IMG/VR virus record: IMGVR_UViG_3300025018_000091
DNA from: a virus
Taxonomy: Duplodnaviria; Caudoviricetes
Direction: 5' to 3' (one strand)
Length of the DNA: 64,000 bases
The number at the start of each line of letters is the position of its first letter. Within the stretch, counting starts at the first letter, position 1. The notes under the pieces were generated by a model that had not been told where the DNA came from, made no database searches, and saw only the letters and a program-made list of their open reading frames with translations. Both the position numbers and the translations under genes were made by a program. Of the stretch, positions 1-64,000 are shown in pieces.

Positions 1-204
1 CTCACAAAAGTCTTCTAACACTTCGAAACAAAGGACCAATAATAGATCTGCCTCATATGAATGGTACGGGGTAAGCTCCCAATAACCAACCAAATAATTA
101 TATGCCGTTGATTGAGACGCAGTTAATTTAGTCTCAGTTATTGGTACTGAGAGATCATCAACCTTAATAAGCAAAGCTTCTATTTCTTCTTTTGACTTAG
201 ACAT
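1..204 (-). CDS. hypothetical protein, runs off the window edge
   Basis: ATG at 204, open to position 1 (MSKSKEEIEALLIKVDDL...), translated by hand. Confidence 0.6.
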   Translation of the reverse strand, partial: MSKSKEEIEALLIKVDDLSVPITETKLTASQSTAYNYLVGYWELTPYHSYEADLLLVLCFEVLEDFCE

Positions 205-313
205 TTTTGAGATATTCCTTATACAAGGCAACAGTCTTTTGATTGATAGCTTTACGAGCTTCCTTGCTATCAACAATTTCTCCCTTACCTTCACGCAAGA
301 CATCTTCCAACAT
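197..313 (-). CDS. small hypothetical protein (MLEDVLREGKGEIVDSKEARKAIN...)
   Basis: protein-like 3' part of track ORF 197..547; ATG at 313; fills the gap between neighbours. Confidence 0.4.
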   Translation of the reverse strand: MLEDVLREGKGEIVDSKEARKAINQKTVALYKEYLKNV

Positions 314-560
314 AGCTGCAATGATGAGTTGCAGCAACAGTATAGATTGCATCATCTTCATCTGTACAAAGGATGATATCCTCGGTAAACAAAGACTCCC
401 ACCCATCATCATCATAAACAACACCAGTAAATTGAACTTCACAGATTGTATCGTCATTTTCAGGAAGGCGAATAACCTTTGCATACAACCAACCACTATC
501 AACAGCATCTGTTGCAACCGTATCACCAACATTAACTTCAGAACCAAATCGATCTTTCAT
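291..560 (-). CDS. hypothetical protein
   Basis: track ORF, acidic phage-like composition, co-directional packing. Confidence 0.65.
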   Translation of the reverse strand: MKDRFGSEVNVGDTVATDAVDSGWLYAKVIRLPENDDTICEVQFTGVVYDDDGWESLFTEDIILCTDEDDAIYTVAATHHCSYVGRCLA

Positions 561-568
561 GTTTTACC

Positions 569-766
569 TCATTGACTGGATAGAAACCCACCATCAACAC
601 TATTACCACGAATCATTAGGACAACCGTCTTACCATCTTTTGTAAGAGTATAGTTCTCACCCTCGCCAAGATCCTCATAGGTAATGGAATCAACTCCAGT
701 TACATCAACTATTCGTTGCATCATCTTCCAATGATTATCAGAAGCTGCATTTACAATCTTAGTCAT
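569..766 (-). CDS. hypothetical protein
   Basis: track ORF with GGAG upstream. Confidence 0.7.
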   Translation of the reverse strand: MTKIVNAASDNHWKMMQRIVDVTGVDSITYEDLGEGENYTLTKDGKTVVLMIRGNSVDGGFLSSQ

Positions 767-776
767 GTTAAACTCC

Positions 777-968
777 TTAATGGATTACGGCTTTTGTGAC
801 CTTTAGATTATCAATCTCTACACATACAACATCTCCACAACCTTCGCCATCTGGATATTCAAAGAATTCCTTATCTCCAATTCGGATAAGGCGGAAAATC
901 AAATTCATTCTATCAGCAAGATTTTGTGCATCTTTCTTGCCAAGACCAATAAATTGTTCAGAATTCAT
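777..968 (-). CDS. hypothetical protein
   Basis: track ORF with GGAG upstream. Confidence 0.7.
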   Translation of the reverse strand: MNSEQFIGLGKKDAQNLADRMNLIFRLIRIGDKEFFEYPDGEGCGDVVCVEIDNLKVTKAVIH

Positions 969-1088
969 TTTTTATTCTCCTTTTCTTTTTTCTCAAATAG
1001 AGATATAATAAATCCGGCACTATAACATAACGAATTGATTATAGTTAATTTTGCAAATAGTTTTATCTCTTGATAAGTTGCAGAGTCA

Positions 1089-1304
1089 TCAAGGATATGT
1101 GTCATCTTCTTTTTCATTTTCCACCCAGTTACTTATACCACAAACTGGGCATCTCCAGTAAACTTTTCCAATTTCATCTGGATCATAGTCACAGTCATAT
1201 GGTCCAGGAGGACCAATTTTGCTCATCTCATGTTTGAACATTTCAACTATGCTCCCACAACGATTACAAGTCTTACGAAAAGATCCTTTAGAAATTACTT
1301 TCAT
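1089..1304 (-). CDS. small zinc-ribbon protein
   Basis: CNRC and CPVC motifs. Confidence 0.65.
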   Translation of the reverse strand: MKVISKGSFRKTCNRCGSIVEMFKHEMSKIGPPGPYDCDYDPDEIGKVYWRCPVCGISNWVENEKEDDTYP

Positions 1305-1368
1305 TTAATTTTATCCCGCCTATTACTATTTTGATATACTTGACAGATATAACAATAAAGACTACAAA

Positions 1369-2166
1369 ATGTATAGAAAATATCCAATCAACGAATCATT
1401 TTTCGATTCAGTCGACACTCCAGATAAAGCTTATTTTCTTGGAATTTTATATGCCGATGGATGGAATCAACCAAACAAAAATTCAGTAAAGATACAGCTT
1501 TCTGGAGCTGATAAAGAGATATTAATAAAACTTATCAAGTTAATTTATCCTAATGGAAAACCATTATATACTAGACGAGCAAGAGAATTATACATAAATG
1601 GAAATAAAACTTTTGGGCAAGAAGCTTTTACATTAGAAATATGTAACAAACATATTAGCAATTTACTTGCTACTTATGGAATGGTTCCAGCTAAAAGTTC
1701 AATACTAGAATATCCTAAATGGATGTCACCATCTTTAACATCACATTTTATTAGGGGCTATTTTGATGGTGATGGAAGTATATCTTTAACAAAGAAGAAT
1801 CAAATAGCTATAAAAATCATAGGGTCTAATATCTTTTGCCAACAAATTAAAGACATACTAGAGAAAAAAGATATTAAATGTGTAATAAGTAAAGCTGGTC
1901 GCTCTAATAAAGTTAAAGTCGTAGATATTCACGGTAATATTGTGGGAAGAAAATTTTTAGATTGGATCTATCATGACACAGAACTGTATCTTAAAAGAAA
2001 GTATTTAAAATCACAAGAGATATTGAATCTTATTCCAGCAGAGTTACCAACTACATGTTCAATATGTGACGCGCCATATTATGGATGTGGATATTGTAAA
2101 AAACACAAATATGAGTTCATTGGAAAACAAAAACGTCATGAACGCTATTTACGCGAAGGAAAATAA
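1369..2166 (+). CDS. free-standing LAGLIDADG homing endonuclease
   Basis: AYFLGILYADG and FIRGYFDGDGSI helices; antisense to neighbours; C-terminal Cys cluster. Confidence 0.9.
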   Translation: MYRKYPINESFFDSVDTPDKAYFLGILYADGWNQPNKNSVKIQLSGADKEILIKLIKLIYPNGKPLYTRRARELYINGNKTFGQEAFTLEICNKHISNLLATYGMVPAKSSILEYPKWMSPSLTSHFIRGYFDGDGSISLTKKNQIAIKIIGSNIFCQQIKDILEKKDIKCVISKAGRSNKVKVVDIHGNIVGRKFLDWIYHDTELYLKRKYLKSQEILNLIPAELPTTCSICDAPYYGCGYCKKHKYEFIGKQKRHERYLREGK

Positions 2167-3152
2167 TCTGGGTGATATTCTCTAAACAACGAATTATACT
2201 TTGAACATACGTCCAAACAATTAGCACGGCATATAGGATCTTGCAAAGAATTGTGAGTTAATGCCCAACTCTTACGTTCAGACCTCATGTTTGGTCCAAC
2301 CACGCCAATAGGATTACAGTGTTCTCTAAAAGCTATAATACATGGATAGTGCTTATCTCCAACTATTACAGAATCATCAAAAGCTAATCCACAAATAGGA
2401 GAATCAGTATCTTTCAATCCTCTAACGTGTTCCCCATTTACAAAAGATTTAGCTCTAAATTTTAGAATCGGATGACGATCCAATATATCATTTTTGATGA
2501 TAGATAATCCTTCTGCCGGTTTGTTATATTGGGCAGAAGGAATTACTCTAATATCAGCAACCCCCAACTCATCAGCAAAATTAATAATATCTACAGTTTT
2601 CTGAACATTATCTGGCGTCAAAACAATCCCTACGGTTACATAGGTTAGCTTAGAAAGCTCTCTAATATTATGGGATATTACATCAAATGATCCTTTAATT
2701 CCTCCAGACATAAATTCAACATCTTCTGCACAGCAACCATCCAAACTAATAGAATAATCATTCACACCAAGAGCAATTAATTCTTTATACAAAGATAGTT
2801 TATTGGATCCATTTGTAGAGATGGCAATTCTCTTGATACCTTTAGATGAGGAATAAGAAACAATTTCTCTTATATTTTTATGAAGAGTTGGTTCTCCACC
2901 TGAAAATCTAATGTTTTCTAAAGGTTGCCCTTCGCACCAATAATCAATTCCACACTTAATAGCATTAAATGACATTTGTCGAACATTGGTATTATTCCAG
3001 ACAGAAGGATCAAATTTTCTACAATATGAACATTGGAAATTACAATACTCAGTAATGATCATTTCGCAGCGTTTCATCTGAGAAGTCTCAGACGTATTGC
3101 GTGCACGCTCATTAGACAGAGTATAGAATCCAATGTTCTTCAATTCTTCCAT
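2145..3152 (-). CDS. radical SAM protein
   Basis: CxxxCxxC (CNFQCSYC), FSGGEPTLH, ISTNGS; C-terminal CRANCLDVC. Confidence 0.9.
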   Translation of the reverse strand: MEELKNIGFYTLSNERARNTSETSQMKRCEMIITEYCNFQCSYCRKFDPSVWNNTNVRQMSFNAIKCGIDYWCEGQPLENIRFSGGEPTLHKNIREIVSYSSSKGIKRIAISTNGSNKLSLYKELIALGVNDYSISLDGCCAEDVEFMSGGIKGSFDVISHNIRELSKLTYVTVGIVLTPDNVQKTVDIINFADELGVADIRVIPSAQYNKPAEGLSIIKNDILDRHPILKFRAKSFVNGEHVRGLKDTDSPICGLAFDDSVIVGDKHYPCIIAFREHCNPIGVVGPNMRSERKSWALTHNSLQDPICRANCLDVCSKYNSLFREYHPDYFPSRK

Positions 3153-3164
3153 GACAAAATTCCT

Positions 3165-3425
3165 TTATAGTTTTCCTACTTTAGGATATTCAGGTATTAC
3201 GACCGGACTATAATCACTACTAGGAGGACACGGTTCACTTGAACGGGATAATCCTTCTGGCAACTTCTTAGCCAGAAGCTCATTTTCTAAATCCTCAACC
3301 CTTTTTACCAAAGATGCAAAGCAATCATAGATATTGGCATGGTTTATGAATTTTCCGGTAAACAAATCTTCATTTAAAGATTGTTTACAATGTGGACATT
3401 TAGGCAGGATTTTTCTCATCGTCAT
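3165..3425 (-). CDS. hypothetical protein with CxxC
   Basis: track ORF, CPHC. Confidence 0.6.
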   Translation of the reverse strand: MTMRKILPKCPHCKQSLNEDLFTGKFINHANIYDCFASLVKRVEDLENELLAKKLPEGLSRSSEPCPPSSDYSPVVIPEYPKVGKL

Positions 3426-3588
3426 CTTCTTTTACCTCATCAATAGGTTCAGTAGAAGAAGAATCATTATCTATCTCTTCAACAATCTCGCCTACTGTAT
3501 CAATTATTCTGCCTCTATTGAATCCTGCACAGCCAACAACAAATAACATACAAAAAGCTGCCGCAACCTTACGAATTACATTCTTCAT
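3400..3588 (-). CDS. small lipoprotein
   Basis: MKNVIRKVAAAFCMLFVVGC lipobox-type signal; start re-set to 3588. Confidence 0.6.
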   Translation of the reverse strand: MKNVIRKVAAAFCMLFVVGCAGFNRGRIIDTVGEIVEEIDNDSSSTEPIDEVKEDDDEKNPA

Positions 3589-3829
3589 CTTCCTCAATTC
3601 CTTCTTCAAAAAAATCATATTCACAGCAAGGAAGTAATCTTCCTTGCTCATCTTTATATTGGACAAATTCTTCGCCGGTCTCATCTAAAATAAGCCTGCC
3701 CTCTTCATCACAATCGATATTGCAAGAGCAGCCTCTTGGAACGCAGTCATCGCAATAGTTTCCATTACTATCACTTGGCATGTATATCCAAGTTGCTAAA
3801 GCATTGCATACCATACATTTTGTTTTCAT
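3569..3829 (-). CDS. Cys-rich acidic hypothetical protein
   Basis: track ORF, several Cys pairs. Confidence 0.65.
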   Translation of the reverse strand: MKTKCMVCNALATWIYMPSDSNGNYCDDCVPRGCSCNIDCDEEGRLILDETGEEFVQYKDEQGRLLPCCEYDFFEEGIEEDEECNS

Positions 3830-3852
3830 TTAATTCTCTTTAGATGAGTTTG

Positions 3853-4068
3853 TTAAAACTCCAAATTTTCATCTTCTTCTGAAATAGAAAGATTATCAAC
3901 AGACATATCGGATGAGTCAAAATGAATTGTAATTAATCCATCAATCATTCCTCTTGCCCTTGCAACAGCTATATTCTCAGCCTCTTCAAAATCATCCGCT
4001 TCTACTGTGACGTTGAATGTGTAACGTTTAACTACATCTCCAACTATAAAGTATTTAGGCATTTTCAA
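3853..4068 (-). CDS. hypothetical protein
   Basis: track ORF. Confidence 0.65.
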   Translation of the reverse strand: MKMPKYFIVGDVVKRYTFNVTVEADDFEEAENIAVARARGMIDGLITIHFDSSDMSVDNLSISEEDENLEF

Positions 4069-4256
4069 TCTTCTTTTTCTAAAGAGGAAAGTTTCTCATA
4101 ATCTTTTTTAATTTTTATTGTGAAACGTTTAATAATTGGATAACTTATTGTGTAACGAACAATAAATGCACTAATTGACCAAATTAGTGTATAAACAATT
4201 CCTTGTAAAAGCCACGTGCCCAACAAAAAATCATCATTAAGTAATCTAATTACCAC
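4065..4256 (-). CDS. membrane protein
   Basis: hydrophobic stretch; start uncertain. Confidence 0.5.
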   Translation of the reverse strand: MVIRLLNDDFLLGTWLLQGIVYTLIWSISAFIVRYTISYPIIKRFTIKIKKDYEKLSSLEKED

Positions 4257-4427
4257 TCCAGTTATAAAGTAACTTACTATAAATGCATAGGTACTAGATA
4301 GGTTCCATAAAAATCGGTTTTATATTCCGAGATAATATATAGAACTACCAATACTAGTGTGAAGATCTGCGATTTGTTTTTGTATATCTTTAGACATTCT
4401 CTTTTTTTGCATTCATGATAGATTTTT

Positions 4428-4643
4428 TTACATGAAGTTAATTTCTTCTTCTGATTGAGTAGTAACTACAGCCTCAACGTGACCATTGGTGGAATTTCTT
4501 ACAACAAGCTGTACAACAAGATCATCCTGGTCCCAAGACATGTCAACATTCTCACGAAGAAAGTATTTAACAGCTTGCACTATTTCAGTGGTATTCAATG
4601 TGATTGTTCTTTTCACTGGTGGTCTCCTATAAGGGCTTACCAT
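4428..4643 (-). CDS. hypothetical protein
   Basis: track ORF. Confidence 0.6.
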   Translation of the reverse strand: MVSPYRRPPVKRTITLNTTEIVQAVKYFLRENVDMSWDQDDLVVQLVVRNSTNGHVEAVVTTQSEEEINFM

Positions 4644-4942
4644 AAGCTTCCTCTTCTTTCAATCCAATCAGCTCTATCGTTAGCTATTTCTCTTTCTTTT
4701 TCTTCTTCTACTAAATCTCTCAAAAATTCTGCCCTAGTTCTTTTATCTTTGACAGGCTTAATCTTCTCTGGTTTTTTGACCTTTTCACTAAATTCTTTTT
4801 TATTGAATTTTGGATTTATGGCTAAGAAAAATTCTGAGAATAGATTTATTATTGTATCAAGATTACTCCCTTCAATAGGAAACCCACCAGATCTTGCATT
4901 TCTAATAAGCTCAATTGCTATTTTATAATCTTTTTTATTCAT
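4637..4942 (-). CDS. hypothetical protein, MxKKDY...NP(K/R)FN family; paralog of 13642..13809
   Basis: MNKKDY start, INPKFNKKEF. Confidence 0.65.
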   Translation of the reverse strand: MNKKDYKIAIELIRNARSGGFPIEGSNLDTIINLFSEFFLAINPKFNKKEFSEKVKKPEKIKPVKDKRTRAEFLRDLVEEEKEREIANDRADWIERRGSLW

Positions 4943-4946
4943 AAAA

Positions 4947-5135
4947 TTATTCCCATTCTGTTTCACCACGAGAGATCATTTTTTTGAAATCTTCAATTTT
5001 TTTATCAAGCTCATCTTTAGTTGGAGGTTTTTGTGGTTCGTATATTATTGAGAATCCTAGTATATCAAAAACAATAGCAGTTATTAAACAATAGCTGCGC
5101 TCTAATTTAGAGAACTTTTTCATTGTATTCTCCAA
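4947..5135 (-). CDS. small membrane protein
   Basis: hydrophobic segment LITAIVFDILGFSII. Confidence 0.55.
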   Translation of the reverse strand: MENTMKKFSKLERSYCLITAIVFDILGFSIIYEPQKPPTKDELDKKIEDFKKMISRGETEWE

Positions 5136-5174
5136 CCTGGATGGTATAATAGGTTTCTACTAATCATCTTTCTA

Positions 5175-6263
5175 TTATTTCTTAAGGTTATAACCCTCCC
5201 CAACTAGTTTAACTTGCATTCTAGATTGCAGTTTTGGTTCAAACCTTTCAACAGCAGTGTTCAAAACAAAACCTTCTCGAACATGCTTTGGATTCAAAGT
5301 GCTAGGTCCCTCAGCATATGGATAAATATTCTCCTTACTTGTCCAAGGACCACGATACAATTCAGGAACTTTCTCCAATCCAATTGAATCCATTATTTTT
5401 ACCCTCTCATCATAGTCCAAATAACGACCGCTCTTAGTATTGAAGATATCAAAGAATCTAACCTTAGTCAAAAGTTGACCTTCCTTTATGACTGTATCAT
5501 AACGGAAACCCTTCACTTGACCATATAGCTCTCCAAAGAATACCATCATAGGATATTTAGCCATCTTGGATTCGAAATCTTCACGTAGTGCTACGTCCCA
5601 CCACATATCATCTTCATCCATCTTCTTATATTGATTGCGGCTTTTAACCCACAATATCTCTCCGTCATGACAGAAAGCTGCGTTACTACCATGTAGCTTT
5701 TCAGTAAGAACAATCTCTTCATTGTCTTGAAGACAAGACAGATATTTGCGCATTCCATCAATATCATAATGAGGAATCATCCATCCCTTTGGAGCTTTTC
5801 CTGCCCCGTTCCCTTTACCTTTTTTAATCTGGACATTCTCTTCTTCATCCTCTTCCCATTTCTTCAGGTCAAGCAATTCAACAAGAGAATCACCTTCCTT
5901 CATTCCTGTAACAGGATGAAGCATTCCTTGAGAATATACTCCACGAATTTTCTTTGCTTTCAGAATGCGATATTTCTCGGGAACTTCACCTACAGGATAC
6001 TTAGGTCCAGCTTGACGTTTCTCAATGTTCCCATTCTCATCTTCAAAGCTTTCATATGCCATTGGGCAAAGGAAATGAAAGCCCTCAGTATCAGGAACAA
6101 TTGTATCAATTGGGAGGTAACCAATCAAATCATTGATCTTAAGGTCAACCATATTGGTAATGACCGGGTAGTCACCAAGAACGGTGACAATGATCAAACG
6201 GTCAGCACCAGGATGCTTCTCTATCTTTTCAATACGTACTACAGATGGATTCCAATCGCTCAT
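5175..6263 (-). CDS. ATP-dependent RNA ligase (DRB0094-like architecture)
   Basis: N-terminal IEKHPGADRL; nucleotidyltransferase motifs TEKLHGSN, FGELYG, REGFVL, KLV. Confidence 0.85.
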   Translation of the reverse strand: MSDWNPSVVRIEKIEKHPGADRLIIVTVLGDYPVITNMVDLKINDLIGYLPIDTIVPDTEGFHFLCPMAYESFEDENGNIEKRQAGPKYPVGEVPEKYRILKAKKIRGVYSQGMLHPVTGMKEGDSLVELLDLKKWEEDEEENVQIKKGKGNGAGKAPKGWMIPHYDIDGMRKYLSCLQDNEEIVLTEKLHGSNAAFCHDGEILWVKSRNQYKKMDEDDMWWDVALREDFESKMAKYPMMVFFGELYGQVKGFRYDTVIKEGQLLTKVRFFDIFNTKSGRYLDYDERVKIMDSIGLEKVPELYRGPWTSKENIYPYAEGPSTLNPKHVREGFVLNTAVERFEPKLQSRMQVKLVGEGYNLKK

Positions 6264-6277
6264 TATTTATCTCCAAA

Positions 6278-6589
6278 TCATATGAAAACTATAAGTTTTG
6301 ACAACTTCAAAAGAAACTTATCAATACTTTGTTTTGCTTCCTCCAAAGAATCAAACTCTATTTCTTTAAAACCTAATTGATAATATTCTCTAGCAAATAT
6401 ATCTCTTTGAAAGAAAATTTGATATCTAATAATATCTTCTGCTCCATCGAAATATGGATGATCAATAAATATATTTAGATACTCTATATCTGAGTTTCTT
6501 TTTCCATATCTAAAACCTATTCTTCTATAGGTTTTATATGGATCAGTTACCCAGTTATGTATTTCATATTTGCCGAGCTTATACATCAC
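6278..6589 (-). CDS. hypothetical protein with array-type C-terminal tail
   Basis: ends KFLLKLSKLIVFI*. Confidence 0.7.
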   Translation of the reverse strand: MMYKLGKYEIHNWVTDPYKTYRRIGFRYGKRNSDIEYLNIFIDHPYFDGAEDIIRYQIFFQRDIFAREYYQLGFKEIEFDSLEEAKQSIDKFLLKLSKLIVFI

Positions 6590-6639
6590 AAGAAAACTTT
6601 TAAGTTTTCGCTTCTACGAATTGTTTTATTACAATCATT

Positions 6640-6717
6640 TGGTAGGGACGCCGGGAATTGAACCCGTTTTAGAACCTTATAAGGATTCCTAGGAAGACCA
6701 TTCCTAACCCGCTCCCC
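6640..6717 (-). tRNA. tRNA-Ile(UAU), somewhat non-canonical
   Basis: anticodon arm GAATC-CTTATAA-GGTTC, T-loop TTCAATT, encoded CCA; imperfect acceptor stem. Confidence 0.65.
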
Positions 6718-6718
6718 A

Positions 6719-7168
6719 TTACGAGAAAATAATTAGATTAATTATCCTTTTTGCAATAACTCTAAATTGCGACAAAGTTAAGTCTTTATATTTTGTATCG
6801 TTACTATTTCCATAGTAAATGTCATACATTTTATCACGATATTCTACTTCATACCCAGAAGAATATAACATATAACACAGATAATCTACGCTATTTTTTA
6901 GTTTAGGAAATTCTTTTAAGATATTCCAATCTTCTCCAACTTGGATATGACGTGTAGATGGAACATATACCATATTACTCCACCCTTTTTTTGAATAAGC
7001 AGATGGATGATATATCATCCTCCCACCACTTGTTTCATAAAAAAACGAAACACCATATAATGTGGGCGGGGAATTGCCAGTAACTAATTCTATTGGATAG
7101 AATTTACCATTACAATACTCTCTAATTTTAGATTGGAAAGATGACAGCAAAAGTATATCTTTATTCAT
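6719..7168 (-). CDS. hypothetical protein with array-type C-terminal tail
   Basis: ends KRIINLIIFS*; flanked by a 40-nt direct repeat. Confidence 0.7.
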   Translation of the reverse strand: MNKDILLLSSFQSKIREYCNGKFYPIELVTGNSPPTLYGVSFFYETSGGRMIYHPSAYSKKGWSNMVYVPSTRHIQVGEDWNILKEFPKLKNSVDYLCYMLYSSGYEVEYRDKMYDIYYGNSNDTKYKDLTLSQFRVIAKRIINLIIFS

Positions 7169-7197
7169 ATTGGTTTATTCTGCTCAATAAAGATTAA

Positions 7198-7237
7198 AAG
7201 GATTCTTAGGAAGACTATTCCTAACCCGCTTCCCATT
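7198..7237 (-). repeat. copy of the 5' half of tRNA-Ile (direct repeat of 6681..6720)
   Basis: 37/40 identical by manual alignment. Confidence 0.85.
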
Positions 7238-7239
7238 TC

Positions 7240-7434
7240 TCACGCTCTATATGAATAGCCTACTATAATCTTATCAGCATAGGCTTTGTAACTATATCTA
7301 AAGATTTCTTCTTTTATATCGCCATAACAATCAACAAGTGCCTTGACTTGCCAACAACAGATTTCATCTGTAACAATCTGAGTAGGTCCTTCTACAATCT
7401 TAACCACAACATGTTCTAATGTATTCATTTCCAT
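7240..7434 (-). CDS. hypothetical protein
   Basis: track ORF. Confidence 0.65.
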   Translation of the reverse strand: MEMNTLEHVVVKIVEGPTQIVTDEICCWQVKALVDCYGDIKEEIFRYSYKAYADKIIVGYSYRA

Positions 7435-7474
7435 TTTCCCTTACGTTTACACTTAGTGTAGCGCATTGGCTTTT

Positions 7475-7927
7475 CTAGTATAGATTGATTAGTTTTACCT
7501 TACGCTTGTATTCCTTATCGTCCTTTGCCTCTAGTTGCTTACCCTGATAAAAGTAATGTTTTGTTCCATCAGCAAAGATTCTAGCAGGACCATCTTTCCT
7601 ATGATAAAGATCCTTCCACAACCAATCTTCCCCACCATCAGGATAAATGATACTTGGTCCTTCCTTACGACCAAGATGACCATTCGTCCACCATTCTTTA
7701 TATCCTGTTTTCGGATTAATTACAGAAAAATCATCCGCCCTACCCTTCACCCCATTTGTGAAATAGACCTCCGTACCATCAGACAGAATTAATGCAGGAC
7801 CATTTTCTCTAAATGGAACTGCACCATAATTATCTGTCCCGTCGGGAGCGGCTGCTAAGTAATATTCTCTACTTCCATCTGGATTGAATTTGGTATATTT
7901 AAATGATGGCATGTTGCAATTATTCAC
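7475..7927 (-). CDS. beta-hairpin repeat protein (HRxDGPA-type repeats)
   Basis: repeats FRENGPALI, GRKEGPSII, HRKDGPARI; ends KRKVKLINLY*. Confidence 0.75.
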   Translation of the reverse strand: MNNCNMPSFKYTKFNPDGSREYYLAAAPDGTDNYGAVPFRENGPALILSDGTEVYFTNGVKGRADDFSVINPKTGYKEWWTNGHLGRKEGPSIIYPDGGEDWLWKDLYHRKDGPARIFADGTKHYFYQGKQLEAKDDKEYKRKVKLINLY

Positions 7928-8363
7928 ATTCTTTTAAACAAAGAGTTTGAATTTCATCACATTCATTAATGCATGACAAATGACAATTTGTTTTGCTTAT
8001 ACAATCTTTTCTAGAGGAGAAACACACTTTTTTACAATCCCAAGATTCTTTTAATTTATTAGTTCTATTAACTAATTCATCCATTTCATTATTAAACTCA
8101 CGAGCGCGCTCTTCTTGTTCTTTTTTGTATAGAGAATAAGCATCATTACAAGCCTTAATACTGCCAGCATTTTTAATGCAATTTTTGGATTGTTCCGCAC
8201 ACATATCTGATAAACCTGGAGTTATTGATTGGCAAATTAAACCATTATTATTATCACATTTATGAATACAATCTTGATAAAGATCTGTATTTTTATGAAA
8301 ACAACCACTTGCAGTCAAGATTACTATATATAGGACACAGTACGCCATATATGTTTTGTACAT
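7920..8363 (-). CDS. Cys-rich exported protein or lipoprotein
   Basis: hydrophobic N-terminus ending ASGC; many CxxxC. Confidence 0.65.
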   Translation of the reverse strand: MYKTYMAYCVLYIVILTASGCFHKNTDLYQDCIHKCDNNNGLICQSITPGLSDMCAEQSKNCIKNAGSIKACNDAYSLYKKEQEERAREFNNEMDELVNRTNKLKESWDCKKVCFSSRKDCISKTNCHLSCINECDEIQTLCLKECE

Positions 8364-8387
8364 TTATTCATCATATTCTAATTATTT

Positions 8388-9209
8388 TTAATGCCTTTTT
8401 CTACCAATGCCATCTAACCAATTTTGTTTGGCACTTAATGGTCTTAAGTTACTTAAAGCCCAACATTTTTTAAAACTGCCATCTTCAACTGAAGAGTAAG
8501 AAAAAGTTGAGTTGGGTATGATATGATCTATTTGCCAAGTCCAAGTTGATTTATCATTGTCATTCCAAGTATGTTTGTTGTATCTTCCTTGATTAGACCA
8601 ATTCATCCATGACTCAAACTGTTTTTCTATATGAATCTTAAGTTCATCCAATGAGTAACCAAGAAAAGAAAATGTTGGTTTATTATGTTTTGATAATTTA
8701 TTCTTTTTTAAAGAATATCGAAACATGTTTCCAAAATATTCTTTGAATTTAAAGATTGGATCGGTTGCTAACTTATTAGCTTTATACTTCTTACGAGATT
8801 CTTTTATTTTATCATGATTCGCTTCAGCATATTTTTGTCGAGCTTTACGATAACACTCTTTTCCCTCTGGAGTAGCTGCCCATTCTTTCTTCTTTAAGAA
8901 GAGTTCGTCCTTATGTTGTTCACGATATTCTTTGGAATACTCCTTCATCTCTTCTATATTTTTTAGAGAATATTGCTTGGCATATTCTTTTAATCGTTCT
9001 TTGTTATTTTCGTAGTATTCTTTGTTTTTCTTGCTTATACGATCTTTATTCTTTTCATTTCTAATTTTTGTTTGTTCCTTCCTGGAAACCGCAAAATTTT
9101 TTCTGCAAAAGCGGCACCATATGAACAAACCGTCTTTTTTAGATCTGTCCTTACAGAAATTGTCTATTGATAAATTATTTTTGCATTTAGAACAAATCTT
9201 ACTCTCCAT
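8388..9209 (-). CDS. HNH homing endonuclease
   Basis: N-terminal CSKC..CRFC, charged helical repeats, WQIDHIIP...LSNLRPL. Confidence 0.8.
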   Translation of the reverse strand: MESKICSKCKNNLSIDNFCKDRSKKDGLFIWCRFCRKNFAVSRKEQTKIRNEKNKDRISKKNKEYYENNKERLKEYAKQYSLKNIEEMKEYSKEYREQHKDELFLKKKEWAATPEGKECYRKARQKYAEANHDKIKESRKKYKANKLATDPIFKFKEYFGNMFRYSLKKNKLSKHNKPTFSFLGYSLDELKIHIEKQFESWMNWSNQGRYNKHTWNDNDKSTWTWQIDHIIPNSTFSYSSVEDGSFKKCWALSNLRPLSAKQNWLDGIGRKRH

Positions 9210-9264
9210 AAACCCTCACATTAAACGATGGTACATGTTATATATACCATCGTCTACGGAAAGT

Positions 9265-10176
9265 TTATCTAGGGATGGATTGAAAATAATCAAACAAACT
9301 TATTTCATTGAATGATTTTCTTACAGGGTCAACACTACATATTGCAAACTCTTGCTTTATAGCGTCAATATATTGTGTATGGCTCCCCTCATTTCCCATG
9401 TAGAACTTGTTCCAAGCATCATCAGTAAAGAACCTTTTAAGGTTCAATTGCTCAATGGCAAGATTATCAAAGGATAGAGTGAGGTTATTTTCCTTAAAGA
9501 AAGAAGATAAAAACCTAAACCAACGAAGTTTGTTTTTATCAATAGACTCTTTGTTAGAAGCATAGTGAGGGTTACCATTTCCATAGTCCTTATATCCAAG
9601 GACCAAAACCTTACAAGACTCTCCACCATTATCCTTCACAAACTTTTGTAGGTCATCAATTTCATAAACACTATTGATTCCCATGATAAGATGGAATACC
9701 ATATTAGAAGTCAATGGCACAAAAGGTGCGATATCTGCTTGATACTTGGTTCCATTGTAGGAGACGCCAAGACCATAGATCAGTCCCTCTAGAAGAGTAC
9801 GAATCTCAGCAGCATATGGTTTGAAATGTTTTTGATTTACAGTCATGTTGGGAACCAAACCACGAGTTTTTAGCTCTCGAAGGAATGGTAGAAGGTCTGG
9901 GTGGGAAAGAGGATTACCACCACCAATTGCAATCTCTACCCCAGCAGGTAGATCTTTGATTACATCAAGCAGGCGATTAAGATCAGCATGCTTTCCAGTC
10001 GTGGAAGATTTCTCATGGCACCAACGACACCCACCATCACAGTAATTCGTAATCTTCACATCCATTGACTCTGGGTGTGCTGGCATTGGCTTGCCATCAA
10101 ATTCACGAATTTTTGTCCCGTCATCATATAGCGAGACATGAGTATTACCATTAGTATAACTATGAAGTAGATTCAT
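9265..10176 (-). CDS. radical SAM protein
   Basis: DVKITNYCDGGCRWCHE (CxxxCxxC), AIGGGNPLSHP. Confidence 0.9.
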   Translation of the reverse strand: MNLLHSYTNGNTHVSLYDDGTKIREFDGKPMPAHPESMDVKITNYCDGGCRWCHEKSSTTGKHADLNRLLDVIKDLPAGVEIAIGGGNPLSHPDLLPFLRELKTRGLVPNMTVNQKHFKPYAAEIRTLLEGLIYGLGVSYNGTKYQADIAPFVPLTSNMVFHLIMGINSVYEIDDLQKFVKDNGGESCKVLVLGYKDYGNGNPHYASNKESIDKNKLRWFRFLSSFFKENNLTLSFDNLAIEQLNLKRFFTDDAWNKFYMGNEGSHTQYIDAIKQEFAICSVDPVRKSFNEISLFDYFQSIPR

Positions 10177-10188
10177 TATTATCCTTTA

Positions 10189-10620
10189 TCAATCGTAACC
10201 AACCACCGCGCTGATTTCCGAGTCTGGATTGAAAACAAAGTTCTTGATATCTCGCATAGAGCCTGTTGCTTCAGAGATATAAGATAGAAACTTCGATGAG
10301 ACATAAGTGTTTCGGTCTGGTCCTTGAAGCCTGATATTGACCACAATATGTTCTGCCCCAGTTTGTTTTTTCAGAACATCTTCAAGCATTTTTTGAACTT
10401 GGTCATTACCAGTAACATAACAATACGCAGCAATAGCATTTGCCTTCTGCAACGCATCACTGATGTAAAACTCAAACTTAGAGAAGTCACCACCATTCAG
10501 AATGATATTCCCCATCTTATCTGGATTGAGTACGTCCAATCTACCTTCAGTTTCGATATTGCAAGTAAACGAATGGGAGCTGGATGAATTGGTTTCAAAA
10601 ACATTATGTCTAATTTGCAT
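10189..10620 (-). CDS. FETNSSSSHS-motif protein 1
   Basis: MQIRHNVFETNSSSSHS. Confidence 0.8.
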   Translation of the reverse strand: MQIRHNVFETNSSSSHSFTCNIETEGRLDVLNPDKMGNIILNGGDFSKFEFYISDALQKANAIAAYCYVTGNDQVQKMLEDVLKKQTGAEHIVVNIRLQGPDRNTYVSSKFLSYISEATGSMRDIKNFVFNPDSEISAVVGYD

Positions 10621-10630
10621 GTTACTTTCC

Positions 10631-11431
10631 TTATAATTCTACAATTTTGAATTGTAAATCAAGTGTGTCTAGAATTTCCTCGCCTAGATATTTATCGTCT
10701 TTATATCTCGTCTTTAGTTTGTACATAGTAATAATCCCATTATTAATTTTTGTTAATGATGAAAATTGATTTCCTTTAAGGTCACGTCGATTATGTTCGA
10801 CGAAAGTCCAATACGGAATCTCATTACCATTAGAATCATAATGACTATTATTCCAATAATCATTGAGTGGATGACGTTCCATGATCGAATCAATTGCTTC
10901 ATCCAAAGCCTCAGCAGTTGGAATACCAGTGAACTTGTAAACAAGATCGCATTCATCAATCTCAAATTGATGAGTAAAAACAACATTACTTCCGACATCA
11001 TAGAAATTTGGAGGAGGACTTGTTTCATCAGAACCAGTAAAGATATAGGATTCTGAATTGAAAATTAGATTCTTTAGAGTTTCCTCATCTTCAAACCCTT
11101 CAAAAGAATTTCTAACAGACTCATGATCAATATATGAATCTTGATTAATAACGAATTTCACTTCACTAGCGCCAGTATGGTCTTGGATTACTTTTCGTAG
11201 CATATCCAATTTGGATTGTTCACCCTGACAATCACTTACGCAATAGCTAGCTTTAGTGAGAGGATCATTATATGCTTCCCACTCACGACCAAAACCCAAA
11301 CCTGTTATGGTAATGACCCCATTATCATCGCACTCAATAGTATCAAGAATACCAGTAGTATCGGTAGAAATTGAAATAGAGTGAGAACTTGAAGAATTAG
11401 TTTCGAAGACATTATTTCTTATATTTATCAT
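10631..11431 (-). CDS. FETNSSSSHS-motif protein 2 (C-terminal extension)
   Basis: MINIRNNVFETNSSSSHS. Confidence 0.8.
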   Translation of the reverse strand: MINIRNNVFETNSSSSHSISISTDTTGILDTIECDDNGVITITGLGFGREWEAYNDPLTKASYCVSDCQGEQSKLDMLRKVIQDHTGASEVKFVINQDSYIDHESVRNSFEGFEDEETLKNLIFNSESYIFTGSDETSPPPNFYDVGSNVVFTHQFEIDECDLVYKFTGIPTAEALDEAIDSIMERHPLNDYWNNSHYDSNGNEIPYWTFVEHNRRDLKGNQFSSLTKINNGIITMYKLKTRYKDDKYLGEEILDTLDLQFKIVEL

Positions 11432-11434
11432 GGC

Positions 11435-11863
11435 TTAGTGGTTATCGTTATCCAGCGTAAGATACGACTCTGGGTTAAAAAGAAATCGTTTCAAAGTATT
11501 ACGACTCTGAAATGCGTCTTGACTTGTTCCTTGAGATTGATGATCAATGTAACTATAATTACCAGAATTCCAATCAGTATTGATATTGATCACAACCTCT
11601 TTGCAACCAGTATGTTCTTTGATAACACTAATTAGCATTTCTTTTTCTTCTGGGTTGTCATAACAATCAACCGCACAATAGTTTGCCTTAGTCTCGGCAT
11701 CAAAGAAATCTCCACCAGACCACCCAAACTCACCACCATTCAAAGTGATAACACCATTCTCATCTTGTTCTAAATCATCAAACAAATTATCTTTTGTAGA
11801 AATTGAAATTGAATGAGAACTAGACGAATTAGTCTCGAACACATTGCGTCGAATGTTTTTCAT
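11435..11863 (-). CDS. FETNSSSSHS-motif protein 3
   Basis: MKNIRRNVFETNSSSSHS. Confidence 0.8.
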   Translation of the reverse strand: MKNIRRNVFETNSSSSHSISISTKDNLFDDLEQDENGVITLNGGEFGWSGGDFFDAETKANYCAVDCYDNPEEKEMLISVIKEHTGCKEVVININTDWNSGNYSYIDHQSQGTSQDAFQSRNTLKRFLFNPESYLTLDNDNH

Positions 11864-11865
11864 GA

Positions 11866-12351
11866 TTATTCCTTAAATGAATCTGAATACTTAGAGAATT
11901 CTTTTAGAATCATTCCGCGTTCATTAGTGATATGTTTACCAGACTTAAGAGCATCAATTCTTTTATTGAGAAATAACATTTCCTCATCAATGTCTTTTTG
12001 CTTGTTTCCAAGCCAATAAGCTAGTTGACCGCTACTGATATACTGTTCAGTATGCTCTAGCCAATCACATTCGACTTGATCTCTAGGAAGCTCGGGTTCA
12101 ACTCCACAATGGTTTAGAGAACAATAACCGCCAAATGGAGATACCTGAAAATCGATATTCATGATATACCAGCCACGACCAGTTCGCCTGATATCTGGAT
12201 CAATGCCGATAATACGAATGTTGAACGCAGAACAATCATTAATGATATCGCCCGGCTTTAGAGTTAAAGCCCACTTGAGATTAGCTTCCCTTCGACGATT
12301 CACCTGGCTCCTTACGAGAAGACGAGATACATGCTTATATAGTTTAGCCAT
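11866..12351 (-). CDS. hypothetical protein
   Basis: track ORF. Confidence 0.7.
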   Translation of the reverse strand: MAKLYKHVSRLLVRSQVNRRREANLKWALTLKPGDIINDCSAFNIRIIGIDPDIRRTGRGWYIMNIDFQVSPFGGYCSLNHCGVEPELPRDQVECDWLEHTEQYISSGQLAYWLGNKQKDIDEEMLFLNKRIDALKSGKHITNERGMILKEFSKYSDSFKE

Positions 12352-12409
12352 TGATTTTGTCTTTCAAAGCTTTTAGAGATTTGATTCTTTTTGAACTTTT
12401 ATGCATAGT

Positions 12410-12437
12410 GATGCTAGGGGGAGTTGAACCCGCCGTT
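12410..12437 (-). pseudogene. tRNA 3'-end remnant (T-arm plus acceptor strand)
   Basis: GCGGG-TTCAACT-CCCCC-TAGCATC-A; no matching 5' half found. Confidence 0.35.
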
Positions 12438-12820
12438 TAATTATCAAATCTATCTGATATACCAGCATACTCTTGGATAGAGCCAAAAATGTTCTGAACC
12501 AATTCTGTAGAATTAATAGTTAATCTGGCAGTTCCAAATGGTAAACTGTTACCTCTTTTATTTTTACTATATTTTGATGTTTTATTTTCTGAAGATTTAG
12601 TAAAACATTCTATTGGAAGATCTAATGTTTCTTTCCAGAAAGTTTTTATTTTGTCAATAGAATGTAGTGCTGTGTGTGCATGAATTGCTACTCTTATTTT
12701 TTCTTTTGGAATATTGTAACATTCATATAGAAACTTCAGAAAAAATATAAGAAGGTCTGGATCTGAATTGGTTATTTGACAACAGTTTTTTCCTTTACTA
12801 CCTTCTCCCCAATATAGCAT
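12437..12820 (-). CDS. LAGLIDADG-like (LYWGEG-type) endonuclease, probably N-terminally truncated
   Basis: MLYWGEGSK...ITNSDP; frame stays open about 30 codons upstream (LHVAGC) without an ATG. Confidence 0.6.
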   Translation of the reverse strand: MLYWGEGSKGKNCCQITNSDPDLLIFFLKFLYECYNIPKEKIRVAIHAHTALHSIDKIKTFWKETLDLPIECFTKSSENKTSKYSKNKRGNSLPFGTARLTINSTELVQNIFGSIQEYAGISDRFDN

Positions 12821-12956
12821 ACAACCAGCAACATGTAACTGCTTTAGAATTCCCTCGCAAGCACAATTTCTCCTGCTTAGAAAGTCAACTTCGTATACCT
12901 CGGTGGTTAGCTATTCCGTTGAGGTTCGTAAATCAATTGTCCATAAGCGTTCTTTC

Positions 12957-13172
12957 TTAATTCAGATTCTTTGGCTTTGCGTATCTCAATTCTCCAAACT
13001 GAAGACCAAGCTCCGTTATGGAGTATTCAGGCTTTCCATCAACAACTCTTTTTTCAAAAAGCCCCTTGGCAATCAAACGTTCCATTGCAGCGTCGAAAAT
13101 GTCATCGGGTAAATTGACTTCACGTCTGTCTAAGACTTTGCTTATACCTTCGTATTTGTTTTTGTAATACAT
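12957..13172 (-). CDS. small winged-helix-like protein
   Basis: AMERLIAKGLFEKRVVDGKPEYSITELG. Confidence 0.6.
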   Translation of the reverse strand: MYYKNKYEGISKVLDRREVNLPDDIFDAAMERLIAKGLFEKRVVDGKPEYSITELGLQFGELRYAKPKNLN

Positions 13173-13173
13173 C

Positions 13174-13419
13174 TTACTTCATCTCCTCAAGTTTAGCTGG
13201 CATAGGTGTTACTTTATGATCGGGCTTTGTAGGTTCATCATCAACCTCTAGCTCAGCCCAATCATTGTCAAGTATCTGACCAGCTTTTATTATTAGGAAA
13301 AATTCCTCATTGCTAATATCAGGCATTAGTTCTCTGATATCAGGAATATCCAATCCTTTATTTAAGGAGATGGCAGCCTTATGAATGTAATATTCGATGT
13401 CAAGAATGGTGTCCCCCAA
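13174..13419 (-). CDS. hypothetical protein
   Basis: track ORF. Confidence 0.6.
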   Translation of the reverse strand: MGDTILDIEYYIHKAAISLNKGLDIPDIRELMPDISNEEFFLIIKAGQILDNDWAELEVDDEPTKPDHKVTPMPAKLEEMK

Positions 13420-13490
13420 TCATGTTAGGTTGGTCTTACCAATCCTGCCATAACTTAGCGCGGGATATTTCTTGCTACCCTAATACTATA

Positions 13491-13655
13491 TTATGCAACC
13501 CTCTGATACAATAGATAATCAATGCTATATTCCAGCCCTTTGGGAAGAAACCAGGCGATTTGCTTTTTTGCCTGAGTAACAGAGGGAGCTATTCCCCAAA
13601 CCTCATCGAACTGGTCTTTGATAATGAAGACCCTATCAATCTTACGAGTCTTCAT
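13491..13655 (-). CDS. hypothetical protein
   Basis: 3' part of track ORF, start MKTRKID. Confidence 0.5.
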   Translation of the reverse strand: MKTRKIDRVFIIKDQFDEVWGIAPSVTQAKKQIAWFLPKGLEYSIDYLLYQRVA

Positions 13656-13809
13656 CTTGACATGCCTTGCGGAATCGTTCCTTATTAAATCTTGGATTAT
13701 CACCTTCGAAAAATTCAACAAAGGTATCAATCAACATCTGAAATTCAGATTCAGTTGAATTTGTAAACTGAATTGTTTTTACAGCACGAAGATAATCTTT
13801 TTTAGTCAT
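13642..13809 (-). CDS. 55-aa protein MTKKDY...DNPRFNKERFRKAC; paralog of 4637..4942
   Basis: translated by hand; GGAG RBS; downstream of the element at 13881. Confidence 0.65.
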   Translation of the reverse strand: MTKKDYLRAVKTIQFTNSTESEFQMLIDTFVEFFEGDNPRFNKERFRKACQDEDS

Positions 13810-13880
13810 AGCGGTTTGTAACTCCTTGATTTTAAACTCTTTTTGATTAATGTTGCTTGGTGCCGCCTACACTACCTGGC

Positions 13881-13903
13881 TTGCCCCGCTCACTCGATGG
13901 GGC
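13881..13903 (-). promoter_or_regulatory. GCCCC-N13-GGGGC element, copy 1
   Basis: TTGCCCCGCTCACTCGATGGGGC on + strand; intergenic. Confidence 0.75.
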
Positions 13904-13915
13904 GCGATGGTTGCC

Positions 13916-14401
13916 TCACGCAATCATTTTTATATTTTCTTCGGCATAATCGTATATCAATATTCTGCCGTTTTTATCCATTCCTACTTGAGGACCATCA
14001 TTTAGCTCATTAGCCCAATCAGGAATCATCTCATATAGATCCTCGTCAAATGATTCATCCATTGGAGTAACGGCTCGCATCATTAATACATTCTCCTTCA
14101 CTAATCTACAAGGAGCATAATGACCACGACTATTAATATAGATATATCTCTCACGCTTATTGGATAGAATGCCCAATTCAACATATGCTATTTTGAGAAC
14201 TACATTTCCCCTTCGCCAAACACGACGGTCTTTTCCAGATGACAAGAAAATCCACCCTTGAGTTTCAAGGATGTTTTCTAGCTTTAGAGCTTGCATATAC
14301 CATTTATCATAGAAAATAGTTCTCATGGCACCATGTAAATTAATTTTCTTAGCAATGCTAAATAAAATTCCTTTAAGTTTTGTTAGCGTATTTGTTGGCA
14401 A
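13916..14401 (-). CDS. small protein-kinase-like protein
   Basis: SSGKDRRVW, VVLKIA, N..E, terminal IYDY resemble kinase subdomains. Confidence 0.45.
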   Translation of the reverse strand: MPTNTLTKLKGILFSIAKKINLHGAMRTIFYDKWYMQALKLENILETQGWIFLSSGKDRRVWRRGNVVLKIAYVELGILSNKRERYIYINSRGHYAPCRLVKENVLMMRAVTPMDESFDEDLYEMIPDWANELNDGPQVGMDKNGRILIYDYAEENIKMIA

Positions 14402-14774
14402 GTCTTACTCCCATGTAGCTTACCTCTTCCTTTTCAACCTTTTCTTTTTTATCTTTGGTCTTTGTAATTAGAATCTGATGACCAGAGTCAAATCCAATAT
14501 TGAATCGGTAAACCCAGAATGGATCAACTCCAAGATAATCACAAACTATCTTGAGCCAACCTTCTTGAAATCCATTGCGGACCAAATCTTCTCTGCCCAT
14601 TTTCAAAAGCACGGCACCAATAGCATCGCATGATACTGGATAGTCTGCCATATGGCACCTATATGCCGAGTCTCGAATACACCAATCGAATACGGCTCCA
14701 CCACGATTGATTCGCAAGCCGCAACTCTTGGCATAGATTAGAGCTTCTTCAATTAGAGATTCTGTTTGACCCAT
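14373..14774 (-). CDS. hypothetical protein
   Basis: track ORF. Confidence 0.7.
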   Translation of the reverse strand: MGQTESLIEEALIYAKSCGLRINRGGAVFDWCIRDSAYRCHMADYPVSCDAIGAVLLKMGREDLVRNGFQEGWLKIVCDYLGVDPFWVYRFNIGFDSGHQILITKTKDKKEKVEKEEVSYMGVRLANKYANKT

Positions 14775-14783
14775 AGTTTTCCT

Positions 14784-15206
14784 TTAGTCAGAAGAGTCGT
14801 AAGACATTATATACTTACACTTGGTGCATTCGCTAACATGATAGCAATGACCAAAATGAGAAATGCCCCTCGAATTACATTCTTTTTGATCCAAACTACG
14901 ATATTCATGTTTGCAACCAAAAGCAAAGTATTCAACCTTGCCCTGCCAGTAATCGGAATGCATAGCAATTCCGGTTCCATCATCAAACCAGAACATATGC
15001 AGCGTAATCATCTTGCCCCTGCGATTGGGAGTCAAGTCATCTTTGCTGGTTACATATGCCTGACGATATTCTGTAGCCTTTGGGCTATAGGTAAAGAACT
15101 GACTGGTGGCAAATTCTTTTTCAGAAATTCGACGCAGCCCAGTAGGCGGATCATTGAAGTCCGTTCCATCAGGAGACTTATCTGAAGTGTGGATTATTTT
15201 ATTCAT
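14784..15206 (-). CDS. hypothetical protein with C-terminal Zn ribbon
   Basis: CKH..ECN..CYH..ECTKC. Confidence 0.7.
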   Translation of the reverse strand: MNKIIHTSDKSPDGTDFNDPPTGLRRISEKEFATSQFFTYSPKATEYRQAYVTSKDDLTPNRRGKMITLHMFWFDDGTGIAMHSDYWQGKVEYFAFGCKHEYRSLDQKECNSRGISHFGHCYHVSECTKCKYIMSYDSSD

Positions 15207-15507
15207 TTTTGTCTAATCTCCTAAATTAATAGGCTAATGATTAATGATAATCGGTTTTGTTTTAATTAGATTCGAAAACTAATTACAACTCAAATTGAGG
15301 CGAGTTGCCTGCCTAAGTTGAAAGGATAGCTCGCAGTCGGTTACAACCACCAACATCATACAGTGTATACCCAGTGATGAATCGCGTAGGTGCCTTTACC
15401 GCTTGACTACTCATTATATTACCAGCAGCCCTTTAATTGTCCACCTAAACCATTCCAGCTACCCTAGCGCCATACTATTGATATGTAATCTCAAGTATAG
15501 CCATCAT

Positions 15508-16248
15508 TCATTCAGGACATGAATCCACTACATGTGCAGGATGTCCCATACTAACTAATATGTCAACTGTATATTGACAATCAGTCATACTCGTTGTTGC
15601 TAAGCAATTGCATTTTGTACCTGATTGCTCAGAATGATAGCAACACAAGTATGTTCCATCACAAGATGTAAGCTCTCCTGTTGCGGAATTACAAACTTGA
15701 TTCACAGTACACATACAAGCCCCACTTGATAGTTCTTCACAACACCAAGTGCCATTGCAGATGTTTTGCTGACACTGAATCGGACAGATACTGGTAACTT
15801 GCCACGTCCCAGAACTATCACAGAACTCTACATCACGATCCAAACACCTCTCATCACCAGGGTTACATTCTCCTGTGCAAATACCATCCTCACAAAGATA
15901 CTCACACTCTGGTTTTGTCTGCAACTCACCGTTTCCATTACAGAAAACGGGAGTTTTTCCTTGGCAAGAAAGTTCGCCAGGAACACAACCAGAAGTATCT
16001 TCCACTGAAGATTCAACAACATCCTCTGTGGAAGATTCAACAACATCCTTTGTGGAAGTCTCAGTTACATCAGGGACATCGACAACATCAGGAACAGATG
16101 TTTCAACAGAAGATTCAACATCCACATCAGCAGCAGCATCTGATGCATCTGGGACATTTACATCCGGGGAAGTTTCACTGTTCGTGAAATCACTTCCTCC
16201 ACATGATACCAACCCAGCAACCATGAATAGCAAGAATATTTTTTTCAT
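15508..16248 (-). CDS. Cys-rich lipoprotein with Ser/Thr/Asp/Val linker
   Basis: LVSC lipobox; PDVNVPDASDAAAD linker with DNA repeats; duplicated C-x-PG-x-C Cys modules. Confidence 0.8.
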   Translation of the reverse strand: MKKIFLLFMVAGLVSCGGSDFTNSETSPDVNVPDASDAAADVDVESSVETSVPDVVDVPDVTETSTKDVVESSTEDVVESSVEDTSGCVPGELSCQGKTPVFCNGNGELQTKPECEYLCEDGICTGECNPGDERCLDRDVEFCDSSGTWQVTSICPIQCQQNICNGTWCCEELSSGACMCTVNQVCNSATGELTSCDGTYLCCYHSEQSGTKCNCLATTSMTDCQYTVDILVSMGHPAHVVDSCPE

Positions 16249-16249
16249 T

Positions 16250-16468
16250 TCAACTCCCTGGTGGTTTACAAATGTTTGGGAACATAAGTCTAAAGCGCCT
16301 TAATTCTTCTTCTTTTTGTTCACATAACAACTTGTATTTAACCATTTTATTATTTAGTTTTCTAACATCTTTTTTCAAGGAATCAAGTTTAGACCTAACA
16401 TCCTCTAGATCTGCTTTATATTCAGTTAGTTCTTCTTCTAACTTTTCTTCTGTCGTCGTAGGCGTCAT
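16250..16468 (-). CDS. coiled-coil protein
   Basis: heptad-like charged sequence. Confidence 0.6.
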   Translation of the reverse strand: MTPTTTEEKLEEELTEYKADLEDVRSKLDSLKKDVRKLNNKMVKYKLLCEQKEEELRRFRLMFPNICKPPGS

Positions 16469-16626
16469 ATTAATTCCTTTCCTAAGAATAAGGTTTTAGG
16501 CGACCCCAGCATATAGCTGGAACCGCCCTAAAGAGGATAACCTTAAACCCCTACCCATCGAAGGCACCACCAATTTTTTGATTAGAAATTGGAAACTAGC
16601 TTTGCGCCAACATTGTTGGCAAATCT

Positions 16627-16908
16627 TCAGACGTTGCGAAGAAAGTTTGCAACCGAACCATCTTCAACCATTTGATTGTAAAGGCGCAAGCCTTCATCAG
16701 TCGCAGCAATTTCCTTCACAGTCTCATACCCACGACCAACTTCAATCTCAACCAACTCGCCCTCTTCCCAAACATTCTGTGTGTAGATTTTTTCACGAGT
16801 CTTTACAACAATACGATTCAATTTCTCTCCAGGCTTACTAAGTTTGCCAGTTACCATACAATAATACATTTTATTCTCCTTTAGATCTGGTAATAATATG
16901 TTATACAT
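16627..16908 (-). CDS. hypothetical protein
   Basis: track ORF; start uncertain. Confidence 0.65.
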   Translation of the reverse strand: MYNILLPDLKENKMYYCMVTGKLSKPGEKLNRIVVKTREKIYTQNVWEEGELVEIEVGRGYETVKEIAATDEGLRLYNQMVEDGSVANFLRNV

Positions 16909-16940
16909 TATAACAACACACTATATAACCAAAGTTTATC

Positions 16941-17888
16941 ATGAACGATACTATCAAATTATGTAAAAAATGTGGTTTAGAAAAACCATCCACCAATGAT
17001 TATTTTAGTTTATGCTGGAATAGAAAGGACGGATTCTATCCATATTGTAAGGATTGCGTAAATAAACGCAATAGAGAACGCCACAAAAATGGCAATATAA
17101 CATATAAAACTAAAATTAAAAAACAACGACTCGCATTGATTTCACGCAATCAAGAATATATATTTGGTTATTTGTCCCAAAAAAGCTGCATTGATTGCGG
17201 CGAAAATCGTTTAGGGGTTTTAGAGTTTGATCATGTAAGGGGTGAAAAGAAATATAGTTTATGCGAGATGGCTCATAATTCTATATCACTTAAAAAAATA
17301 ATAGAAGAAATATCTAAATGTGAGGTCAGATGTGCAAATTGTCATCGTTTAAAAACTAATAATCAATTCGGCTATTTACGAAATATTTTTGAAATACATG
17401 AACAAAACCAATCTATTCAATTACAAAACACACACAAATGGGATGATAAAATTTCATCTAGATATTGGAAACATGTTAATATACACCCAAATGATAACGC
17501 TTGCTGGGATTGGATTGGTGCCAAAAATGGCAAGAATATAGGCACGTTCAGGCTAAGTGAATATGATGGAACAATATTAGCTCACAGATTTTCATACGAA
17601 ATAACATTTGGATCCATACCAGATGGATACCTAATATCTCATACGTGTACTAATAATTTATGTGTTAATCCTAAACATTTGGTTCTTAGTACAAGGAGTG
17701 ATAATGCCAAATTACGTGAATTAAAACGCGGTAAACGTTTAAATTCAAAAACTAAACTAACAATCCATCAAATTAAAGAAATAAGAAAGTCTACAAAAAC
17801 TGCTAGTGCATTAGCTCGTGAATATAAGGTATCCAGGGGAACTATACGTAATGTACAAAATCATACTTATTTTAAATACATTACTTAA
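16941..17888 (+). CDS. tandem HNH / His-Me finger endonuclease with C-terminal HTH
   Basis: CIDCG..LEFDHV..CEVRCANCH and CWDW..AHRFSY..HTCTNNLCVNPKHL. Confidence 0.85.
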   Translation: MNDTIKLCKKCGLEKPSTNDYFSLCWNRKDGFYPYCKDCVNKRNRERHKNGNITYKTKIKKQRLALISRNQEYIFGYLSQKSCIDCGENRLGVLEFDHVRGEKKYSLCEMAHNSISLKKIIEEISKCEVRCANCHRLKTNNQFGYLRNIFEIHEQNQSIQLQNTHKWDDKISSRYWKHVNIHPNDNACWDWIGAKNGKNIGTFRLSEYDGTILAHRFSYEITFGSIPDGYLISHTCTNNLCVNPKHLVLSTRSDNAKLRELKRGKRLNSKTKLTIHQIKEIRKSTKTASALAREYKVSRGTIRNVQNHTYFKYIT

Positions 17889-17907
17889 GTTCTTTTTAAC
17901 CTTCCTT

Positions 17908-18168
17908 TCAGTCTTCAGAATTGAACTTCTTGTGCTTGCGAACAATCTCTACTTCCTTTTCCTCAGTAGGAGAAGGAGTAAACTTCGTCAATGAATCTGC
18001 TCGACAGATATAGGCATCATCGCCAAAATCCACCACAACAGCATTTCGCTCATTGCGAATCTCACACACAACTTCGCCCATCTTGGCTCCAAGATCAGCC
18101 CTACGACCCACATACTTTACTTTGTCACCAGGCAAAAAACTCATTATTCTTTTCTCCTTGTGTATCAA
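17908..18168 (-). CDS. small SH3-like beta-barrel protein
   Basis: FLPGDKVKYVG...G.V...VVVDF. Confidence 0.6.
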   Translation of the reverse strand: MIHKEKRIMSFLPGDKVKYVGRRADLGAKMGEVVCEIRNERNAVVVDFGDDAYICRADSLTKFTPSPTEEKEVEIVRKHKKFNSED

Positions 18169-18516
18169 TAATTAATTTAATATCAACAATTCAACAAATT
18201 ATTCGTGGTATTCTCTGGGTAAACGATACAAAGGAGTCAACCTTAATAGGCTCCAAAGTATCTACAGAATCATCCTAATTATAGGTTGAATGACTTGTGC
18301 AGATATCCAGCGCGCTGCACTACGCCCTGTAATCAAAATTTAATTAAATTTTGCATTGCACGCCTCAGACTACAGTTCAATTATTGGGTACAATATTGAG
18401 TCGCACATTTTATACGGCTTACCAGACGCTCAACAACCTGGCAGTATCGGCTCATTTACACAAATGAGCAAAGTCTTTTATGCGAGTGGAACACTATGCC
18501 TAATCAATTACATCTC

Positions 18517-18780
18517 TTACTCAATAGGACTAGGTTTAGGTTCCACCTGAACATCAGTAAAGGGTTGTTGAGTATCAATCAACAACAGCAACCCACCACA
18601 TTCTTCGTATGCTGCGTGCCACAAGAAATCCGCTTGTTCCTTTGTATTGGCAGCACCAACAACACGAAGACTCGTAAACGAATGACCAAATGGATTGCCA
18701 CCAACAATCAAGAATCTGTTGGGTTGAGTAAATCCAGGCTCGCCCCGATTTGCTTCAATCAATTTCTGAAAAGCATTCAT
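18517..18780 (-). CDS. hypothetical protein
   Basis: track ORF. Confidence 0.65.
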   Translation of the reverse strand: MNAFQKLIEANRGEPGFTQPNRFLIVGGNPFGHSFTSLRVVGAANTKEQADFLWHAAYEECGGLLLLIDTQQPFTDVQVEPKPSPIE

Positions 18781-18955
18781 ATTGGTTTCACTTCCTTGAA
18801 AAGAAACATCGTTCCAGAATATCCAGGTGTATTACGCTTGGAATCTAGAATGACAGATACGGCTTCAGGAGTATCAAAATTGGGAGGACCATTCCTAACA
18901 AAAGCGATAACTCCTTCACCTTGAGGAGTGAGGACTTTATCTTTAGCCTTCACTT

Positions 18956-19270
18956 TTACACCTTTGCAGGTGTCGCAACGGTAGTAGCAGCCTTTCCGCC
19001 ACCCTTGCCCTGACTCTTCTTGCGACGAGCCATCTTGGTTGCATTCTTTTCCAAAGCAATACGGGTTCCCTTATTCATGATGCGAAGCTCCTTAGCTTCT
19101 TTATTGGCTTGCAAGCTCTTATTGAAGAACCATGCTTTTGCCAAAGGTTCACCCTCATCTGCCAACTTACGCACGAACTTCTTAAGAGTCAACTTTTCGT
19201 TGCCCTTCATCTCCTTCGCCTTGTGAAAGAGACGCTTCAGAATAACAGACGGTTTGATTTCATTTGCCAT
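18956..19270 (-). CDS. Lys-rich basic protein
   Basis: track ORF, GGAG RBS, basic tail. Confidence 0.7.
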   Translation of the reverse strand: MANEIKPSVILKRLFHKAKEMKGNEKLTLKKFVRKLADEGEPLAKAWFFNKSLQANKEAKELRIMNKGTRIALEKNATKMARRKKSQGKGGGKAATTVATPAKV

Positions 19271-19353
19271 GTTTTTCTCCCATTTATTATCTCCGGTAAT
19301 TATACTGATATTATTACCGGCATATGTTTGTATGAATACACTGAGGTTATCTT

Positions 19354-19584
19354 ATGTCACTTGTTCTTATTTTATTACTTGTTTTCGTTTCTTTTATTAT
19401 CGGCTGGACATCATACCCATTTACTATCAATGTGTTTAATAATATTTTCCATGCAAAAATAAAAATTATTAAAACATCAAAAACCAAACTCAAAGAAATT
19501 AACGAAATTATTAACGATCCAACTTCAGAAGATTCTGAATCTGCTGATAAAATCAAACAGATTGTTTTGATTATTAAAAGCTAA
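19354..19584 (+). CDS. membrane protein
   Basis: N-terminal transmembrane helix; converges on 19581..19808. Confidence 0.45.
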   Translation: MSLVLILLLVFVSFIIGWTSYPFTINVFNNIFHAKIKIIKTSKTKLKEINEIINDPTSEDSESADKIKQIVLIIKS

Positions 19585-19808
19585 TCCTTTGCGCAACAAT
19601 ATGCTCTTGCTGATTTTCCAAATACACTCAAATGCACAAACGGCTTTCCTTCTGGACATTTGAAAGTTTCCGAGGTTAATGTCATGTGTTCCTCCCCACA
19701 ATCTTTTTCAATTCTTTCTTGTTTTCCCAAAGAATGTAGGAAAAATACAAACGCGAATATCACAGCTATTATGCAAACAGTAAGCAAAGGCAATATATTA
19801 TCTTTCAT
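19581..19808 (-). CDS. membrane-anchored protein
   Basis: N-terminal transmembrane helix, Cys-containing tail. Confidence 0.55.
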   Translation of the reverse strand: MKDNILPLLTVCIIAVIFAFVFFLHSLGKQERIEKDCGEEHMTLTSETFKCPEGKPFVHLSVFGKSARAYCCAKD

Positions 19809-20428
19809 AGAATTTTTCCAAGAAGAACACCAGATTTGTAACAGGCATAATTCCTATCACTTGACCAACCAGTTTGCCGAGCACGTTACCCTCCACTTCA
19901 ATCGCATCAGGCAATGCCACGAAAGTATCATAACCATCGCAATCCACTTCCGCAACTACCTCCCCGTCGATTGTTTGTAAAAAATTGACGCGGACCATTG
20001 GCAAGGCTTTTCCATACATGTCATCACCAGTTCGCAGCAATTAGCTCATGGATTTTTGTAATCACCAGAAATGCCAAGATAATAATCAAACACCACTTGC
20101 CATCTCCAATCAGATATGCAGGAATTGCAACAATTGCTAAGTTCCTAATGTATTCTGGATTAACTACCATTCTCTTCTTCTTTCCTGCGCAAAGCTTTTG
20201 CTTCGCTTGCAGACCTATGAACCCTATGTTCAGGTCCAGTTAACTGTCCACAATAGATACAAGGAATTGAGTCTGTAAATATCAACCCACCTTTAATTAC
20301 TAAAGTTTGTGGAGTATTGATTGGTCTATGTGGACCTTCCTCAAATTTCTTATCTCAATAAGGACAAAGGCGAGCAATCGATCCGCACATACAAAACTTC
20401 AACTCTACCTGATCGATAATCGTTTCAG

Positions 20429-20692
20429 TCATGGTCCTAAGTCTCCGTCCCAATCACCAAGTTCATTTGGATCAAATATATCAATCCAGCTTTCTCCTTT
20501 ACTGGTATCACCATCTCCCCATTTGAACCCATTAGAATTAATATGGACTCCAGTATGACCGCGTACACGACAGCAATCATTTGCTGCCTCACAAGCAGTA
20601 CCCGAACCTGGTATGGCATATTCTATACCACCAAGTATACGAGTTCCGTTACCAGTGTTGTTTGTATCGCCAGGTATCATTGGCTTCTTCAT
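20429..20692 (-). CDS. hypothetical protein
   Basis: track ORF. Confidence 0.6.
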   Translation of the reverse strand: MKKPMIPGDTNNTGNGTRILGGIEYAIPGSGTACEAANDCCRVRGHTGVHINSNGFKWGDGDTSKGESWIDIFDPNELGDWDGDLGP

Positions 20693-20700
20693 TAGAAAAC

Positions 20701-20922
20701 CTATTTCTTAGGAAACAAAGCTTCCCATTTCAATGGACACCAATCTGGAGCTTTCCATTTGTTTACACTGTCAGTGCGAATTGACATGCTATTCAATCCA
20801 CAATAGTCACCATAGGAAAGATTACGATGCTTACACTTCTTCCCATTGGCTTTACAATACAAACTGGAAGGCTCAATCAATATTGGCAAATCAACTTCTT
20901 CTAACTCTTGATTACCACTCAT
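20701..20922 (-). CDS. small Cys-rich protein
   Basis: C..C..C..APDWCPL. Confidence 0.6.
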   Translation of the reverse strand: MSGNQELEEVDLPILIEPSSLYCKANGKKCKHRNLSYGDYCGLNSMSIRTDSVNKWKAPDWCPLKWEALFPKK

Positions 20923-20925
20923 AAC

Positions 20926-21135
20926 TTAATCAACCTCCTCAAATTGATGTCTTGCGTCATATTCATCTACATCCCAACCGCAAGATTCTATGAAAGATTC
21001 TATCTTTAAAAGAAACTCATCAAGAGTTTCATTCTTTTGAAGACCTTCTGAATAGAATTTTTCAACCTGAAGTTCCACTACTGAATAAGGAATTTTAGAA
21101 GCCATTGCTGCGTTCCTTAAAATCTCTTTCAGCAT
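20926..21135 (-). CDS. hypothetical protein
   Basis: 3' part of track ORF, start MLKEIL. Confidence 0.55.
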   Translation of the reverse strand: MLKEILRNAAMASKIPYSVVELQVEKFYSEGLQKNETLDEFLLKIESFIESCGWDVDEYDARHQFEEVD

Positions 21136-21340
21136 CTTCTTTCTTGCTAAAATAATGTCCCCAATAAAAAGACTCATGAATAAAAGTCTCAAGGTCTTCC
21201 AACTTCATATTTTCCATGTGAGTTACATTTGCCTGATATTCATCAGGCAAATGTCGCATAACCACTCGATGAGGTTTTGTTCCATCAACAACCTTTACAG
21301 CCGTTCCGTAAAGCACAGTCTCTTCATTCTTGATTTTCAT
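21095..21340 (-). CDS. hypothetical protein
   Basis: track ORF; contains YWGHYF; downstream of the element at 21395. Confidence 0.7.
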   Translation of the reverse strand: MKIKNEETVLYGTAVKVVDGTKPHRVVMRHLPDEYQANVTHMENMKLEDLETFIHESFYWGHYFSKKEDAERDFKERSNGF

Positions 21341-21394
21341 TATTAAATCCTTTCGACTATGTTTTCGTTTTCCGTCGTCCCTACAACATACGGC

Positions 21395-21417
21395 TTGCCC
21401 CGCTCACTCGATGGGGC
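21395..21417 (-). promoter_or_regulatory. GCCCC-N13-GGGGC element, copy 2
   Basis: identical 23-mer to copy 1; intergenic. Confidence 0.75.
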
Positions 21418-21451
21418 TGTCCAGTGTGGCTGTAACTCTTACAGAATGATC

Positions 21452-21823
21452 CTAAATAAAATGACGAACATTGAATTTTGAACCTGGACTCTGACTAATC
21501 GTCATATTAACATTTTGGTTTCGCATTGCGTGAAGATTCTCTTTTCGTTCTCTATCCTCTGCATAATCTAGTTGGGTTTCCATCATCATGATAATGTTAA
21601 CATCACCGAGAATCTTCGCAAATCTTACCTGCAGTTTTGCTTGGATTTTATCCCAATTCTTATCTTCAAAATCACTGCGAGAAATATAACAATAAATAGG
21701 ACCCGCAGCGCTATCAATTGGTACAAATTGTTTTAGGATATTATCCCAAACAAAATTTCCAACCTTTTGATCTAAATTATTGTAGATTGGCTCTTCAAGT
21801 TGAATAATATCACCGCAATTCAT
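21452..21823 (-). CDS. hypothetical protein
   Basis: track ORF. Confidence 0.65.
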   Translation of the reverse strand: MNCGDIIQLEEPIYNNLDQKVGNFVWDNILKQFVPIDSAAGPIYCYISRSDFEDKNWDKIQAKLQVRFAKILGDVNIIMMMETQLDYAEDRERKENLHAMRNQNVNMTISQSPGSKFNVRHFI

Positions 21824-22029
21824 TTTCTATGTTAGCCTTTCTGGATCTCAAGGCTCATCGTCGATTTTCGTATTCAACCAATGTTGAAGTCAAACCTACC
21901 GCCAACTTATGAAGATAATCCTCATCACCAATCTCCATGATGTTTTCAATCAAAGCATTAAGTATCTGCTTAATGCCGTGTTCTCTTATGAGTCTTTTAA
22001 TTTCTTGATTGATGTCTTTCTTCATATTA

Positions 22030-22482
22030 TTATCCGTAAATTGCTGAATTTACAATATTTTGTTTTGCTAGATATTCAACTGTAACAGTTGGATTTTTCA
22101 TTGGTTCTCCAAAATAGTTTTTCAATACTTTAACCAAAGTATTCAATCCATTTTGAGAATCAACGTGATAGCTATCACAACCATCTTTATCAATAGAGGT
22201 TCCTCCAGCAAATCCTTCAGCTCTGATTTCAGCACCAGCAATATCATTCAATGGATTGGCAGTGTCATATGGCAACGGGGAAGTCAAATGTACTACCCAG
22301 TAATACCAAGCTCTGGTGAATGTTATAACAACATCACCAAATTGAAGCACACCAATCATTGTTGATGGAACTTCCGGAGTAAATCTCTTTTTGAATTTCG
22401 TAATGATTATTGGAACATCAGCTTCTTCCAATTCCAATTTGACAAATTGGTTGGCATTTTCGTTACCTGCTAAATTAATCAT
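22030..22482 (-). CDS. hypothetical protein
   Basis: MINLAG...RAWYYWVV...YHVDSQNGL. Confidence 0.7.
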   Translation of the reverse strand: MINLAGNENANQFVKLELEEADVPIIITKFKKRFTPEVPSTMIGVLQFGDVVITFTRAWYYWVVHLTSPLPYDTANPLNDIAGAEIRAEGFAGGTSIDKDGCDSYHVDSQNGLNTLVKVLKNYFGEPMKNPTVTVEYLAKQNIVNSAIYG

Positions 22483-22982
22483 TAGATACTCCGTGTTTTA
22501 TATCCGAAATGTTTTGTTTCGTTAAGAACTTTAATTGCAGCTTCAACATGCCTATCTTGCAGACCATCTAACCAAGATGTTCTAACAAAATGCATATCCA
22601 ATACTGGATCAGAATTGTCTCGTTTTCTTTCCAAACGATCATCATCCAGTATTACATAAGTCTCAACATTCTCTTGAGTATTATCAAGCCAAGACCAAAT
22701 CTCATCTGCCCTATCATCATAGTGAAATCTAGGGGTTCTATCAATGATCTCTGCTTTAACACCACTATTTTTGAGAATTGATACAAGCTCATCCCATTCA
22801 TATGCAATGCGCCAGGAAGAAGAAATGACAATCTTTGCTCCAGTAACATCGGTTAAGGCGTTTATCCTATCAATAGCTAAAGGATCAAGTATCTCACCAT
22901 CTCCCCAAAGATCAGGTCCTAACTTAACCATTAGCTGTTCGGAGTTTAGAACGCCATCAATGTCAAGAAAAACTATCTTCAT
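22482..22982 (-). CDS. HAD-superfamily phosphatase (Swiss-Army-Knife RNA-repair type)
   Basis: MKIVFLDIDGVLN, IVISSSWR, YVILDD. Confidence 0.85.
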   Translation of the reverse strand: MKIVFLDIDGVLNSEQLMVKLGPDLWGDGEILDPLAIDRINALTDVTGAKIVISSSWRIAYEWDELVSILKNSGVKAEIIDRTPRFHYDDRADEIWSWLDNTQENVETYVILDDDRLERKRDNSDPVLDMHFVRTSWLDGLQDRHVEAAIKVLNETKHFGYKTRSI

Positions 22983-23127
22983 TTATTAGAACGAATCTTT
23001 TCTCGCCTTTTAATTTCGTTAGAAGTTCTTGTCAAGAGACGACGCAATTCACGCAGTTTCATGGTATGAAGATTCAAATAGCTTTGTTTATCAAGGGTAA
23101 CAAACATAATATGTACTTCTTTTTTCA

Positions 23128-23286
23128 TTAATTATCTTCCTTTATTTTCTTACATTCTACCTGCCAGGTAATATATCCAGTAGCACGTTCCATTGCAGCA
23201 CAAACTTTACGTAGAATTGCTTTTTCATTCTCTTTCATATAAGAAGGAACGTCAACAGTTACCGTAACTAAGTATTGTCTCTTCAT
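23128..23286 (-). CDS. hypothetical protein
   Basis: 3' part of track ORF. Confidence 0.45.
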   Translation of the reverse strand: MKRQYLVTVTVDVPSYMKENEKAILRKVCAAMERATGYITWQVECKKIKEDN

Positions 23287-23425
23287 GGTTTGCCTTAGAA
23301 ATGAGGGGTTAATCCAGAACCCACTGCGCAACCCCTTGTTAGAACGGTTACAAGAATATATAGCGTCATCATGCCAAAGATGATCCATCCAAATGCTACA
23401 ACTCTTTCATCATCACCTGGTAGCT

Positions 23426-23641
23426 TCACAATGAGAGAATCCTTCTTGATAGAGCATTTTTGAATGATTGTCGAGAACTTTCAGGAAGAAGTTCATCAAT
23501 CCTAAGCGCCAAATAAGCTGCCTTGAATGGATGATTCCAAACCTCAAAATATTCAAGAGCATCGGTGATATTCTCATTGATGAAATTGTCAACAATTTCT
23601 TCAGCAGCCTTATCTAAAAGAGTTGCAGTTCCTTTACTCAT
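23426..23641 (-). CDS. hypothetical protein
   Basis: GGAGG RBS before MSKGT. Confidence 0.65.
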   Translation of the reverse strand: MSKGTATLLDKAAEEIVDNFINENITDALEYFEVWNHPFKAAYLALRIDELLPESSRQSFKNALSRRILSL

Positions 23642-23649
23642 TTGACCTC

Positions 23650-24042
23650 CTACAATCTTTGTTGAGACTTCAGATTCTTCAACCACATAGAAAGAAAACT
23701 ACGAAGCTCAGAATATCTCATTGGATAACCTCTTGTAGGATTACCTTCTGAATCATAACTTTCAATAGCCCTGGTATAATTGCCCATTGATTGCTGCAAT
23801 GCAACAGGATACCACTTCCCATCTTTTGTTCTAAGTAGTTCAATATCAGGATCTGCAACCAAGTCTCCATTCTGTTCGAAATAGTGAGCCATACTGTAAA
23901 GATTATCAGCAAGTCTTTCAGCGCTAAGATACATATAGGACTTGGAATTATCGATTCGTTTGGAAGTTCCTTCTTCCATTTCGCCAAAGATTTTGTCAAG
24001 AATCTTTGAGTCTTTCTTTGACATTGGCAATAGCATTGGCAT
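23650..24042 (-). CDS. conserved hypothetical protein (DUF6908-like)
   Basis: YMYLSAERL..YSMAHYFEQNGDLVADPD recalled as DUF6908-like; GGAG RBS. Confidence 0.6.
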   Translation of the reverse strand: MPMLLPMSKKDSKILDKIFGEMEEGTSKRIDNSKSYMYLSAERLADNLYSMAHYFEQNGDLVADPDIELLRTKDGKWYPVALQQSMGNYTRAIESYDSEGNPTRGYPMRYSELRSFLSMWLKNLKSQQRL

Positions 24043-24148
24043 GAAATTACTCCTTAATTTGCGGTACACATTACTGTGTTGACCATCATGGCACACAAGA
24101 CACCAAAAATGCAAATCCAAACGAAATCATGGTTACAGATTTCTTGTT

Positions 24149-24614
24149 TTACTTTCCTGGATCCTTGACGCCACAATGCCAACATGAAACGTCTCCTTCT
24201 GAAACGTTTCTCTTGCATTGTTTGCATGGCTTATCTACCTTATTCTGAATTAAAGTAGAAGGATTAATTGCTACAACAGGAGCAGATGAATTATCTGTAA
24301 TGATTGAATCAATAAATCTCTCTCGTCGAGACAGTAATGAATACCCTCTCTTCAGCAGGAAGATAAGAAACAAACATGTCATATTCATCTAAGGCTGTTA
24401 GCAACGATTTTTCTGAATCAGTTTGAACCAATTGTTTGATTGGAACATAAGTGGAATAGTGACGATTCAAAGTATGATGCATGCCAAGAGACTCCATATG
24501 AGAACATATGTTCTTACAAGCTCGACGCAAAGCGTCAAGCCTATTAGCATACAATGTAGTTAAAATAGTTCCCTTATGAAAGGAAACTTCTTGAACCATC
24601 CAAACCAAATTCAT
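24149..24614 (-). pseudogene. frame-split paralog of 26342 and 29273 with CW-x-CG Zn-ribbon tail
   Basis: body in 24309..24614, Zn ribbon in the +1 frame ending at 24149. Confidence 0.55.
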
Positions 24615-24617
24615 AAT

Positions 24618-24791
24618 TCACTTCCATGGTCCATGAACAAACAACCAATAGAACACATAGAACCAACCACATAGCGCATGAAGAAAGCACCACAATACAC
24701 TGTGGTTGACAGTCCAAGAAAGAACAATGGCAATTACTGCACCAATTCCAATACCACCGCTTGTTGTACTGCGAGAATTTGAATCTGACAT
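24618..24791 (-). CDS. small membrane protein
   Basis: GGIGIGAVIAIVLSW..W..LHALCGWFYVFYW. Confidence 0.7.
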   Translation of the reverse strand: MSDSNSRSTTSGGIGIGAVIAIVLSWTVNHSVLWCFLHALCGWFYVFYWLFVHGPWK

Positions 24792-24792
24792 T

Positions 24793-25311
24793 TTATCCCC
24801 TTTCCTCCATAACGCCAATCACTTTGTATCGGCGCATATCTTCATAGAATGATTCCATCATTTCATTGAAACGAAGATTCAACCACGTAGTGAGAACTTC
24901 AGTAGATATTTCTTCTCTTTGTCTGAATCCAATAAAGTCCAGTGACGTACTACCATACACAACTGTACTCTTGAAATTCTCAAGAGCCTTCTCACCAATA
25001 GCTGTCGTATCCCCCTTATATTCCGGTTCAGTCATCAAAGACCGTTTCCACCAAAATACAGCATTATCAATGTAGTGCATAGGTCCTTTCACTAAGGAAA
25101 CCAAATGCCACTTCACAAGAGGAGCAACTTCTTTACAGTGCTTCTGAATATCATCATGCAAACATCCGAATGCTCGATAACCATCAGATCCTCTTAGCTC
25201 GCCAGTAATGGAGAAGTATGGGTCTTGTCCTTCAAAACAAGTAAACCCATAATTTACTTTCAAAAAGTACATATTTTTTTCATCGACAAACTCGACATTG
25301 GATTCTTGCAT
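24793..25311 (-). CDS. hypothetical protein
   Basis: PYFSITGE..GCLHDDI..KWHL..GPMHY. Confidence 0.75.
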   Translation of the reverse strand: MQESNVEFVDEKNMYFLKVNYGFTCFEGQDPYFSITGELRGSDGYRAFGCLHDDIQKHCKEVAPLVKWHLVSLVKGPMHYIDNAVFWWKRSLMTEPEYKGDTTAIGEKALENFKSTVVYGSTSLDFIGFRQREEISTEVLTTWLNLRFNEMMESFYEDMRRYKVIGVMEERG

Positions 25312-25328
25312 ATTTACTTACTTGAACA

Positions 25329-25682
25329 TTACTTGACTCCATTTCGTTTATCGATCATATCAAGTTCTTTTTGAAAACGTCGCTCTTGCATATCGTTAGT
25401 ATAACTAACGCTAACAAGATTAATTCCACGATACTGTGGATCTGGAACAGTACCCCCACCAGCAGCAAGCTTTTTTGGTCTTACTGTTTTAGGAACGTAA
25501 GCCCAGCCCCAACCATTAATGCCTTCTATTCTGTTAGGGATAAACTCTTCCCAACACAATACCTTATTTGGATAAATCTTCATCCAATAATCAACCGCTT
25601 TTCGCAAAGCCATCATAGAACCGCAAACATCAAGAGGATTTCCTTGCTGAGTCATAAGCACATACACAATTCTTTTACTCAT
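25329..25682 (-). CDS. hypothetical protein
   Basis: track ORF. Confidence 0.65.
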   Translation of the reverse strand: MSKRIVYVLMTQQGNPLDVCGSMMALRKAVDYWMKIYPNKVLCWEEFIPNRIEGINGWGWAYVPKTVRPKKLAAGGGTVPDPQYRGINLVSVSYTNDMQERRFQKELDMIDKRNGVK

Positions 25683-25907
25683 TTAACCATCTTTTTCTTG
25701 GAAGTTTTCTTTACAATATTTATCCCATTCTTCATCAGAAGAAAAGAACATTGGCGGATAATCTGAAAAAGTTCCATCTCGATAATCTGTAATTACTATG
25801 CCACAATTATGACAAATAATGTGGTCGTAAATTTTACGAGGAACTACCTCTATATTAGCACCAAACCAACAAGATGGACACCAATTGTACATAGACATTT
25901 CATTCAA
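25683..25907 (-). CDS. small Zn-ribbon protein
   Basis: CPSC and CHNC. Confidence 0.6.
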   Translation of the reverse strand: MNEMSMYNWCPSCWFGANIEVVPRKIYDHIICHNCGIVITDYRDGTFSDYPPMFFSSDEEWDKYCKENFQEKDG

Positions 25908-26130
25908 TAGCCTTCAATGCCAAATCTACATACATTGCTGCAAGTTTGAAATTCAGATGAAAACTAATTGCATCTGGATCTTTATCATCTACAGAATCAT
26001 TTGCCACAGATTCGAAAACTCCCTTTAGATGATGTAGGATATCAACAACATCAATATCATTGAAGTTATGTGCCCCAAGTTCTTGAATCTCTTTCAAGGA
26101 CTTATTTAGATCTATGTATTGTTTTGCCAT
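25900..26130 (-). CDS. hypothetical protein
   Basis: track ORF. Confidence 0.65.
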   Translation of the reverse strand: MAKQYIDLNKSLKEIQELGAHNFNDIDVVDILHHLKGVFESVANDSVDDKDPDAISFHLNFKLAAMYVDLALKAIE

Positions 26131-26135
26131 GATAT

Positions 26136-26345
26136 TTACCTATTGAACCAACACACATGAGTCCACTCTCGTCGAATGTCCCCAGTTGTAATATCAGATG
26201 GACATACCTCAATGCTTGACATTTCGGTTGCTGTAGCATAATGTCCAAATCCATCATAGTCGATAAACAACCCATCTTCACAGTTTTCAATGAACTCATC
26301 AAGAGTCATCAAGTCTCCATAATCAGGAATTGGTCTTGTTTTCAT
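26136..26345 (-). CDS. hypothetical protein
   Basis: GDLMTLDEF..C..GLFIDYDGFG; ATGA overlap. Confidence 0.7.
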   Translation of the reverse strand: MKTRPIPDYGDLMTLDEFIENCEDGLFIDYDGFGHYATATEMSSIEVCPSDITTGDIRREWTHVCWFNR

Positions 26346-26840
26346 GTTGAATGCTCCGACCCACACTTCCAACAAGGAGATTCCCCTTCGTACAAAGATG
26401 TTCCACATACCCGACAAGAAACCTCTTTCTTTTGAGGAATACCACAATCTGGAACCGCTTTTGCTAAAGGAATTTTTGCACACGTATTCTGTCCACCCAT
26501 ATGAATTTTGGAGTCTGGATTTACTTGAGTATCATAGACATAGATTTTGTAGTAATCATCATAGTCTATATTACCATTCCATTCACTGTAGGTTTCCAGC
26601 GCAACACGAAAATCTTTTGCTTTTGTAGCAGCCAAGACCTCCCTGTAATAATCATTTGCCAACTGCGAATTGGAAGGATCATCACAGCCACATTCACGCA
26701 TGTACTCTGCGGCAGTATCGCAAGCATCACTCAAAGCATCTTGCTCACTTTGATACAAGTGAATGGTTACATCTGCCTCAGAAACGTTAAGAACGTTCCA
26801 ATACCCAAAGCACCTGGAAGTTATGGGGAAATTTAGACAT
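26342..26840 (-). CDS. protein with CW-x-CG Zn-ribbon tail; RBS-linked ATG at 26840 is out of frame with the body
   Basis: paralog of 24309 and 29273; ends CRVCG..GESPCWKCG. Confidence 0.65.
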
Positions 26841-26843
26841 AAC

Positions 26844-27041
26844 TCATCCTTCTGGCAAAAGATGCCAATGTGATAGTTCAGTGGCACTAATGTAAAAGGA
26901 TCCGCCACAATAACGGAGTTTACATATGCCAGTCACTTGATTGTAAACCACCAATTTACACCTATCATAAACATACCACCTGTAGTATTCACGACCTTTT
27001 ATGATAGGTGTGTGCCCGGCTTTATCATCATGATAAGCCAT
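26844..27041 (-). CDS. hypothetical protein
   Basis: track ORF. Confidence 0.5.
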   Translation of the reverse strand: MAYHDDKAGHTPIIKGREYYRWYVYDRCKLVVYNQVTGICKLRYCGGSFYISATELSHWHLLPEG

Positions 27042-27047
27042 GGATTT

Positions 27048-27254
27048 TTACTCAAGAACCAGAATTGTCACAAGCTCTCCGCTATGATGCTCCTGATCAT
27101 ACAGAAGCCCATTATGAAGTTTTGCTTTTGACAAGAAGGAACTATCTATTGGACTATACCCATGCTCGTAGTTGGGATCATGAACGGCAACCAATGCGTC
27201 ATCAGGCATTGATGCAAGCAGTTCCTTCATAATTTGAACAGTAATGTTTCTCAT
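27048..27254 (-). CDS. hypothetical protein
   Basis: 3' part of track ORF (MKELLASMPDD). Confidence 0.55.
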   Translation of the reverse strand: MRNITVQIMKELLASMPDDALVAVHDPNYEHGYSPIDSSFLSKAKLHNGLLYDQEHHSGELVTILVLE

Positions 27255-27255
27255 T

Positions 27256-27639
27256 TCAACAACCCATTCTACGTTCAGACGCTCGTTCAGCAGCATAGTT
27301 ATATTCATTTTCTTGATATTCAAGATACCTATCATAGACTTCTTTTTGCTCCGTAGTCAGAATGCTTTCATTTACTACCGGAACAACACGCAAGCCTTTG
27401 CATTCATAGCAAGTAACATCATACTTACCACTCATATAATTAGCGGCGAAATCATTATCCTCTTGACAAGCCTCTTGCCATTCAGAATATGTGAATCCAC
27501 CACCATCACATTCAATGTTAGGATTCACATGTTTGCCTTCGCCACCACAACAATCACATACTTCGAATTTTGCCGGAAGAGAATACTCAACCTCTTCCCC
27601 ATCATCATCTTCAATGACGAAGGTAATGTCATTAGGCAT
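27256..27639 (-). CDS. DnaJ-type Zn-finger protein
   Basis: CDCCGGEG and CYECKG. Confidence 0.75.
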   Translation of the reverse strand: MPNDITFVIEDDDGEEVEYSLPAKFEVCDCCGGEGKHVNPNIECDGGGFTYSEWQEACQEDNDFAANYMSGKYDVTCYECKGLRVVPVVNESILTTEQKEVYDRYLEYQENEYNYAAERASERRMGC

Positions 27640-27678
27640 CTTGTTTCTCCTCATTGAGTGTTGCTTACATCTACAGGC

Positions 27679-27701
27679 TTGCCCCGGTCACCCGATGGGA
27701 C
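27679..27701 (-). promoter_or_regulatory. GCCCC-N13-GGGGC element, copy 3
   Basis: TTGCCCCGGTCACCCGATGGGAC; 40 nt before ATG 27639. Confidence 0.7.
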
Positions 27702-27808
27702 AGCCAAATTAGCAGAGTGCCGAACGTTTGTAATATATCATTCGGCTGGTACTGGCATACCAATTTACCTCAATCGCAAAGTCCAGTGAAATTGAGATTG
27801 GCTCTTAG

Positions 27809-27901
27809 AGGGAACTAAAGGATTCGAACCTCTTTATACTTCTTGTATGTCTTTCCTGCTGGATAGGTATGCATCCCACACCAAACTTAAACGAAGTTCC
27901 C
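27809..27901 (-). tRNA. degenerate tRNA-like element with long variable arm
   Basis: perfect acceptor GGGAACT/AGTTCCC, T-arm AGAGG-TTCGAAT-CCTTT; anticodon arm poor. Confidence 0.45.
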
Positions 27902-28182
27902 TAAATGCCAGTTTTATTCAACAGACAGCTAAACACACATGATTCAATAGCCATAGTTATCAACGGGGAGACCTGGCAACTCGCCTGACTTCCATTAACT
28001 ATTATTCATGTGCCGCTAGAACCATGCACTTGCCACAGTCATACCAGGCTGCTTCCCAAAGGTATGAATGGTTCTCTTACCAGCCTCAAGCCAACGAAAA
28101 AGAGAAACGAAACATTTTTTACAAAAATCAAAATCTTCAATGTTTCTTGTCTCTCCACCTATATTTGCGCAATCCCAACCTT

Positions 28183-28256
28183 TGGGCACACCGATACGAT
28201 TCGAACGTACCATCTCCCTCAAAACAATAGGGGTTTTACCATTAAGCTAGGTGTGC
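28183..28256 (-). tRNA. tRNA-like family copy A (aberrant anticodon loop)
   Basis: GCACACC/GGTGTGC, TAGCTTAATGGTAAA D-arm, TTCGAAT T-loop. Confidence 0.55.
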
Positions 28257-28290
28257 TTTATTAGATTTTAAAAAAGATTAACGCAAGGTT

Positions 28291-28719
28291 TTATTTTTGA
28301 ACCCATTTAACTTTATCTGGGTTTGTATTGTATTCTTTTTCAACCAACTTACCAATAGCTTCACTAGCCCATTCAGCAATAGTTGGTTTACTTTCAATTC
28401 GTCCAAAAACAGTTACACTAATAAACTCTTGATTATTATGTATAGCTGCTGCAAGACGATGATTTCCATCAGATACAATTCCAATGCCATCTCTCGGAGG
28501 CTCTAATAAAATATCACCTTTCCAACCATTTACAACAAAATAAGCTATCCTCCTAATATGCGTAACTCTATCAACTTTTTTCTTAATAGGACAAGACTCA
28601 AAACACTTCTGTTTAATTGCTGTTTCGATCTCGTTATTAGTAATAGGATAATCAATACTCCAAGAAGGAGTTTTGAATGGGTTGTAAATTTCTTCTAACA
28701 ACTTGACAGGAATGTACAT
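28291..28719 (-). CDS. ParB/Srx-like N-terminal domain protein
   Basis: IVSDGNHRLAAA. Confidence 0.65.
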   Translation of the reverse strand: MYIPVKLLEEIYNPFKTPSWSIDYPITNNEIETAIKQKCFESCPIKKKVDRVTHIRRIAYFVVNGWKGDILLEPPRDGIGIVSDGNHRLAAAIHNNQEFISVTVFGRIESKPTIAEWASEAIGKLVEKEYNTNPDKVKWVQK

Positions 28720-28829
28720 TTTATCTTTTCCTTGCATTCAACAAACGAATTGGAAATTTTCTCATTCGTGGAGAATCGAACTCCATATTCCGGTGTAGAG
28801 AATACCATCGAGCCATATGCAAGCCCATT

Positions 28830-28903
28830 TAGGCACACCAACATGATTCGAACATGCTTTCTTCCCAAGGCTATTGGGGGCTTTCCCATTAAGCTAGGTG
28901 CGT
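28830..28903 (-). tRNA. tRNA-like family copy B (aberrant anticodon loop)
   Basis: same scaffold as copy A plus the same 25-nt upstream sequence. Confidence 0.5.
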
Positions 28904-29272
28904 TTTTAGATTTTAAAAAAGATTAACGCATCCATTGGCTGCGCGTTTGCTGCCAGCCCCATTGCTTTACACAATGGCGGAACATTCGTCACCTTACTTT
29001 CATTTCTATTTGGTTTTTCTAACATCAAGTTCTTTTCTCTAATCAGCCATATATAAAATTTGTCAAGTTACATTTGTGGGCGGGTCACGAATGCTTATCA
29101 TATTTTATTCCTTTAGTTGATTAACTGATTTACAGCCACGTCAGTACGTGGTTGGTTGCCAACCTATTACCATCACGCGAATATCCATTGTCACAGACAA
29201 CGATACCGGCAGATCGACGGAATTGAACCGCTGCTTCCTACACGCCGCTTTCGCTGTGTAGTCTAAACCTAT

Positions 29273-29737
29273 TCAGATTGAATTACCACAATTCCAACAG
29301 ACATTCACACCAACATCATTCATCCGAGAACAATGCGGACAAGAAAATTCTTCTCTGATCTTTGCAGCAGGTAGCACGGCTGTTGCTTCTGTTGTTGTAA
29401 TTACTTTCTCTTCATTCAACAGAATTTTTCTTGTGTGTTGTGAACGAATTGACTGCGAAAAAACAGTAACATACATGTACCCACAATAACCATTCATGTT
29501 ATTTGGTATCTCATTGTATGCATCTAGAGCAGCTAGGAACTTATTAGACCTAATGAAATTAGATACTTTATCGAATTCTTTCATTAGTTCTGGTTGGTTT
29601 GGATCACGGGCAAAATTGATTATGTCAGCGATCTCATCCATTGCTGCATACATGGCTGATTTTTCAGAATCAAAGATAAATCGACTTGAATCGAAATCAT
29701 CCTCACAACTAACTTCAAGAATGTACACTTCGCTCAT
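29273..29737 (-). CDS. protein with CW-x-CG Zn-ribbon tail
   Basis: paralog of 26342; ends CPHC..VCWNCG; GAGG RBS. Confidence 0.7.
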   Translation of the reverse strand: MSEVYILEVSCEDDFDSSRFIFDSEKSAMYAAMDEIADIINFARDPNQPELMKEFDKVSNFIRSNKFLAALDAYNEIPNNMNGYCGYMYVTVFSQSIRSQHTRKILLNEEKVITTTEATAVLPAAKIREEFSCPHCSRMNDVGVNVCWNCGNSI

Positions 29738-29892
29738 GTTACCTCTATGACATAAAAGAACTAGCACCTTCTTTTTTGCTTCAGCGGGTAAAGAAGGGCA
29801 TAGAAACCTATAAGTTCTTTTGTGGACAAGTAGGGAATCGAACCTTGTCCAATTTCAAGAAAGTAATCAGCCACTTGCGAATGTGATTCATG

Positions 29893-30147
29893 TCAGTTCA
29901 CATCTCCATTGTCTGGAACTTCATGACCTTCAACATCCAATGTCTGCAATGAATCAATCGCAGACTTGAACATCAATGCAGCTCGAAGCTCAGTGATTGT
30001 ATCAACTGCCAAAACAACAATCACTGAAAGATTCACAATTGCTTTCTCCAATTGTTCTTTGGTTGCCGTTCCCGAACGAACAAGCAGAACCGCATCGCGC
30101 GCAGTTTCCAACGCTTTGTTTGAAGTCATTCCTTTTGAATCAATCAT
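29893..30147 (-). CDS. helical hypothetical protein
   Basis: GGAGG RBS. Confidence 0.7.
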   Translation of the reverse strand: MIDSKGMTSNKALETARDAVLLVRSGTATKEQLEKAIVNLSVIVVLAVDTITELRAALMFKSAIDSLQTLDVEGHEVPDNGDVN

Positions 30148-30168
30148 ATGTATTCCTCCTATGTTGAT

Positions 30169-30267
30169 TGGTGCTGGAGCGGGGATTCGAACCCTGCTAT
30201 TCCCCTATATAAAAAGGGCGTTTTAACCGGCAAACCATCGCGAATGGTTTATGCCAAACTCCCCAGC
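30169..30267 (-). tRNA. tRNA with UAU anticodon (Ile) and a 27-nt hairpin inserted in the D-loop
   Basis: acceptor GCTGGGG/CTCCAGC, A73, CCA, anticodon loop TTTATAT, T-loop TTCGAAT. Confidence 0.6.
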
Positions 30268-30269
30268 AT

Positions 30270-30435
30270 AAATGTGCGAGTTATCCTACCGCACACTGGG
30301 TCGAGTCTTGTCCCAGAGGACTGTATTGGGAATTCACACATGTTATTGTGAACTGCTCCTTTCGGAGTCACATCTGCGGAATAGGTACAGGTCCATGTGT
30401 TACTGCAATACGGGTTCTGCTATTCATCCTGCTAC
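30270..30435 (-). ncRNA. candidate structured RNA between two tRNAs
   Basis: CTCC-GAAA-GGAG, GTGCG..CGCAC and GTCC..GGAC hairpins; no convincing ORF. Confidence 0.35.
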
Positions 30436-30439
30436 TCGG

Positions 30440-30510
30440 TGGGTCCACAGGAAGTCGAATCCTGATTAACGGGTTAAAAGCCCGCTACTCTGCCATTGAG
30501 TTATAGACCC
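30440..30510 (-). tRNA. tRNA-Lys(UUU)
   Basis: canonical cloverleaf, GCGGG-CTTTTAA-CCCGT; no encoded CCA. Confidence 0.85.
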
Positions 30511-30539
30511 GTATGATAGGATACACCCACATCAATGCC

Positions 30540-30715
30540 ATTACGACTCCGTAGTTATATCTAACGCTCGAATGCTTTCGCATTCGATCAGCTTTCGCTG
30601 ACACTATCATTGCGGCTTTACAAGCGGTCTGCCTTTTTTGGGGAAACGACGCCCCTTCAATCATAGGTTATTTGCTTATACCTACTAGCTAAGAGTTACT
30701 TAGCGCGTCATTTTT
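30540..30715 (-). ncRNA. candidate structured RNA with adjacent GAAA tetraloop hairpins
   Basis: TCAGC-GAAA-GCTGA directly followed by TCGAATGC-GAAA-GCATTCGA; further stems. Confidence 0.45.
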
Positions 30716-30722
30716 TGTATTT

Positions 30723-31040
30723 TTATTCATCGGCATCTGATTGATTAAACAAAGAAGAACAATTAAGTAGAATTAGTTGAATTTCACGTTTCAATTCAGG
30801 TGAAGAATATTTTCCTGTTCCTAGGCTTTTGTCAATTTCAATGAATTCTTCCATAGAATATTTTTTTTCCAAAGAAGAGTATTGACACTCACAGTCTTGT
30901 GAAGGAAAATCACATTTACTCATGAAATTATCTTTCATAGACTGAGGATAATGATTATTATTTAATTCAGTATTGTTGCAACCAATGATAAATCCGAGTG
31001 CAAGCGCAGCCGCAATGGTTAGTTTTGTAGTTTTAGTCAT
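30723..31040 (-). CDS. lipoprotein
   Basis: LALGFIIGC lipobox; C..C.C motif. Confidence 0.7.
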   Translation of the reverse strand: MTKTTKLTIAAALALGFIIGCNNTELNNNHYPQSMKDNFMSKCDFPSQDCECQYSSLEKKYSMEEFIEIDKSLGTGKYSSPELKREIQLILLNCSSLFNQSDADE

Positions 31041-31054
31041 TTTATAAACCTTTA

Positions 31055-31306
31055 CTATCTCAACCAGACACATTCGTAATCTGGATTCATGTAGAAATCA
31101 GTGTCCGCACTCGCAAAAATGTTCCCCGTACGCTTGTTGATTCCAATACTGTAAATCCAAACCCCTCGATTCGGATCACAATAATCAAAACCATACCCAC
31201 TCTCAAGATACTTCCCTAGACGATACATCCCAGGATATACCTCTTTCCCAATCTTCGAAACATCAATCGCATCTCCACTATTAATGAGTCGATTCATGTA
31301 ATCCAT
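31055..31306 (-). CDS. hypothetical protein
   Basis: DYCD..RGVWIYSIG..FY.NPDYECVWLR. Confidence 0.7.
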   Translation of the reverse strand: MDYMNRLINSGDAIDVSKIGKEVYPGMYRLGKYLESGYGFDYCDPNRGVWIYSIGINKRTGNIFASADTDFYMNPDYECVWLR

Positions 31307-31307
31307 A

Positions 31308-32219
31308 CTAAACCTCCGTAGGATCGTTTGTTCCACATCTCCAACAAGGTGTTTCACCCATATTCAAACGAGTGCCACAAACCTTGCATTGAGAATCGTT
31401 TGCATTGATAATTACATTCAACAATGCTTTTGTTTCTTCGTGGAAAGCAACAACTTCATCTTTCTCTTCAATCTCCTCTTCATCTTCATCCTCAGACTCA
31501 TCATCCTCAGATACATTCAAAAGATGCTCCTCATCTTTGTGAACGAATACACTCCAATGGGAGTCGAATTGCTCAACAGAATCAATGTTGAATAGGAACC
31601 TACTGATTCCCTTCCCTCTCAATTCTTTGGCAATATCCGCCGGATCATCATGCTGACCAGGATACCAACCAGATGCATACAAATCTTCATTGATTCGAAT
31701 GTATCCATAATTGGAAGGATCAATCTCGTCCATGGTATTCGCAATATTCTCGTTATCTTCTAGCTCCTCAAGATAATTTTCAGGATCCTCCTGAAGACAA
31801 TCAATGCAAGTATATCCACAGCCCTGTTCAGAATAGAAGTAGCTGGGAGTCCAATGATAGGAGTCAGCTTTATGACGGACTAGCTTTCCACAATCAGAAC
31901 ACGAAATCCATTCATCAGACCACTCACACTCAATACCCATCTTCTCAAACAAGTCTGCAATTCTCCTAGGAAGATCCGATACATGTGTGGTTTGTTTTGT
32001 CTGCCAGTCATACGAGTCAATCTTATTCCAGTTACCCGTAGCCACAAGTCCAGAATCGCCAGCATCATAACCAGGCTCAGCATATCTCTCATAGTGAAGC
32101 TGAATCTCTTCGATTCGATTCTCCACATTAGTGCTAATGTTTGAAGCCATGCTTGCAGCAATCTCTAAGATTCGCTCAGCACGCCTTGCTATATTATGTT
32201 GTCTTTCGTCGCTATTCAT
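31308..32219 (-). CDS. acidic protein with internal Zn finger and CW-x-CG Zn-ribbon tail
   Basis: EWSDEWISCSDC; ends CKVCG..GETPCWRCG. Confidence 0.8.
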   Translation of the reverse strand: MNSDERQHNIARRAERILEIAASMASNISTNVENRIEEIQLHYERYAEPGYDAGDSGLVATGNWNKIDSYDWQTKQTTHVSDLPRRIADLFEKMGIECEWSDEWISCSDCGKLVRHKADSYHWTPSYFYSEQGCGYTCIDCLQEDPENYLEELEDNENIANTMDEIDPSNYGYIRINEDLYASGWYPGQHDDPADIAKELRGKGISRFLFNIDSVEQFDSHWSVFVHKDEEHLLNVSEDDESEDEDEEEIEEKDEVVAFHEETKALLNVIINANDSQCKVCGTRLNMGETPCWRCGTNDPTEV

Positions 32220-32229
32220 GCTAACACCC

Positions 32230-32252
32230 TTGCCCCGGTTACTCGATGGGGC
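32230..32252 (-). promoter_or_regulatory. GCCCC-N13-GGGGC element, copy 4
   Basis: TTGCCCCGGTTACTCGATGGGGC. Confidence 0.7.
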
Positions 32253-32560
32253 GACGACTCCATGAATTAATTAACAGTAATGTAACCCCATTTTCGCATA
32301 GTTTGCTTTCGTCTCTTCAACCGTGCTTTTATGCAATTGTTCGATTGCTTCAGGAACCTTAGTCAAAAGGAAAAAAACCTTTCTAGTTCATGCGGCTCAA
32401 AACAATCTCCCAATTGCACCGATGCACGTTCAATGTAATGAGCAATTTCTGCCTCATCTGTGCAAAGACCACAAGTATGTCCCTCTATGGTATAGTTCTT
32501 ATCACATTCACAATCAACACAGATAGGTGCATTCATGATTTTTCTCCTTTAAAAGATTGA

Positions 32561-32758
32561 GAGAGTGTAGCTAGACCTTGCTCACAGCCAAACATAGGAA
32601 TATTAAATTCCTTTGGAATAGCCATTTCCAATCAAACCGCTAAGGAGGAACACACATTATTCGCGGCTATATAGGTATATAGCGTCAAACACTCTCGGAC
32701 GATAAAACAGGAATCGAACCTGTTTTCTATTCCGTTCAGCTTATGCCTCGGAATCGTC
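32561..32758 (-). ncRNA. candidate structured RNA: tRNA-like minihelix followed by a multibranch domain
   Basis: GACGAT/ATCGTC enclosing AAAACAGG-TTCGATT-CCTGTTTT; GAGAGTGT/ACACTCTC enclosing three hairpins. Confidence 0.45.
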
Positions 32759-33117
32759 ATACCAATAGACTATTATCGTACAGTACATTTACTTGGTGCA
32801 TACTGAGGAGTTGAACCTCAACCTGCATAATTCCAATAGCCATGGCTATTTTTGTAGAACCAGGCGCCGCCCACGACGAATGCATATCCACGTTTTTATT
32901 AAGCAAGAAACGTGGAAAACTCCGAGGCAGATCTTTTTGCCCAAAAGATTGGCTCACACAAGAAAAAGGGCTTTCTTGATGTACCTCAAGAAATCGCTAG
33001 AAAGGGCTATAGACTTACACCAAATCTCATTTACTACCCTTTGATTATCCATATGGTGCATCACTGCCGAATAGTAAACCGCTTGGCGCACGCGCCTAGA
33101 TAAAAAAAGTATCTAAG

Positions 33118-33212
33118 CAAGTTAGTGAATCTATGGATCAATACCTGCTTACACAGTAAACATTTCTTAGATTCCCCATAGACATCTCGTAACTGCGATT
33201 TTCACTAACTTA
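33118..33212. ncRNA. candidate structured RNA or nested inverted repeat
   Basis: AAGTTAGTGAA/TTCACTAACTT enclosing TCTATGG/CCATAGA. Confidence 0.35.
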
Positions 33213-33222
33213 CTAGTCTCTA

Positions 33223-33546
33223 CTAGAAATGCCCACAATATCCAAATCCATCGGACTTGTAGGTTTTTTCCTCAATCTTAGGGAAACCATCCTCATACAT
33301 CTCTGTAGCAGATTCCCCAAACACATGCTTCCATATCTCTCCATCCTTCACCCCAAGATAGAAAACATGCGATGCGTTATGCCCAACAACATAGAAGTCA
33401 ATGCCTTGCTGCTGACATGATCGAGGCTCCAAACTCTGAATATACTCCAGATGAAGCTCAATCACAGATGCCAATAGCTCATCACCCTTGGCAAACTTCA
33501 TAGCAAGCTTTTGTCGCTTCTGATAAATATCTTTCGGCTTCGACAT
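33223..33546 (-). CDS. hypothetical protein
   Basis: track ORF. Confidence 0.6.
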   Translation of the reverse strand: MSKPKDIYQKRQKLAMKFAKGDELLASVIELHLEYIQSLEPRSCQQQGIDFYVVGHNASHVFYLGVKDGEIWKHVFGESATEMYEDGFPKIEEKTYKSDGFGYCGHF

Positions 33547-33883
33547 GTGTTCGTGCTTTCTTGATTGGTCGCCGGTTTGGAACCGGTTTGTTACACCAAC
33601 GCTTGAAATCCTTACCCATATGCTTCTTTTTCGCTCGGATAAGAATCATTGCTTCAACCAATGGGAGATCCCCTCGTACTTGATTGCAAGCAAAGTGAGA
33701 AGGAGCTAGATTAGAACTTCCACACCCACCCTTGGAACGTAGAATCAAATGCTCCCTCGTGATCGATTCCATGTTGTCGAATGGTTCCCCGCACAATATA
33801 CACAAGCCATCCCATTTGTATAGTATTGTGCGGTATCCTTCATAAGGATCAAACTCTTTCTGTTGTTTCTCTGCACTACGCAT
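33482..33883 (-). CDS. HNH endonuclease-like protein
   Basis: CILCG..TREHLILRSKGG..NLAPSHFACN. Confidence 0.75.
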   Translation of the reverse strand: MRSAEKQQKEFDPYEGYRTILYKWDGLCILCGEPFDNMESITREHLILRSKGGCGSSNLAPSHFACNQVRGDLPLVEAMILIRAKKKHMGKDFKRWCNKPVPNRRPIKKARTHVEAERYLSEATKACYEVCQG

Positions 33884-34160
33884 GAGCACGTCGATCCTTG
33901 ATCGGATTCTCCGAATCATAAGGATATCCAATCGACTCCAAGTATTCCAAATACTCAGGAGCAGGCTCACCAAGGAAATATGTCGAACCACTCAATGTTT
34001 TGATGATTCGACCATTCACTTCCACAATCGGGCTTGTGATTACTGGACGAGGATCGTCATCACGATACCCCACCAAACAAACCGGATTGATCTCAGGTGC
34101 CAAGAATAGATCGTCTGACCTATATGACACTCCCCACTTCTCCAGCTGATATTCACCCAT
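33876..34160 (-). CDS. hypothetical protein
   Basis: VITSPI..IKTLSGSTYFLG. Confidence 0.7.
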   Translation of the reverse strand: MGEYQLEKWGVSYRSDDLFLAPEINPVCLVGYRDDDPRPVITSPIVEVNGRIIKTLSGSTYFLGEPAPEYLEYLESIGYPYDSENPIKDRRAHA

Positions 34161-34350
34161 GTTCGCACCTCATTGCAATTGCTTCCGCAACGGAAGGCTC
34201 GGGTTCTGTGTGAATTGTTTCGTCGCTCCAAAGGTACATTCCAGTAGTCAACATCAATTGACCCCTTTCATCTACCTCAATTTCGTACTCATTGTAATGA
34301 ATACGAACAAGAAGCTCCCGATCAAAATCGGATATGTTCTCGATCTTCAT
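34153..34350 (-). CDS. hypothetical protein
   Basis: 3' part of track ORF. Confidence 0.55.
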   Translation of the reverse strand: MKIENISDFDRELLVRIHYNEYEIEVDERGQLMLTTGMYLWSDETIHTEPEPSVAEAIAMRCEHG

Positions 34351-34534
34351 CTTGTTCCTCGGGATGCATGTAGAAGTAATCATCCGTGGCATCTACCCTC
34401 GAACGAAACTCCTCATAAATCCCCGCTTGAATCAGTTGAACACGCAAAAGTTCCCATGCCTTACCAGATATCCCATATCCTTCAGGATCCATTAGCAAGG
34501 CTTCTGTCAACTCCCTCAACTCATTCTTGTTCAT
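34322..34534 (-). CDS. hypothetical protein
   Basis: track ORF, ATGA overlap. Confidence 0.65.
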   Translation of the reverse strand: MNKNELRELTEALLMDPEGYGISGKAWELLRVQLIQAGIYEEFRSRVDATDDYFYMHPEEQDEDREHIRF

Positions 34535-34719
34535 TTGCGAACGTACCTTTCCAGATGACCAATCAAAACATCATCCTCCATGTAAAAAAGGTCATCCTCT
34601 ACCGGAAGTGCATTCTCCAATAATTGACCAAGACGAAGATTCGGCTTGCTCAACCACGCTACCATTATCCGCTGAATAATGGCTTTCTTATCTTCAGCCG
34701 TTTCCGCGCGTCCCTTCAT
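34531..34719 (-). CDS. small conserved phage-type protein (PxLRLGQL)
   Basis: AWLSKPNLRLGQLL..DLFYMEDD. Confidence 0.65.
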   Translation of the reverse strand: MKGRAETAEDKKAIIQRIMVAWLSKPNLRLGQLLENALPVEDDLFYMEDDVLIGHLERYVRK

Positions 34720-34951
34720 TTCAATCCTCCCGCGATTAACGCGCTGCGTAATTACTTCTTGGAGAATAGAGCTAGATATGTCCAACCAACCGAACCTCCA
34801 AAATTCAGGAAGAACGTAACCGCTCCAAACATTACTCGGTCAGGATCATACAACATCATGTATATGCTGCTAAATACAGCCAAATAACATATTGCCGCAA
34901 ATATGCTATATAATATCCTCATTCATTCCTCCAATCATTTTAGATTGTACT

Positions 34952-35026
34952 TGGGCGCACCGATACGATTCGAACGTATCAACTTCCCCAAAACAATTAG
35001 GGGCTTTACCATTAAGCTAGGCGCGC
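34952..35026 (-). tRNA. tRNA-like family copy C (aberrant anticodon loop)
   Basis: GCGCGCC/GGTGCGC; nearly identical to copy A. Confidence 0.55.
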
Positions 35027-35088
35027 TTGGTCCTGAAAGTAACAGGTCCCTTATCTAACTTTCTTGTTCGTCCAGATATGCTTTTGAA

Positions 35089-35496
35089 TCAGGCGAATCG
35101 ACCGTGAGAATCACGCGTCTGACGAGACGCACGTAGACTCAATGCCTGCTTCGTATTGCCAGAAGTCTTCTGTGCCTTCTTGGTCGAAACCTTTCGCGCC
35201 ACCTTCTTGGTCGAAACCTTCCGAGTCACCTTCTTGGGCGCCTGTACCTTGACGTACTTGGGCAGAAGGATCATTTCGACAATCTGCTTGCCGAAATTCA
35301 CCACCTTAGCTTTGGACTTCCCACTCGCATACAACCTGACACTGATACTCGGAGAATCATCTGTGTCAAAGTTGACATCGACTTCCCCTGCATACCGAGA
35401 CCAAACCTTTGCCGACACAACCTTGGAATCCAAGACATGCTGCGTATGCTTGTATCCACAGTCGGATTCTGCCACAACCGTATTCCACTTTGTCAT
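35089..35496 (-). CDS. paralog of 35544..35792 with a histone-H1-like Lys-rich tail
   Basis: shared SDCGYK..DTDDSPSIS..LYASGK; KKVTRKVSTKKVARKVSTKK repeats. Confidence 0.8.
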   Translation of the reverse strand: MTKWNTVVAESDCGYKHTQHVLDSKVVSAKVWSRYAGEVDVNFDTDDSPSISVRLYASGKSKAKVVNFGKQIVEMILLPKYVKVQAPKKVTRKVSTKKVARKVSTKKAQKTSGNTKQALSLRASRQTRDSHGRFA

Positions 35497-35543
35497 GTTT
35501 TCTCTCCTGCTAAAACCTTAGTTATTGGACCTTCAGACCCGAT

Positions 35544-35792
35544 TCACAGATACTTGGGCGCGAAATGTCGCTCGACAATCTCCTTGCCCATTTCCACCAT
35601 CTCTTCCTTGGTCTTCCCACTCGCATACAGCTTTCCACTGATGCTCGGAGAATCATCCGTGTCGAAAGAGAAGTGAACCTCTCCACTGTAATCAGACCAA
35701 ACCTTGGCGGAAACCTTGTCTCCTTCCAAGACATGCTGATCAACCTTGTATCCACAATCACTTCTACCTTCAACCAAATTCCAGCTTGCCAT
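35544..35792 (-). CDS. hypothetical protein, tandem paralog
   Basis: GGAGG RBS; similar to 35089..35496. Confidence 0.8.
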   Translation of the reverse strand: MASWNLVEGRSDCGYKVDQHVLEGDKVSAKVWSDYSGEVHFSFDTDDSPSISGKLYASGKTKEEMVEMGKEIVERHFAPKYL

Positions 35793-35850
35793 GTGTGTAC
35801 CTCCTAGTTATGAATTCTCAAGTTTACACATTACACTCATCCATCATGGA

Positions 35851-36387
35851 TTATTCGTAATGCGGTCGCGGCGTTCGTTCGCCCGGATGTTCCTCAACTA
35901 CAATCATGATATCTATACCACCAAGCACAGAATAGATGTTTCCTTCTCGTCGCTCACCATAGATCGATTCCAAATGAGCCTTGAACGTTTCCACCTGTGA
36001 TTGATCAACCGCTTCCAAGTGGTATCCCCACTTGCACAACTCGTACTTCTCTCCAGTCTCATGGTAAACTACACCCTCACGAGCACAAGAACAATTATGA
36101 CAATAGTCCTTATGCCCCTCAACCGAAATTGCCTTGACCGGAATGGATGCAATCGGCTCGTGATGATTGAACCACCAACCACCCTCCTCCGGTCCACCAT
36201 AATGACGAGTCACCTCATAAGCATTCACATACAACAATGCCTCAGAACCAGGCTTCACGTAATCATCTGGTGGACATTCACATTCACCATCCTCATCAGG
36301 AATTGCTCCACAACAAGAACAACCATGATAGTATGATGCCAATCCTTGATCCAAATCGCCCTGTTCGTCGTAACATTGATTACACAT
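35851..36387 (-). CDS. hypothetical protein with Cys clusters
   Basis: YVNAYEVTRHYGGPEEGGWWF. Confidence 0.75.
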   Translation of the reverse strand: MCNQCYDEQGDLDQGLASYYHGCSCCGAIPDEDGECECPPDDYVKPGSEALLYVNAYEVTRHYGGPEEGGWWFNHHEPIASIPVKAISVEGHKDYCHNCSCAREGVVYHETGEKYELCKWGYHLEAVDQSQVETFKAHLESIYGERREGNIYSVLGGIDIMIVVEEHPGERTPRPHYE

Positions 36388-36428
36388 GATTGACTCTCCA
36401 ATCCGTTATCGTTGCTGTACCTACTACC

Positions 36429-36451
36429 TTGCCCCCCTCACTCGATGGGGC
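36429..36451 (-). promoter_or_regulatory. GCCCC-N13-GGGGC element, copy 5
   Basis: TTGCCCCCCTCACTCGATGGGGC. Confidence 0.7.
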
Positions 36452-36456
36452 ACGGC

Positions 36457-36762
36457 TCAGTAGCCCTGACTCCATGACTTTCCAGCTTCCAGCCATACAC
36501 TCATAACCGCTTCCTTTGCTTCCTTCAGTGCAAGACCAGTAAGCTCACGCACAGCCTTAATCTGCGCAATCTTATCATTAGGATTGTTCAAACATACAAC
36601 CATTAAAGCCCTGACTTCAGGCAATGCAATCAGCTTTGACACATTGGCTTTGACTTCAAGAGCTTCCTCAGCTACGTTCAACTCCGAACGCAAACGCCCT
36701 TTGTCCATCGACAACGCTTCAATTCTATCAAGCAGTTTCTCAACAACGTCTTCTTCGTACAT
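36457..36762 (-). CDS. coiled coil fused to ribosomal bL12 (L7/L12) C-terminal-like domain
   Basis: DKIAQIKAVRELTGLALKEAKEAV. Confidence 0.75.
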   Translation of the reverse strand: MYEEDVVEKLLDRIEALSMDKGRLRSELNVAEEALEVKANVSKLIALPEVRALMVVCLNNPNDKIAQIKAVRELTGLALKEAKEAVMSVWLEAGKSWSQGY

Positions 36763-36766
36763 GTGT

Positions 36767-37147
36767 TTATCCCTCGAAAAGTTTGATTTCTCGTACTTCG
36801 AACTTGTAAGTCCTATCGTGGTTTGACCATTCGCTTGCGGCTTGTTTGGCTTGATGTACCGAATCGTATACAGCCAGACCATTACCTTGGTATTTTGACG
36901 CAACTCGAATAACTAAACCATCCTTTGGATCAATCACAAGTACACCATACACCGGATCCTTTCCCATATGGAAGATTTGCTTATTGGTACTTGTCTGAAT
37001 AGGTGCATCTTCATCTCTCAGATTCTGACGAATCGACTTACGATACGATTCATCATCCTCCGGCAAACCAAGACCTTGATACCGAGAAATACCTTGCGAT
37101 TCCCCATACTTATCAAGTTCCTTACCTGTCAATGAATTGAGATCCAT
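36767..37147 (-). CDS. hypothetical protein
   Basis: track ORF. Confidence 0.6.
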   Translation of the reverse strand: MDLNSLTGKELDKYGESQGISRYQGLGLPEDDESYRKSIRQNLRDEDAPIQTSTNKQIFHMGKDPVYGVLVIDPKDGLVIRVASKYQGNGLAVYDSVHQAKQAASEWSNHDRTYKFEVREIKLFEG

Positions 37148-37158
37148 GTGTTTGTCCT

Positions 37159-37446
37159 TTAGCCAGTATACATGATTGAAGCATCACTCATCGCTTGCGC
37201 AAATGAGTATGGTTTCCATGCAGATGATTCTGACCACATTCGTCGATAGGACCATTCTCCATCAGATGTGACTCGATAGATCGTATCGAAGAACTTTTCG
37301 AAATTGTCCGAAATGGTAACGGAACCATCATCCTGCTCTTCAATGAAAAGCAAGTCATCCACGAATGACTTATCATCAGGTTCATTCCAAACTTGACGCG
37401 CATTCTTTTTGACCGCTTCCGAAAACTCTTGTACTTGCTTGTTCAT
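37159..37446 (-). CDS. hypothetical protein
   Basis: GGAG before MNKQVQ. Confidence 0.65.
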   Translation of the reverse strand: MNKQVQEFSEAVKKNARQVWNEPDDKSFVDDLLFIEEQDDGSVTISDNFEKFFDTIYRVTSDGEWSYRRMWSESSAWKPYSFAQAMSDASIMYTG

Positions 37447-37560
37447 TGGTTTTTCTCCCAATTTCAGAAACTTGCTCACGAGCACGCCGCTGCAATGCTT
37501 CATGAACTTCTTGCCATGAACCATGTTTTAAGACATACTCATATTCCATGCCGCCTCCTA

Positions 37561-37944
37561 TTAGATGGGTTGAATCTCTTCTCGGGCTTCCAGCTTACGC
37601 ACGTACTCCTTCTGCTCTTCAAAGGTGAGCTTTGATAGCTCATCCATGAATGTTCCAATACGTTCGTAAACCATGCCTTGCTCCAATTCCCATGGAGTTG
37701 TCATGTTCTCAGCAGCACAGAAGGCAAAACCCTCTCCATCAGGATCATCATTCATGTTCTTGATGGTCTGCTGAACGGACTTGTACGCCATCTCAGACGC
37801 AACTTCATGCAATCGATCATTGAAGTCCGTTTCCTCATCCACTTGACCAGTGTTACCACAATGATAACAGGCGTCTTGAACCATACGCCCATCCTCTTCA
37901 TAGTATTCCCAACCAGTCCCACCACACCTTAAACACTCACACAT
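37561..37944 (-). CDS. DnaJ-type Zn-finger protein
   Basis: CLRCGGTG..CYHCGNTG. Confidence 0.75.
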   Translation of the reverse strand: MCECLRCGGTGWEYYEEDGRMVQDACYHCGNTGQVDEETDFNDRLHEVASEMAYKSVQQTIKNMNDDPDGEGFAFCAAENMTTPWELEQGMVYERIGTFMDELSKLTFEEQKEYVRKLEAREEIQPI

Positions 37945-37975
37945 GATAATTTTCCCTTTTAGAGAAAAGTGAATG

Positions 37976-38173
37976 TTACTTTCTCTCTTCTCGCTCTTGA
38001 ACAAGAAGCGAAATTAGCTTTTGACGCGCAGCGTCAGATAAAGCCACTTGAAAGCCACCATTGAATGTCAATAGAACGCCCTTGTCCTTGTCATTCGACT
38101 CATTCAAAAGAACCCACATCTGTGAGCCTCCATAACATTCAATGAGATTCTCTCTACTTGGCTTTTTCCACAT
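37976..38173 (-). CDS. hypothetical protein
   Basis: track ORF. Confidence 0.6.
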   Translation of the reverse strand: MWKKPSRENLIECYGGSQMWVLLNESNDKDKGVLLTFNGGFQVALSDAARQKLISLLVQEREERK

Positions 38174-38244
38174 GTCTCTTACCCTTTTAGAAGCGTTGCA
38201 AACTGGGAATGTTAAGACCGAATTGATCTAATCCTGTGAAGCAG

Positions 38245-38316
38245 TGGGTCCAGAGGGACTTGAACCCTCAACTCTCGGGTTAAAAGCCCGTTACTCTACC
38301 ATTGAGTTATGAACCC
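38245..38316 (-). tRNA. tRNA-Lys(UUU), second copy
   Basis: canonical cloverleaf, CGGG-CTTTTAA-CCCG, GAGGG-TTCAAGT-CCCTC; 5' end overlaps the upstream stop. Confidence 0.9.
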
Positions 38317-38507
38317 ATGCGGCTAAACCGCAACCGATCAAGCATATCAACCAATTCATATGGTCGAAAGTCTTTCAAGTCTATCCAACCACGTCTCTCT
38401 GATTCTTCTGGTATTGGACCAGAAAGAAGTTCATCTAACTCCTCATCAGTTGGATAGATAAAATTATCCTCAAGAATATTGCGTAATTGTCCCTTTCTAG
38501 TATTCAT
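38307..38507 (-). CDS. hypothetical protein
   Basis: 3' part of track ORF. Confidence 0.55.
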   Translation of the reverse strand: MNTRKGQLRNILEDNFIYPTDEELDELLSGPIPEESERRGWIDLKDFRPYELVDMLDRLRFSRMGS

Positions 38508-38952
38508 TGTCGTAACGAGTTTCCATGTATTCCATGTAACGCTCGTCTTCATTCCAATGCTCGTAAGGGCGCATCATTCTTGTACCCAAATCCGAAAGCA
38601 ATTCCTCAATCACTTCAATTCTATCGTGATCGATTCGAGCTTTCTTATTCACCTCTTCGTAGAAGTCATCAATCGCCTTCTGACGAATGGCAGATAGTTC
38701 TTCCTTGGTGATATTCGGATTCTTCTCCTCAGCTTCACACTCAGCGTCATATGCCAAGTCTTGTGCTTGCTCAGCAAGATAATCCGCTTCGTCATGCCTC
38801 TCATCATCAGAGACCCATGACTTCTGCTCAATCTTCTGATGATATTCATTCCACTCAGAAGCGAGCTTGGACACCATCTCACGACGAATCGTACTTTTGA
38901 GAGTTTCCTCCCCAGTCTCGTCATACTCACCATCCATTACGAATCCACGCAT
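38497..38952 (-). CDS. acidic helical protein
   Basis: start MRGFVMDG; ends RPYEHWNEDERYMEYME. Confidence 0.75.
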   Translation of the reverse strand: MRGFVMDGEYDETGEETLKSTIRREMVSKLASEWNEYHQKIEQKSWVSDDERHDEADYLAEQAQDLAYDAECEAEEKNPNITKEELSAIRQKAIDDFYEEVNKKARIDHDRIEVIEELLSDLGTRMMRPYEHWNEDERYMEYMETRYDNEY

Positions 38953-38978
38953 GACTTTTCTCTTGTTAGAGAATAGAT

Positions 38979-39068
38979 TGGTAGCAGAGGTTGGATTCGA
39001 ACCAACATAATAATACGTCCTCGGATCCAAGGATATGTGCCACCAGATCCAACCTGGTTAACTCTGCT
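38979..39068 (-). tRNA. degenerate tRNA-like element with encoded CCA
   Basis: AGCAGAG/CTCTGCT, A73, CCA, GTTGG-TTCGAAT-CCAAC; anticodon loop not 7 nt. Confidence 0.5.
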
Positions 39069-39077
39069 AAATAAGGA

Positions 39078-39134
39078 CAGTTTTAGAACTTACCCCAGGT
39101 TCAAAGGTAGTTTTGGAACTTACCCTCAAGGTTC
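39078..39134. repeat. two tandem copies of AGTTTT(A/G)GAACTTACCC..GGTTC (third copy 42947..42971)
   Basis: direct comparison. Confidence 0.7.
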
Positions 39135-39294
39135 AAGATTAAGTCCATGACATATAGATACAAATATGACCAAAAAATTAGGACGCTATTACTAAACGTA
39201 TCCATACAACCGTCCTACATGTATGGCGTTATGACGAATCTGTTTGAAGGGCTAAGGGCAGAGTCGATTCACTTCTGCCCCATAACCCTATGAT

Positions 39295-39681
39295 TCAGCT
39301 TGCGGGCTTGGGCTCGGGCTGGTCTGCCCAACGGCAAACTCCACCACCCTTTCCCTTCCCGATATGGAAGGGAGCACCCGAATCGCGCTCGCCAGCACGA
39401 TCCCGAATGTAAGCCTGGACCTTTTCGGTCAAGGTCTTGAAGTTCTCGGGCTGAACATTCATGCGCTGAACCGCCATGCTGGTGATGGCAGGCATATTCA
39501 GCTTTGCCCCAGGGTATTGGTCGAAGACTGCATTGACAGCTTCTCCCACAGCTTCAGCTTCCAATTCCCTTTCGGTCTGGAAACGAAGCAGATCCCCGGA
39601 GAACTTTCGCTCGGTTCCTTCGAGATCGATGGAACCATCGGGATTCCGAACACAGTAGCTTTGCAGATTGATGGTCGTCAT
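39295..39681 (-). CDS. putative winged-helix protein, paralog of 42997..43356
   Basis: CVRN.DGSI..AV.AVFD..KGKGGGV; GGAGG RBS. Confidence 0.8.
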   Translation of the reverse strand: MTTINLQSYCVRNPDGSIDLEGTERKFSGDLLRFQTERELEAEAVGEAVNAVFDQYPGAKLNMPAITSMAVQRMNVQPENFKTLTEKVQAYIRDRAGERDSGAPFHIGKGKGGGVCRWADQPEPKPAS

Positions 39682-39778
39682 GATGACACCTCCCACGGAA
39701 TGAATCCTTGGCGCTTATCATGCTGAGAATCGACACAATTCGATTGCCATTGACTCGCGCCGTGTTGTACTACTTGGC

Positions 39779-40109
39779 TTGCCCCCGTCACCTGATGGGG
39801 TACCGCTTTCCGTTCCCAGCGAAACAACATCGTTTCGCATCGAATCGCGGCAACCAACATCGCCTCCCTTGCCCCGGTCACCTGATGGGGTAGGTCAGTT
39901 CCGCTCACAGCGGAAAACAACAGGGTTACGTTCGCAGCGGAATCCGTCATTCCGTTCCCGCTGCAACGCGCCGTCCTACAAGGGCATAATTGCCCCCGTC
40001 ACCTGATGGGACAGGCATTCCGTTCCCAGCGGAACGTTGCCTCCCCGTCGCCGTTCGTTGCTGCGTCGCATCGAACACAACCTACCTTGCCCCGGTCACC
40101 TGATGGGGC
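39779..40109 (-). promoter_or_regulatory. four tandem GCCCC-N13-GGGGC elements (39779, 39869, 39990, 40087; copies 6-9)
   Basis: 23-mers TTGCCCC(C/G)GTCACCTGATGGG(G/A)(C/T); three are preceded by a CGCTG.GA.CGGAA motif. Confidence 0.8.
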
Positions 40110-40117
40110 AGGCATCC

Positions 40118-40324
40118 TGGCACGATCCTTGCTACGCACGTCGCGCGCGCGCAGATCATGAGGTATCCCGATCTTGGCACGCTTGCATATTGCGAGAATC
40201 ATGCCATAACCTTTTGACCCTACGTATAGCGGCACATAATGTCACGCCACATATGGTCAATCCCCGGCTTGCGGCTCGTCGTCGCATGGTGGCACGATTG
40301 TCGCACCTTGCAATCGGCGTGCCA
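40118..40324. promoter_or_regulatory. cluster of sigma54-type GG-N10-GC motifs (40118+, 40191..40206-, 40290+, 40309..40324-)
   Basis: e.g. TGGCACGATCCTTGCT, TGGCACGCCGATTGCA. Confidence 0.6.
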
Positions 40325-40508
40325 GCGCTCGCCGAAAGCCAAAAAACCCATATCCCCAAAAGTCCAGAATTAGAGAGAATCTGGAACCCCTGGAAGGATA
40401 GAGGGGATGGGTAAATGCGGGCGGGGTAAAATTCCGCTCCCACTGGACGTGGGAGCGGATGCACAGAACGTGCTCTGAAAGCAGACATGGGGAATGAATG
40501 CTAAAAAC

Positions 40509-40703
40509 TTAGCTGATATGCAGCGTGTGAATCATTCGGCGCAATTGAATTCGTTCCATTCGCGCACGTCGAGCTTCACCGATTCCCCTTTCCTCGCACA
40601 AGGCTAGGAATTGGAACCCTCGTTCAGCTTCAATGCGCTCCCGACGTGCAGATTCACTCATTGATGAGAATGCAGAACCCCTTTCAGAAGTTTTCGAATC
40701 CAT
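40509..40703 (-). CDS. small basic protein
   Basis: track ORF. Confidence 0.45.
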   Translation of the reverse strand: MDSKTSERGSAFSSMSESARRERIEAERGFQFLALCEERGIGEARRARMERIQLRRMIHTLHIS

Positions 40704-40716
40704 CTGAATGGCTCCT

Positions 40717-41055
40717 TCAGATCATGGTCTTGAGTCGGAAAGCGTCAGCCCACAAGGCTTGCGTATCAGGATATGCACGATACCGCGAGCGACCGATTCT
40801 TTCGATGATTCCCTCATCTACCAACTTCTTGAGAGCGCCTCGAATGTCGCCCACTGAATAGAGCGAACCCAAACGCTTGTTCAAGTGTTCGGTCAAGTCA
40901 GAATCTTCCACGCCTTCATCGAATCGGCAAACTCCCCGAACGACCAAGGCACAACGATGCGCCATTCCATGGACAATTGTCGTTCGATCCGGTTCTGCGT
41001 AGACTTTGGTATCGTGTGTGTTGTAGGTTGTTTTCCTGCGAAACCTCATGTGCAT
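40717..41055 (-). CDS. winged-helix DNA-binding protein
   Basis: DIRGALKKLVDEGIIERIGRSRY; GGAG RBS. Confidence 0.65.
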   Translation of the reverse strand: MHMRFRRKTTYNTHDTKVYAEPDRTTIVHGMAHRCALVVRGVCRFDEGVEDSDLTEHLNKRLGSLYSVGDIRGALKKLVDEGIIERIGRSRYRAYPDTQALWADAFRLKTMI

Positions 41056-41086
41056 TCTCCTTGTTTCGAGTCAAGCTCTTTGGATG

Positions 41087-41503
41087 TTACAGTCTTGGCG
41101 TATACAAGAGCACGTTACTGCCCTCGTAAAACTCCTTCGCCTCTTTCAAACTACTACCCGTCAATTCGCGAACCTTCTTGATTGCGTTGATTCGATTGTC
41201 TGGAAACTCCTCTTTCAGAATCTGACGAATCTGATGATAAGAGGAATATCGCCTTTCGGAATAATCCCTCCCCATTACGAATAGACGCATGATCTCATTC
41301 TCCACTTGAGGCGAAAGATCCGGGGGAGAAAACGAATTCTTTTGCACAGGAGGAATCTTCGCGGTTTTCTTGAAGATCTCCAATTCCTGTTCAAGCTTCT
41401 TCAGATCATCCGTGGCAATAATCAGAGCACAATTCAAGGATGTATTCTCACGAATGAGATCATCCAAGTAAGACAATGGTACAGAAACTTTCACATCTTT
41501 CAT
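41087..41503 (-). CDS. coiled coil fused to ribosomal bL12 C-terminal-like domain
   Basis: NRINAIKKVRELTGSSLKEAKEFYE; GGAGG RBS. Confidence 0.75.
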   Translation of the reverse strand: MKDVKVSVPLSYLDDLIRENTSLNCALIIATDDLKKLEQELEIFKKTAKIPPVQKNSFSPPDLSPQVENEIMRLFVMGRDYSERRYSSYHQIRQILKEEFPDNRINAIKKVRELTGSSLKEAKEFYEGSNVLLYTPRL

Positions 41504-41644
41504 TCAATCCTCCCATCCATGACTTTTGTACTTCAATCTCGTAGGTGGAACCCGTCCATAGATCCATTCGTAGACTATTGCTAGACATACCAATGGACCT
41601 ATGACGAATATTGTGAGGAGAAGGTCAATTCTCTTGATCGTCAT
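41504..41644 (-). CDS. small membrane protein
   Basis: LLLTIFVIGPLVCLAIV; GGAG RBS. Confidence 0.55.
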   Translation of the reverse strand: MTIKRIDLLLTIFVIGPLVCLAIVYEWIYGRVPPTRLKYKSHGWED

Positions 41645-41819
41645 GCTCTCCCCAATCTTCCTCCATCCATTCGTTCTTGTTCCTGGGCGCCTTGTACTTC
41701 TTGGAATTGATCCTTGCCCCTCTGAGAGCTTCCCCCTTCGCTTGAAGGATTGCAAGCGTATTGCGTTCACGCTTGCGGGGGATCGTCAGGGTGAAGTGGA
41801 TTCCCTTTTTGCTTCCCAT
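41625..41819 (-). CDS. small basic protein
   Basis: GAGG before MGSKK. Confidence 0.5.
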   Translation of the reverse strand: MGSKKGIHFTLTIPRKRERNTLAILQAKGEALRGARINSKKYKAPRNKNEWMEEDWGEHDDQEN

Positions 41820-41958
41820 TGTCTTCCTCATAGTGGGTCAGATTCTTATTGATCTTATTCCCACAATCTGAACAGGTGTATCCGTAATCTGTTTTGACCA
41901 TACGCCTCATGCTATCACACACAAGGCAATATGGTCGCCAATCAGGTGAATGTGTCAC
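41767..41958 (-). CDS. small Zn-ribbon protein
   Basis: WRPYCLVC..CSDCG. Confidence 0.65.
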   Translation of the reverse strand: MTHSPDWRPYCLVCDSMRRMVKTDYGYTCSDCGNKINKNLTHYEEDNGKQKGNPLHPDDPPQA

Positions 41959-41963
41959 GGGGT

Positions 41964-42149
41964 TTAGTTCAAGGTTGTGTTCGGATTCGTAGCTAGTTGC
42001 TTCTGAAGATTCGACATCTTCTCAAGAACCAACTCGTAACACTTCTTGAGCAAGTATGCTGCATCCTCATCCGTGGGAGGAGGAGTAATCGCACCAGTCT
42101 TGACCAGAATGCCAGCAACGATAACAGCAGCAGCCATGAGAGGATCCAT
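41964..42149 (-). CDS. hypothetical protein
   Basis: GGAG RBS; directly downstream of element copy 10. Confidence 0.7.
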   Translation of the reverse strand: MDPLMAAAVIVAGILVKTGAITPPPTDEDAAYLLKKCYELVLEKMSNLQKQLATNPNTTLN

Positions 42150-42187
42150 CGTTTTCTCCGTTGTTTGTTTGCGTTACACACATTGGT

Positions 42188-42210
42188 TTGCCCCGCTCAC
42201 TCGATGGGGC
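42188..42210 (-). promoter_or_regulatory. GCCCC-N13-GGGGC element, copy 10
   Basis: identical to copy 1. Confidence 0.75.
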
Positions 42211-42282
42211 ATCGTTATACAGTCTCAGCGGAACTCGTATGATGGCACACGGAATGCAACGTGCAAACGGTGTACCACTCAG

Positions 42283-42357
42283 AGGAATGGTCAGGAATCG
42301 AACCTGCGTTGCCACTTACTCCCCCAATCCTATCACAGATCGAGGAATATCCATTCC
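42283..42357 (-). ncRNA. tRNA-like element (acceptor and T-arm only)
   Basis: GGAATGG/CCATTCC, CAGG-TTCGATT-CCTG; tRNA length but no canonical D or anticodon arm. Confidence 0.4.
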
Positions 42358-42375
42358 CGCCCTAGGGCTTAAGCT

Positions 42376-42579
42376 TCACTTCACAGATACAACCACACCG
42401 TCCTTAACTGTGACTGTGGCATACCACTTGTGTGGTTCGGGATAATGTGGACCTTCCACATATTCCGTCCCATTGTCCTTGGGCGTCCCAATACCGGGAG
42501 AATACAACCGCACTTGTTCTCCATTCTTGACCGCTTCCTTGAGAGCCCTTTTGGACTTGAAGTTTTTGGTGGTATACAT
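42376..42579 (-). CDS. small conserved phage-type protein
   Basis: NFKSKRALKEAV..GPHYPEPHKWYA. Confidence 0.75.
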   Translation of the reverse strand: MYTTKNFKSKRALKEAVKNGEQVRLYSPGIGTPKDNGTEYVEGPHYPEPHKWYATVTVKDGVVVSVK

Positions 42580-42583
42580 ATGG

Positions 42584-42790
42584 TCATTCTTCTCCGCAGC
42601 CGTAGTTGTAGCTTACTCCGTTGGGGCGAGAGATCAATCCCTCTTGCTCCAATGCCTTTTCGAGACGTGCCTTCTTGGAATTGAGAGCGCGCAATTGTCG
42701 CTTGGCATTGCGGATTGCATTCAACTCCCGTCGAATGGCACGAATCTCTTTTTTGGTATCGCTAATCTGTCCGTAAACTTCGCTCCACAT
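42584..42790 (-). CDS. coiled-coil protein
   Basis: KKEIRAIRRELNAIRNAKRQLRAL. Confidence 0.65.
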   Translation of the reverse strand: MWSEVYGQISDTKKEIRAIRRELNAIRNAKRQLRALNSKKARLEKALEQEGLISRPNGVSYNYGCGEE

Positions 42791-42996
42791 GTTCCGTTCC
42801 TCCATGTTTTGGGTGCATTCAAGGTTGCACCTAACCCGGCAGCCATGTGCAGGAGTCGAACCTACCTTACGCAACTTCCGTATAGCCGATCCTTGCTATA
42901 TGGAGTTAACGTACGCTTGTCACCATCGACACAAGGCATAATAGGGCAGTTTTAGAACTTACCCCAGGTTCCATCCCACTCACCACCCAGAAAGTC

Positions 42997-43356
42997 TTAC
43001 TTCTTCTCGGGCACGTCCCGCAGACGCACCACACCGCCACCCTTTCCCTTCGAAACCTTGAATTCGTTGTTGGTTCGAATCCACAGACCCACCGCCTTCT
43101 GGGTCTCGACGAATTCGGAGGGACCGATTCCCATCAGACCACACGCTGCGGAACAGATGTGGGGCATGGGAAGGGTTGCGCCAAGGTGCGCATCGAACAC
43201 GGCGTGAACCGCTTCCGAGATTGCACCCAAGGATTCGGCTTCCTTCTGAGCCAATTCCAGCAATTGGTCCTCGACCTCGAAAAGCGTCGCTTGGACATTG
43301 ATGGAGCCATCGTCGTTGCGGACACAAGTGCTGCTGAGATTGCTGATCTTTTCCAT
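42997..43356 (-). CDS. putative winged-helix protein, paralog of 39295..39681
   Basis: CVRNDDGSI..KGKGGGV; AGGAG RBS. Confidence 0.8.
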   Translation of the reverse strand: MEKISNLSSTCVRNDDGSINVQATLFEVEDQLLELAQKEAESLGAISEAVHAVFDAHLGATLPMPHICSAACGLMGIGPSEFVETQKAVGLWIRTNNEFKVSKGKGGGVVRLRDVPEKK

Positions 43357-43441
43357 GGCTTTTCTCCTTACACGTACAGTGGGGCAGTTTATTGACATTG
43401 TACCCCAGGTCGTTATTGTTTCGCTCGTTACATTGACTGGC

Positions 43442-43464
43442 TTGCCCCGGTCACCTGATGGGGC
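43442..43464 (-). promoter_or_regulatory. GCCCC-N13-GGGGC element, copy 11
   Basis: TTGCCCCGGTCACCTGATGGGGC. Confidence 0.75.
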
Positions 43465-43470
43465 AAGCTC

Positions 43471-44070
43471 TCATCCGTGAGAGAACGTTGACTTGCTTTG
43501 CTTCGCCTTGACACCGAATCCCAACTTCGATTGTCCAGGCTTGTTGGTCTTGTGAATCGCCATACGAGCAGGCTTCAGAATACGAGCAAGGGAATCGTCG
43601 CGATTCACGAATTCGTAATGAACCCCACGGTGAAACACTTCCCCGAAACAATCCGAGGATTGCTCGAACAAGCGCCGATCACACCACTCGCTCGCACGTT
43701 GGGGAAGGTCGAAGTTTTGCTTGACTTCCTTGCCCTTTTCGTCCAGAAGGATGTTTCCAGACCCGTCGCGAATGACGGCGGAAAAAGGCTTCTTGGACTG
43801 TGAAGGCTTCGATGCATTCTCGATTGACTCTTTCGCCTTCAAGAGATCCACGAGCATGATATGCCCCATGACCGCTTGTTTCAATTCAGTCAATGCGGGA
43901 GTCGGCATGACTTCCCCGGCGTCCACCTTTTGAAGGATTGGAGCCGTGACGTAGGAGACTTCACTGGTCAGAAGATACTCCCGATAAGCTTCGAAGAAAG
44001 CGATGGCGGAAACCTTCGCGCTATTCGCCTTCTGCAACAGACCTTTCGGTCCCATCTTGCGCTCAGCCAT
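43471..44070 (-). CDS. hypothetical protein
   Basis: GGAG RBS; 199 aa. Confidence 0.8.
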   Translation of the reverse strand: MAERKMGPKGLLQKANSAKVSAIAFFEAYREYLLTSEVSYVTAPILQKVDAGEVMPTPALTELKQAVMGHIMLVDLLKAKESIENASKPSQSKKPFSAVIRDGSGNILLDEKGKEVKQNFDLPQRASEWCDRRLFEQSSDCFGEVFHRGVHYEFVNRDDSLARILKPARMAIHKTNKPGQSKLGFGVKAKQSKSTFSHG

Positions 44071-44107
44071 TGTTCTACTCCGTTGTTCGTTCGTTGTACC
44101 GCTTGGG

Positions 44108-44130
44108 TTGCCCCGGTCACCTGATGGGGC
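44108..44130 (-). promoter_or_regulatory. GCCCC-N13-GGGGC element, copy 12
   Basis: TTGCCCCGGTCACCTGATGGGGC. Confidence 0.75.
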
Positions 44131-44135
44131 AGGTC

Positions 44136-44318
44136 CTACTTGCTGCCGAACAGCATTCCGGTGATCATCACCATGGCGCTAGCGCCAACCGATCCCCAGA
44201 ATGAGATTCCGTTATGCAAGTATTGTGCCACTTGAGGAAACTGTGGCACAAGAAAGAAGTTTACCGCACAGAAGATGCAAGCCGCCAACATAACCCACAT
44301 GACAAGTAGCTTCCACAT
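44136..44318 (-). CDS. two-helix membrane protein
   Basis: two hydrophobic segments; GGAG RBS. Confidence 0.7.
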   Translation of the reverse strand: MWKLLVMWVMLAACIFCAVNFFLVPQFPQVAQYLHNGISFWGSVGASAMVMITGMLFGSK

Positions 44319-44355
44319 TGTGTTGTCTCCGTTGTTGTTCGCTACACCCATTGTC

Positions 44356-44494
44356 TTGCCCCGGTCACCTGATGGGGCAGCCCGTTCCGTTGACGGTGGA
44401 ATCGCTGTCGTTCCGTTCGCAGCAGAATCGCTGTTGTTCGCTGCGTGCTGTCCGTCGTAACGTTGCCTACCTTGCCCCGGTCACCTGATGGGGC
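44356..44494 (-). promoter_or_regulatory. two GCCCC-N13-GGGGC elements (44356, 44472; copies 13-14)
   Basis: exact 23-mers. Confidence 0.75.
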
Positions 44495-44524
44495 TCGTGA
44501 CGAACGCGCGTCGCGCGTAGGGGA

Positions 44525-44794
44525 TTGGCACGCTTGCATATTGCGAGAATCATGCCAAACCCGTTTGACTATATGTTGCCTTATATATAATGTATGGTCA
44601 TTGAAAGTTGGCACGCTTGCAGATTGCAACGGGCATGCCAAGTCATATATTCCATATTTTATGGTTTTCCTTGGTTTTAGAGGTATGGCAAGTTCGGGCG
44701 GTATAAACTTTATTCCATGTTTTATGCAAACTTGGAATCGTCAAGGGAAGCGGTCATGTTGGCATGTTCGTCGCACCTTGCAAACCGCATGCCA
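44525..44794. promoter_or_regulatory. cluster of sigma54-type motifs (44542..44557-, 44625..44640-, 44760+, 44779..44794-)
   Basis: TGGCATGATTCTCGCA, TGGCATGCCCGTTGCA, TGGCATGCGGTTTGCA. Confidence 0.6.
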
Positions 44795-45136
44795 TATCCG
44801 GTAAAAAGACACGCGAAAACCCGGCACTCCTCCCCGAAGGGATAGAGCGCCAGGCTTCGCAACTTCAGTTCACATCGTTCACATCGTTCACTTACTTTTT
44901 TTATCGACTTATACATTTAATTCTACGCGGGCTCAACCCGTTCGCACAGTTTTCGCCACATTGACTCATAATCTGCTCTTTTCTCAGGGTTAGAGAACCT
45001 GCGGTATGGTCGTGTGATGCGCCAACGCACGAGCTTAGCGACTTGCCGATGGCTCATACCATCGGTGCGATGAGAGAATTGGCAAGCCTCAGAAGGTTCT
45101 TAGGCGTTGCCCCCTTCAGCTTGCCAACAGTCAGAT

Positions 45137-45490
45137 TCACAGGAACCAACCTTCCAACTTGCGCTCCAACGCAAGATTGTTCAATGCCTCGGTTGTGCGG
45201 AGAAGAGACTTCTTCTCCGCTGTGTACTCTTCTCCCACCGTGAAGTTGAGACCCTTCATCAGTGCAATATCGACTTCGCGCTGAGTTACCTCTTCGTGGA
45301 CCTGGCGCTCCTCGATCTTGCGCAACAGATCCTTGGCTTCAGTCGCACGTAGCTTTGCACCCAAGAGAACGTCTTGGGCTTTCTCGAATGCCTTGCGGGC
45401 GTTATCCGCAGACACACGAGCCAACTTCTCATCTTCGACGGCTTCGACACAAGCCGCCTTCAACCCTTCAAGTGTCGCCTTGAGTTGCAT
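45137..45490 (-). CDS. coiled-coil protein
   Basis: GGAG before MQLKAT. Confidence 0.7.
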   Translation of the reverse strand: MQLKATLEGLKAACVEAVEDEKLARVSADNARKAFEKAQDVLLGAKLRATEAKDLLRKIEERQVHEEVTQREVDIALMKGLNFTVGEEYTAEKKSLLRTTEALNNLALERKLEGWFL

Positions 45491-45776
45491 ATCGTTTCTC
45501 CGTTTCATGCACACTGGTTTGCCCGGTCTTGAGAACCAAGGCAGAGAGAAACTCCCTGCCCGTAATCAAGCCTTCGAGGTATTGATCAACCTCAAAGTGT
45601 CCCGCATAATGCAGGACAGCCCGTTCGACATGAGGCTTGAGAATCTCAGCCTCAGTCTTATAATAGAGGGAGTGCGGGTCGCACTTATCCCAGGAAGGAG
45701 TTTCCCTAATCAGAGTCAAAGCGGCTTCCGACGCCTTGATCCGAGCCTCCTCCAGAATACCAGCCAATGAACCCAT
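45468..45776 (-). CDS. hypothetical protein
   Basis: GGAGG before MGSLAG. Confidence 0.7.
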   Translation of the reverse strand: MGSLAGILEEARIKASEAALTLIRETPSWDKCDPHSLYYKTEAEILKPHVERAVLHYAGHFEVDQYLEGLITGREFLSALVLKTGQTSVHETEKRYATQGDT

Positions 45777-45804
45777 TGTCTTTCCTCCGTTGTTGACCAC
45801 TATC

Positions 45805-45827
45805 TTGCCCCAGTTACTCGATGGGGC
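45805..45827 (-). promoter_or_regulatory. GCCCC-N13-GGGGC element, copy 15
   Basis: TTGCCCCAGTTACTCGATGGGGC. Confidence 0.7.
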
Positions 45828-45837
45828 GATTTTACAG

Positions 45838-45942
45838 TCAGAACAGAAACCCAACAATTGCGTGGGCAGTCAGCCAGCAAAAGGCTAGCGTGACTCCCAC
45901 GCCTAAAACAACACCCAAAGGCGATTCAGACTCAGACATCAT
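45838..45942 (-). CDS. 34-aa membrane peptide
   Basis: single hydrophobic helix between two elements. Confidence 0.5.
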   Translation of the reverse strand: MMSESESPLGVVLGVGVTLAFCWLTAHAIVGFLF

Positions 45943-45962
45943 TGCACCTTTCACATACCGGC

Positions 45963-46073
45963 TTGCCCCAGTTACTCGATGGGGCAAACTCATTCCGTCC
46001 GCAGCGTAACCATCATCGTCTCCGCTGCGTCGCATCGAACACAACCTACCTTGCCCCGCTTACTTGATGGGGC
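45963..46073 (-). promoter_or_regulatory. two GCCCC-N13-GGGGC elements (45963, 46051; copies 16-17)
   Basis: 23-mers; flank shared with 40060..40109. Confidence 0.7.
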
Positions 46074-46102
46074 GCGACACGCTTTTATGGGCGGTCTGTT
46101 GT

Positions 46103-46305
46103 TGGCTTAACTCTTGCTCCTTGCAATTAGCATGCCATGATGGGTGCGGGCGATTTGGGGCATCGCCGCGCGCCCATCTTGGCACGGCACGTTTGCACAT
46201 TGCGACGACCATGCCACATGCACAGGACAGCACAATTATTGTGTGAGCGTATTATTGTGTGAGTGGAATGACTTGGCACGCTTGCTTATTGCAAGACACG
46301 CGCCA
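46103..46305. promoter_or_regulatory. cluster of sigma54-type motifs (46103+, 46122..46137-, 46201..46216-, 46290..46305-)
   Basis: TGGCATGCTAATTGCA, TGGCGCGTGTCTTGCA. Confidence 0.6.
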
Positions 46306-46381
46306 ACAGGACGACAGACGCAAAAAAAATCCGCTTCCCGGTGGGAAGCGGACGAAGGGGCGGAACCCGCCCCTGCTGTTG

Positions 46382-47296
46382 TTATTCCAGGTATTCCAGG
46401 ATTTCCGTCGTGTCGTCGGCGGCAGATTCCGCCAAGAGGCGAGCAAGCTCAGCCTCCCGATCCGCCTCAGACACATTCGCCAACGGAGCGGATTCAACCG
46501 GGGCGGAATTCTTCTCGGCTTCGTTCGCCAGCGCCTTGCGGCACCGCGCACGCCGCTCGTCCATCGTGGACGGATCCAGTGTGAGCGGGCGAAACGTTTC
46601 GCCCGGCTCGTTGACTGGCACACCGCTTGCATTGACTTCCGCGCCACCGAACGTTCCGTTATGGAACGCAATGACCGTTTCCGTCGTAAGCTCGCTGTTT
46701 CCAGCGTCACGGTAACGACGCGCAAGCGCGCCGACATCGCAGGATTCCACCTCGGACAGAATCTGCTCTGCGAGGTACAGCTTGACCGACGCCATCGCCC
46801 GCTCCGTGATCGCCATCTCTGCCAGCAATTCCTTTTCTTCCATGTTTCCCGCCAAGTGAGACTTGCGTTCCAGTGTCGCTGCAAGTTTTCCGTGCTCGTC
46901 GGATTCCTCCACCATGGCACTGGCTCGTGCAATTCCCGAGCCAATCATCTTGCGAATCTCATGATCCGCACCAGCCGCACCTGGCACGAATCCTGCAACG
47001 CCAGCGTAGCGCTCACCGCGCCACACCACGAATCCGCTGGCATCGGATCCGGTGTTGCCCTTGATAGGGGCGGTTCCGCTGGGGGCGGAAACGGTCGCCG
47101 TGGGCGTTGCAGTGGGGGCGGACTTCGCGGACTTCGCGGCTTTCGCAGATTCCTTGGCTGCCCGCTTGGCAGCCTTTTCCGCCGCTTTCGCGGCTTTCGC
47201 GGCTTCCGCGGCTTCCAGGTTCTCATCGTGTTGCGCCATATGCTTGGCTTGCGCAGCGAGCATTGCGTTCAGGGCGGAAAGGGCGACGTTCGACAT
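46382..47296 (-). CDS. Ala/Lys-rich N-terminus, acidic C-terminus; first gene of the leftward unit
   Basis: AAKAAKAAEKAAKRAAKE repeats; downstream of element copy 18. Confidence 0.75.
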   Translation of the reverse strand: MSNVALSALNAMLAAQAKHMAQHDENLEAAEAAKAAKAAEKAAKRAAKESAKAAKSAKSAPTATPTATVSAPSGTAPIKGNTGSDASGFVVWRGERYAGVAGFVPGAAGADHEIRKMIGSGIARASAMVEESDEHGKLAATLERKSHLAGNMEEKELLAEMAITERAMASVKLYLAEQILSEVESCDVGALARRYRDAGNSELTTETVIAFHNGTFGGAEVNASGVPVNEPGETFRPLTLDPSTMDERRARCRKALANEAEKNSAPVESAPLANVSEADREAELARLLAESAADDTTEILEYLE

Positions 47297-47344
47297 GTTT
47301 TTTTCTTTCGGCTGGGAGAAAAAATTTTTGGTGTACTAGCTGGC

Positions 47345-47367
47345 TTACCCCCCTTACTTGATGGGGC
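47345..47367 (-). promoter_or_regulatory. GCCCC-N13-GGGG(T) element, copy 18
   Basis: TTACCCCCCTTACTTGATGGGGC. Confidence 0.65.
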
Positions 47368-47502
47368 AGGGCTGTTCCGTTCGGGACAAAATCCGCTGGG
47401 GACGGATCGCCCAGCTGGGACGGGGGTTGTGGTACGTGCTGTGTAATAGTGCGAGAAGTATGCCAAGGTGGTAGAAGGTGGCAGGATGTAGGACAAACCG
47501 GC

Positions 47503-47535
47503 TTGGCATGCTTGCTATTAGCGAGAATCATGCCA
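47503..47535 (-). promoter_or_regulatory. sigma54-type motif with inverted TTGGCA(C/T)GCTTGC
   Basis: near copy of 40174..40206 and 44525..44557. Confidence 0.55.
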
Positions 47536-47844
47536 CAATAATCCTACTATTCTAGGTTTTACCTGGCATGAAGTATCATTCTACTACTCCAGACTTTACT
47601 GATTAGGATGATACTCCAGACTTTTCCTGCAATGTAGTATCGTGCAATGATTCCGTTTTTTCTTTCTTTGTCGCGGAAAGAATAAAAAGAATAAAAAGAA
47701 GATAATTGGTAATAAGAAAAGAAAAAGAAAAGTTTGGAAGATGTAGTTGGCATAGCTCGTTTTGCTATATTGCAATTGGCATACCAACTACAGTATCCTA
47801 CCTTGGGGCTGATGTAGGATAAAAAGGTGGAGCGGGTGTCGCGT

Positions 47845-47860
47845 TGGCACGCTTTTTGCC
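47845..47860 (+). promoter_or_regulatory. sigma54-type motif facing the metalloprotease gene
   Basis: TGGCACGCTTTTTGCC. Confidence 0.5.
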
Positions 47861-48186
47861 ACCCAAATAGGGGTCAAATTACTAAATCCATACTCTCCTT
47901 CCCCCTTCAACCCTAAATCCACATATCATAACATACTCTAATGTATTCTATAGTCATTCATAATACCTAATTTGAACTTCTGAAAGAGCCCCTAATAGGG
48001 TTATAGCAATATTATAAACACCCATAACCACTCTTTACCACTATTTGACACTCCAAACCACCCAATTTGAATTTCTAATTTCTTTCTATCTTCTTATCGC
48101 ATTATATTGGCTGTTTTTTGAGGCGATATATGTATGGTCAAAAAATAGGATATATAATAAGGCGGTATATATGGGAGGAGAGGCAA

Positions 48187-48834
48187 ATGAGAAAAGTGAT
48201 ATCTATATTAATGATGGTGATTGTAGTTTTATTTGTATCAGTGATGAGGGGATGCAAGTGTGAGGATAGTAATGAGGTTACGTATCATTATTTGACACAG
48301 GAGAGGGTAGATGTAGAGACAAAGGTAATGAAGGTATATACAGATTTATTCTTTACGGATATGGAGAGGCATATAATATGGAGGGCGATGGACAGGTGGA
48401 ATTTAGTAATGAATGGATATGTAAGAATGGAGGATGCAGGTGGATTTACGATGGAGATAGAGAAGATAAAGGAAGCTGAGGCAGGGGGAGCATATATAGT
48501 GATGAGATTAGGAGTAATGAGTCCATTAATAAAGAATGAGCCAGGGACAATGACATTAGGATTTACGGATGAGATAGGAGGGAAGTATTTATATTTGGTA
48601 CCTGACTATATAGGGGAGGAGAATTTATATGGGGTAGTATTACATGAGTTTGGACATTTAATGGGTGCTAGGCATACGAAGAATGGATTAATGAGGTTGG
48701 GATATAGTATAGGTAAGGAAGTATGTATAGATAAGGAGACAGTGGAGCAGATAGAGGGATATGATTGGAGGAGGATGAATTATTGTGTAAGGGATAATGC
48801 GGACAAGTTATTTGAGATAGAATTTAGTCCATAA
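48187..48834 (+). CDS. exported matrixin/metzincin-like zinc metalloprotease
   Basis: HEFGHLMGARH (HExxHxxGxxH) plus GLM Met-turn; signal or lipobox-like N-terminus; GGAGG RBS. Confidence 0.85.
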   Translation: MRKVISILMMVIVVLFVSVMRGCKCEDSNEVTYHYLTQERVDVETKVMKVYTDLFFTDMERHIIWRAMDRWNLVMNGYVRMEDAGGFTMEIEKIKEAEAGGAYIVMRLGVMSPLIKNEPGTMTLGFTDEIGGKYLYLVPDYIGEENLYGVVLHEFGHLMGARHTKNGLMRLGYSIGKEVCIDKETVEQIEGYDWRRMNYCVRDNADKLFEIEFSP

Positions 48835-48871
48835 GAAGCGGTGGGTTGGGATAGAGTATGTTGATTTTAAA

Positions 48872-49768
48872 TTAACCTTGGAATGGCCAAGGGAGGCAGA
48901 TATAATTATTTAGTCCCCATACGATATAGGATCTGGTAGCGGTAGTGATAGTGCTTTTAGCGGCTCTGGAGGTACCCATCCATTGAGCGACAGTACTGAA
49001 ACCTTTCCAACCATTAGCGGTTGGTTGGGTATTATTTCTGGCATGTGGTACAGGTGATATAGAATCTTTACTAGAGTAGGGATTAACGGACAGACCTATA
49101 GGAAAAGCGTCGCCACCGGAGGATGAAGCGATAATAGAACCTGGTATAGAACCCCAGAAGGATCCTGTCCAACCTTTTGAGGTTTCATTAGTTGCTAAGT
49201 CACCTTCTTCTGCCAATCTATATACATTATAAGCAAATACGGTAGCGCAGATATAAGGGTCTGGATCATCTGGATGATAGGTACCTTCAGCCATTGGATC
49301 ATATATGATTAGACCTCCGGCATCAGTATTTTGCCAACCGAACAGGACCCAACCATAAGGGGCGGCGTCATCTACGCAAGAGTGCCAGACGGAGCTACCG
49401 CTAATAAAGAGGTCGGAGGCGTCGGTACATAGGTATTTTTCATCTGTAGCGGTAGCTCTAGCGGAGGAAGTACCTCCTGTGAACAGGGCGCCTTTAGAAT
49501 ACAATACATCCCATCTATCAGTAGTTGATGTACCACCCATGGAGAAGCACCATTCAGCGCCATCGTCGGGTCGTCTGAGTACCATCCAAGAGTTAGCATT
49601 AGTGAGACTAGCAACAGAGGAGATATTATCGCCATCACCACCTGTAGTTCCGTTACCGGATCTTGGTACAGACCAGCCACAGGATACGAGTAGGACTTTA
49701 TGACCATAGAGCCATTCAGCGCCGCTGTTACTACTTATAGAGTTATTTACATCAAATTGCCAAGTCAT
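48872..49768 (-). CDS. Gly/Ser/Trp-rich hypothetical protein, possibly virion or surface
   Basis: 298-aa track ORF. Confidence 0.7.
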   Translation of the reverse strand: MTWQFDVNNSISSNSGAEWLYGHKVLLVSCGWSVPRSGNGTTGGDGDNISSVASLTNANSWMVLRRPDDGAEWCFSMGGTSTTDRWDVLYSKGALFTGGTSSARATATDEKYLCTDASDLFISGSSVWHSCVDDAAPYGWVLFGWQNTDAGGLIIYDPMAEGTYHPDDPDPYICATVFAYNVYRLAEEGDLATNETSKGWTGSFWGSIPGSIIASSSGGDAFPIGLSVNPYSSKDSISPVPHARNNTQPTANGWKGFSTVAQWMGTSRAAKSTITTATRSYIVWGLNNYICLPWPFQG

Positions 49769-49801
49769 GAAGATATACCTTTTTATGATATATAACTTAG
49801 T

Positions 49802-50161
49802 TTATAGGAAGGTTAATATAGTTTTAAGTTTATCTGGAGCGGAAGAGGGGGTAATATTGATGGCGGAATTGAGTTTAGTAATGATATTGATTACATATTT
49901 TTCATTATTTTTAAATTTACTGATAGTGGTAGAATTTTCTAGGTGGTCTACGAGAATTTCGTAGCGGGAGTTATCCAAGTGGACTTTAAAGGAGATGAAG
50001 TTTTGAGGGATTTCTGTATCTTTTGGGTCATCGTTATCGAATTTTATTAATTTAGAATTAACTAAGATATAATCGCAGTGAGTACATTCCAGGGGATTTT
50101 CATAGAATTGGTTTAAGAATTCGAATTTAGTCAGGGTATTATTACAATAAAGGCAAATCAT
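49802..50161 (-). CDS. array protein (Zn ribbon plus tail)
   Basis: CLYC..CTHC; ends DKLKTILTFL*. Confidence 0.8.
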   Translation of the reverse strand: MICLYCNNTLTKFEFLNQFYENPLECTHCDYILVNSKLIKFDNDDPKDTEIPQNFISFKVHLDNSRYEILVDHLENSTTISKFKNNEKYVINIITKLNSAINITPSSAPDKLKTILTFL

Positions 50162-50505
50162 GAGAATGTGAGTATAGTTTTGAATTTACTATGAAAGTTA
50201 GATGGATTGAGATTGAATGTGGGGATTTCCATAATGGGGTAATGGTTATTATTGTAGAAAACGATTAATTTTGATTCTATAAAGATAATTGAGTAATAGT
50301 CATTTTTATTTGGGGTTAGGCAGATCCAGTTTAATTTATTATCATTATCTGGGAAGCAATAAGTGATTATGAAATTATTATTACAGGGATCGCATGTTCT
50401 GAGGTATGAAGATATTGATTTTGTTGGTTTATTGCAGAATTTACAATTTAGTGGTGGTGGGATACTTTGATTATTAATATCTTCAATTAATTGTTTTTTT
50501 GCCAA
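50158..50505 (-). CDS. array protein
   Basis: CKFC..CDPC; ends SKFKTILTFS*. Confidence 0.8.
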   Translation of the reverse strand: MAKKQLIEDINNQSIPPPLNCKFCNKPTKSISSYLRTCDPCNNNFIITYCFPDNDNKLNWICLTPNKNDYYSIIFIESKLIVFYNNNHYPIMEIPTFNLNPSNFHSKFKTILTFS

Positions 50506-50519
50506 TGTACTATAATCCT

Positions 50520-50891
50520 TTATGAGAAAATCACATAAGTTTTTAGTTTGCGGAAGAAGTTATTTGGAGTAATATCTAATATTCCTTTAACTTTAAAAAT
50601 AGATTCATAAATGGGTAGTGGTTTAGTGAAGCAGAGTAGTTCAGTATAATCGAGGTCATAGTTTATCATAAAGAAGTAGAATTTTTCAGCATTATCATTA
50701 AATCTATTGGGGTCGCAGATAGAGATAGAGATATATTGGATATCATCATTTTCTGGATATTGCCATTCATAGTAGACAGGTATTGGGCATTTGTGGCACC
50801 AGCCGATACTCATATTTAGATCTGGATGATTATTTTCATAAGTTGGATCTAAATCTGTGTTTACTTTATTGTGACAAAATTTACAATTCAT
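50520..50891 (-). CDS. array protein
   Basis: CKFC..CHKC; ends RKLKTYVIFS*. Confidence 0.8.
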   Translation of the reverse strand: MNCKFCHNKVNTDLDPTYENNHPDLNMSIGWCHKCPIPVYYEWQYPENDDIQYISISICDPNRFNDNAEKFYFFMINYDLDYTELLCFTKPLPIYESIFKVKGILDITPNNFFRKLKTYVIFS

Positions 50892-51232
50892 GAGAATAAT
50901 ATATATAATTTAACTGAATCAAAATTAGTGGGAGTTACTGGTAATCTTTTAGGGATTACGATTTGGGTTGCTGGGACATCGCTCATTGTAATAAATGTTT
51001 GAGTATTTGTTAGATGTACGATAACGATAGCTGATTTTCTTTTAAAGGTTAATTGTGTACTTTCTAGGGACCAACCGTTAGGTTTATCATTATCATCCAG
51101 ATGTCTAATAAATCTAAATATTGCATTACATTTAAAGCATTGGGATATTTGGAGATTTATTAAGTCTCCGGAGAACAAATAATTAATTGATTTTAGATCT
51201 GAATCACAATAGAGGCATTTTTTACAATTCAT
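50888..51232 (-). CDS. array protein
   Basis: CLYC..CFKC; ends DSVKLYILFS*. Confidence 0.8.
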   Translation of the reverse strand: MNCKKCLYCDSDLKSINYLFSGDLINLQISQCFKCNAIFRFIRHLDDNDKPNGWSLESTQLTFKRKSAIVIVHLTNTQTFITMSDVPATQIVIPKRLPVTPTNFDSVKLYILFS

Positions 51233-51693
51233 GAGAATACGATTAATTTTCTTAATTTATGAAATATATAGGTAGCTTGTTCATGCATATCGTTATTAGT
51301 TGATAAGGGAATGAATGGTACTTGTATTAAGGGGGGGTCAATAAAGTTTGATAGTAATTGTGTAAACTTTTCTTTTTTAGAATACTGTAAGCTAAACTTA
51401 CCCATATCATTTTGAAATAGCATAGGAGTTGATGGGGTAGCTTTAAGGATATATAGTTTATCTTTATGGATGAATTTTAGATTATAGTGGTCACAGATCC
51501 ATTCTTGATTAGAGTATGATGGAGGGACAATGACGCCGAAGTGACATCCACCAGTTGGGCATCTATCGCGACCATGCATATAGTCATAATTGACGCAATA
51601 AAGGTTCATACGATAGGAATCTGGGTTAACGTGGTTAACGTGATGGCGTTCATCGCGATTTTCCATTGTTGATAAGCAAGCTGGACATTTCAT
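51229..51693 (-). CDS. array protein
   Basis: CPAC; ends HKLRKLIVFS*. Confidence 0.8.
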   Translation of the reverse strand: MKCPACLSTMENRDERHHVNHVNPDSYRMNLYCVNYDYMHGRDRCPTGGCHFGVIVPPSYSNQEWICDHYNLKFIHKDKLYILKATPSTPMLFQNDMGKFSLQYSKKEKFTQLLSNFIDPPLIQVPFIPLSTNNDMHEQATYIFHKLRKLIVFS

Positions 51694-52055
51694 GAGAATA
51701 ACAATATAGTTTTGATTTTATTTGTTAAGTTCTGGGGAGTTACATAAATTATGTATGGAAAACTATTTACATTACTAGAGTTTCGCATAAATTGCATAAA
51801 CTTTTTATTTGAATAAGTTATTGTACTAATTGTACTTTTTCTAATTTCTGATTTATTATTTCTTAAATCTAATCTAAAATGATATGGACTATAGTTATGT
51901 AATGTTATATCGTTGATAGTTCCTCTATAAGCCCAATATCTAACATTACATATATTACATGTATAAACTTTGTGATTATAATCATAAGTATAATTAGTAA
52001 TATTACCATAAGTATATGGTTTAAGAGTTTTTCTGTTGCAATATTTACAAATCAT
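51690..52055 (-). CDS. array protein
   Basis: CKYC..CNIC; ends NKIKTILLFS*. Confidence 0.8.
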   Translation of the reverse strand: MICKYCNRKTLKPYTYGNITNYTYDYNHKVYTCNICNVRYWAYRGTINDITLHNYSPYHFRLDLRNNKSEIRKSTISTITYSNKKFMQFMRNSSNVNSFPYIIYVTPQNLTNKIKTILLFS

Positions 52056-52399
52056 GAGAATAACATATATAGTTTTACTTTTTGCGTTGCATTTTGTGGA
52101 GTGATATTTATTATTGAATTAAATGTTTTTTCAAATTTCTTTGTACCGATTCGATTCGAATCGATTTTATTGTAATTTACTTTTCCATAGTGAGTGCCTG
52201 TAATTTTTGTAGCATTGATAGCATGATATAAACTAATACCAAAATAATATTCATTTAAATAGAACCCAAAAGAAGTTTCTATTAAGTTATTATTTTTAAA
52301 ATAGAAACCACAATTACAATTTGGGCAAAACTTTTCATTGTTTTCAATATAAGATTGTAGTTCTATTAGATATGAGTCACAATATTTGCATTTAATCAT
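52052..52399 (-). CDS. array protein
   Basis: CKYC..CPNC; ends QKVKLYMLFS*. Confidence 0.8.
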   Translation of the reverse strand: MIKCKYCDSYLIELQSYIENNEKFCPNCNCGFYFKNNNLIETSFGFYLNEYYFGISLYHAINATKITGTHYGKVNYNKIDSNRIGTKKFEKTFNSIINITPQNATQKVKLYMLFS

Positions 52400-52740
52400 G
52401 AGAATAACAATATTGTTTTTAATTTAGATTTTGAGTTATTAATATCCATCTTAACAATATGATTAAGTGTTAGTATTCTTTTCCAAACGGTTGTATGATT
52501 TTTATTCTTCATTTTTCTTTCAAAATCAGGGAAACTGGGACCGCTTATATATGTTTTATCGTTCTTATAGTCTATAGTTAGAAAATATAATAATTTATTT
52601 AATTCTACATTGATATCGATTTCCAAGATATTATTATTACAATATAAGATGCTGGTCGAGCAAATTTCACATGAAATCATTCCAATATTATCATCATTAA
52701 CCAGATCGGCAATCAAGTTAGTACAATAAGGACAAATCAT
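52396..52740 (-). CDS. array protein
   Basis: CPYC..CEIC; ends SKLKTILLFS*. Confidence 0.8.
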   Translation of the reverse strand: MICPYCTNLIADLVNDDNIGMISCEICSTSILYCNNNILEIDINVELNKLLYFLTIDYKNDKTYISGPSFPDFERKMKNKNHTTVWKRILTLNHIVKMDINNSKSKLKTILLFS

Positions 52741-53105
52741 AAGAATACTACCAAAGTTTTAATTTTATTCAAAAGCTTTTCTTCTTCCATAGGTTGGATT
52801 GGTGGGCAAGTGAATATTGTTTTAAATAGCCACCGACCAGTTTTATATGCTTTACTGGCATGAGGGTGGTCTGGTGGTATATGTATGGCAACTTTTGTTT
52901 CTTTTTTATTTGTTCTAACTCTATAAGGAGGGACAATCATATCGACATGTTCTTCAACAATGGAGAAATGAAATTTTCTTTTACTGGCTTGGAATTTTAT
53001 ATATTTAGGACACCAATAGTAACCATCATATCCTTTGAGGGTTTTGCCGCACAAAGGACATGTCATTGTAATCTTTTCTTTAGTTTTATATCTTTTACGT
53101 TTCAA
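52737..53105 (-). CDS. array protein
   Basis: CPLC; ends NKIKTLVVFL*; start may be ATG 53066. Confidence 0.8.
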   Translation of the reverse strand: MKRKRYKTKEKITMTCPLCGKTLKGYDGYYWCPKYIKFQASKRKFHFSIVEEHVDMIVPPYRVRTNKKETKVAIHIPPDHPHASKAYKTGRWLFKTIFTCPPIQPMEEEKLLNKIKTLVVFL

Positions 53106-53452
53106 GAGAACACCGTGTACAATTTTAATTTATTTTTTATTAAATATTCAGCTTCATATGGAGAAAAGAACTTTAAATGATTAAGTGTTAGTATTATCTT
53201 CCATTTAGATTTAGGAAATACGGGATGACGCAGTTTGCTAACAATAGTTTTATTTTCTTCTATACGCTGAGTTATTCTATAACGATAATCACCAACTACT
53301 ATACTTAATCTAGATTCTGTAAGAATTGCCTCTTTTGTTCCTGGTTTAATTAAACAATACCAAGTATTACAATGCGGGCAATGCATTGATCTAGTTGTGT
53401 GTGAAATATCAAAATCTTTATTGCAGTTTCTGCAATGAAATAGAATATCCAT
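53102..53452 (-). CDS. array protein
   Basis: CRNC..CPHC; ends NKLKLYTVFS*. Confidence 0.8.
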   Translation of the reverse strand: MDILFHCRNCNKDFDISHTTRSMHCPHCNTWYCLIKPGTKEAILTESRLSIVVGDYRYRITQRIEENKTIVSKLRHPVFPKSKWKIILTLNHLKFFSPYEAEYLIKNKLKLYTVFS

Positions 53453-53453
53453 A

Positions 53454-53867
53454 TTAACTGAATGTTATTAGTAATTTAACGTTATTAAAAATTGTATCAA
53501 ATTGAGGTGCCAATGGTTCTTTAAGTTTTAGATTATAGAATTTAGGAATTTCCGTTGTACTGCCAGAATCACATTCATCATATCTAATTTTATATAGAGT
53601 TGTTTTCATTTCTTCTCTATTAGATTGCAAGTAATATGTTTTGCCATTTCGTCTAATGGTGGCAAAATAACTATGCACAATACCTTTTTGTTTAGGTATT
53701 GTGATTATATATAGATCTTCACTTTCATCATTTGAATCAAAAGAATCGTCCTCATCTCGATAGAAACAAGCCCATCTTGTATGATCCTTACGAAAAGAAG
53801 ATGTTTTTATCAGTGGATTGCCGCTCAAATGACACAATATAGGATCCATTCCTGATAATATAATCAT
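53454..53867 (-). CDS. array protein (degenerate Zn ribbon)
   Basis: ends NNVKLLITFS*. Confidence 0.75.
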   Translation of the reverse strand: MIILSGMDPILCHLSGNPLIKTSSFRKDHTRWACFYRDEDDSFDSNDESEDLYIITIPKQKGIVHSYFATIRRNGKTYYLQSNREEMKTTLYKIRYDECDSGSTTEIPKFYNLKLKEPLAPQFDTIFNNVKLLITFS

Positions 53868-53885
53868 TTAACAGCGCGTGTCAAA

Positions 53886-54263
53886 TTATAAAAATAGCAA
53901 ATATGTTTTTAATTTGTGTTCGATATTATCTGGAGTAATCTTAGGAGTATTATCAACACTTATTAAAGTGTGTTCTAATTCAAACAATGATTCTTCTAGA
54001 TATTCATAAGTTAATTCATCTTCTGCGGCGTTTATATATCTTATTGTACTTCTATTACTTAAATCATTAAATGACCAATTATAAATTTTACCATTAATCT
54101 GTTTATATATAGAATAAAAAGCAAGTTTACCACTTTTGAAGTAAATATATTTTATCATACATTTTTTACAACTTAGGATATCCAATCCTTCACGCTCATA
54201 AAATATGATTTTATGTTCGTTCAAATTAGATTCGCAAAATAAACATTTTTTAGTCTCATTCAT
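53886..54263 (-). CDS. array protein
   Basis: CLFC..CKKC; ends HKLKTYLLFL*; start re-set to MNETKK. Confidence 0.8.
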   Translation of the reverse strand: MNETKKCLFCESNLNEHKIIFYEREGLDILSCKKCMIKYIYFKSGKLAFYSIYKQINGKIYNWSFNDLSNRSTIRYINAAEDELTYEYLEESLFELEHTLISVDNTPKITPDNIEHKLKTYLLFL

Positions 54264-54294
54264 AATTTTGTATACTACTATCAGGAGAATTACT

Positions 54295-55122
54295 ATGTCA
54301 TTATTTCCAAATATCAACTCACCAGCAAAGTTTTTAACTACTAAATCTTGGATTATAAATAGATTTTTTACCAACTATGGTTACATTGAAGATGGTTCTG
54401 GCAATGATCTATTATATTCATCCAGTCCAATGGTTACTACTCCAATTAGAAATACATCTTCATTAAAGAATTGGTTTAAGCCAATTAGTAATCAATATCA
54501 TATTGGTTCTTGTGTAGCTAATGCGGCAGCTGATTCATTTGAAGCGATGTTAGCTAGAAGAAAAAACTGTGATCCATCATTAATTGAAGATCTATCTAGA
54601 TTGTTTATTTATTGGAATGCTAGAAATTTAGCTAATCCACCTATTTATAATGTAGATAAGGGTTCGAGTATAAGATTAGCATTTGATAGTATAGCAAGAT
54701 ATGGTGTTCCTAGTGAGAAAACATATCCTTACATTTTTAGTAAGGTAAACGATAGACCAACTATATTATCTTATCGTGAAGCTATTAAAAATAGGATAAG
54801 TAAATTCTATAGAATAGATGGTAAGGGTGATGTAAGGATATTACAGATAATGCAAGCATTATCGGCGGGATATCCTGTTGTATTTGGAACTAAAGTTACT
54901 GAAAGTTTTAAACAAGTAAAGAGTGATGCTATTGTTTTTTATCCAAATGGAGGATGGATAGGTGGTCATGCTATGGTTATAGTAGGATGGTCAGAATCTA
55001 AACAAGCATTTGAAGTAAGAAACTCTTGGGGCGAAGATTGGGGAGTTAAAGGATATTGCTGGATGGATAAAGGCTATATTACGGCAAGTGTAACTGCAGA
55101 CATTTGGGTTCCAACAGTTTAA
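54295..55122 (+). CDS. papain-family (C1A) cysteine protease
   Basis: QYHIGSCVANA, GGHAMVIVG, VRNSWG catalytic motifs; AGGAG RBS. Confidence 0.92.
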   Translation: MSLFPNINSPAKFLTTKSWIINRFFTNYGYIEDGSGNDLLYSSSPMVTTPIRNTSSLKNWFKPISNQYHIGSCVANAAADSFEAMLARRKNCDPSLIEDLSRLFIYWNARNLANPPIYNVDKGSSIRLAFDSIARYGVPSEKTYPYIFSKVNDRPTILSYREAIKNRISKFYRIDGKGDVRILQIMQALSAGYPVVFGTKVTESFKQVKSDAIVFYPNGGWIGGHAMVIVGWSESKQAFEVRNSWGEDWGVKGYCWMDKGYITASVTADIWVPTV

Positions 55123-55131
55123 GGAGAAGTT

Positions 55132-55485
55132 ATGAAGCTACTAAATATTATGGTTATTCTTTTGAGTTTGGTTGGATGCGCTCATTGTGGACCAAAAGAT
55201 GAGCCCAATATTCGTACACAACCTGGTATTGAATATTGTGGAGCTATGTGTCAAATCTTTACAGACAAACAATGTACTGGATACTATGAAGATATTGAGA
55301 TTAATTGTTTTTCAGACCCAGCATATATGGATATGAAACAATGTGAAGCTACAGAAGATGGTATGGCTGTTTTAACTTGTACAGAATTTTGTGAATATCA
55401 AATGAAGAATTCAGTTCAACTTAATCCTCAATGCTTATCTGAAAACTTATTAGTATGTTCAGAGATAGAAGAGATATGTCAATAA
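55132..55485 (+). CDS. Cys-rich lipoprotein
   Basis: LLSLVGC lipobox; 11 Cys; AGGAG RBS; co-oriented with the protease. Confidence 0.75.
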   Translation: MKLLNIMVILLSLVGCAHCGPKDEPNIRTQPGIEYCGAMCQIFTDKQCTGYYEDIEINCFSDPAYMDMKQCEATEDGMAVLTCTEFCEYQMKNSVQLNPQCLSENLLVCSEIEEICQ

Positions 55486-55914
55486 TCAAGAGAATAGAAG
55501 TAACAACTTAATCTTATTTTTTATTTTATCTGGCAATTGGTGATGGTTATCCCAAGGGATATTTACTACGCCATCAATTGCCAATATTCTATTGTAGATA
55601 AAAGAATTTGCTTTATCTTTAGTTTTAATCATTCTACCTTGAGGAGATGGTTTATAACTATAAATAGCTGGTCTTTTTTCAATTTTATATACTTGTGTTT
55701 TCTTTTGAAGATAGTTGATATGTATTTTATATGGCAAAGAAATAACTGTTGCGTCCTGAAGTTTACCTAAATTATAAACAATATACGTAGCATGAGTCAT
55801 TGGAATCATTGAATTATATTCTGGAACTGGTTCTCTTTTATCGGGGCATGACCATATAGTATTACTATATGATGGTCGCATTTCCTTATTACATATGGGG
55901 CATTGAAAATTCAT
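55486..55914 (-). CDS. array protein
   Basis: CPIC; ends NKIKLLLLFS*. Confidence 0.8.
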   Translation of the reverse strand: MNFQCPICNKEMRPSYSNTIWSCPDKREPVPEYNSMIPMTHATYIVYNLGKLQDATVISLPYKIHINYLQKKTQVYKIEKRPAIYSYKPSPQGRMIKTKDKANSFIYNRILAIDGVVNIPWDNHHQLPDKIKNKIKLLLLFS

Positions 55915-55924
55915 TTCATTTAAC

Positions 55925-56266
55925 TCAGGAGAATAATATTATTGTTTTGATTTTATTGTCAATATATTCATCAGTGACATTTACCAGATTTATTGCTTTA
56001 TATATATTGCATATTTCTATTCCAGTAAGATTTTCAGATATAATAGTTTTATTATAACAGTAACTTATATTTACTATATATTCTTTTGTTTCTATACATA
56101 TTCCTTCTATTTCTTCATCATCTCCTGATGGGGTACATTTATAGCTAAAAGAAAATTTATGACAGTCATTGCAGAACTTATTGAAGTAGAATCTTTTATT
56201 TTCTTCATTACCAGTTTGGAGTTTGCTCCAATTATTGGAATGGCATCTTGGGCATTCGTTATACAT
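55925..56266 (-). CDS. array protein
   Basis: CPRC..CNDC; ends NKIKTIILFS*. Confidence 0.8.
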   Translation of the reverse strand: MYNECPRCHSNNWSKLQTGNEENKRFYFNKFCNDCHKFSFSYKCTPSGDDEEIEGICIETKEYIVNISYCYNKTIISENLTGIEICNIYKAINLVNVTDEYIDNKIKTIILFS

Positions 56267-56273
56267 AATAAAC

Positions 56274-56651
56274 TCAAATGAATAGTGAATAAATTTTAAT
56301 CTTTTTCTTTATATCTTCCACATTATCTTCAACTAAAAATAGTGGATTAGTAATTTGGGCTATTTGTCTAGAGTAATAAGTTGCGGAATTACTATATTTT
56401 TCATTTAGATAAACTTCTGTTTGTTCTTTTGTTGACCAAATCATTATTGGAGGAATAAAATAGTGAAATAGGACTTCTCCACTCTTATATCTTATAAACT
56501 CATAGTGAGAGTATCCAACATTATCTACTCTATAATAATTATCTTTTTCTCTGCAAAAATAGATTTTACAAACTGAGTTATTAGTTTCATTCATATATGA
56601 ATTGCATATTGGGCATTTCATATAATCTACTGTTTCGTCTGGATATTTCAT
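56274..56651 (-). CDS. array protein
   Basis: CPIC; ends KKIKIYSLFI*. Confidence 0.8.
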   Translation of the reverse strand: MKYPDETVDYMKCPICNSYMNETNNSVCKIYFCREKDNYYRVDNVGYSHYEFIRYKSGEVLFHYFIPPIMIWSTKEQTEVYLNEKYSNSATYYSRQIAQITNPLFLVEDNVEDIKKKIKIYSLFI

Positions 56652-57043
56652 AGGAATAAAGCTAAAGTCTTTATTTTGTTATGTGCTTTTGTTAGATCTG
56701 GAAAGTCCCAAATGATTAATCTATTCTTAAGAAGAATCTTTTCTGTAGATTTTTCTAAAGAGTAATATTCTAAAGAGGTTGAGTGAGATACATAGTTAAC
56801 AATTATAGAATAACTTTTACCTGAGAAATCTACTTTTTCGTATAGTAAATCTCCATATAGTGATGCTACTTGAAAATATAAATGAGTTGGTAGATTTTTG
56901 CCAATATCAGCAATATCAGAATGATTACATATCGATTCTACAAATGAGAAATTCTTTTCATTTAAGACCACACATGGTTTTCTAATATATGTAGAATATA
57001 TTAAATCTTTTTTGCAAACTGGACAAACTTCATATGTTTTCAT
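56648..57043 (-). CDS. array protein
   Basis: CPVC; ends NKIKTLALFL*. Confidence 0.8.
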   Translation of the reverse strand: MKTYEVCPVCKKDLIYSTYIRKPCVVLNEKNFSFVESICNHSDIADIGKNLPTHLYFQVASLYGDLLYEKVDFSGKSYSIIVNYVSHSTSLEYYSLEKSTEKILLKNRLIIWDFPDLTKAHNKIKTLALFL

Positions 57044-57409
57044 TTAACTAAACGTTATAAATAACGATACTTTCTCTTTTAGTTTCTTAAGTTCTGGAAA
57101 ATCTGGTTCAATTAATTTGGGAACTTGGATATTCATATTACATTTACTATTTACTAACAACACAATCCTTGACTTCTTATTATAGAAGTCGAGGAATATA
57201 AATCGGCTATAATCTGGCACTAAAGATATTTTAAGTAAATCTACTTCATTGGTAGATTCATCTACATATATTTGTAATGAATGATTTGTGCCATTACATG
57301 TTCGTTCACTATAGCTAGATGATTTGCCGACAAATAATAGAAATTTATTGTATCTCCTAATTCCTGTCATTAAATCACCGCAAATAGGGCAATGCCAAGT
57401 CTCCTGCAT
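57044..57409 (-). CDS. array protein (EPD subfamily)
   Basis: CPICGD; IEPDFP; ends EKVSLFITFS*. Confidence 0.8.
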   Translation of the reverse strand: MQETWHCPICGDLMTGIRRYNKFLLFVGKSSSYSERTCNGTNHSLQIYVDESTNEVDLLKISLVPDYSRFIFLDFYNKKSRIVLLVNSKCNMNIQVPKLIEPDFPELKKLKEKVSLFITFS

Positions 57410-57450
57410 ACACTAATATATAACCACCTATAATACAAAAAATTAGGTGA

Positions 57451-57858
57451 TCAAGAAAAAGCTTTTATATTCAGGAGTCTGGTAATTACATTATATGCCG
57501 ATAAAACATCATACCATTCTATAATAGAATTAATTACGCAAATATCATTTGTTACATAATCGGGATCCTTATCTAAGTCTATAAATGGTACTATTTTAGA
57601 TAGATAGGTTAGATTCTTTTTTGTATTATATCCGAGAATGTAATTTTCTTCATCTATTTTCAAAATAATCTGTTCTGATATACATTTTCCTTCTTCATAT
57701 GTGCAGACATACCTTGTGTATGGTCGTAAATCACAACAAGATTCACAAGTATACACATTAGTTGTGCCGACAGATAAATCTAAAAATGTTCTATGAGCCA
57801 TAAATCCGCCACATATCAAACATGCTTTTGATTCTAAGATTTTAGGAGAAGATAACAT
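57451..57858 (-). CDS. array protein (variant tail)
   Basis: CLICG..CESC; ends RLLNIKAFS*. Confidence 0.75.
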   Translation of the reverse strand: MLSSPKILESKACLICGGFMAHRTFLDLSVGTTNVYTCESCCDLRPYTRYVCTYEEGKCISEQIILKIDEENYILGYNTKKNLTYLSKIVPFIDLDKDPDYVTNDICVINSIIEWYDVLSAYNVITRLLNIKAFS

Positions 57859-58168
57859 ATGTATTTAATTTCTGTGCTAGTTTCTCGTATAGATAAAAAT
57901 CTGGTTCAAACCAAGGTAATTCATATGATGATTTTCCATCCAATCTTTCTACAATCAATTTTTTAATTTTAAATAACCATGTAAAATTATTTCCATGTAA
58001 ATCTTTTGCTCTTAAAGATATCGAAAGTAAATCATCCCAATCATTAAAAGTGAATACAATTATATGATGTTTATTAGAACATATTTTTTCCTGTTTATAA
58101 TAATTAGATTGAGACGTTCTTAAGGTTTTATCGCAGATTGGACAGGTTAATAAATTAGCTTTAATCAT
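57842..58168 (-). CDS. array protein (LPWFEPD subfamily)
   Basis: CPIC; ends QKLNTYVIFS*. Confidence 0.8.
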   Translation of the reverse strand: MIKANLLTCPICDKTLRTSQSNYYKQEKICSNKHHIIVFTFNDWDDLLSISLRAKDLHGNNFTWLFKIKKLIVERLDGKSSYELPWFEPDFYLYEKLAQKLNTYVIFS

Positions 58169-58554
58169 TAGCTAAAACACATATAAGTTTTGATTTTGTT
58201 TAATAATTTAGGAAAATCAGATAAATCTGGTTCAAACCAGGGCAATTTTGTTGTACTTTGATATTCCCAACCTGGAGTCATAGTGGTAGGACCAACTGTT
58301 CTGCCTTTTATTAAAATAGATGGTCCTATAAATATACGTCGTTCAACAAAATTCCAACTTACACTAAACTTAGATTTTTTACTATTTTTTAAATCTGTAT
58401 AGCTCATAACTAATAAATTGTAATTTTCGTCTATTACCAATTTAAATATATGATTTAATCTTTTGTCACAAGCTTTAGTAGATTTAGCTATAGCAGGGAA
58501 GAAATCATTAACTAAGATATCTCCACATATAGGACATTTACTAGGAATTATCAT
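58168..58554 (-). CDS. array protein (LPWFEPD subfamily)
   Basis: CPICGD; ends NKIKTYMCFS*. Confidence 0.8.
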   Translation of the reverse strand: MIIPSKCPICGDILVNDFFPAIAKSTKACDKRLNHIFKLVIDENYNLLVMSYTDLKNSKKSKFSVSWNFVERRIFIGPSILIKGRTVGPTTMTPGWEYQSTTKLPWFEPDLSDFPKLLNKIKTYMCFS

Positions 58555-58895
58555 GAGAATAACACGTATGTTTTTAATTTGTTCAAAAAAGATTTCTTAC
58601 TTTTTATATCTGGTTCAAACCAAGGTAGAATTGTAGTTGTGTCAAATTTACCAACTGGTACTTTAGATGGTGCAAACCATGTCTGTCTGTTAGTAAAATT
58701 CCAATAAAATATAGCGAAATCTAAAACTATTTCAACTAAATGAACTTCTTCTTTAGAATCAAGACAACAATAATATTTATGATCTAATCTTTTATTACAC
58801 GTTTTAGTTAAAGCACCAGATTTACTCATTAAGTTATTTTTATATTCATTCAAAAGAATATCATTACATAGTGGGCAACGAATTGGTATTATCAT
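58551..58895 (-). CDS. array protein (LPWFEPD subfamily)
   Basis: CPLCND; ends NKLKTYVLFS*. Confidence 0.8.
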   Translation of the reverse strand: MIIPIRCPLCNDILLNEYKNNLMSKSGALTKTCNKRLDHKYYCCLDSKEEVHLVEIVLDFAIFYWNFTNRQTWFAPSKVPVGKFDTTTILPWFEPDIKSKKSFLNKLKTYVLFS

Positions 58896-59281
58896 GCAAA
58901 TAAAATGAATGTTTTGATTTTACGAATAATTGATTCCCTATCATCATAATTAGGAATAATTGTTTTATTAATAACATGACGATGAGTCTTACTATTTTTA
59001 GTCCATACTTGAGAATTTCCCTCATCATAATTAATTTTAAGGTACAATTTTTCTCCGTTATGGTCTCGAAGACTTAATTTAACTTTGGATAGTTCTTTTA
59101 CACATTTACCATTTTCATCCATAATGAAATTACCATTTTCATCTTTTACATCAGACAATCTTTCTGAGAAGAAGTGGTCATATTTTTTACAGAAGTAATC
59201 GGTATAAAGTACAGTACGTTCTGCCTCTAAATTACTACTACAAAAGGGGCACAGCCGCGTTTCCATGATATATAACTCCAT
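58892..59281 (-). CDS. array protein
   Basis: CPFC; ends RKIKTFILFA*. Confidence 0.8.
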   Translation of the reverse strand: MELYIMETRLCPFCSSNLEAERTVLYTDYFCKKYDHFFSERLSDVKDENGNFIMDENGKCVKELSKVKLSLRDHNGEKLYLKINYDEGNSQVWTKNSKTHRHVINKTIIPNYDDRESIIRKIKTFILFA

Positions 59282-59524
59282 ATGAAAGCAATAGTTTTGC
59301 GAGATAAAAAAAATAAAGAGATATACTTTCTAATACACCCTAAATCTGAGTTTGAATTTTACTCTGAAAATGGTCTAGATCTTTATATTACAATAGGAAA
59401 GAATAATATAAATAAATCTGCATTATGTGTAGGTGGTGCAGTTTATGGTTACTATAATGATGATATGTTAGCCGAAACTGTAATTAAGATTATAGAAGAC
59501 CAAGATGAGTGCAAGCCGAGTTGA
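59282..59524 (+). CDS. hypothetical protein
   Basis: track ORF, divergent, overlaps the next + gene. Confidence 0.5.
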   Translation: MKAIVLRDKKNKEIYFLIHPKSEFEFYSENGLDLYITIGKNNINKSALCVGGAVYGYYNDDMLAETVIKIIEDQDECKPS

Positions 59525-59957
59525 GCATAAGTTCGAACAAACATTAGATTTTAGTAAGCCCAAACTTTCTAAAAGATATGTCTCCAGAGTTCTAAAGACA
59601 ACGAATTTTAACAACGTCGTTATCGATGCCAGTACGGGAAACATAACCCGCATCGAACACGAAGTCAAGGTGGGCATGTACGTAATTCACGTTATTTTAC
59701 CGTCAGAGCGGATCGGCAAATCTTTTAAATGCTTACATGATTATAAAAAAATGCACACAGAAATATCCAAGGTTAATACTACTAAAGAACAAAAGAAAAT
59801 AAATTTATTAAGAGATAATCTATTTGTTAATCAAAGATGGGTTCATAAAAATCATCGTCCTATAAATCATACTTGTGGCGGTTGGATTAAAATTAATGAC
59901 CTTGTAAATGCTATACTATATTGCAATAGAATAAGTAGACTAAAAGCATTCTTATGA
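59505..59957 (+). CDS. hypothetical protein with variant tail, no Zn ribbon
   Basis: ends CNRISRLKAFL*. Confidence 0.7.
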   Translation: MSASRVEHKFEQTLDFSKPKLSKRYVSRVLKTTNFNNVVIDASTGNITRIEHEVKVGMYVIHVILPSERIGKSFKCLHDYKKMHTEISKVNTTKEQKKINLLRDNLFVNQRWVHKNHRPINHTCGGWIKINDLVNAILYCNRISRLKAFL

Positions 59958-60515
59958 AAATAAGATATATGTTCTCATCTTATTAACTAGCTTTTCTTTT
60001 GTCTTAAATCTATAAAGTGGAAGAAGTGGTATATTCATCTTCATCATCTTATTTGTGTTTTTATCTAAAACATTTATTTTAGTTTCATTTTCAGAATACT
60101 CTGACATTAAGCTATAAAATACATTTTTTGATGTTGTAGATAATACTTCTCGTAATATAGTAATTGGTCTAATAAACATCTTTCTATCAAATTGAAGCGG
60201 ATTACTATATATAAAGTTCTGACAAAACTTACAGTTGCTAGAGATATATAGCTCTCTACACCCTAAATAAGAAATAAATTCTTCCATATTAGATACTTTA
60301 AACTTATTATCACTTATAGATATCTGAAGATTTAGGCTATGAGAATACTTTATTCTAAGTGTGACATCAATTATATTATTTTTTAAAAACTGAGGTAGCT
60401 TTTGAAATTGGTTAGATTCAGGGTTGTTACTTAATACATTAATGGTCACTTTCTTTCCACAAGAAAAACAAGGACCATTATAAAGAATGAAATCTTTTAC
60501 CGTAAAATTCTTCAT
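59952..60515 (-). CDS. array protein (long form)
   Basis: CFSC..CKFC; ends NKMRTYILFS*. Confidence 0.8.
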   Translation of the reverse strand: MKNFTVKDFILYNGPCFSCGKKVTINVLSNNPESNQFQKLPQFLKNNIIDVTLRIKYSHSLNLQISISDNKFKVSNMEEFISYLGCRELYISSNCKFCQNFIYSNPLQFDRKMFIRPITILREVLSTTSKNVFYSLMSEYSENETKINVLDKNTNKMMKMNIPLLPLYRFKTKEKLVNKMRTYILFS

Positions 60516-61603
60516 TTTGCAGCACGTAAATAAGCCTCTATAAATGGCTGTAAGTCACCATCCATTACTATATCAGTATTTCTATTTTCATAATCTGTTC
60601 TATGGTCTTTTACTAATTGATATGGATTGAAATAATACGTTCTAATTTGGCTTCCAAAAGCAATATCTTGTTGAGCAGATAGTTGTGCTTCTTTTTCAGA
60701 ATTCTTTTTCTTCATTTCTATATCATATAGTTTACTTTTTAGCATTTTTAAAGCTGTTTTCTTATTAGACAACTGATCTCTTTCAGTTCTAACAAGAATA
60801 TTGATGCCAGATGGAATATGTTTTAATCTAATGGCGCTTGCCACTTTGTTTACATTTTGACCACCAGGACCACCAGCAGTTTGAGCAGTAATCTCGATAT
60901 CTTTATCCTCAATCTTGATATTGATTGTATCCTCAACATCTGGTAATACTGATACTGCCGCAAAAGAAGTATGTCTGGCATCTCCTGCATTAAATGGAGA
61001 ATTTCTTATTAATCTATGTACGCCAGATTCTCCTTTTAGAAAACCATAAGCATAGGGACCTTCAATTCTATATGATACTGAGTCGGTACAAATGGAACTA
61101 TGTTCGTCACATGGTTTATTATCTAAACATTCCACATTTAAATTATAACTATCCGCCCATCTCAGGTACATACGAGATAGCATCGTTACCCAGTTAGCGG
61201 CTTCTAGACCCCCTGCACCCGCGTTAATCGTTAATATAGCGGGACTGTTAGCCATAGGATCGGTCATCATATGAAGAAATTCCATATCAGAAAGTTCTTT
61301 ATAGAGATGTGAGATTTCATCATGTTGTTCTGGTAATTCTTCTGGAAGAATATCTACCAGTTCTTCATAAAAATGCGTCAAATTTAAGAACGTCTCAAAT
61401 TTATCTACAAAATCTGATAATCTTTGTCGTTCTTTCATCATTGCTCCAGCTTGTTTAGGATCATTCCAGATATTTGGAGCTAACATTTTATTGTCTATTT
61501 CGTCTATTTTTGTAACATATTTTTCATAATCAAACATGTTACGTATTGAATTTATCTTATCGCGACATAACGATACTAATTGTTGTGTTTCCATGGTTTT
61601 CAC
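60512..61603 (-). CDS. prfB: peptide chain release factor 2, no internal frameshift
   Basis: GGPGGQNVNK, SPF specificity tripeptide (RNSPF), GAGGLEA, ESGVHRL, FGSQIRTY. Confidence 0.95.
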   Translation of the reverse strand: MKTMETQQLVSLCRDKINSIRNMFDYEKYVTKIDEIDNKMLAPNIWNDPKQAGAMMKERQRLSDFVDKFETFLNLTHFYEELVDILPEELPEQHDEISHLYKELSDMEFLHMMTDPMANSPAILTINAGAGGLEAANWVTMLSRMYLRWADSYNLNVECLDNKPCDEHSSICTDSVSYRIEGPYAYGFLKGESGVHRLIRNSPFNAGDARHTSFAAVSVLPDVEDTINIKIEDKDIEITAQTAGGPGGQNVNKVASAIRLKHIPSGINILVRTERDQLSNKKTALKMLKSKLYDIEMKKKNSEKEAQLSAQQDIAFGSQIRTYYFNPYQLVKDHRTDYENRNTDIVMDGDLQPFIEAYLRAAK

Positions 61604-62013
61604 GCAAAGGTAAGGGATAATTTAACTTTTTTCTTCAGTCTTGTTAGTTTAGGATAATCTGGCTCTATTATAAATGGTAATCCTAGAGATCTAGATTCAG
61701 TATTAGCTTCTCTTGTCCATATTAGAGATCTATTCTCCAAGTATACGTTAGAGAACATAACGTATTTGTTTCCGATATTAATTGAGAATTCGTCAAATAA
61801 AACTACATCAGGGTTAAGTTTGTCAGAAAAATACCCATAATAATGAAGCGGATCTTTTGAAGAGGGATGAAAATGTGTTGCACTTATTAAAATTAATTTA
61901 TTTCCGGGAAAATATCTTTTAAGAAAACCGACACCATCTCTAGCCTCCTCTATAAATAACTTATTATTACATACCGGACACGTATTGTTTTTTATATTAG
62001 TTAATGGAATCAT
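61600..62013 (-). CDS. array protein (EPD subfamily)
   Basis: CPVC; IEPDYP; ends KKVKLSLTFA*. Confidence 0.8.
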   Translation of the reverse strand: MIPLTNIKNNTCPVCNNKLFIEEARDGVGFLKRYFPGNKLILISATHFHPSSKDPLHYYGYFSDKLNPDVVLFDEFSINIGNKYVMFSNVYLENRSLIWTREANTESRSLGLPFIIEPDYPKLTRLKKKVKLSLTFA

Positions 62014-62681
62014 GAGAATAGTACATATGTTTTAATCTTTTTGATTAAATAATCTTTGTCTAACATTTTATATAAATCAAGTTTAGGTAATGTTGCAATA
62101 GTATTTTTACTATCTAATAAATAAGTATTTGGTGAATCTATTGAAGATATTAAGCTAAATTTTTTACTATCTATAATGACAGTAACTGCTTCGGCACTAA
62201 TGACCAATGGATAAATTCTTCTTGTTAATGTTCCTAATACTAAATTAGAACTTTGATATCTGTATTTGAATCCACTACGCAAACAATCTCTGTTATCACA
62301 TTTTTTCAATAAAAACATATCATATTCCAATATGATTTTTTGAATATTTTTAGTTAAACCATATGTTGTAAGTTGATTATTATATATATTTACAGAGAAA
62401 ACTTTAACTTTATGTTCTTCAGGATCATAACATGACCAACATGATAATTCGTCTTCTTTTAATCTAGAAAAATAACCAACATGATACAACTCATGCTCAA
62501 AACTATATCGTGATGGTTCCTCTGGATATGTAATACAATATAGTTTGGTAAGAGGATCTTGATTTATAATATTTCTACTATTTAAACTTAGTTCTAATTT
62601 ATTATTACAAAATGGACATTTATCCATTAATGATATAAAATCATGAATATTTTCGAAACGCATTATGACATTAAAATCCAA
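62010..62681 (-). CDS. array protein (long form)
   Basis: CPFC..CDNRDC; ends KKIKTYVLFS*. Confidence 0.8.
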   Translation of the reverse strand: MDFNVIMRFENIHDFISLMDKCPFCNNKLELSLNSRNIINQDPLTKLYCITYPEEPSRYSFEHELYHVGYFSRLKEDELSCWSCYDPEEHKVKVFSVNIYNNQLTTYGLTKNIQKIILEYDMFLLKKCDNRDCLRSGFKYRYQSSNLVLGTLTRRIYPLVISAEAVTVIIDSKKFSLISSIDSPNTYLLDSKNTIATLPKLDLYKMLDKDYLIKKIKTYVLFS

Positions 62682-63359
62682 TTATCCAACCTAGAAAATA
62701 GTTTATCTCTATCCTTTAGGTTAAAATTAGGTCTGCTTTTTAGCAAAGGTAATTGCTTTTCAAAAATGTTTGGAGAATAGTCTTTATCTTCAAGTTGCTC
62801 TTTTGAGCATGTATAATACCACAACATAGTATTATTATTTTCATAATCTATATTAACCATATAAACTTTTTCTAGATCATCGACCTTTCTGGTTAATGAA
62901 AAAGATTCGTCAGAATTTACTATTTTGTTTGCACTTTTTGATGTAGGTCTTATAACAATCTTTCCTGATTTAGTTTTTACACAATCTAATAATGTTGTCG
63001 TTCTATAGTAACATCCATAATATAAATAAATTTCATAATACAAGCCTTGCTTTTTCTTTAAAACCGTTATCATTGCACAAGAAAAATAGATACATTTGGT
63101 TTTCTAATACTTTATTTTTTAGTTTATCTGAACTAAAAATAATTTCCGTTCCCGTTTCGGTAAAATCCATATCTATATATTCATCATTGAATTCTGAATT
63201 AATACACTTAAACTGTTCAAATCTATATGAACGACTAGACGATCCTAAAATCGGAATACCTCTAAAACACATTGAATCTAGCAATTGTAAATATAATGTT
63301 AAAGATTCTCCACATATTGGACAGCTCTTATTAAAATCTAAAAATTTATTAAATCTCAT
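62663..63359 (-). pseudogene. array protein (long form) split across two frames near 63033..63073
   Basis: 63033..63359 has N-terminal CPICG; 62663..63073 has the tail SRLDNWILMS*. Confidence 0.6.
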
Positions 63360-63369
63360 TTTTTTTCTC

Positions 63370-63993
63370 TTACGTAAATGTTACGACCGTTAATATTCTG
63401 TTTTTTATTTTATCTTTATTAAACAGTTCGAAATTTATAAAAGGTGTTTCTATTGGATCACCATCTGGATTTTTATTTGATACGATTCTTGTTGTATTAT
63501 AAATATAATCGCTTTGGACCCAATACTTACCAATATTAATAGAATCAAAATACATAAAAAATGGTCTAATTGTGGTATACTCTATAAAATCTGTTCCAAC
63601 ATACTTATTAGATAGTCTATCACAAGTAATAAAGTTTGAATTAACAGTATAATTTAAACCACATTTTTTATTATCACAACTTAAAGAGATATGTGGCTTA
63701 TGCATTTCAAAAAGTTCAATAGTATTATTTCCACTAGAAGTGTGAGCTGGCTGTTTTTCTATAAATAACTCGTTCGATAATATATTTAACTTACACTTTA
63801 CGTCTACAATTGAGTGTCTATTAACATTTTTAAGACTAAATAGAAAATAATTATCTACTAATCTCGATTTAAATGTTGGTATCTCTCTACGTATTACAAA
63901 ACTAGTAAAAACAGGAGAAAGTTTTGAACCACAAAACACACATTTATCTCTAAAATCTATAAATTTCCATATATTTGAAAACACATTTTTCAT
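63370..63993 (-). CDS. array protein (long form)
   Basis: CVFCG..CDNKKC; ends NRILTVVTFT*. Confidence 0.8.
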   Translation of the reverse strand: MKNVFSNIWKFIDFRDKCVFCGSKLSPVFTSFVIRREIPTFKSRLVDNYFLFSLKNVNRHSIVDVKCKLNILSNELFIEKQPAHTSSGNNTIELFEMHKPHISLSCDNKKCGLNYTVNSNFITCDRLSNKYVGTDFIEYTTIRPFFMYFDSINIGKYWVQSDYIYNTTRIVSNKNPDGDPIETPFINFELFNKDKIKNRILTVVTFT

Positions 63994-64000
63994 GAAAATA
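63990..64000 (-). CDS. 3' end of a further array gene continuing beyond the window
   Basis: xTA TTT TCA TGA (..FS*) overlapping ATG 63993. Confidence 0.55.

Follow-up and report, generated by a model that had tools for sequence, protein, structure and literature searches.

A candidate class-specific promoter built on a one-directional CCCATC core in a family of huge phages

The window analysed here is a stretch of 64,000 nucleotides from an uncultured 444-kb phage, in which nearly all genes lie on the minus strand. A 23-nt element, written on that same strand, was found 18 times when up to three mismatches were allowed, at exactly the starts listed in a first-pass annotation that had described a palindromic, co-oriented and intergenic repeat. 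Thirteen copies are perfect and five carry one mismatch (the stem variants GTCCC twice, GGGGT once and ACCCC twice, as described there); a scan of both strands gave no copies with two to five mismatches, which marks a sharp family, and shuffled sequences contained a mean of 0.01 copies and never reached 18. None of the copies lies inside a minus-strand ORF and all are intergenic, so the orientation and placement claimed for them are borne out. Seven lie 5-12 nt past the stop codon of the upstream gene, and for most copies the next start codon follows 24-72 nt downstream. The reported rise in density towards 47 kb is also real (5 copies in 13-39 kb versus 13 in 39.7-47.4 kb).

Read along the minus strand, and with the positions of a short downstream box included in each span, the first copy (47332..47367, box TACA) stands before the first gene of the block (46382-47296), which is closed by a strong intrinsic terminator with an 11-bp stem and a T-run (46329..46353) located upstream of the next group of putative promoters. 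Three copies follow, namely the first of a tandem group (46038..46073, box TGTT, then the conserved GTTCGATGCGACGCAGC), one upstream of a small ORF (45950..45985), and one with a Shine-Dalgarno (SD) sequence GGAGG from +19 and an ATG from +29 (45792..45827). The copy at 44459..44494 (box CGTT), first of a tandem pair, has no ORF directly after it, and the copy at 44343..44378 (TGTA) lies upstream of a 71-aa gene (44136-44351). Single copies are then found 5 nt past a stop codon and before a 199-aa gene (44095..44130, TACA; gene 43471-44070), 6 nt past a stop codon and before a 133-aa gene (43429..43464, TGTA; gene 42997-43398), and upstream of a 61-aa gene (42175..42210, TGTA; gene 41964-42149). 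A four-copy tandem array comprises 40074..40109 (TGTT), 39977..40012 (variant GTCCC, TGTA), 39856..39891 (variant ACCCC, TGTT) and 39766..39801 (variant ACCCC, TACA), and after the last of these come a conserved leader (about 100 nt) and the gene 39295-39696. Further along, the copy at 36416..36451 (TACA) lies 5 nt past a stop codon and before a 178-aa gene (35851-36387), that at 32217..32252 has the ATG of a 303-aa gene (31308-32219) exactly at +11, and that at 27666..27701 (variant GTCCC, TGTA) precedes a 132-aa gene (27256-27654). The two remaining copies are at 21382..21417 (TGTA), upstream of an 81-aa gene (21095-21340) and with its orthologous site kept in both close relatives, and at 13868..13903 (TGTA), 12 nt past a stop codon. 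Fourteen sigma-54-like motifs (TGGCAY-N5-TYGCW) span 40118..47535, and the ten on the minus strand form clusters immediately upstream of the tandem groups of elements; they may represent a second promoter class, distinct from the element. The elements of the window cluster at what appears to be the leading, early end of the genome.

An alignment of 67 copies, consisting of the 18 in the window and 49 from two syntenic close relatives with 70-85% nucleotide identity, was used to define the conserved core. CCCATC, T17, A19, G23 and A28 are invariant and C20 is invariant or nearly so, positions +6 to +8 after the element are near random, +10 is a pyrimidine in 65 of 67 copies, and +11 is a purine in all 67. 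The box previously noted exactly 9 nt downstream is present at that spacing as TGTA in seven copies (13881, 21395, 27679, 39990, 42188, 43442 and 44356) and as TACA in four (36429, 39779, 44108 and 47345); G-T-R-(Y-A), in which Y occupies +10 and R +11, describes it better. Pairing between the arms of the palindrome shows no constraint (82.4% paired cells versus 82.4% in shuffles), and no stem covariation was found among the 67. CCCC is constant, and the variants of the G-run (GTGG, GGAG and GGGGTAAA) lack compensating changes; at least 12 copies contain internal mismatches that are left uncompensated, in some cases at orthologous sites that are conserved, such as the head of the first gene in the relative L033. 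The apparent hairpin, whose loop would be 11 nt long, is probably incidental.

More distant relatives retain CCCATC-N5-AC followed, after 14-16 nt, by GTR, on one strand only and with neither the G-run nor the palindrome. In the 361-kb genome G001, the form CCCATCGGTCAAC-N9-TATAAGTGAG occurs 46 times on the gene strand and never on the opposite one; these copies occupy the same GC-rich end block and lack a palindrome, and their second block contains a near-consensus TATAAG/TAnGTG 16-18 nt after CCCATC. Fourteen of these 46 copies are situated 16-29 nt past terminators composed of a hairpin and a T-run, compared with 3.6% of control positions, and precede ribosome-binding sites; at these sites transcription must begin anew, which requires a promoter. 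A single strand of G004 carries 15 copies of CCCATCATGAAAC-N15-GTGAG, again without a palindrome, and GTR follows the 13-mer after 14, 15 and 16 nt in the three clades, a variation within the spacing tolerance of sigma-70-family promoters. In G003, the hexamer CCCATC occurs 352 times on the gene strand versus 4 times on the other and is missing from both strands across 150 kb carrying replication and structural genes; the avoidance of the reverse orientation argues for a directional DNA signal rather than an RNA motif, and that of the core in both orientations for recognition on DNA. G003 and G002 conserve no signal other than the bare hexamer, which in these genomes is common inside genes and is found in coding and non-coding DNA and in all three frames, with few spacings below 50 nt; many G003 hexamers abut a stop codon, about 12 nt before an SD sequence and about 21-25 nt before an ATG. 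In the window, G001 and G003, the elements keep a single orientation and become sparser with distance from the GC-rich head. The CCCATC core is, in these comparisons, a strictly one-directional signal common to a large family of huge phages.

We consider it likely that the elements are a DNA-level, class-specific promoter of this family. The first-pass annotation had suggested a DNA promoter read by a phage sigma factor, an activator or a hairpin-recognising polymerase; orientation, placement, the fixed Y-R step, the two-block homologues past terminators and the avoidance in G003 argue for the promoter, possibly read by a phage sigma factor, and neither the hairpin-recognising polymerase nor the RNA leader hairpin named there as the alternative is supported. 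Promoter activity, start position and reading factor are inferred, as set out in the following model. The 23-nt element and the box 10-13 nt beyond it would form one signal of about 36 bp, in which an upstream recognition block, (G)CCCCATC-RR-GT-R-AC, would act like a -35 element and be separated by a G-rich 16-nt spacer (N-GGGG-CAAG-N8) from a downstream block, G-T-R-(Y-A), whose Y-R step at +10/+11 would be a -10-like core or the start site itself. Transcription would start at about +11 to +20 and yield short purine-rich leaders with GGAG ribosome-binding sites, and the enzyme would be the host core RNA polymerase with a phage-encoded specificity factor. The GCCCC/GGGGC palindrome would have arisen where the G-rich spacer of this lineage adjoins the C-run of the core, and the hairpin would not be needed for function.

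The best candidate reader is a 209-aa sigma-70-family protein encoded by G001 (TIGR02937, 58.9 bits), which is conserved across the family, contains regions 2 and 4 only and has 736 homologues with 67-95% identity on contigs of up to 491 kb; its link to the elements is circumstantial, the gene being seen in relatives. A Pfam search of G001 gave no match to T7-type polymerases or to multisubunit beta/beta' subunits. In this respect the family resembles phages whose sigma factors or activators serve their own promoters (SPO1 gp28 and gp33/34, phiEco32 gp36, and T4 MotA/AsiA middle promoters), having a small sigma-70-family protein of its own and, as searched in G001, no recognisable polymerase; shared as well are near-identical, co-oriented copies before one temporal or functional gene class and two blocks at a fixed spacing. 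The present elements differ from those promoters in being conserved over 36-43 bp, in forming gene-less tandem arrays and in being reduced to a bare hexamer in some relatives, and to our knowledge no -35 or activator box described so far corresponds to CCCATC-N5-AC. Promoters of ECF (group 4) sigma factors, such as that of Bacillus subtilis sigma-W (TGAAAC-N16-CGTA), likewise have an AAC-ending upstream block followed by a short GT-containing block, and are read by sigma factors with the same two regions as the candidate; G004 reads ATGAAAC-N15-GTGAG and the relatives of the window read GTAAC-N16-GTR. However, the invariant CCCATC upstream of the AAC block has no ECF counterpart, the downstream block is GTG/GTR instead of CGT and the spacing is 14-16 nt. 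T7-group promoters (23 bp, about 17 copies, all in one orientation) are also a sharp, one-directional family of near-identical copies without degenerate members, with a T-R-Y-A/TATA-like box adjoining a purine, but here strong conservation is seen 14-36 nt upstream of the box instead of within 17 nt of it, and no single-subunit polymerase domain was detected in the near-complete G001, a weak result because control genomes gave no match either.

Several observations count against a promoter. No canonical terminator was found upstream of any of the 18 elements in the window's own clade, and 13 of them are downstream of the sigma-54-like clusters and could therefore sit in leaders of longer transcripts. 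A ribosome-binding site or ATG is present at +1 to +11 in a few copies (32230 in the window; L005 and L028), where a start at +11 would imply a leaderless or SD-first mRNA and a start near +18 would not fit. Tandem arrays of two to four copies without a gene between them are unusual for promoters, conservation of about 40 bits over 36 bp is higher than usual for sigma-dependent promoters, and a sigma-type two-block model would leave the bare-hexamer relatives, with hexamers common inside genes, unexplained.

A promoter of another geometry is a less likely explanation, in which CCCATC would be the -10-like block, transcription would start about 6-8 nt later within the 23-mer near the invariant T-R-A-C, and the G-run, CAAG and TRYA box would be a conserved 5' leader. 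It would account for CCCATC being the sole part common to all clades, for the near-invariance of T17, A19 and C20, and for those G003 hexamers that abut stop codons and leave room for a -10-type role only; the -10 of sigma-32 promoters, CCCCATnT, is similar. However, the second block (GTR or GTGAG) kept at 14-16 nt in three clades is predicted by a two-block promoter and has less reason to exist in a leader, G001 has its near-consensus sequence in that block, and no conserved -35 was found upstream of CCCATC.

A similarly low probability is given to a directional signal in the DNA that does not act as a promoter, either a roadblock operator bound by a phage repressor or a loading or recognition site for a machine tracking from the GC-rich end (Chi-like, translocase-guiding or nicking). 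Single orientation, the density gradient, the indifference of the G003 and G002 hexamers to coding and frame, and the tandem arrays downstream of sigma-54-like promoters in the window would all suit such a signal, and the stoperators of mycobacteriophage L5, about 30 asymmetric 13-bp repressor sites, are likewise numerous, situated in short intergenic spaces and of one orientation relative to transcription. The present elements differ from stoperators in their Y-R step and fixed-distance second block, a roadblock would be pointless between the terminators and ribosome-binding sites of G001, no repressor-like HTH protein was found among 114 ORFs of the window, there is no sign of lysogeny, and a Chi-like protective signal would not explain why the opposite orientation is purged or why 150 kb is free of both.

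An RNA hairpin in polycistronic leaders, serving nut/boxB-like antitermination, processing, 5' stabilisation or protein binding, is improbable. In its favour, RNA structure prediction gives the element a possible 5-bp G-C stem, three of the five stem variants in the window would still allow G-U pairs on the sense strand, G-U changes and one compensatory change are seen in neighbouring hairpins of the arrays, 13 copies follow sigma-54-like motifs, and copies whose 3' end serves as or abuts a ribosome-binding site must be transcribed. Against this stand the uncompensated mismatches without covariation, the 11-nt loop, the lack of an Rfam match, the missing palindrome in G001 and G004, the position of G001 elements past strong terminators, and the avoidance by G003 of the reverse-complement hexamer in mRNA-sense DNA, an avoidance not expected of an RNA signal. 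Least probable is an extruded cruciform that a virion RNA polymerase, injected as in N4, would use as an early promoter. The palindromic G-C arms with a conserved centre upstream of early-looking genes at the apparent leading end resemble that system, but the 11-nt loop disfavours extrusion (in N4, stems of 5-7 bp carry loops of 3 nt), the pairing constraint is missing, the palindrome is lineage-specific, at least 18 copies contrast with three in N4, and G001 yielded no T7/N4-type polymerase domain in the weak search described above.

A further motif reported upstream of several copies, CGCTG.GA.CGGAA, is exact before 39779, 39869 and 39990 only, and looser versions precede 44356, 45963 and 47345; it forms one arm of a hairpin, TTCCGCT...AGCGGAA.

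We regard it as moderately probable that the element is a class-specific phage promoter, as judged from sequence comparison; support for this interpretation, already put forward in the first-pass annotation, comes mainly from relatives of the phage, several of which share a two-block motif and one of which (G001) has some copies placed shortly after terminators. Its unusual features are its length, the invariant CCCATC across a large huge-phage family, and an extreme polarity and avoidance in some members of that family.

In the window, a pattern search allowing up to three mismatches to the 23-nt element recovered 18 copies (13 perfect and five with one mismatch), start for start the same 18 that had been annotated before. 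Copies with two to five mismatches were found on neither strand, so the element family is sharp. The single orientation and intergenic placement claimed earlier also hold: all 18 copies are on the minus strand (18:0, where shuffled sequences expect 0.01) and between minus-strand open reading frames (ORFs), upstream of genes or of the units of tandem arrays. The preceding stop codon is 5-12 nt upstream in seven copies, and the next start codon is 24-72 nt downstream for most. Exactly 9 nt past the element, the expected box was read as TGTA in seven copies and TACA in four. Copies are confined to the block of the window in which G+C content forms a gradient, and they become denser towards its GC-rich head, in agreement with the reported rise towards 47 kb. 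The sequence CGCTG.GA.CGGAA, described as lying upstream of several copies, is exact before only three of them. Within the tandem arrays, it supplies one arm of a small hairpin. Bare CCCATC is unskewed in the window (17 plus, 24 minus), whereas the 8-mer GCCCCATC is skewed (0 versus 14), as would be expected if recognition in the clade of the window needs a longer motif. The exact motif was not found in IMG/VR, megablast of window 39-48 kb against the phage collection gave no match, tblastn with two window proteins gave remote matches only, and the literature searches drew a blank for the motif, for GC gradients in huge phages and for sigma-54 promoters of phages.

Close relatives were obtained by an exact-pattern scan of metagenome contigs, which yielded two sets (Ga0172379 and Ga0114918) that share synteny and a nucleotide identity of 70-85% with the window. 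Across an alignment of 67 copies from the window and these two sets, CCCATC, T17, A19, G23 and A28 are invariant. All four C's of the 5' arm of the palindrome (GCCCC/GGGGC) are unchanged; the 3' G-run has the variants GTGG, GGAG and GGGGTAAA, with no compensating change. The five proposed pairs show 82.4% paired cells, equal to column shuffles, and no excess covariation. Some mismatched copies occupy orthologous sites that are conserved and have a good box, for example at the head of the first gene in one close-relative contig (L033). Thus, the palindrome is real in sequence, and nothing shows selection for pairing. Compared with N4-type hairpin promoters, which have a stem of 5-7 bp and a 3-nt loop, the element would have a 5-bp stem and a loop of 11 nt, its pairing is that of shuffled controls, and its mismatches are uncompensated.

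Downstream of the element, positions +6 to +8 from its 3' end are near random in the 67 copies, whereas a pyrimidine occupies +10 in 65 and a purine occupies +11 in all 67. This Y-R step is also kept in array copies, whose boxes read TGTT or CGTT; therefore, the box is part of the element and not of the leader of the downstream gene. A Y-R step at such a fixed distance resembles the start of transcription or a short block of the -10 kind. In a few copies, ATG, or the first G of GGAGG, falls exactly at +11, which would fit a transcription start at +11, although those ATGs may also be read as led by the AAGG at the 3' end of the element.

A second, degenerate element copy is present in the leader of the MWKLLV gene in both close relatives (contigs L026:657-699 and L005:428-470, orthologous to window ~44320-44345), and its G-run, mutated to GGGAG, is the ribosome-binding site of that gene; the window has only AACGGAGACA at this site. 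It seems that elements undergo tandem duplication, after which copies erode into leader sequence. In another close-relative contig (L039:402-820), an insertion of ~420 nt relative to window ~3516-3524 contains one element copy and a small ORF, the window being without a copy there, which suggests gain or loss of promoter-plus-gene cassettes.

Among more distant huge-phage relatives, two IMG/VR contigs (340-361 kb) were reached through the RNA ligase of the window, with an identity of 57-60%; one of them is G001 (97% complete). Its G+C content forms a gradient towards one end, as in the window, and confined to this end are 46 copies of CCCATCGGTCAAC-N9-TATAAGTGAG, all of them on the gene strand (46 versus 0). 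Fourteen of the 46 are situated 16-29 nt past strong hairpin-plus-T-run terminators and ahead of ribosome-binding sites (3.6% in controls), and within the gap between terminator and gene the element is the sole conserved sequence. Since a new promoter is needed after an intrinsic terminator, this placement supports a promoter reading of the G001 elements. When IMG/VR was scanned for a 14-nt exact form of the G001 motif, the hits were nearly all isolated chance matches. In another relative, G004, 15 copies of CCCATCATGAAAC-N15-GTGAG were detected on one strand.

The 13-mer and GTR are 14 nt apart in G001, 15 nt in G004 and 16 nt in the window, a variation (14-16 nt) that sigma-70-family promoters typically tolerate. 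By these sequences, the three share a two-block layout with spacing tolerance of the sigma-70-family type, and the element resembles promoters of that family in its two conserved blocks at near-fixed spacing as well as in the placement of G001 copies after terminators. Given this layout, the 23-mer of the window comprises the upstream block and half (the first) of a spacer rich in G, and its palindrome is a by-product of chance complementarity between this spacer and the C-run of the core. The G001 motif has neither the G-run nor the palindrome, and the palindrome is absent from the G004 copies too; together with paired cells equal to shuffles and the lack of covariation, this leaves the hairpin, whether of DNA or RNA, that the first-pass annotation had considered without support. 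The palindrome, which gives the element its hairpin look, is thus not the conserved feature.

Two further relatives, G002 (433 kb) and G003, show CCCATC alone, with flanks that are not conserved. Counted over the whole of G003 (IMGVR_UViG_3300036715_004471; 446,541 bp, complete), the hexamer occurs 352 times on the gene strand versus 4 on the other, compared with averages of 47 and 70 for hexamers of the same composition, and it is absent on both strands from a stretch of 150 kb (140-290 kb) that holds the genes for DNA polymerase III alpha, DnaB, primase, RecA, a baseplate protein and tubulin as well as glycan genes. Its density peaks at the GC-rich head (up to 81 per 10 kb) and declines with distance, and copies are found in coding DNA (all three frames) and in spacers, often abutting a stop codon. 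In G002, the counts are 172 versus 3 within the 55 kb examined (235-290 kb). Spacings below 50 nt are rare in these hexamer-only clades. To our knowledge, such skew and avoidance of an oligomer are at least as extreme as those of any oriented signal (Chi, KOPS, T7 promoters). Because the reverse orientation has been purged, and both orientations have been purged from the replication and structural region, the distribution argues for a directional signal that is read on DNA and whose misplacement would be harmful, as with a promoter, and against an RNA motif.

An intragenic six-base signal every 130-190 nt, the frequency near the GC-rich genome end, is unlike what a two-block sigma promoter predicts. 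A bolder reading, which we consider rather unlikely, is that a large family of huge phages has a polar genome signal of an undescribed kind, with CCCATC as its core, and that this is more than one further sigma-type promoter. The hexamer would then be a minimal start or loading site for unrecognised transcription machinery, e.g., one driving or accompanying the entry of a very long genome, or else a non-transcriptional tracking signal, and the 23-mer of the window would be a lineage-specific elaboration of it. A different non-promoter signal, the L5-type stoperator, shares with the window elements their asymmetry, their one orientation relative to transcription and their location in short intergenic spaces; the element differs from it in having a fixed second block and Y-R step and, in G001, sites after terminators, and no HTH repressor was found among the 114 window ORFs.

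A sigma-32-like promoter with a -35 block was considered on account of CCCCAT; no conserved -35 lies upstream, and the candidate survives only as a -10-type rival. In a sigma-54 promoter, GG and GC must be exactly 10 nt apart; the element departs from this spacing, and the column that GG would have to occupy is an invariant C. A lambda-type nut site was rejected given the absence of covariation, the absence of a boxA-like block in the logo, and at least 18 copies as against one per early operon. REP elements, integron attC sites, iterons, parS and solitary CRISPR repeats are dismissed on orientation (18:0), size, placement, the absence of any Rfam match at E up to 1, and the absence of a pairing constraint.

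For the promoter reading, a candidate reader can be named. A minus-strand gene of G001 (L051:1159-1788) encodes a sigma-70-family protein of 209 aa that has regions 2 and 4 only (TIGR02937, 58.9 bits, above the cut-off). The gene is flanked by a DnaB-like helicase, accompanied by small zinc-ribbon genes, on one side and by ribonucleotide reductase on the other, and is preceded by a host-type promoter, TTGACA-N16-TACATT. The 209-aa sigma-70-family gene is present in all of G001-G004. Its product has 736 metagenomic homologues, all ~209 aa, with 67-95% identity, on contigs of up to 491 kb, and the gene looks like a hallmark of the huge-phage family. Pfam searches of G001 gave no match to the T7-type polymerase (PF00940), a weak negative since the model was silent in control genomes too, and none to the beta or beta' subunits of multisubunit polymerases. 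Considering the presence of the sigma factor and the lack of a polymerase match in G001, the host core polymerase redirected by the 209-aa sigma or another phage factor would be the most economical reader. AT-rich motifs were also seen upstream of other genes, besides the CCCATC motif, and may equally be the targets of this sigma. Among the 114 minus-strand ORFs of the window, Pfam and PHROGs detected no sigma factor, HTH domain or polymerase.

Knowledge of huge phages comes almost entirely from metagenomes, and the scheduling of their hundreds of genes is largely obscure. If the promoter reading is right, the element would provide a sequence-readable marker of one transcription class in a family found in hundreds of samples, the marked class being a GC-rich, accessory or early-looking block with tRNAs and RNA-repair genes. 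It is predicted that the host core polymerase, together with the 209-aa sigma or other phage factor, initiates 11-20 nt past the element.

In every family member examined, the CCCATC-bearing block is also the gradient block. G+C rises smoothly against the direction of transcription at window 1-48000, G001 300-361 kb, G003 1-127 kb (up to 62%) and G002 245-290 kb, with an abrupt border; in the window, it begins at 33%, climbs steadily until it reaches 54% at 47 kb, and then drops abruptly to ~30%. This coupling may bear on the expression or uptake of very long phage genomes. One conjecture would be that head-proximal genes use host-like GC-rich codons and that later genes rely on phage tRNAs. 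The 114 minus-strand ORFs of the window include, by Pfam and PHROGs, an RNA ligase, radical SAM enzymes, bL12-like domains and many unknowns, and Rfam detected tRNAs only.

Three tandem arrays of elements (39.8-40.1, 44.36-44.49 and 45.8-46.07 kb) are kept in both close relatives with variable numbers of units. The sequence between copies (window 39802-40109, 44379-44494 and 45986-46073; relatives L022, L028, L005, L018 and L026) is conserved and non-coding, each unit consisting of GTTCGATGCRACGCAGC... followed by a hairpin, TTCCGCT-GGG-AGCGGAA. On the sense strand, G-U pairs occur in this hairpin, and one C-G pair is replaced by T-A between relatives, a compensatory change; the arrays are therefore probably transcribed, and their units may represent structured leaders or else small RNAs (about 65-95 nt). 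A tRNA-like or T-arm reading of GTTCGATGC in the units was discarded, as inspection by hand gave no T-arm fold and Rfam placed no tRNA there, and small ORFs in the arrays were discarded because 2-nt indels between relatives break their frames. At G001 348488-348639, four tandem 13-mers (CCCATCGGTCAAC) are spaced 46-56 nt apart, most of them without a downstream TATAAGTGAG, indicating that tandem arrays exist in the distant clade too.

The window also contains 14 sigma-54-like motifs (TGGCAY-N5-TYGCW), all within 40118-47535, several of which form dyads (TGGCAYG-N18-23-CRTGCCA); those on the minus strand cluster just upstream of tandem element groups. Such motifs are absent from the GC-rich end of G001. 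No hairpin-plus-T-run terminator was found upstream of the window elements (0/18), and plain hairpins are enriched there (11/18 versus 24% of controls). Taken together, the sigma-54-like clusters, the probably transcribed arrays and the terminator count leave room for the view that some window copies lie within leaders of longer transcripts, which is the main reason why our confidence in the promoter reading is moderate and not higher. Gene 46382-47296, the first of the block, is preceded by two sigma-54-like motifs and one element and is followed by a strong intrinsic terminator. An ORF-free head region of ~750 nt (47368-48117) separates the block from a divergent metallopeptidase-like gene on the plus strand (48118-48834). 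This region contains runs rich in A/T, a duplicated AAAGTCTGGAGTA and ATCCTAC/GTAGGAT as inverted repeats, and it may be a genome end or control region.

Follow-up and report, generated by a model that had tools for sequence, protein, structure and literature searches.

Putative non-decoding tRNA mimics between early-type genes of a huge uncultured phage

The window, the whole 64,000-nt stretch of DNA that was analysed, belongs to a ~440-kb uncultured phage, and the minus strand of one of its regions carries two genuine tRNA-Lys genes and about ten genes for tRNA-shaped RNAs. Small early-type ORFs flank the elements, which lie on the gene strand; the next start codon is typically 25-50 nt downstream, and several elements encode ACCA or CCA. 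A blastn search of the region against 50,697 GenBank phage records yielded no near or distant DNA match; comparisons were made with related phage loci (L numbers). The features are as follows.

42997-43398, minus strand: paralog of the A2-family gene, matching the same gene of G001 as 39295-39696
42947-42964, minus strand: the same hairpin cassette as at 39078-39125, upstream of the F1 element
42842-42937, minus strand: 96-nt tRNA-shaped RNA of family F1, with orthologs in L073, L020, L074 and L053
42284-42357, minus strand: 74-nt tRNA-shaped RNA, a 7-bp acceptor and T arm around one long central hairpin
39295-39696, minus strand: gene for a mostly helical protein whose family (alignment A2) is uncharacterised
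39078-39125, minus strand: hairpin cassette in two tandem copies, ~10 nt upstream of the 5' end of 38983-39068
38983-39068, minus strand: 86-nt tRNA-shaped RNA, its acceptor perfect, with D-like and T arms; ACCA is encoded (to 38979)
38246-38316, minus strand: genuine tRNA-Lys(UUU), identified by Rfam (70.1 bits) and ARAGORN
34955-35026, minus strand: 72-nt member of family F2, a non-decoder; its acceptor has 7 bp and its T stem 6 bp, a D arm is present, and a hairpin occupies the anticodon position
32797-32884, minus strand: 88-nt structured RNA with T arm and CCA-type end
32699-32779, minus strand: 81-nt tRNA-shaped RNA with acceptor, D arm, anticodon stem and T arm intact
30441-30510, minus strand: second copy of genuine tRNA-Lys(UUU) (Rfam, 66.2 bits)
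30173-30267, minus strand: 95-nt tRNA-shaped RNA with ACCA end, two internal hairpins and T arm
28833-28903, minus strand: F2 paralog, first acceptor pair mismatched (ortholog at L080 16670-16741)
28760-28830, minus strand: decayed relic of a 65-nt tRNA-shaped element, T arm kept, acceptor pairing lost
28186-28256, minus strand: F2 paralog with a 4-bp stem and 9-nt loop at the anticodon position
27810-27901, minus strand: 92-nt tRNA-shaped RNA with perfect acceptor, T arm and a hairpin at the variable-arm position
6640-6718, minus strand: candidate further tRNA-shaped element with ACCA end

The only true tRNAs of the region are the two Lys-UUU genes, 30441-30510 and 38246-38316. In the window, ARAGORN called these two together with 28183-28255, 28832-28902 and 34952-35025, placing the anticodon of the latter three at position 31 and labelling them Asn, Ala and Thr. 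When the gathering threshold of Rfam family RF00005 (29 bits) was taken as the criterion for a canonical tRNA, it was passed only by the two tRNA-Lys genes and by 32699-32778 (34.6 bits, with a 16-nt insert); 38982-39068, 34955-35026 and 30180-30237 scored below it (24.8, 23.4 and 21.1 bits), and no RF00005 match at E <= 10 was reported for the remaining elements. The mimics share with canonical tRNA the acceptor stem, a T arm with a TTCRA loop, a GG-containing D loop, the discriminator position and sometimes an encoded CCA, and are clearly derived from tRNA genes; they differ in that a conserved 7-nt anticodon loop is absent, most fall below the Rfam threshold, and the anticodon arm is swapped among orthologs. 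A tmRNA was considered and rejected: ARAGORN called none, no element has a G3:U70 pair, and the Rfam tmRNA match spans 13 nt at 12419-12431, at chance level.

The motif GTTCRANTC occurs 22 times in the window, compared with 4.4 +/- 2.1 times in shuffled sequence, and so the T-loop motif is not a product of chance; 18 of the 22 copies are on the minus strand, 15 of these within 27.8-42.9 kb. A similar bias was seen in 559 kb of related phage DNA, where strict acceptor plus T-arm elements numbered ~51 on the gene strand versus ~2 on the antisense strand. Half of these strict elements were non-canonical, receiving no ARAGORN tRNA call.

Six of the elements had been singled out in an earlier note on this DNA, and all six were found where it had placed them, on the minus strand; acceptor stem and T arm are present in every one. 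The paired 7-bp acceptor ascribed to all of them is complete (7/7) in 27810-27901, 28186-28256, 34955-35026, 38983-39068 and 42284-42357, but 28833-28903 forms only 6/7 pairs, its first being an A/C mismatch. The TTCGA T-loop hairpin was seen as described, with a 5- or 6-bp stem (4/5 paired in 42284-42357) and a TTCGAAT or TTCGATT loop. As to the non-canonical D or anticodon arms, the anticodon arm is indeed altered, whereas the D arms are mostly kept rather than scrambled. Two supposed T-loop fragments, near 32710 and 42865, proved to be the T arms of the complete elements 32699-32779 and 42842-42937, and two complete elements, 30173-30267 (with its ACCA end) and 32797-32884, had been overlooked. 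The fragment near 28775 is part of the relic 28760-28830, in which the acceptor is broken; the counterpart at L080 16748-16812 retains 7/7 acceptor pairs. A further fragment, near 29220, lies within a conserved structured stretch, but its motif is not retained in the relative. The T-loop match near 29835 is probably due to chance, as the site holds a possible 27-codon ORF, pairs poorly and lacks the motif in the relative's sequence. The one near 12420 is a weak candidate, with 6/7 acceptor and 4/5 T-stem pairs but a z-score that is not significant. The candidate 6640-6718 adopts a cloverleaf-like minimum-energy fold, also with a z-score that is not significant, and is absent from G001.

Eight elements were compared with the corresponding elements of relatives, at a DNA identity of 70-82% between genes; orthology was set by blastn and synteny, not by structure, and ortholog sets were small (2-6 sequences). 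The upper half was 85% identical and the interior 56%, in agreement with the selective retention of the acceptor/T-arm half that had been proposed. Across the eight pairs of orthologs, 99 acceptor/T base pairs were scored: 74 were unchanged, 11 were changed on one side and kept, 8 were changed on both sides and kept, and 1 was broken in the relative; four stem pairs were mismatched solely in window copies. Thus 19/20 changed pairs were still paired, against 22% under random substitution, a proportion reached in 0/5000 simulations. In two ortholog pairs the acceptor and T arm were 100% identical, with flanks only ~75-80% identical. D stems covaried as well, and in several families the D stem and GG-containing D loop are kept, such that the whole L-shape with its elbow is conserved. 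In short, conservation or covariation extends over the upper half and elbow of the L: the acceptor stem, the T arm and, in most cases, the D arm. The anticodon loop is unconstrained or swapped out; the arm usually remains as a hairpin with an unconstrained loop, becoming in relatives another hairpin, a loop of 5-34 nt or an insert of 40-75 nt.

Individual families illustrate this pattern. F1 RNAs consist of an acceptor, D arm, T arm and a 5-bp anticodon-type stem closing a large insert, which in the relatives measures 40-75 nt and contains covarying stems whose loops repeat the 7-nt motif CUGAUCA; the window copy (42842-42937) has one U/U acceptor mismatch and a shorter insert, most of it having been lost. 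In F1, 10/20 pairs were changed on both sides with 93% of cells paired (0/500 shuffles matched this), and in F2, 9/17 pairs, the four D-stem pairs among them, were changed on both sides with 97.6% paired. Between 34955-35026 and its L033 ortholog the acceptor and T arm are 100% identical and 4/4 D-stem pairs differ on both sides; the ortholog has a 6-bp stem and 5-nt loop in place of the anticodon arm, at a locus that reads 'Thr UGU' in the window copy. In 42284-42357 both the D and anticodon arms are replaced by the central hairpin; acceptor, T arm and variable region are identical to those of the L073 ortholog, and the central stem differs, yet a 9-11 bp hairpin with a nearly unchanged loop forms in both. 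The L020 ortholog of 32699-32779 keeps all stems, with a 34-nt loop where the window copy has 16 nt instead of the usual 7. For 30173-30267, 29 consensus pairs shared with L080 11050-11142 include 4 changed on both sides and 0 broken; for 27810-27901, whose interior is only 37% identical to that of L080 19385-19482, 2 acceptor/T pairs are changed on both sides, 3 on one side and 0 broken. The 88-nt RNA at 32797-32884 and L020 18594-18681 share 87% identity, and changes in the T stem and in one inner helix are compensatory; read as a cloverleaf, the window RNA has one U/U acceptor mismatch, and an alternative 3'-end pairing is possible.

Elements have also been gained and lost between close relatives. 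No ortholog or sequence match of 38983-39068 was found in any related locus compared, and it is missing from the same slot in the closest relatives, L033 and L020. The tRNA-Lys gene at 30441-30510, with ~170 nt downstream, is an insertion relative to L080, which aligns to 30513 and resumes at 30271; the other, 38246-38316, is 98.7% identical in L023, with flanks of ~70%.

Because the upper half has been preserved by compensating mutations in related phages, we conclude that the roughly ten tRNA-shaped RNAs are working RNAs, selected as non-decoding tRNA mimics, rather than ordinary pseudogenes. Neutral decay in a plastic tRNA region could account for the relic 28760-28830, the sole element that behaves as decay predicts, for the four mismatches specific to window copies and for the turnover between close relatives; some members may indeed be decaying, given these mismatches and the relic. 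However, the earlier note had named decay spread evenly over all arms as the mark of ordinary pseudogenes, and changes were instead uneven, with the 19/20 figure, the invariant acceptor/T arms amid diverged flanks and the covariation in F1 and F2 all opposing it. The neutral reading is largely refuted, and we regard it as very improbable. Least probable of all is a role in decoding, as tRNAs whose anticodon loops are unusual or whose small introns are removed before use, although ARAGORN assigns anticodons to three F2 members, 32699-32779 exceeds the Rfam threshold and the window carries an RNA ligase gene. Both the 'anticodon' and its loop length (5, 7, 8 or 9 nt within F2; 16 vs 34 nt in 32699-32779 and its ortholog) vary while acceptor stems are identical, F2 lacks nucleotide 26 and has U at position 37, the inserts contain no conserved intron-like motif, and we know of no bacterial splicing route for such small introns. 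Loop lengths in orthologs, with the 40-75-nt F1 inserts, ruled out a canonical decoding tRNA with a conserved 7-nt loop, and the non-decoding character that the note had suggested holds.

Other alternatives accept the mimics as functional. They might serve as decoys or sponges that spare real tRNAs during infection, in keeping with conservation of precisely the upper half and with the presence of two tRNA-Lys(UUU) genes in the region and an RNA ligase gene in the window. Anticodon nucleases and uncharged-tRNA sensors read the anticodon loop, the part that is not conserved, and the mimics are therefore poorly suited as decoys for these factors, a use that had been put forward. Phage tRNAs and RNA ligase are known equipment against tRNA-cleaving defences (PMC10264068). 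Ten or so distinct acceptor sequences would nevertheless be an odd way of building one decoy; decoying, which would be compatible with processing, seems unlikely. We give similarly little credence to a natural tRNA scaffold, in which the frame would provide processing and stability and function would reside in a module inserted for the anticodon arm. The CUGAUCA-bearing inserts of F1 relatives and the nearly constant hairpin loop of 42284-42357 are consistent with it, and an engineered counterpart exists in the tRNA scaffold for recombinant RNA (PMC3753655), whose frame keeps tRNA-type processing and stability when other RNA replaces the anticodon arm. That scaffold is a laboratory construct, however, and the replacements in the window are mostly simple hairpins, not functional-looking modules; the window F1 copy has lost most of its insert, and in F2 and 32699-32779 the replacement drifts freely in sequence and length while the frame is invariant, which argues that the frame is the selected part. 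Equally doubtful is the proposal that huge phages keep anticodon-less tRNA upper halves as a counter-defence or RNP repertoire, with host tRNA enzymes maturing the RNAs.

The acceptor/T-arm part of tRNA is recognised by RNase P, by the CCA-adding enzyme and in 3'-end processing (RNase Z or exonucleases). Since this is the half retained, the likeliest candidate mechanism, as judged from shape, is excision of the mimics from the polycistronic RNA by the tRNA maturation enzymes. Excision by RNase P and 3'-end processing would release stable small RNAs, tRNA-like yet unable to enter decoding, and would also cut early transcripts just upstream of the next gene, giving defined mRNA ends as at plant-mitochondrial t-elements. 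The elements have the corresponding layout, lying between genes on the transcribed strand and combining an acceptor stem with a T arm in the geometry of tRNA. t-elements are tRNA-like structures in polycistronic or untranslated RNA that help form mRNA 5' and 3' ends, and the abstract of a paper on them discusses RNase P and RNase Z (PMC1920247). They are organellar with cleavage shown, whereas for the viral elements cleavage is inferred, and several phage elements, unlike t-elements, also keep a D arm and an anticodon-position hairpin. The earlier suggestion of processing punctuation is plausible, but many intergenic gaps lack an element and punctuation cannot be a general rule for this transcript. 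For the note's suggestion of recombination substrates the support is circumstantial, consisting of insertion/deletion breakpoints that adjoin several elements.

A2-family genes are often followed directly by a tRNA or tRNA-like element: such an element was found <=400 nt downstream in 14/44 A2 loci, with 1 upstream and 1 on the reverse complement. A2-family matches directly precede the F1 RNA in the window, L053, L072, L073 and L074; L020 has a 121-aa ORF at that slot. A Pfam search with the A2 protein gave no match, nor did a PDB fold search with its model (pLDDT 87) give a significant one. The cassette upstream of F1 is conserved in L020, L073, L074 and L053, with a covarying 4-bp stem. This conserved motif, which lies at the 5' end of F1 and of 38983-39068 or ~10 nt before it, could be a promoter, in which case RNase P would be unnecessary at these two elements.

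RNAC and RNAD of phage T4 have tRNA-like ends. Also termed species 1 and 2 RNAs, they are small RNAs among the T4 tRNA genes, with biological roles unknown (PMC3014915). The likeness of the mimics, as small RNAs amid phage tRNA genes, is positional and conceptual only; they show no sequence similarity, the region having no blastn match to GenBank phages, and they differ in number (~10 per 16 kb), in forming several unrelated families and in showing comparative evidence of selection. In YrlA, a bacterial Y RNA-like RNA, the Ro-binding stem is reportedly built from the termini and a loop closes the acceptor-like helix; in the mimics, as in tRNA, the termini pair into the acceptor stem. YrlA is a non-coding RNA outlined as mimicking the tRNA upper half (PMC4201824), and its Ro/TROVE partner protein is encoded by some jumbo phages (PMC7824862). 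A YrlA/Y RNA identity was rejected on these termini and on the lack of an Rfam match; no TROVE-size ORF was found in the window.

On balance, we lean towards the view that these genes derive from tRNA genes and specify non-decoding, tRNA-shaped RNAs, which selection has maintained in a clade of huge uncultured phages and which would be excised from polycistronic RNA as tRNAs are. A literature search, limited in reach, found no paper describing such mimics. The current explanations of phage tRNA genes are codon supply and escape from anticodon nucleases, and neither accounts for RNAs that keep just the non-decoding half of a tRNA. In this clade the mimics are about as many as true tRNAs and clearly under selection, which points to a sizeable class of phage non-coding RNA that tRNA finders miss or mislabel. 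If the mimics are processing signals, they would reveal the way in which giant phages arrange their long early transcripts; as decoys or scaffolds, they would add a new level to phage-host conflict and be nature's equivalent of a laboratory tool for RNA expression.

Each of the six tRNA-like elements proposed in an earlier note was confirmed, and all lie on the gene strand. ARAGORN called five genes in the window; three coincided with elements that the note had named (28183-28255, 28832-28902 and 34952-35025), and in these calls the anticodon fell at position 31, i.e., nucleotides were missing. The other two were true tRNAs, called by both methods:

30441-30510, true tRNA-Lys(UUU), Rfam 66 bits and ARAGORN
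38246-38316, true tRNA-Lys(UUU), Rfam 70 bits and ARAGORN

Element 32699-32778 reached 34.6 bits in Rfam, with a 16-nt insert in its anticodon loop, and the remaining elements scored at most 25 bits or not at all. A scan for a T arm with a 7-bp acceptor yielded more complete elements at 30173-30267, 32699-32779, 32797-32884 and 42842-42937. The T-loop motif GTTCRANTC was observed 22 times in the window versus 4.4 +/- 2.1 expected; 18 of the 22 were on the minus strand, the coding strand for genes across 1-48 kb, and 15 of those 18 lay within 27.8-42.9 kb. Several window elements encode ACCA, and the elements sit in intergenic gaps, mostly with the next start codon 25-50 nt downstream. Scans for sigma-70 promoters and for terminators stayed at chance level and defined no transcription units. 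The stretch 28760-28830 is a genuine decayed relic, no ortholog was found for 38983-39068, and 32797-32884 is the weakest cloverleaf reading, RNAalifold favoring other pairing of its 3' end. Weak extra candidates at 6640-6718 (-) and 12403-12466 (-) have a T-arm-like hairpin and 6/7 acceptor pairs; the former ends in ACCA and its minimum-energy fold resembles a cloverleaf, and neither was conserved in the related contig G001 or folded better than shuffles. At 29124-29265 (-), a 145-nt stretch that includes a GAAA-capped hairpin is 87% identical to 15791-15935 of the related locus L080, and is apparently a conserved, structured RNA of a non-tRNA-like kind.

Because no DNA match to the window, near or distant, was found among GenBank phages, no annotated relative could be used for comparison. 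The 54.7-97 kb stretch of G001, a 353,765-bp IMG/VR contig, is collinear with the window (protein identity 40-73%); closer relatives, all from metagenomes, are a 44-kb metagenome contig carrying loci L020 and L080, whose genes are 70-82% DNA-identical to the window, the loci L033 and L073, and 47 loci, some on contigs as long as 447 and 498 kb, that have one small gene family in common. A 444-kb contig carries a protein identical to a window protein. These relatives place the window in a clade of huge, uncultured phages. Its phage identity follows from PHROG and Pfam matches that include an RNA ligase, two radical-SAM proteins, HNH endonucleases and a full-length class I release factor; all but the endonucleases form a translation/RNA-repair toolkit typical of huge phages:

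5175-6263, 60512-61603, 2145-3152 and 9265-10176, all (-), RNA ligase, class I release factor and two radical-SAM proteins

The ligase has an N-terminal OB domain with a weak tRNA-binding-domain match, and the release factor has both PCRF and RF-1 domains. The G+C content of the window climbs steadily from 0.34 to 0.54 (46-48 kb) and is 0.28-0.30 past 50 kb, with GC skew flipping sign near 48 kb; the collinearity of G001 across the boundary argues against a chimeric assembly. An IMG/VR search with ORFs 29273-29767 and 26342-26908 gave zero matches.

Selection was assessed on eight ortholog pairs set by blastn and synteny, without use of structure. Among their 99 acceptor/T-stem pairs, 74 were unchanged, 11 were changed on one side and kept, and 8 were changed on both sides and kept; those broken were 1 in the relative only, 4 in the window only and 1 in both. 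Altered pairs were still paired in 19/20 cases versus 22% under an equal number of random substitutions (0/5000 simulations), figures drawn from small ortholog sets in which four mismatches are private to window copies. Identity over the eight pairs was 85% in the upper half (acceptor stem plus T arm) and 56% in the interior. Element 34955-35026 and its L033 ortholog show 100% identity in acceptor and T arm, 4/4 D-stem pairs are altered on both sides (GCTT/AAGC to TTGT/ACAA), and in L033 a 6-bp stem closed by a loop of 5 nt takes the place of the anticodon arm. Likewise, 42284-42357 and its L073 ortholog are identical in acceptor, T arm and variable region, and the central stem differs in sequence, yet forms a 9-11 bp hairpin in both; separate folds were used for this pair, two-sequence MAFFT/RNAalifold undercounting compensatory pairs through gap placement. 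Every stem of 32699-32779 is retained in L020, with a loop of 16 nt versus 34 nt. Against L080, 30173-30267 has 29 consensus pairs, 4 altered on both sides and 0 broken, and 27810-27901 has 2 altered on both sides, 3 on one side and 0 broken, with an interior only 37% identical.

Covariation per arm across related phages, a comparison suggested in the earlier note, was scored in two families. In F1 (42842-42937 and four relatives), 93% of cells were paired and 10/20 pairs were altered on both sides; 0/500 shuffles were as high, and slid alignments were at most 53% paired. In F2 (window paralogs 28186-28256, 28833-28903 and 34955-35026, plus two orthologs), 97.6% were paired and 9/17 pairs were altered on both sides. 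Owing to this covariation, the kept pairs and the unequal identities, the even decay over all arms expected of ordinary pseudogenes does not describe these elements. Together these comparisons show the elements to be tRNA mimics that are conserved, structured and non-decoding.

That they do not decode is seen in the anticodon arm. At one locus the window loop reads 'Thr UGU' and the L033 loop is 5 nt, with acceptor and discriminator identical; F2 loops measure 5, 7, 8 and 9 nt, and F1 carries 40-75-nt inserts on a 5-bp closing stem. The D arms, by contrast with the earlier note, are mostly not scrambled: a D arm with GG is retained in several families, along with the acceptor stem and a T arm with canonical loop. 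The retained portion comprises the elbow of the L-shape and its coaxial upper half, where tRNA is recognized by RNase P, RNase Z and the CCA-adding enzyme, all of which accept minihelix substrates. Since constraint is missing from the anticodon loop in particular, the elements are unlikely to serve as decoys for anticodon nucleases or for uncharged-tRNA sensors, uses that had also been proposed earlier.

Non-redundant related loci totaling 559 kb were screened under strict criteria (acceptor paired at 7/7, T stem at 5/5, TTCRA loop), which gave ~51 matches on the gene strand versus ~2 antisense, the antisense count serving as chance control. About half were called as tRNAs by ARAGORN (Lys, Ile, Leu and others), and the rest were non-canonical, 62-131 nt long. 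Further mimic types occur at G001 76683-76745 and 70137-70202 (L014), at L076 344-407 and in L054, L059 and L064; types in relatives include a 62-nt element without a D arm, 64-65-nt forms in which the anticodon arm is truncated, and a family in which that arm has a covarying stem capped by a GCAA tetraloop. Rfam has no family matching F1 or the L054, L059 and L064 elements located after the A2 gene, and gave no match to GOLLD or ROOL; assignment to YrlA, tmRNA or canonical tRNA likewise failed. Among phages, the nearest precedent comes from the T4 tRNA cluster: RNAC/RNAD, small RNAs whose role is unknown (PMC3014915) and which have no sequence relation to the window elements. A limited literature search turned up no account of a repertoire like this one in huge phages.

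Where the window differs from its closest relative (L080, L020) by insertions and deletions, the breakpoints adjoin tRNA-like elements:

28186-28935, breakpoint site
30271-30513, breakpoint site
32779-32797, breakpoint site

ORF 28291-28737, which matched only itself among 5.8 billion proteins, is flanked by two F2 copies sharing ~26 nt of upstream sequence; 30173-30267 has an insertion immediately on its 5' side, made up of a tRNA-Lys plus ~170 nt; and 32797-32884 and 32699-32779 are separated by 18 nt in the window versus ~1.4 kb of ORFs in L020. Recombination may use the elements as anchors. Integration sites (attP) were ruled out by the presence of both acceptor strands and of about ten elements in one phage.

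Some elements neighbor genes of an uncharacterized protein family, A2, represented in the window by:

39295-39696 (-), A2-family gene, no Pfam match
42997-43398 (-), A2-family paralog, no Pfam match

A tRNA or tRNA-like element lies within 400 nt downstream of the A2 gene in 14/44 loci, versus 1 upstream and 1 on the reverse complement. The F1 RNA directly follows an A2-family gene in the window, L053, L072, L073 and L074; in L020 a 121-aa ORF occupies this slot. An RNP of element RNAs with the A2 protein is possible; the protein model, a confident one (pLDDT 87), gave no PDB fold match at E <= 0.001, with only weak winged-helix-like rows. A conserved hairpin cassette precedes F1 and 38983-39068 (window 39078-39125, 42947-42964), consisting of a covarying 4-bp stem with a CTGGG-type loop, plus an A-rich tail that ends in TAT (window, L020, L073, L074, L053); that of F1 adjoins the acceptor 5' end in relatives and lies ~10 nt upstream in the window. 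It may be a phage-specific promoter, a leader element or part of the RNA; a sigma-54 reading was ruled out by spacing, judged by eye. F1 inserts in L020 (5651-5775), L073 (2084-2209), L072 and L053 bear a CUGAUCA loop once or twice on covarying stems, and the window copy lacks it; the self-complementary core could permit a loop-loop kissing contact. These repeated loops would suit natural tRNA scaffolds carrying a payload, a reading we consider improbable overall; it fits poorly with F2 and 32699-32779, where the replaced part drifts freely. Both the scaffold and the A2-RNP readings are compatible with excision.

Under the excision mechanism, which we consider the most likely and which has a precedent in plant-mitochondrial t-elements (PMC1920247), tRNA maturation enzymes would excise the elements from the transcript, yielding stable small RNAs, and the same excision would also sever the early transcript a short way before the following ORF.

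Follow-up and report, generated by a model that had tools for sequence, protein, structure and literature searches.

The window analysed here is a stretch of 64,000 nucleotides from a 444-kb groundwater phage. Between 49802 and 63993 it holds, on the minus strand, an array of 27 genes for zinc-ribbon proteins, 26 intact and one split by a frameshift, as counted from the ORF listing and from codon and junction tables. A sequence-only reading had proposed about 28 such genes, making up nearly every minus-strand ORF of the block; the array is borne out, with the count corrected to 27, and a release factor gene (RF2) is the sole minus-strand gene in the block that does not belong to the family. 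Three of the intact proteins are long forms, and with the split gene as a fourth these account for the three or four long forms proposed. Two or three extra members lie directly beyond the window end (L004), and this phage and its relatives hold 25-35 copies each. The genes of the block are:

49802..50161 (-): short member, 119 aa, C-terminus KLKTILTFL; final array gene
50158..50505 (-): short member, 115 aa, KFKTILTFS
50520..50891 (-): short member of the ITPxN type, 123 aa, KLKTYVIFS
50888..51232 (-): short member, 114 aa, SVKLYILFS
51229..51693 (-): member, 154 aa, KLRKLIVFS
51690..52055 (-): short member, 121 aa, KIKTILLFS
52052..52399 (-): short member, 115 aa, KVKLYMLFS
52396..52740 (-): short member, 114 aa, KLKTILLFS
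52737..53066 (-): short member, 109 aa counted from the ATG at 53066 (ORF open to 53105), KIKTLVVFL
53102..53452 (-): short member, 116 aa, KLKLYTVFS
53454..53867 (-): member without Cys knuckles, 137 aa, tail NVKLLITFS retained, Ser encoded by AGT
53886..54263 (-): short member, 125 aa counted from the ATG at 54263, KLKTYLLFL
55486..55914 (-): member, 142 aa, KIKLLLLFS
55925..56266 (-): short member, 113 aa, KIKTIILFS
56274..56651 (-): short member, 125 aa, KIKIYSLFI
56648..57043 (-): short member, 131 aa, KIKTLALFL
57044..57409 (-): short member, 121 aa, KVSLFITFS; best-conserved ortholog group, 35-48% identity in 9 relatives
57451..57858 (-): member, 135 aa, RLLNIKAFS, a 'KAF' tail variant also seen in class C (below)
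57842..58168 (-): short member of the LPWFEPD type, 108 aa, KLNTYVIFS
58168..58554 (-): short member of the LPWFEPD type, 128 aa, KIKTYMCFS, Ser encoded by AGC
58551..58895 (-): short member, 114 aa, modelled with AlphaFold: zinc ribbon, six strands, helix 100-113
58892..59281 (-): short member, 129 aa, KIKTFILFA
59952..60515 (-): long form, 187 aa, KMRTYILFS; ortholog in 9 of the 9 relatives compared
60512..61603 (-): phage RF2 inside the array, non-family, with PCRF and RF-1 domains and SPF and GGQ motifs
61600..62013 (-): member, 137 aa, KVKLSLTFA
62010..62681 (-): long form, 217-223 aa, KIKTYVLFS
62663..63359 (-): frameshift-split long form (ORFs 63033-63359 and 62663-63073), tail variant RLDNWILMS; an unsplit 236-aa ortholog lies at L011:5518-6228
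63370..63993 (-): long form, 207 aa, RILTVVTFT

The array genes are translationally coupled via stop/start overlaps, as had been suggested from the sequence, though the at least 14 ATGA overlaps first claimed are reduced to 12 fully inside the window and one at its edge; one GTGA and one TTGA overlap also occur in the block. RF2 is coupled on both sides, with the start of the long form at 59952-60515 overlapping its stop (ATGA). Among 439 family genes, 57% terminate in an ATGA overlap, and TGA is the stop codon in 69% of family genes versus 33% of other ORFs. A clade of huge phages shares this conserved cassette, which in every relative surrounds a phage RF2 gene, and about 10 of 24 array members have collinear orthologs in at least 4 relatives, indicating that the array is partly old rather than hypervariable. 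A gene for a kinase-like protein, p216, is a further conserved component of the cassette. Peptidases adjoin or interrupt the array: a metallopeptidase ORF next to it begins with a hydrophobic stretch and may encode an exported protein, whereas a papain-like peptidase shows no such stretch from its called start and is confined to this lineage.

A profile search in metagenomes recovered 1,178 clusters of this zinc-ribbon family (family A); the statistics below use 576 unique sequences and a set of 150 distant representatives. The family, which the sequence-only reading did not recognise, is indeed unnamed, with no match in Pfam, PHROG or deposited phages. Its middle had been described as barely alignable, but a single HMM finds all intact members, including the C-terminal half of the long forms, and misses only the ORF at 63033-63359, the N-terminal part of the split gene. 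The members are a single homologous fold family. They fit the definition of a two-knuckle zinc ribbon (CxxC, then CxxC or C-x(n)-H about 15-30 residues away, on beta-hairpins): the Cys at HMM positions C7, C10 and C29 reach 4.5-4.6 bits, and the fourth ligand is C in 150 sequences and H in 231. The N-terminal CxxC is general, as proposed, except in the knuckle-less member at 53454-53867. In the AlphaFold model short strands lie at the zinc-ligand sites, and the top structural look-alikes of residues 1-56 are the Com and LysW zinc ribbons. Across members the net charge of the core varies widely, from about -5 to +4, and the spread of the pI, from 5 to 9.7, argues against uniform DNA binding.

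The array proteins end in [KR]-h-x-x-h-x-x-F-[S/L]-COOH. This shared tail, already noted from the sequence, forms in its strict version the extreme C-terminus in 23 block ORFs and in two elsewhere in the window, and the (I/V)TPxN and LPWFEPD motifs described as preceding it in two sub-lineages are correct. Of the 691 ORFs in a complete 481-kb relative, 30 terminate in the tail, whereas the rate at which it appears at internal positions would predict 0.10. The family-wide logo is L-x-x-K-[IL]-K-T-Y-h-h-F-S, with F at -2 in 533 of the 576 sequences and L, M, Y or W in nearly all others; among the distant representatives K occupies -9 in 144/150 and F occupies -2 in 142/150. About 98% of the sequences terminate exactly one residue past the Phe, extensions being present in two of the 576 and the tail being lost in about 10. 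Each of the last nine positions carries 1.4-4.0 bits, on both helix faces, versus 0.2-1 bit for most of the core, and the polar K-9, K-7, T-6 and S-1 are conserved as strongly as the hydrophobic positions. Upstream, hydrophobic periodicity reaches back 14-20 residues, and a helix cap (EPD or TPxN) precedes the helix. The AlphaFold model of family A places the tail inside a confident C-terminal helix of a compact domain (pLDDT 81-84, pTM 0.65).

Codon choice points to selection at the level of the peptide, as had been argued from the terminal Ser codons, of which AGT at 53454 and 57044 and AGC at 58168 are confirmed. All six Ser codons occur at the last position where an ATGA overlap does not force TCA, the usage of K, T, Y, L and I codons in the tail equals that in the core, and synonymous identity in the tails of the window paralogs (0.49-0.58 versus 0.39-0.47 expected) is near expectation.

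The same ending is found on proteins that lack the zinc ribbon, three of which are encoded in the window:

59505..59957 (+): class C protein, 150 aa, without zinc ribbon, antisense in the array, C-terminus RISRLKAFL
6719..7168 (-): 149-aa protein without zinc ribbon, outside the array, KRIINLIIFS; alignment to the family covers no more than its last 17 residues
6278..6613 (-): protein of about 102-111 aa without zinc ribbon, outside the array, KLSKLIVFI

Class C is a conserved single-copy gene in 23 related contigs and is homologous to a further group, class D (hhalign 96.5%). The tail lies at the exact C-terminus of all 23 class C orthologs and all 11 class D proteins, and 34/34 end in F-[L/S/I/F]; in the AlphaFold model of class C it falls in a helix at 130-149 (pLDDT 89-97, pTM 0.83). 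Profile comparison detected no relationship between class C/D and family A, the best weak alignment having P 0.005. The ortholog of 6278-6613 in the 481-kb relative retains the tail, which also ends two more proteins of that phage; for these three, as for the two proteins encoded outside the array in the window, alignment to the family is limited to the last 12-17 residues. Altogether the relative has four tail-bearing ORFs outside families A and C, versus 0.1 expected. All tail-bearers have in common a skeleton of h(-12), K/R(-9), h(-8), h(-5) and F(-2), forming one hydrophobic stripe. At least four other protein types carry the ending without detectable homology to family A, the kind of spread that a shared module would predict. 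In the complete relative it occurs on no enzyme or virion protein, being confined to the cassette and a few other small proteins, which counts against the contact-surface reading favoured below.

These results bear out the earlier view in part: the shared ending on proteins without detectable homology favours a common module, but a picture of unrelated hypervariable modules with a loose tag is not supported, as the array is one fold family whose tail is modelled as part of a helix. Indeed, the models of family A and class C, in which the tail is the end of a compact-domain helix, approach the outcome that the sequence-only reading had named as counting against it, namely a tail packed into one shared core fold. 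The exact stop after the Phe, the conservation of all faces of the last nine residues and the ending on proteins without detectable homology point to a constraint beyond the fold. We therefore tentatively favour, as the best of the available explanations, a helix integral to the domain, with its end serving as an invariant contact surface. The array encodes one expanded family of small soluble phage proteins, made from a translationally coupled operon around the phage's own RF2; in each, a zinc ribbon at the N-terminus (CPxC ... C-x2-C or C-x5-H) is followed by a beta-meander and, at the C-terminus, by an amphipathic helix. As modelled, the tail makes up the final two and a half turns of this helix, part of the domain rather than a floppy appendage. 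We infer from this an interface role for the helix end, including the free carboxyl terminus, through which each paralog and the few unrelated tail-bearers might dock onto one common partner or each other, while the variable sheet and loops would supply each copy with its own target; the proteins would be an adaptor set, acting at some set time and probably for host take-over. That the helix end is a true docking or assembly module, by which some 35 proteins in each genome, drawn from five or more families without detectable homology, engage one putative hub, is a more doubtful proposition. The hub could be a machine of the phage or of the host, p216 or RF2 from the cassette, or the tail-bearers themselves.

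The main rival, which we consider unlikely but serious, is an ordinary paralog family in which the tail is a core helix that nucleates folding of a small domain, leaving the surface free to vary with no common partner; the tail on other proteins would reflect very distant ancestry or capture of 3' gene ends by recombination. An ordinary core helix would look like the confident helices in the compact models of family A and class C, and the amphipathic pattern with its capping motif, a weak sheet-helix coupling (W63-L101), the recovery of all intact members by one HMM and the collinear orthologs are all in line with it. So is the weak alignment of family A to class C/D, which runs end to end and makes inheritance of the helix from distant kinship possible, and the array of Bacillus phage G likewise retains a conserved C-terminal helix. 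However, structural helices tolerate terminal length change, whereas nearly all family A proteins and all class C/D proteins stop one residue past the Phe; in phage G, between 0 and 5 variable residues come after the conserved helix. Nor would a core helix account readily for polar positions that match the hydrophobic ones in conservation, or for the skeleton on proteins whose cores are not detectably related.

It is improbable that the tail is a basic-hydrophobic helix that directs the proteins to the host membrane, on its inner face, in the manner of the C-terminal amphipathic helices that target MinD and FtsA. The extreme C-terminal position, the two Lys with a hydrophobic run and the presence of the helix on unrelated soluble proteins would fit, but the median hydrophobic moment of the last 11-18 residues (0.26-0.33) is little above that of internal windows of the same proteins (0.19-0.25; 95th percentile 0.41-0.51). 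Moreover, helices of that sort usually show loose conservation and are disordered when not membrane-bound, whereas the tail is strictly conserved and modelled as packed. A shared degron, by which the hydrophobic C-terminus sends the proteins to one protease (host ClpXP/ClpAP-type or phage-encoded) and so limits their time window, is still less probable: an exact non-polar ending on many co-transcribed proteins and the peptidases around the array could suggest it, but known C-terminal degrons are exposed and unstructured, the metallopeptidase may be exported, the papain-like enzyme is lineage-specific, and nothing connects the tail to a protease. Finally, a nascent-peptide element, whose last 9-12 residues would work together with RF2 in the terminating ribosome to promote re-initiation at ATGA overlaps, or junction DNA that gene conversion maintains or that serves as a signal for translation coupling, would agree with RF2 within every array, the frequent overlaps and TGA stops, and the biased last two codons at overlaps (TCA forced, TTC enriched), but is disfavoured as very improbable by F-2 in 92%, 91% and 79% of genes with TGA, TAA and TAG stops, by tail conservation that is alike among these and in genes without a downstream overlap, including the last array gene and antisense class C/D, and by near-expected codon usage and synonymous identity at -3 to -9.

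Among known systems, unrelated T4 proteins (gp33, gp55 and gp43) share a short hydrophobic C-terminal motif docking on the sliding clamp, the clamp-binding consensus being an extended peptide of the bacterial QL[SD]LF or the acidic LDFL type. These tails are extended and acidic-hydrophobic, whereas the tail here is basic-hydrophobic, modelled as a helix, and its logo does not conform to the consensus. A clamp had been among the hubs first proposed, but searches of the complete 481-kb relative with PF00712, PF02768 and PF09116, which divergent clamps could escape, detected neither a DnaN-type nor a gp45-type clamp.

A closer parallel is a lineage-specific expansion of about 35 zinc ribbons in Bacillus phage G, for which roles as specific transcription factors or as proteins that bind DNA have been proposed (Iyer et al. 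2021, PMC7824862). Both are tandem arrays of about 30 small zinc-ribbon paralogs in a phage of about 0.5 Mb, with zinc knuckles, then strands and, at the C-terminus, a conserved helix, which in phage G is of the YWKENDRYL type. However, the profile-profile match is confined to the 28-column zinc knuckle (hhalign 79%); the family A1 profile matches phage G over positions 5-82 and in no case reaches the tail, the E value being 2.8e-6 for a single 105-aa gene and no better than 0.002 for the array. Phage G copies end in ...YWKENDRYLAKILK plus 0-5 residues, whereas the present family ends in K-h-K-T-Y-h-h-F-S with nothing after, and its C-termini do not conform to the YWK(E/D)ND(R/K)YL helix motif. 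The phage G copies are also about 200 aa, with an additional N-terminal domain, against mostly shorter members here, and their array lacks RF2, around which the present one is built.

In overall logic, an analogy is offered by poxvirus ankyrin-repeat proteins, variable paralogs whose constant C-terminal PRANC/F-box-like element plugs into the host SCF ligase. Pfam detected no PRANC (PF09372) or F-box in seven family A members or in class C and class D proteins at E up to 0.1; PRANC is a domain of about 60 residues with a known partner, whereas the constant part here is a helix end of 12-16 residues. The likeness would lie in many variable paralogs of a large virus joined to one constant C-terminal element and, if the docking role is true, the array would be the first phage system to match the adaptor libraries that poxviruses have in their ankyrin-PRANC proteins.

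The minus strand at 49802-63993 carries 27 genes of one zinc-ribbon family (family A), the sole other gene on that strand being a release factor, RF2, so the sequence-only reading was right that many minus-strand genes here share a zinc ribbon and a tail. Twenty-six of these genes are intact, and a frameshift divides the remaining one, a long form, into two ORFs:

60512-61603, minus strand: RF2, with SPF and GGQ motifs and no internal frameshift site
63033-63359 and 62663-63073, minus strand: split long form, ORFs of 108 aa and 136 aa with a 41-nt overlap

The two parts of the split gene align respectively to residues 3-109 and 105-236 of an intact 236-aa ortholog in a related contig (L011:5518-6228). 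The same split at 62663-63359 is seen in contigs L004 and L005, which could mean a pseudogene, an assembly error common to these sequences or a programmed shift. Just past the window end lie two or three further family A members, together with class D, the second tail-bearing gene in antisense orientation. All but one of the window members have an N-terminal CxxC knuckle, and all end in the skeleton [KR]-h-x-x-h-x-x-F-[S/L/A/I/T], whose positions we count back from the C-terminus (F at -2). Alignment of 23 short members revealed further common features: three Cys positions and a fourth ligand (C or H), an N-x-[ST] turn lying centrally between strands, and an EPD or TPxN cap before the final helix; the long forms match the family HMM via their C-terminal 100 residues. 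What had been described as proteins with a barely alignable middle is thus one homologous family with shared features beyond the tail. Searching 1.84 billion representative proteins with a profile recovered 1,178 clusters at 50% identity with E 1e-3 or better. The best 150 of these are nearly all 100-135 aa long, match end to end, and have L-x-x-K-[IL]-K-T-Y-h-h-F-S as their last twelve residues (K(-9) in 144/150, F(-2) in 142/150). An iterated HMM search of all the related DNA gathered yielded 576 unique members; a genome carries 25-35 copies of the family. Source records name them only as 'hypothetical protein', no Pfam domain was detected in them, and the best PHROGs matches (E ~1e-3) concern 1-2 of 23 members.

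The window genes were mapped by protein look-ups to a 444,127-bp contig, and contig L004 is identical to the window and reaches 10 kb beyond its end. The window, part of a large phage, also encodes an RNA ligase, radical-SAM enzymes, homing endonucleases of the LAGLIDADG and HNH types and five tRNAs. Its DNA is present in aquifer and groundwater metagenome DNA runs, with no RNA run among those listed, and it matched none of 50,697 deposited phage records at the DNA or protein level (megablast, tblastn). The G+C content is 26-31% in the 50-64 kb block and rises to 54% at 40-48 kb. The array is clean in table 11; for the ORF-poor 18-48 kb region alternative codes (TAG=Q, table 4, TAA recoded) gave no clear gain. 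The five tRNA genes (Asn, Ala-AGC, two Lys, Thr) are dispersed among short ORFs at 28183-38316, and only the two tRNA-Lys genes pass the Rfam gathering threshold. At 39700-47600 (G+C 0.47-0.54) small minus-strand ORFs are accompanied by at least 12 copies of the hairpin motif TTGCCCCGGTCACCTGATGGGGC and, between genes, by two families of palindromic TGGCAC...GTGCCA motifs in 6 and 4 copies; these motifs could serve as regulatory sites or form small structured RNAs. A sigma-70 promoter scan found no more sites than in shuffled sequences.

Gene order around the array is constant in at least nine huge-phage contigs (118-498 kb) from IMG/VR and JGI metagenomes. It runs dUTPase, p174, p245, a long form, class D (antisense), p216, two long forms and RF2, then two more long forms, class C (antisense), 10-30 short forms and an antisense metallopeptidase as the close. 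RF2 is embedded within the array and translationally coupled to its neighbors, as in every relative examined. About 10 of the 24 window members compared have collinear reciprocal best hits in at least four relatives at 24-48% identity, the values between the same genomes being 51-68% for RF2 and 55-68% for p216. This contradicts a uniformly hypervariable library; for the distal part of the array, clear orthologs are lacking. Together these comparisons show that part of the array is old and part is turning over. The metallopeptidase that ends the relatives' arrays is M10/M12-like and has its window counterpart at 48118-48834. An antisense insertion at 54205-55485 (plus strand), coding for a papain-family (C1) peptidase and a Cys-rich lipoprotein-like 117-aa protein, interrupts the window array and is absent from the relatives examined. 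The same RF2-plus-array cassette occurs in an 8.5-kb contig deposited under a giant-virus MAG label (IMGVR_UViG_GVMAG-M-3300004806-22_000001), which is probably a huge-phage fragment; in one local stretch of it, successive members have the tail variant K-L-I-P-F-S.

The tail is held in exact register. Position -2 is F or a conservative L/M/Y/W in ~98% of the 576 members, only two of which extend beyond the tail, and each of the last nine positions carries 1.4-4.0 bits, with the polar ones included and every helix face covered. Twenty-three ORFs in the block and two elsewhere in the window terminate in a strict form of the tail pattern; in a complete 481-kb relative 30 of 691 ORFs do so, where 0.10 would be expected. 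The same ending also occurs on proteins with no detectable relation to family A. All 34 proteins of classes C and D stop at F-[L/S/I/F]; the two classes are mutually homologous (hhalign 96.5%), the corresponding value against family A being 0.1-0.2% (P 0.005 with a deeper profile). Further tail-bearers align to family A over their last 12-17 residues only, namely the following three and two more proteins of the 481-kb relative:

6278-6613 and 6719-7168, minus strand: tail-bearing pair (6278-7168) of adjacent small proteins beside the RNA ligase, without zinc ribbon
329434-329805 of the 481-kb relative: ortholog of the 6278-6613 protein, same tail

Common to all tail-bearers is the skeleton h(-12), K/R(-9), h(-8), h(-5), F(-2), which forms one hydrophobic stripe.

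An AlphaFold2 model of the family A member at 58551-58895 (23-row alignment) is compact (pLDDT 77, pTM 0.65), with zinc-ribbon hairpins, six strands and a single helix spanning residues 100-113, which corresponds to the tail and has the top confidence in the model (81-84). Likewise, the class C protein at 59505-59957 (plus strand; 31 rows, pLDDT 88.8, pTM 0.83) is predicted to be an alpha/beta domain ending in a 20-residue helix (130-149, pLDDT 89-97). Fold searches with the family A model (best PDB Foldseek E 0.27, AFDB clusters E 0.09, VIA wide Z 5.7 to LolB, ESM Atlas TM at most 0.50) and the class C model (Foldseek E 0.13; VIA Z 3.8, several RWD-like rows reaching ~3) produced no convincing match to either model, and Atlas look-alikes did not rise above chance level; such absent matches do not establish new folds. 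Covariation in 494 sequences (corrected mean-field DCA) yielded one plausible sheet-helix pair, W63-L101, which with a few pairs involving position 102 may reflect sub-lineage effects; the strongest tail-core couplings, of Cys-Phe type, were artefacts by a contingency test (Fisher p 0.39). On this evidence the tail is predicted to be part of the fold. A loose tag does not agree with a confident C-terminal helix modeled in a compact domain, an outcome close to what the sequence-only reading had itself named as counting against it.

The main rival explanation, that this helix is purely structural, draws on these models of family A and class C; however, packing into a fold leaves unexplained the exact stop one residue after F(-2), the conservation of all nine last positions on every face, and the same ending on proteins with no detectable relation to family A. 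We regard it as unlikely, though in earnest contention. These same three features, exact register, all-position conservation and spread to proteins not detectably related, lead us to favor an extra shared constraint on the helix end. Our tentative best account, held with somewhat less than even confidence, is a built-in C-terminal helix whose end would give the members of a diversified adaptor set the same contact surface, the extra constraint arising from a common partner or from mutual assembly. The proposal of hypervariable modules on a common docking or sorting tag is supported in part. The variable core charge of family A (~-5 to +4; pI 5 to 9.7) is easier to reconcile with varied protein targets than with uniform nucleic-acid binding. 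Among lesser rivals, targeting of the membrane by the tail, whose hydrophobic moment (median 0.26-0.33, internal windows 0.19-0.25) does not speak clearly either way, appears improbable, and a role of the tail as a degron more improbable still.

The least probable alternative by our estimate, a nascent-peptide or DNA-level element, bears on whether the constraint acts on the peptide rather than the DNA, as previously claimed; it does act on the protein. The Ser codons reported earlier are correct (AGT at 53454 and 57044, AGC at 58168), and all six serve as the last codon in genes without an ATGA overlap (TCA 31, TCT 30, TCG 27, TCC 21, AGT 18, AGC 9). Such an overlap forces the last Ser to TCA and is accompanied by a higher share of TTC for Phe. 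A recount gave 12 overlaps inside the window and one at its edge, not 14 or more. Stop codons in the block comprise 17 TGA, 11 TAA and no TAG; of 439 family genes, an ATGA overlap closes 57% and TGA is the stop in 69%, the TGA share in other ORFs of at least 150 aa being 33%. For K, T, Y, L and I the tail uses codons just as the core does, and synonymous identity among window paralogs is only slightly over expectation (0.49 vs 0.39 at -1 to -3, 0.58 vs 0.47 at -4 to -9, 0.48 vs 0.50 at -10 to -14). Since the constraint is on the protein and tail conservation is independent of stop codon type, gene conversion, a coupling signal and an RF2-specific nascent peptide are all disfavored.

Our searches found no partner for the tail, and clamp family searches of the complete 481-kb relative detected no DnaN-type or gp45-type clamp. 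A candidate, and no more than that, is the most conserved gene of the cassette, at 58-68% identity across the clade:

L004:8688-9338, ~700-1300 nt past the window end: p216

It contains glycine-loop-like and LID-x-G-like, kinase-like motifs (SSGSSRIVY, LKLAKND, PVLIDAGLT), it has a weak PDB match to the SteC effector kinase (E 0.043), and its N-terminal helix motif recurs in p245 and p247. The tail offers a simple handle, 9-12 residues fixed at the carboxyl terminus and shared across families without detectable homology. If it is a common contact surface, a peptide pull-down or co-folding screen could expose a hub of the whole huge-phage clade, and the variable parts would then map what the phage attaches there. 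If the helix is only structural, family A is a clean example of a small fold diversifying around a fixed zinc site and one helix. Huge phages spend several percent of their genes on arrays of small unnameable proteins, and family A, among the largest such sets seen here, merits a family model that would give names to hundreds of 'hypothetical proteins'.

With respect to known systems, the T4 clamp-binding tails and the poxvirus ankyrin-PRANC proteins are functional analogies only, their defining features not having been seen in family A. Of the systems described so far, the closest is the ~35-copy zinc-ribbon expansion of Bacillus phage G, for which transcription factors or DNA-binding proteins have been proposed (PMC7824862). 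Both families have knuckles, strands and a conserved last helix. However, their sequence likeness is confined to the zinc knuckle, the tail motif differs, and the phage G proteins continue for 0-5 variable residues after the conserved helix, whereas those of family A stop exactly. Given the limited likeness and the different tail, we regard family A as new in itself, though belonging to a known kind of system, and as having an unusual feature.
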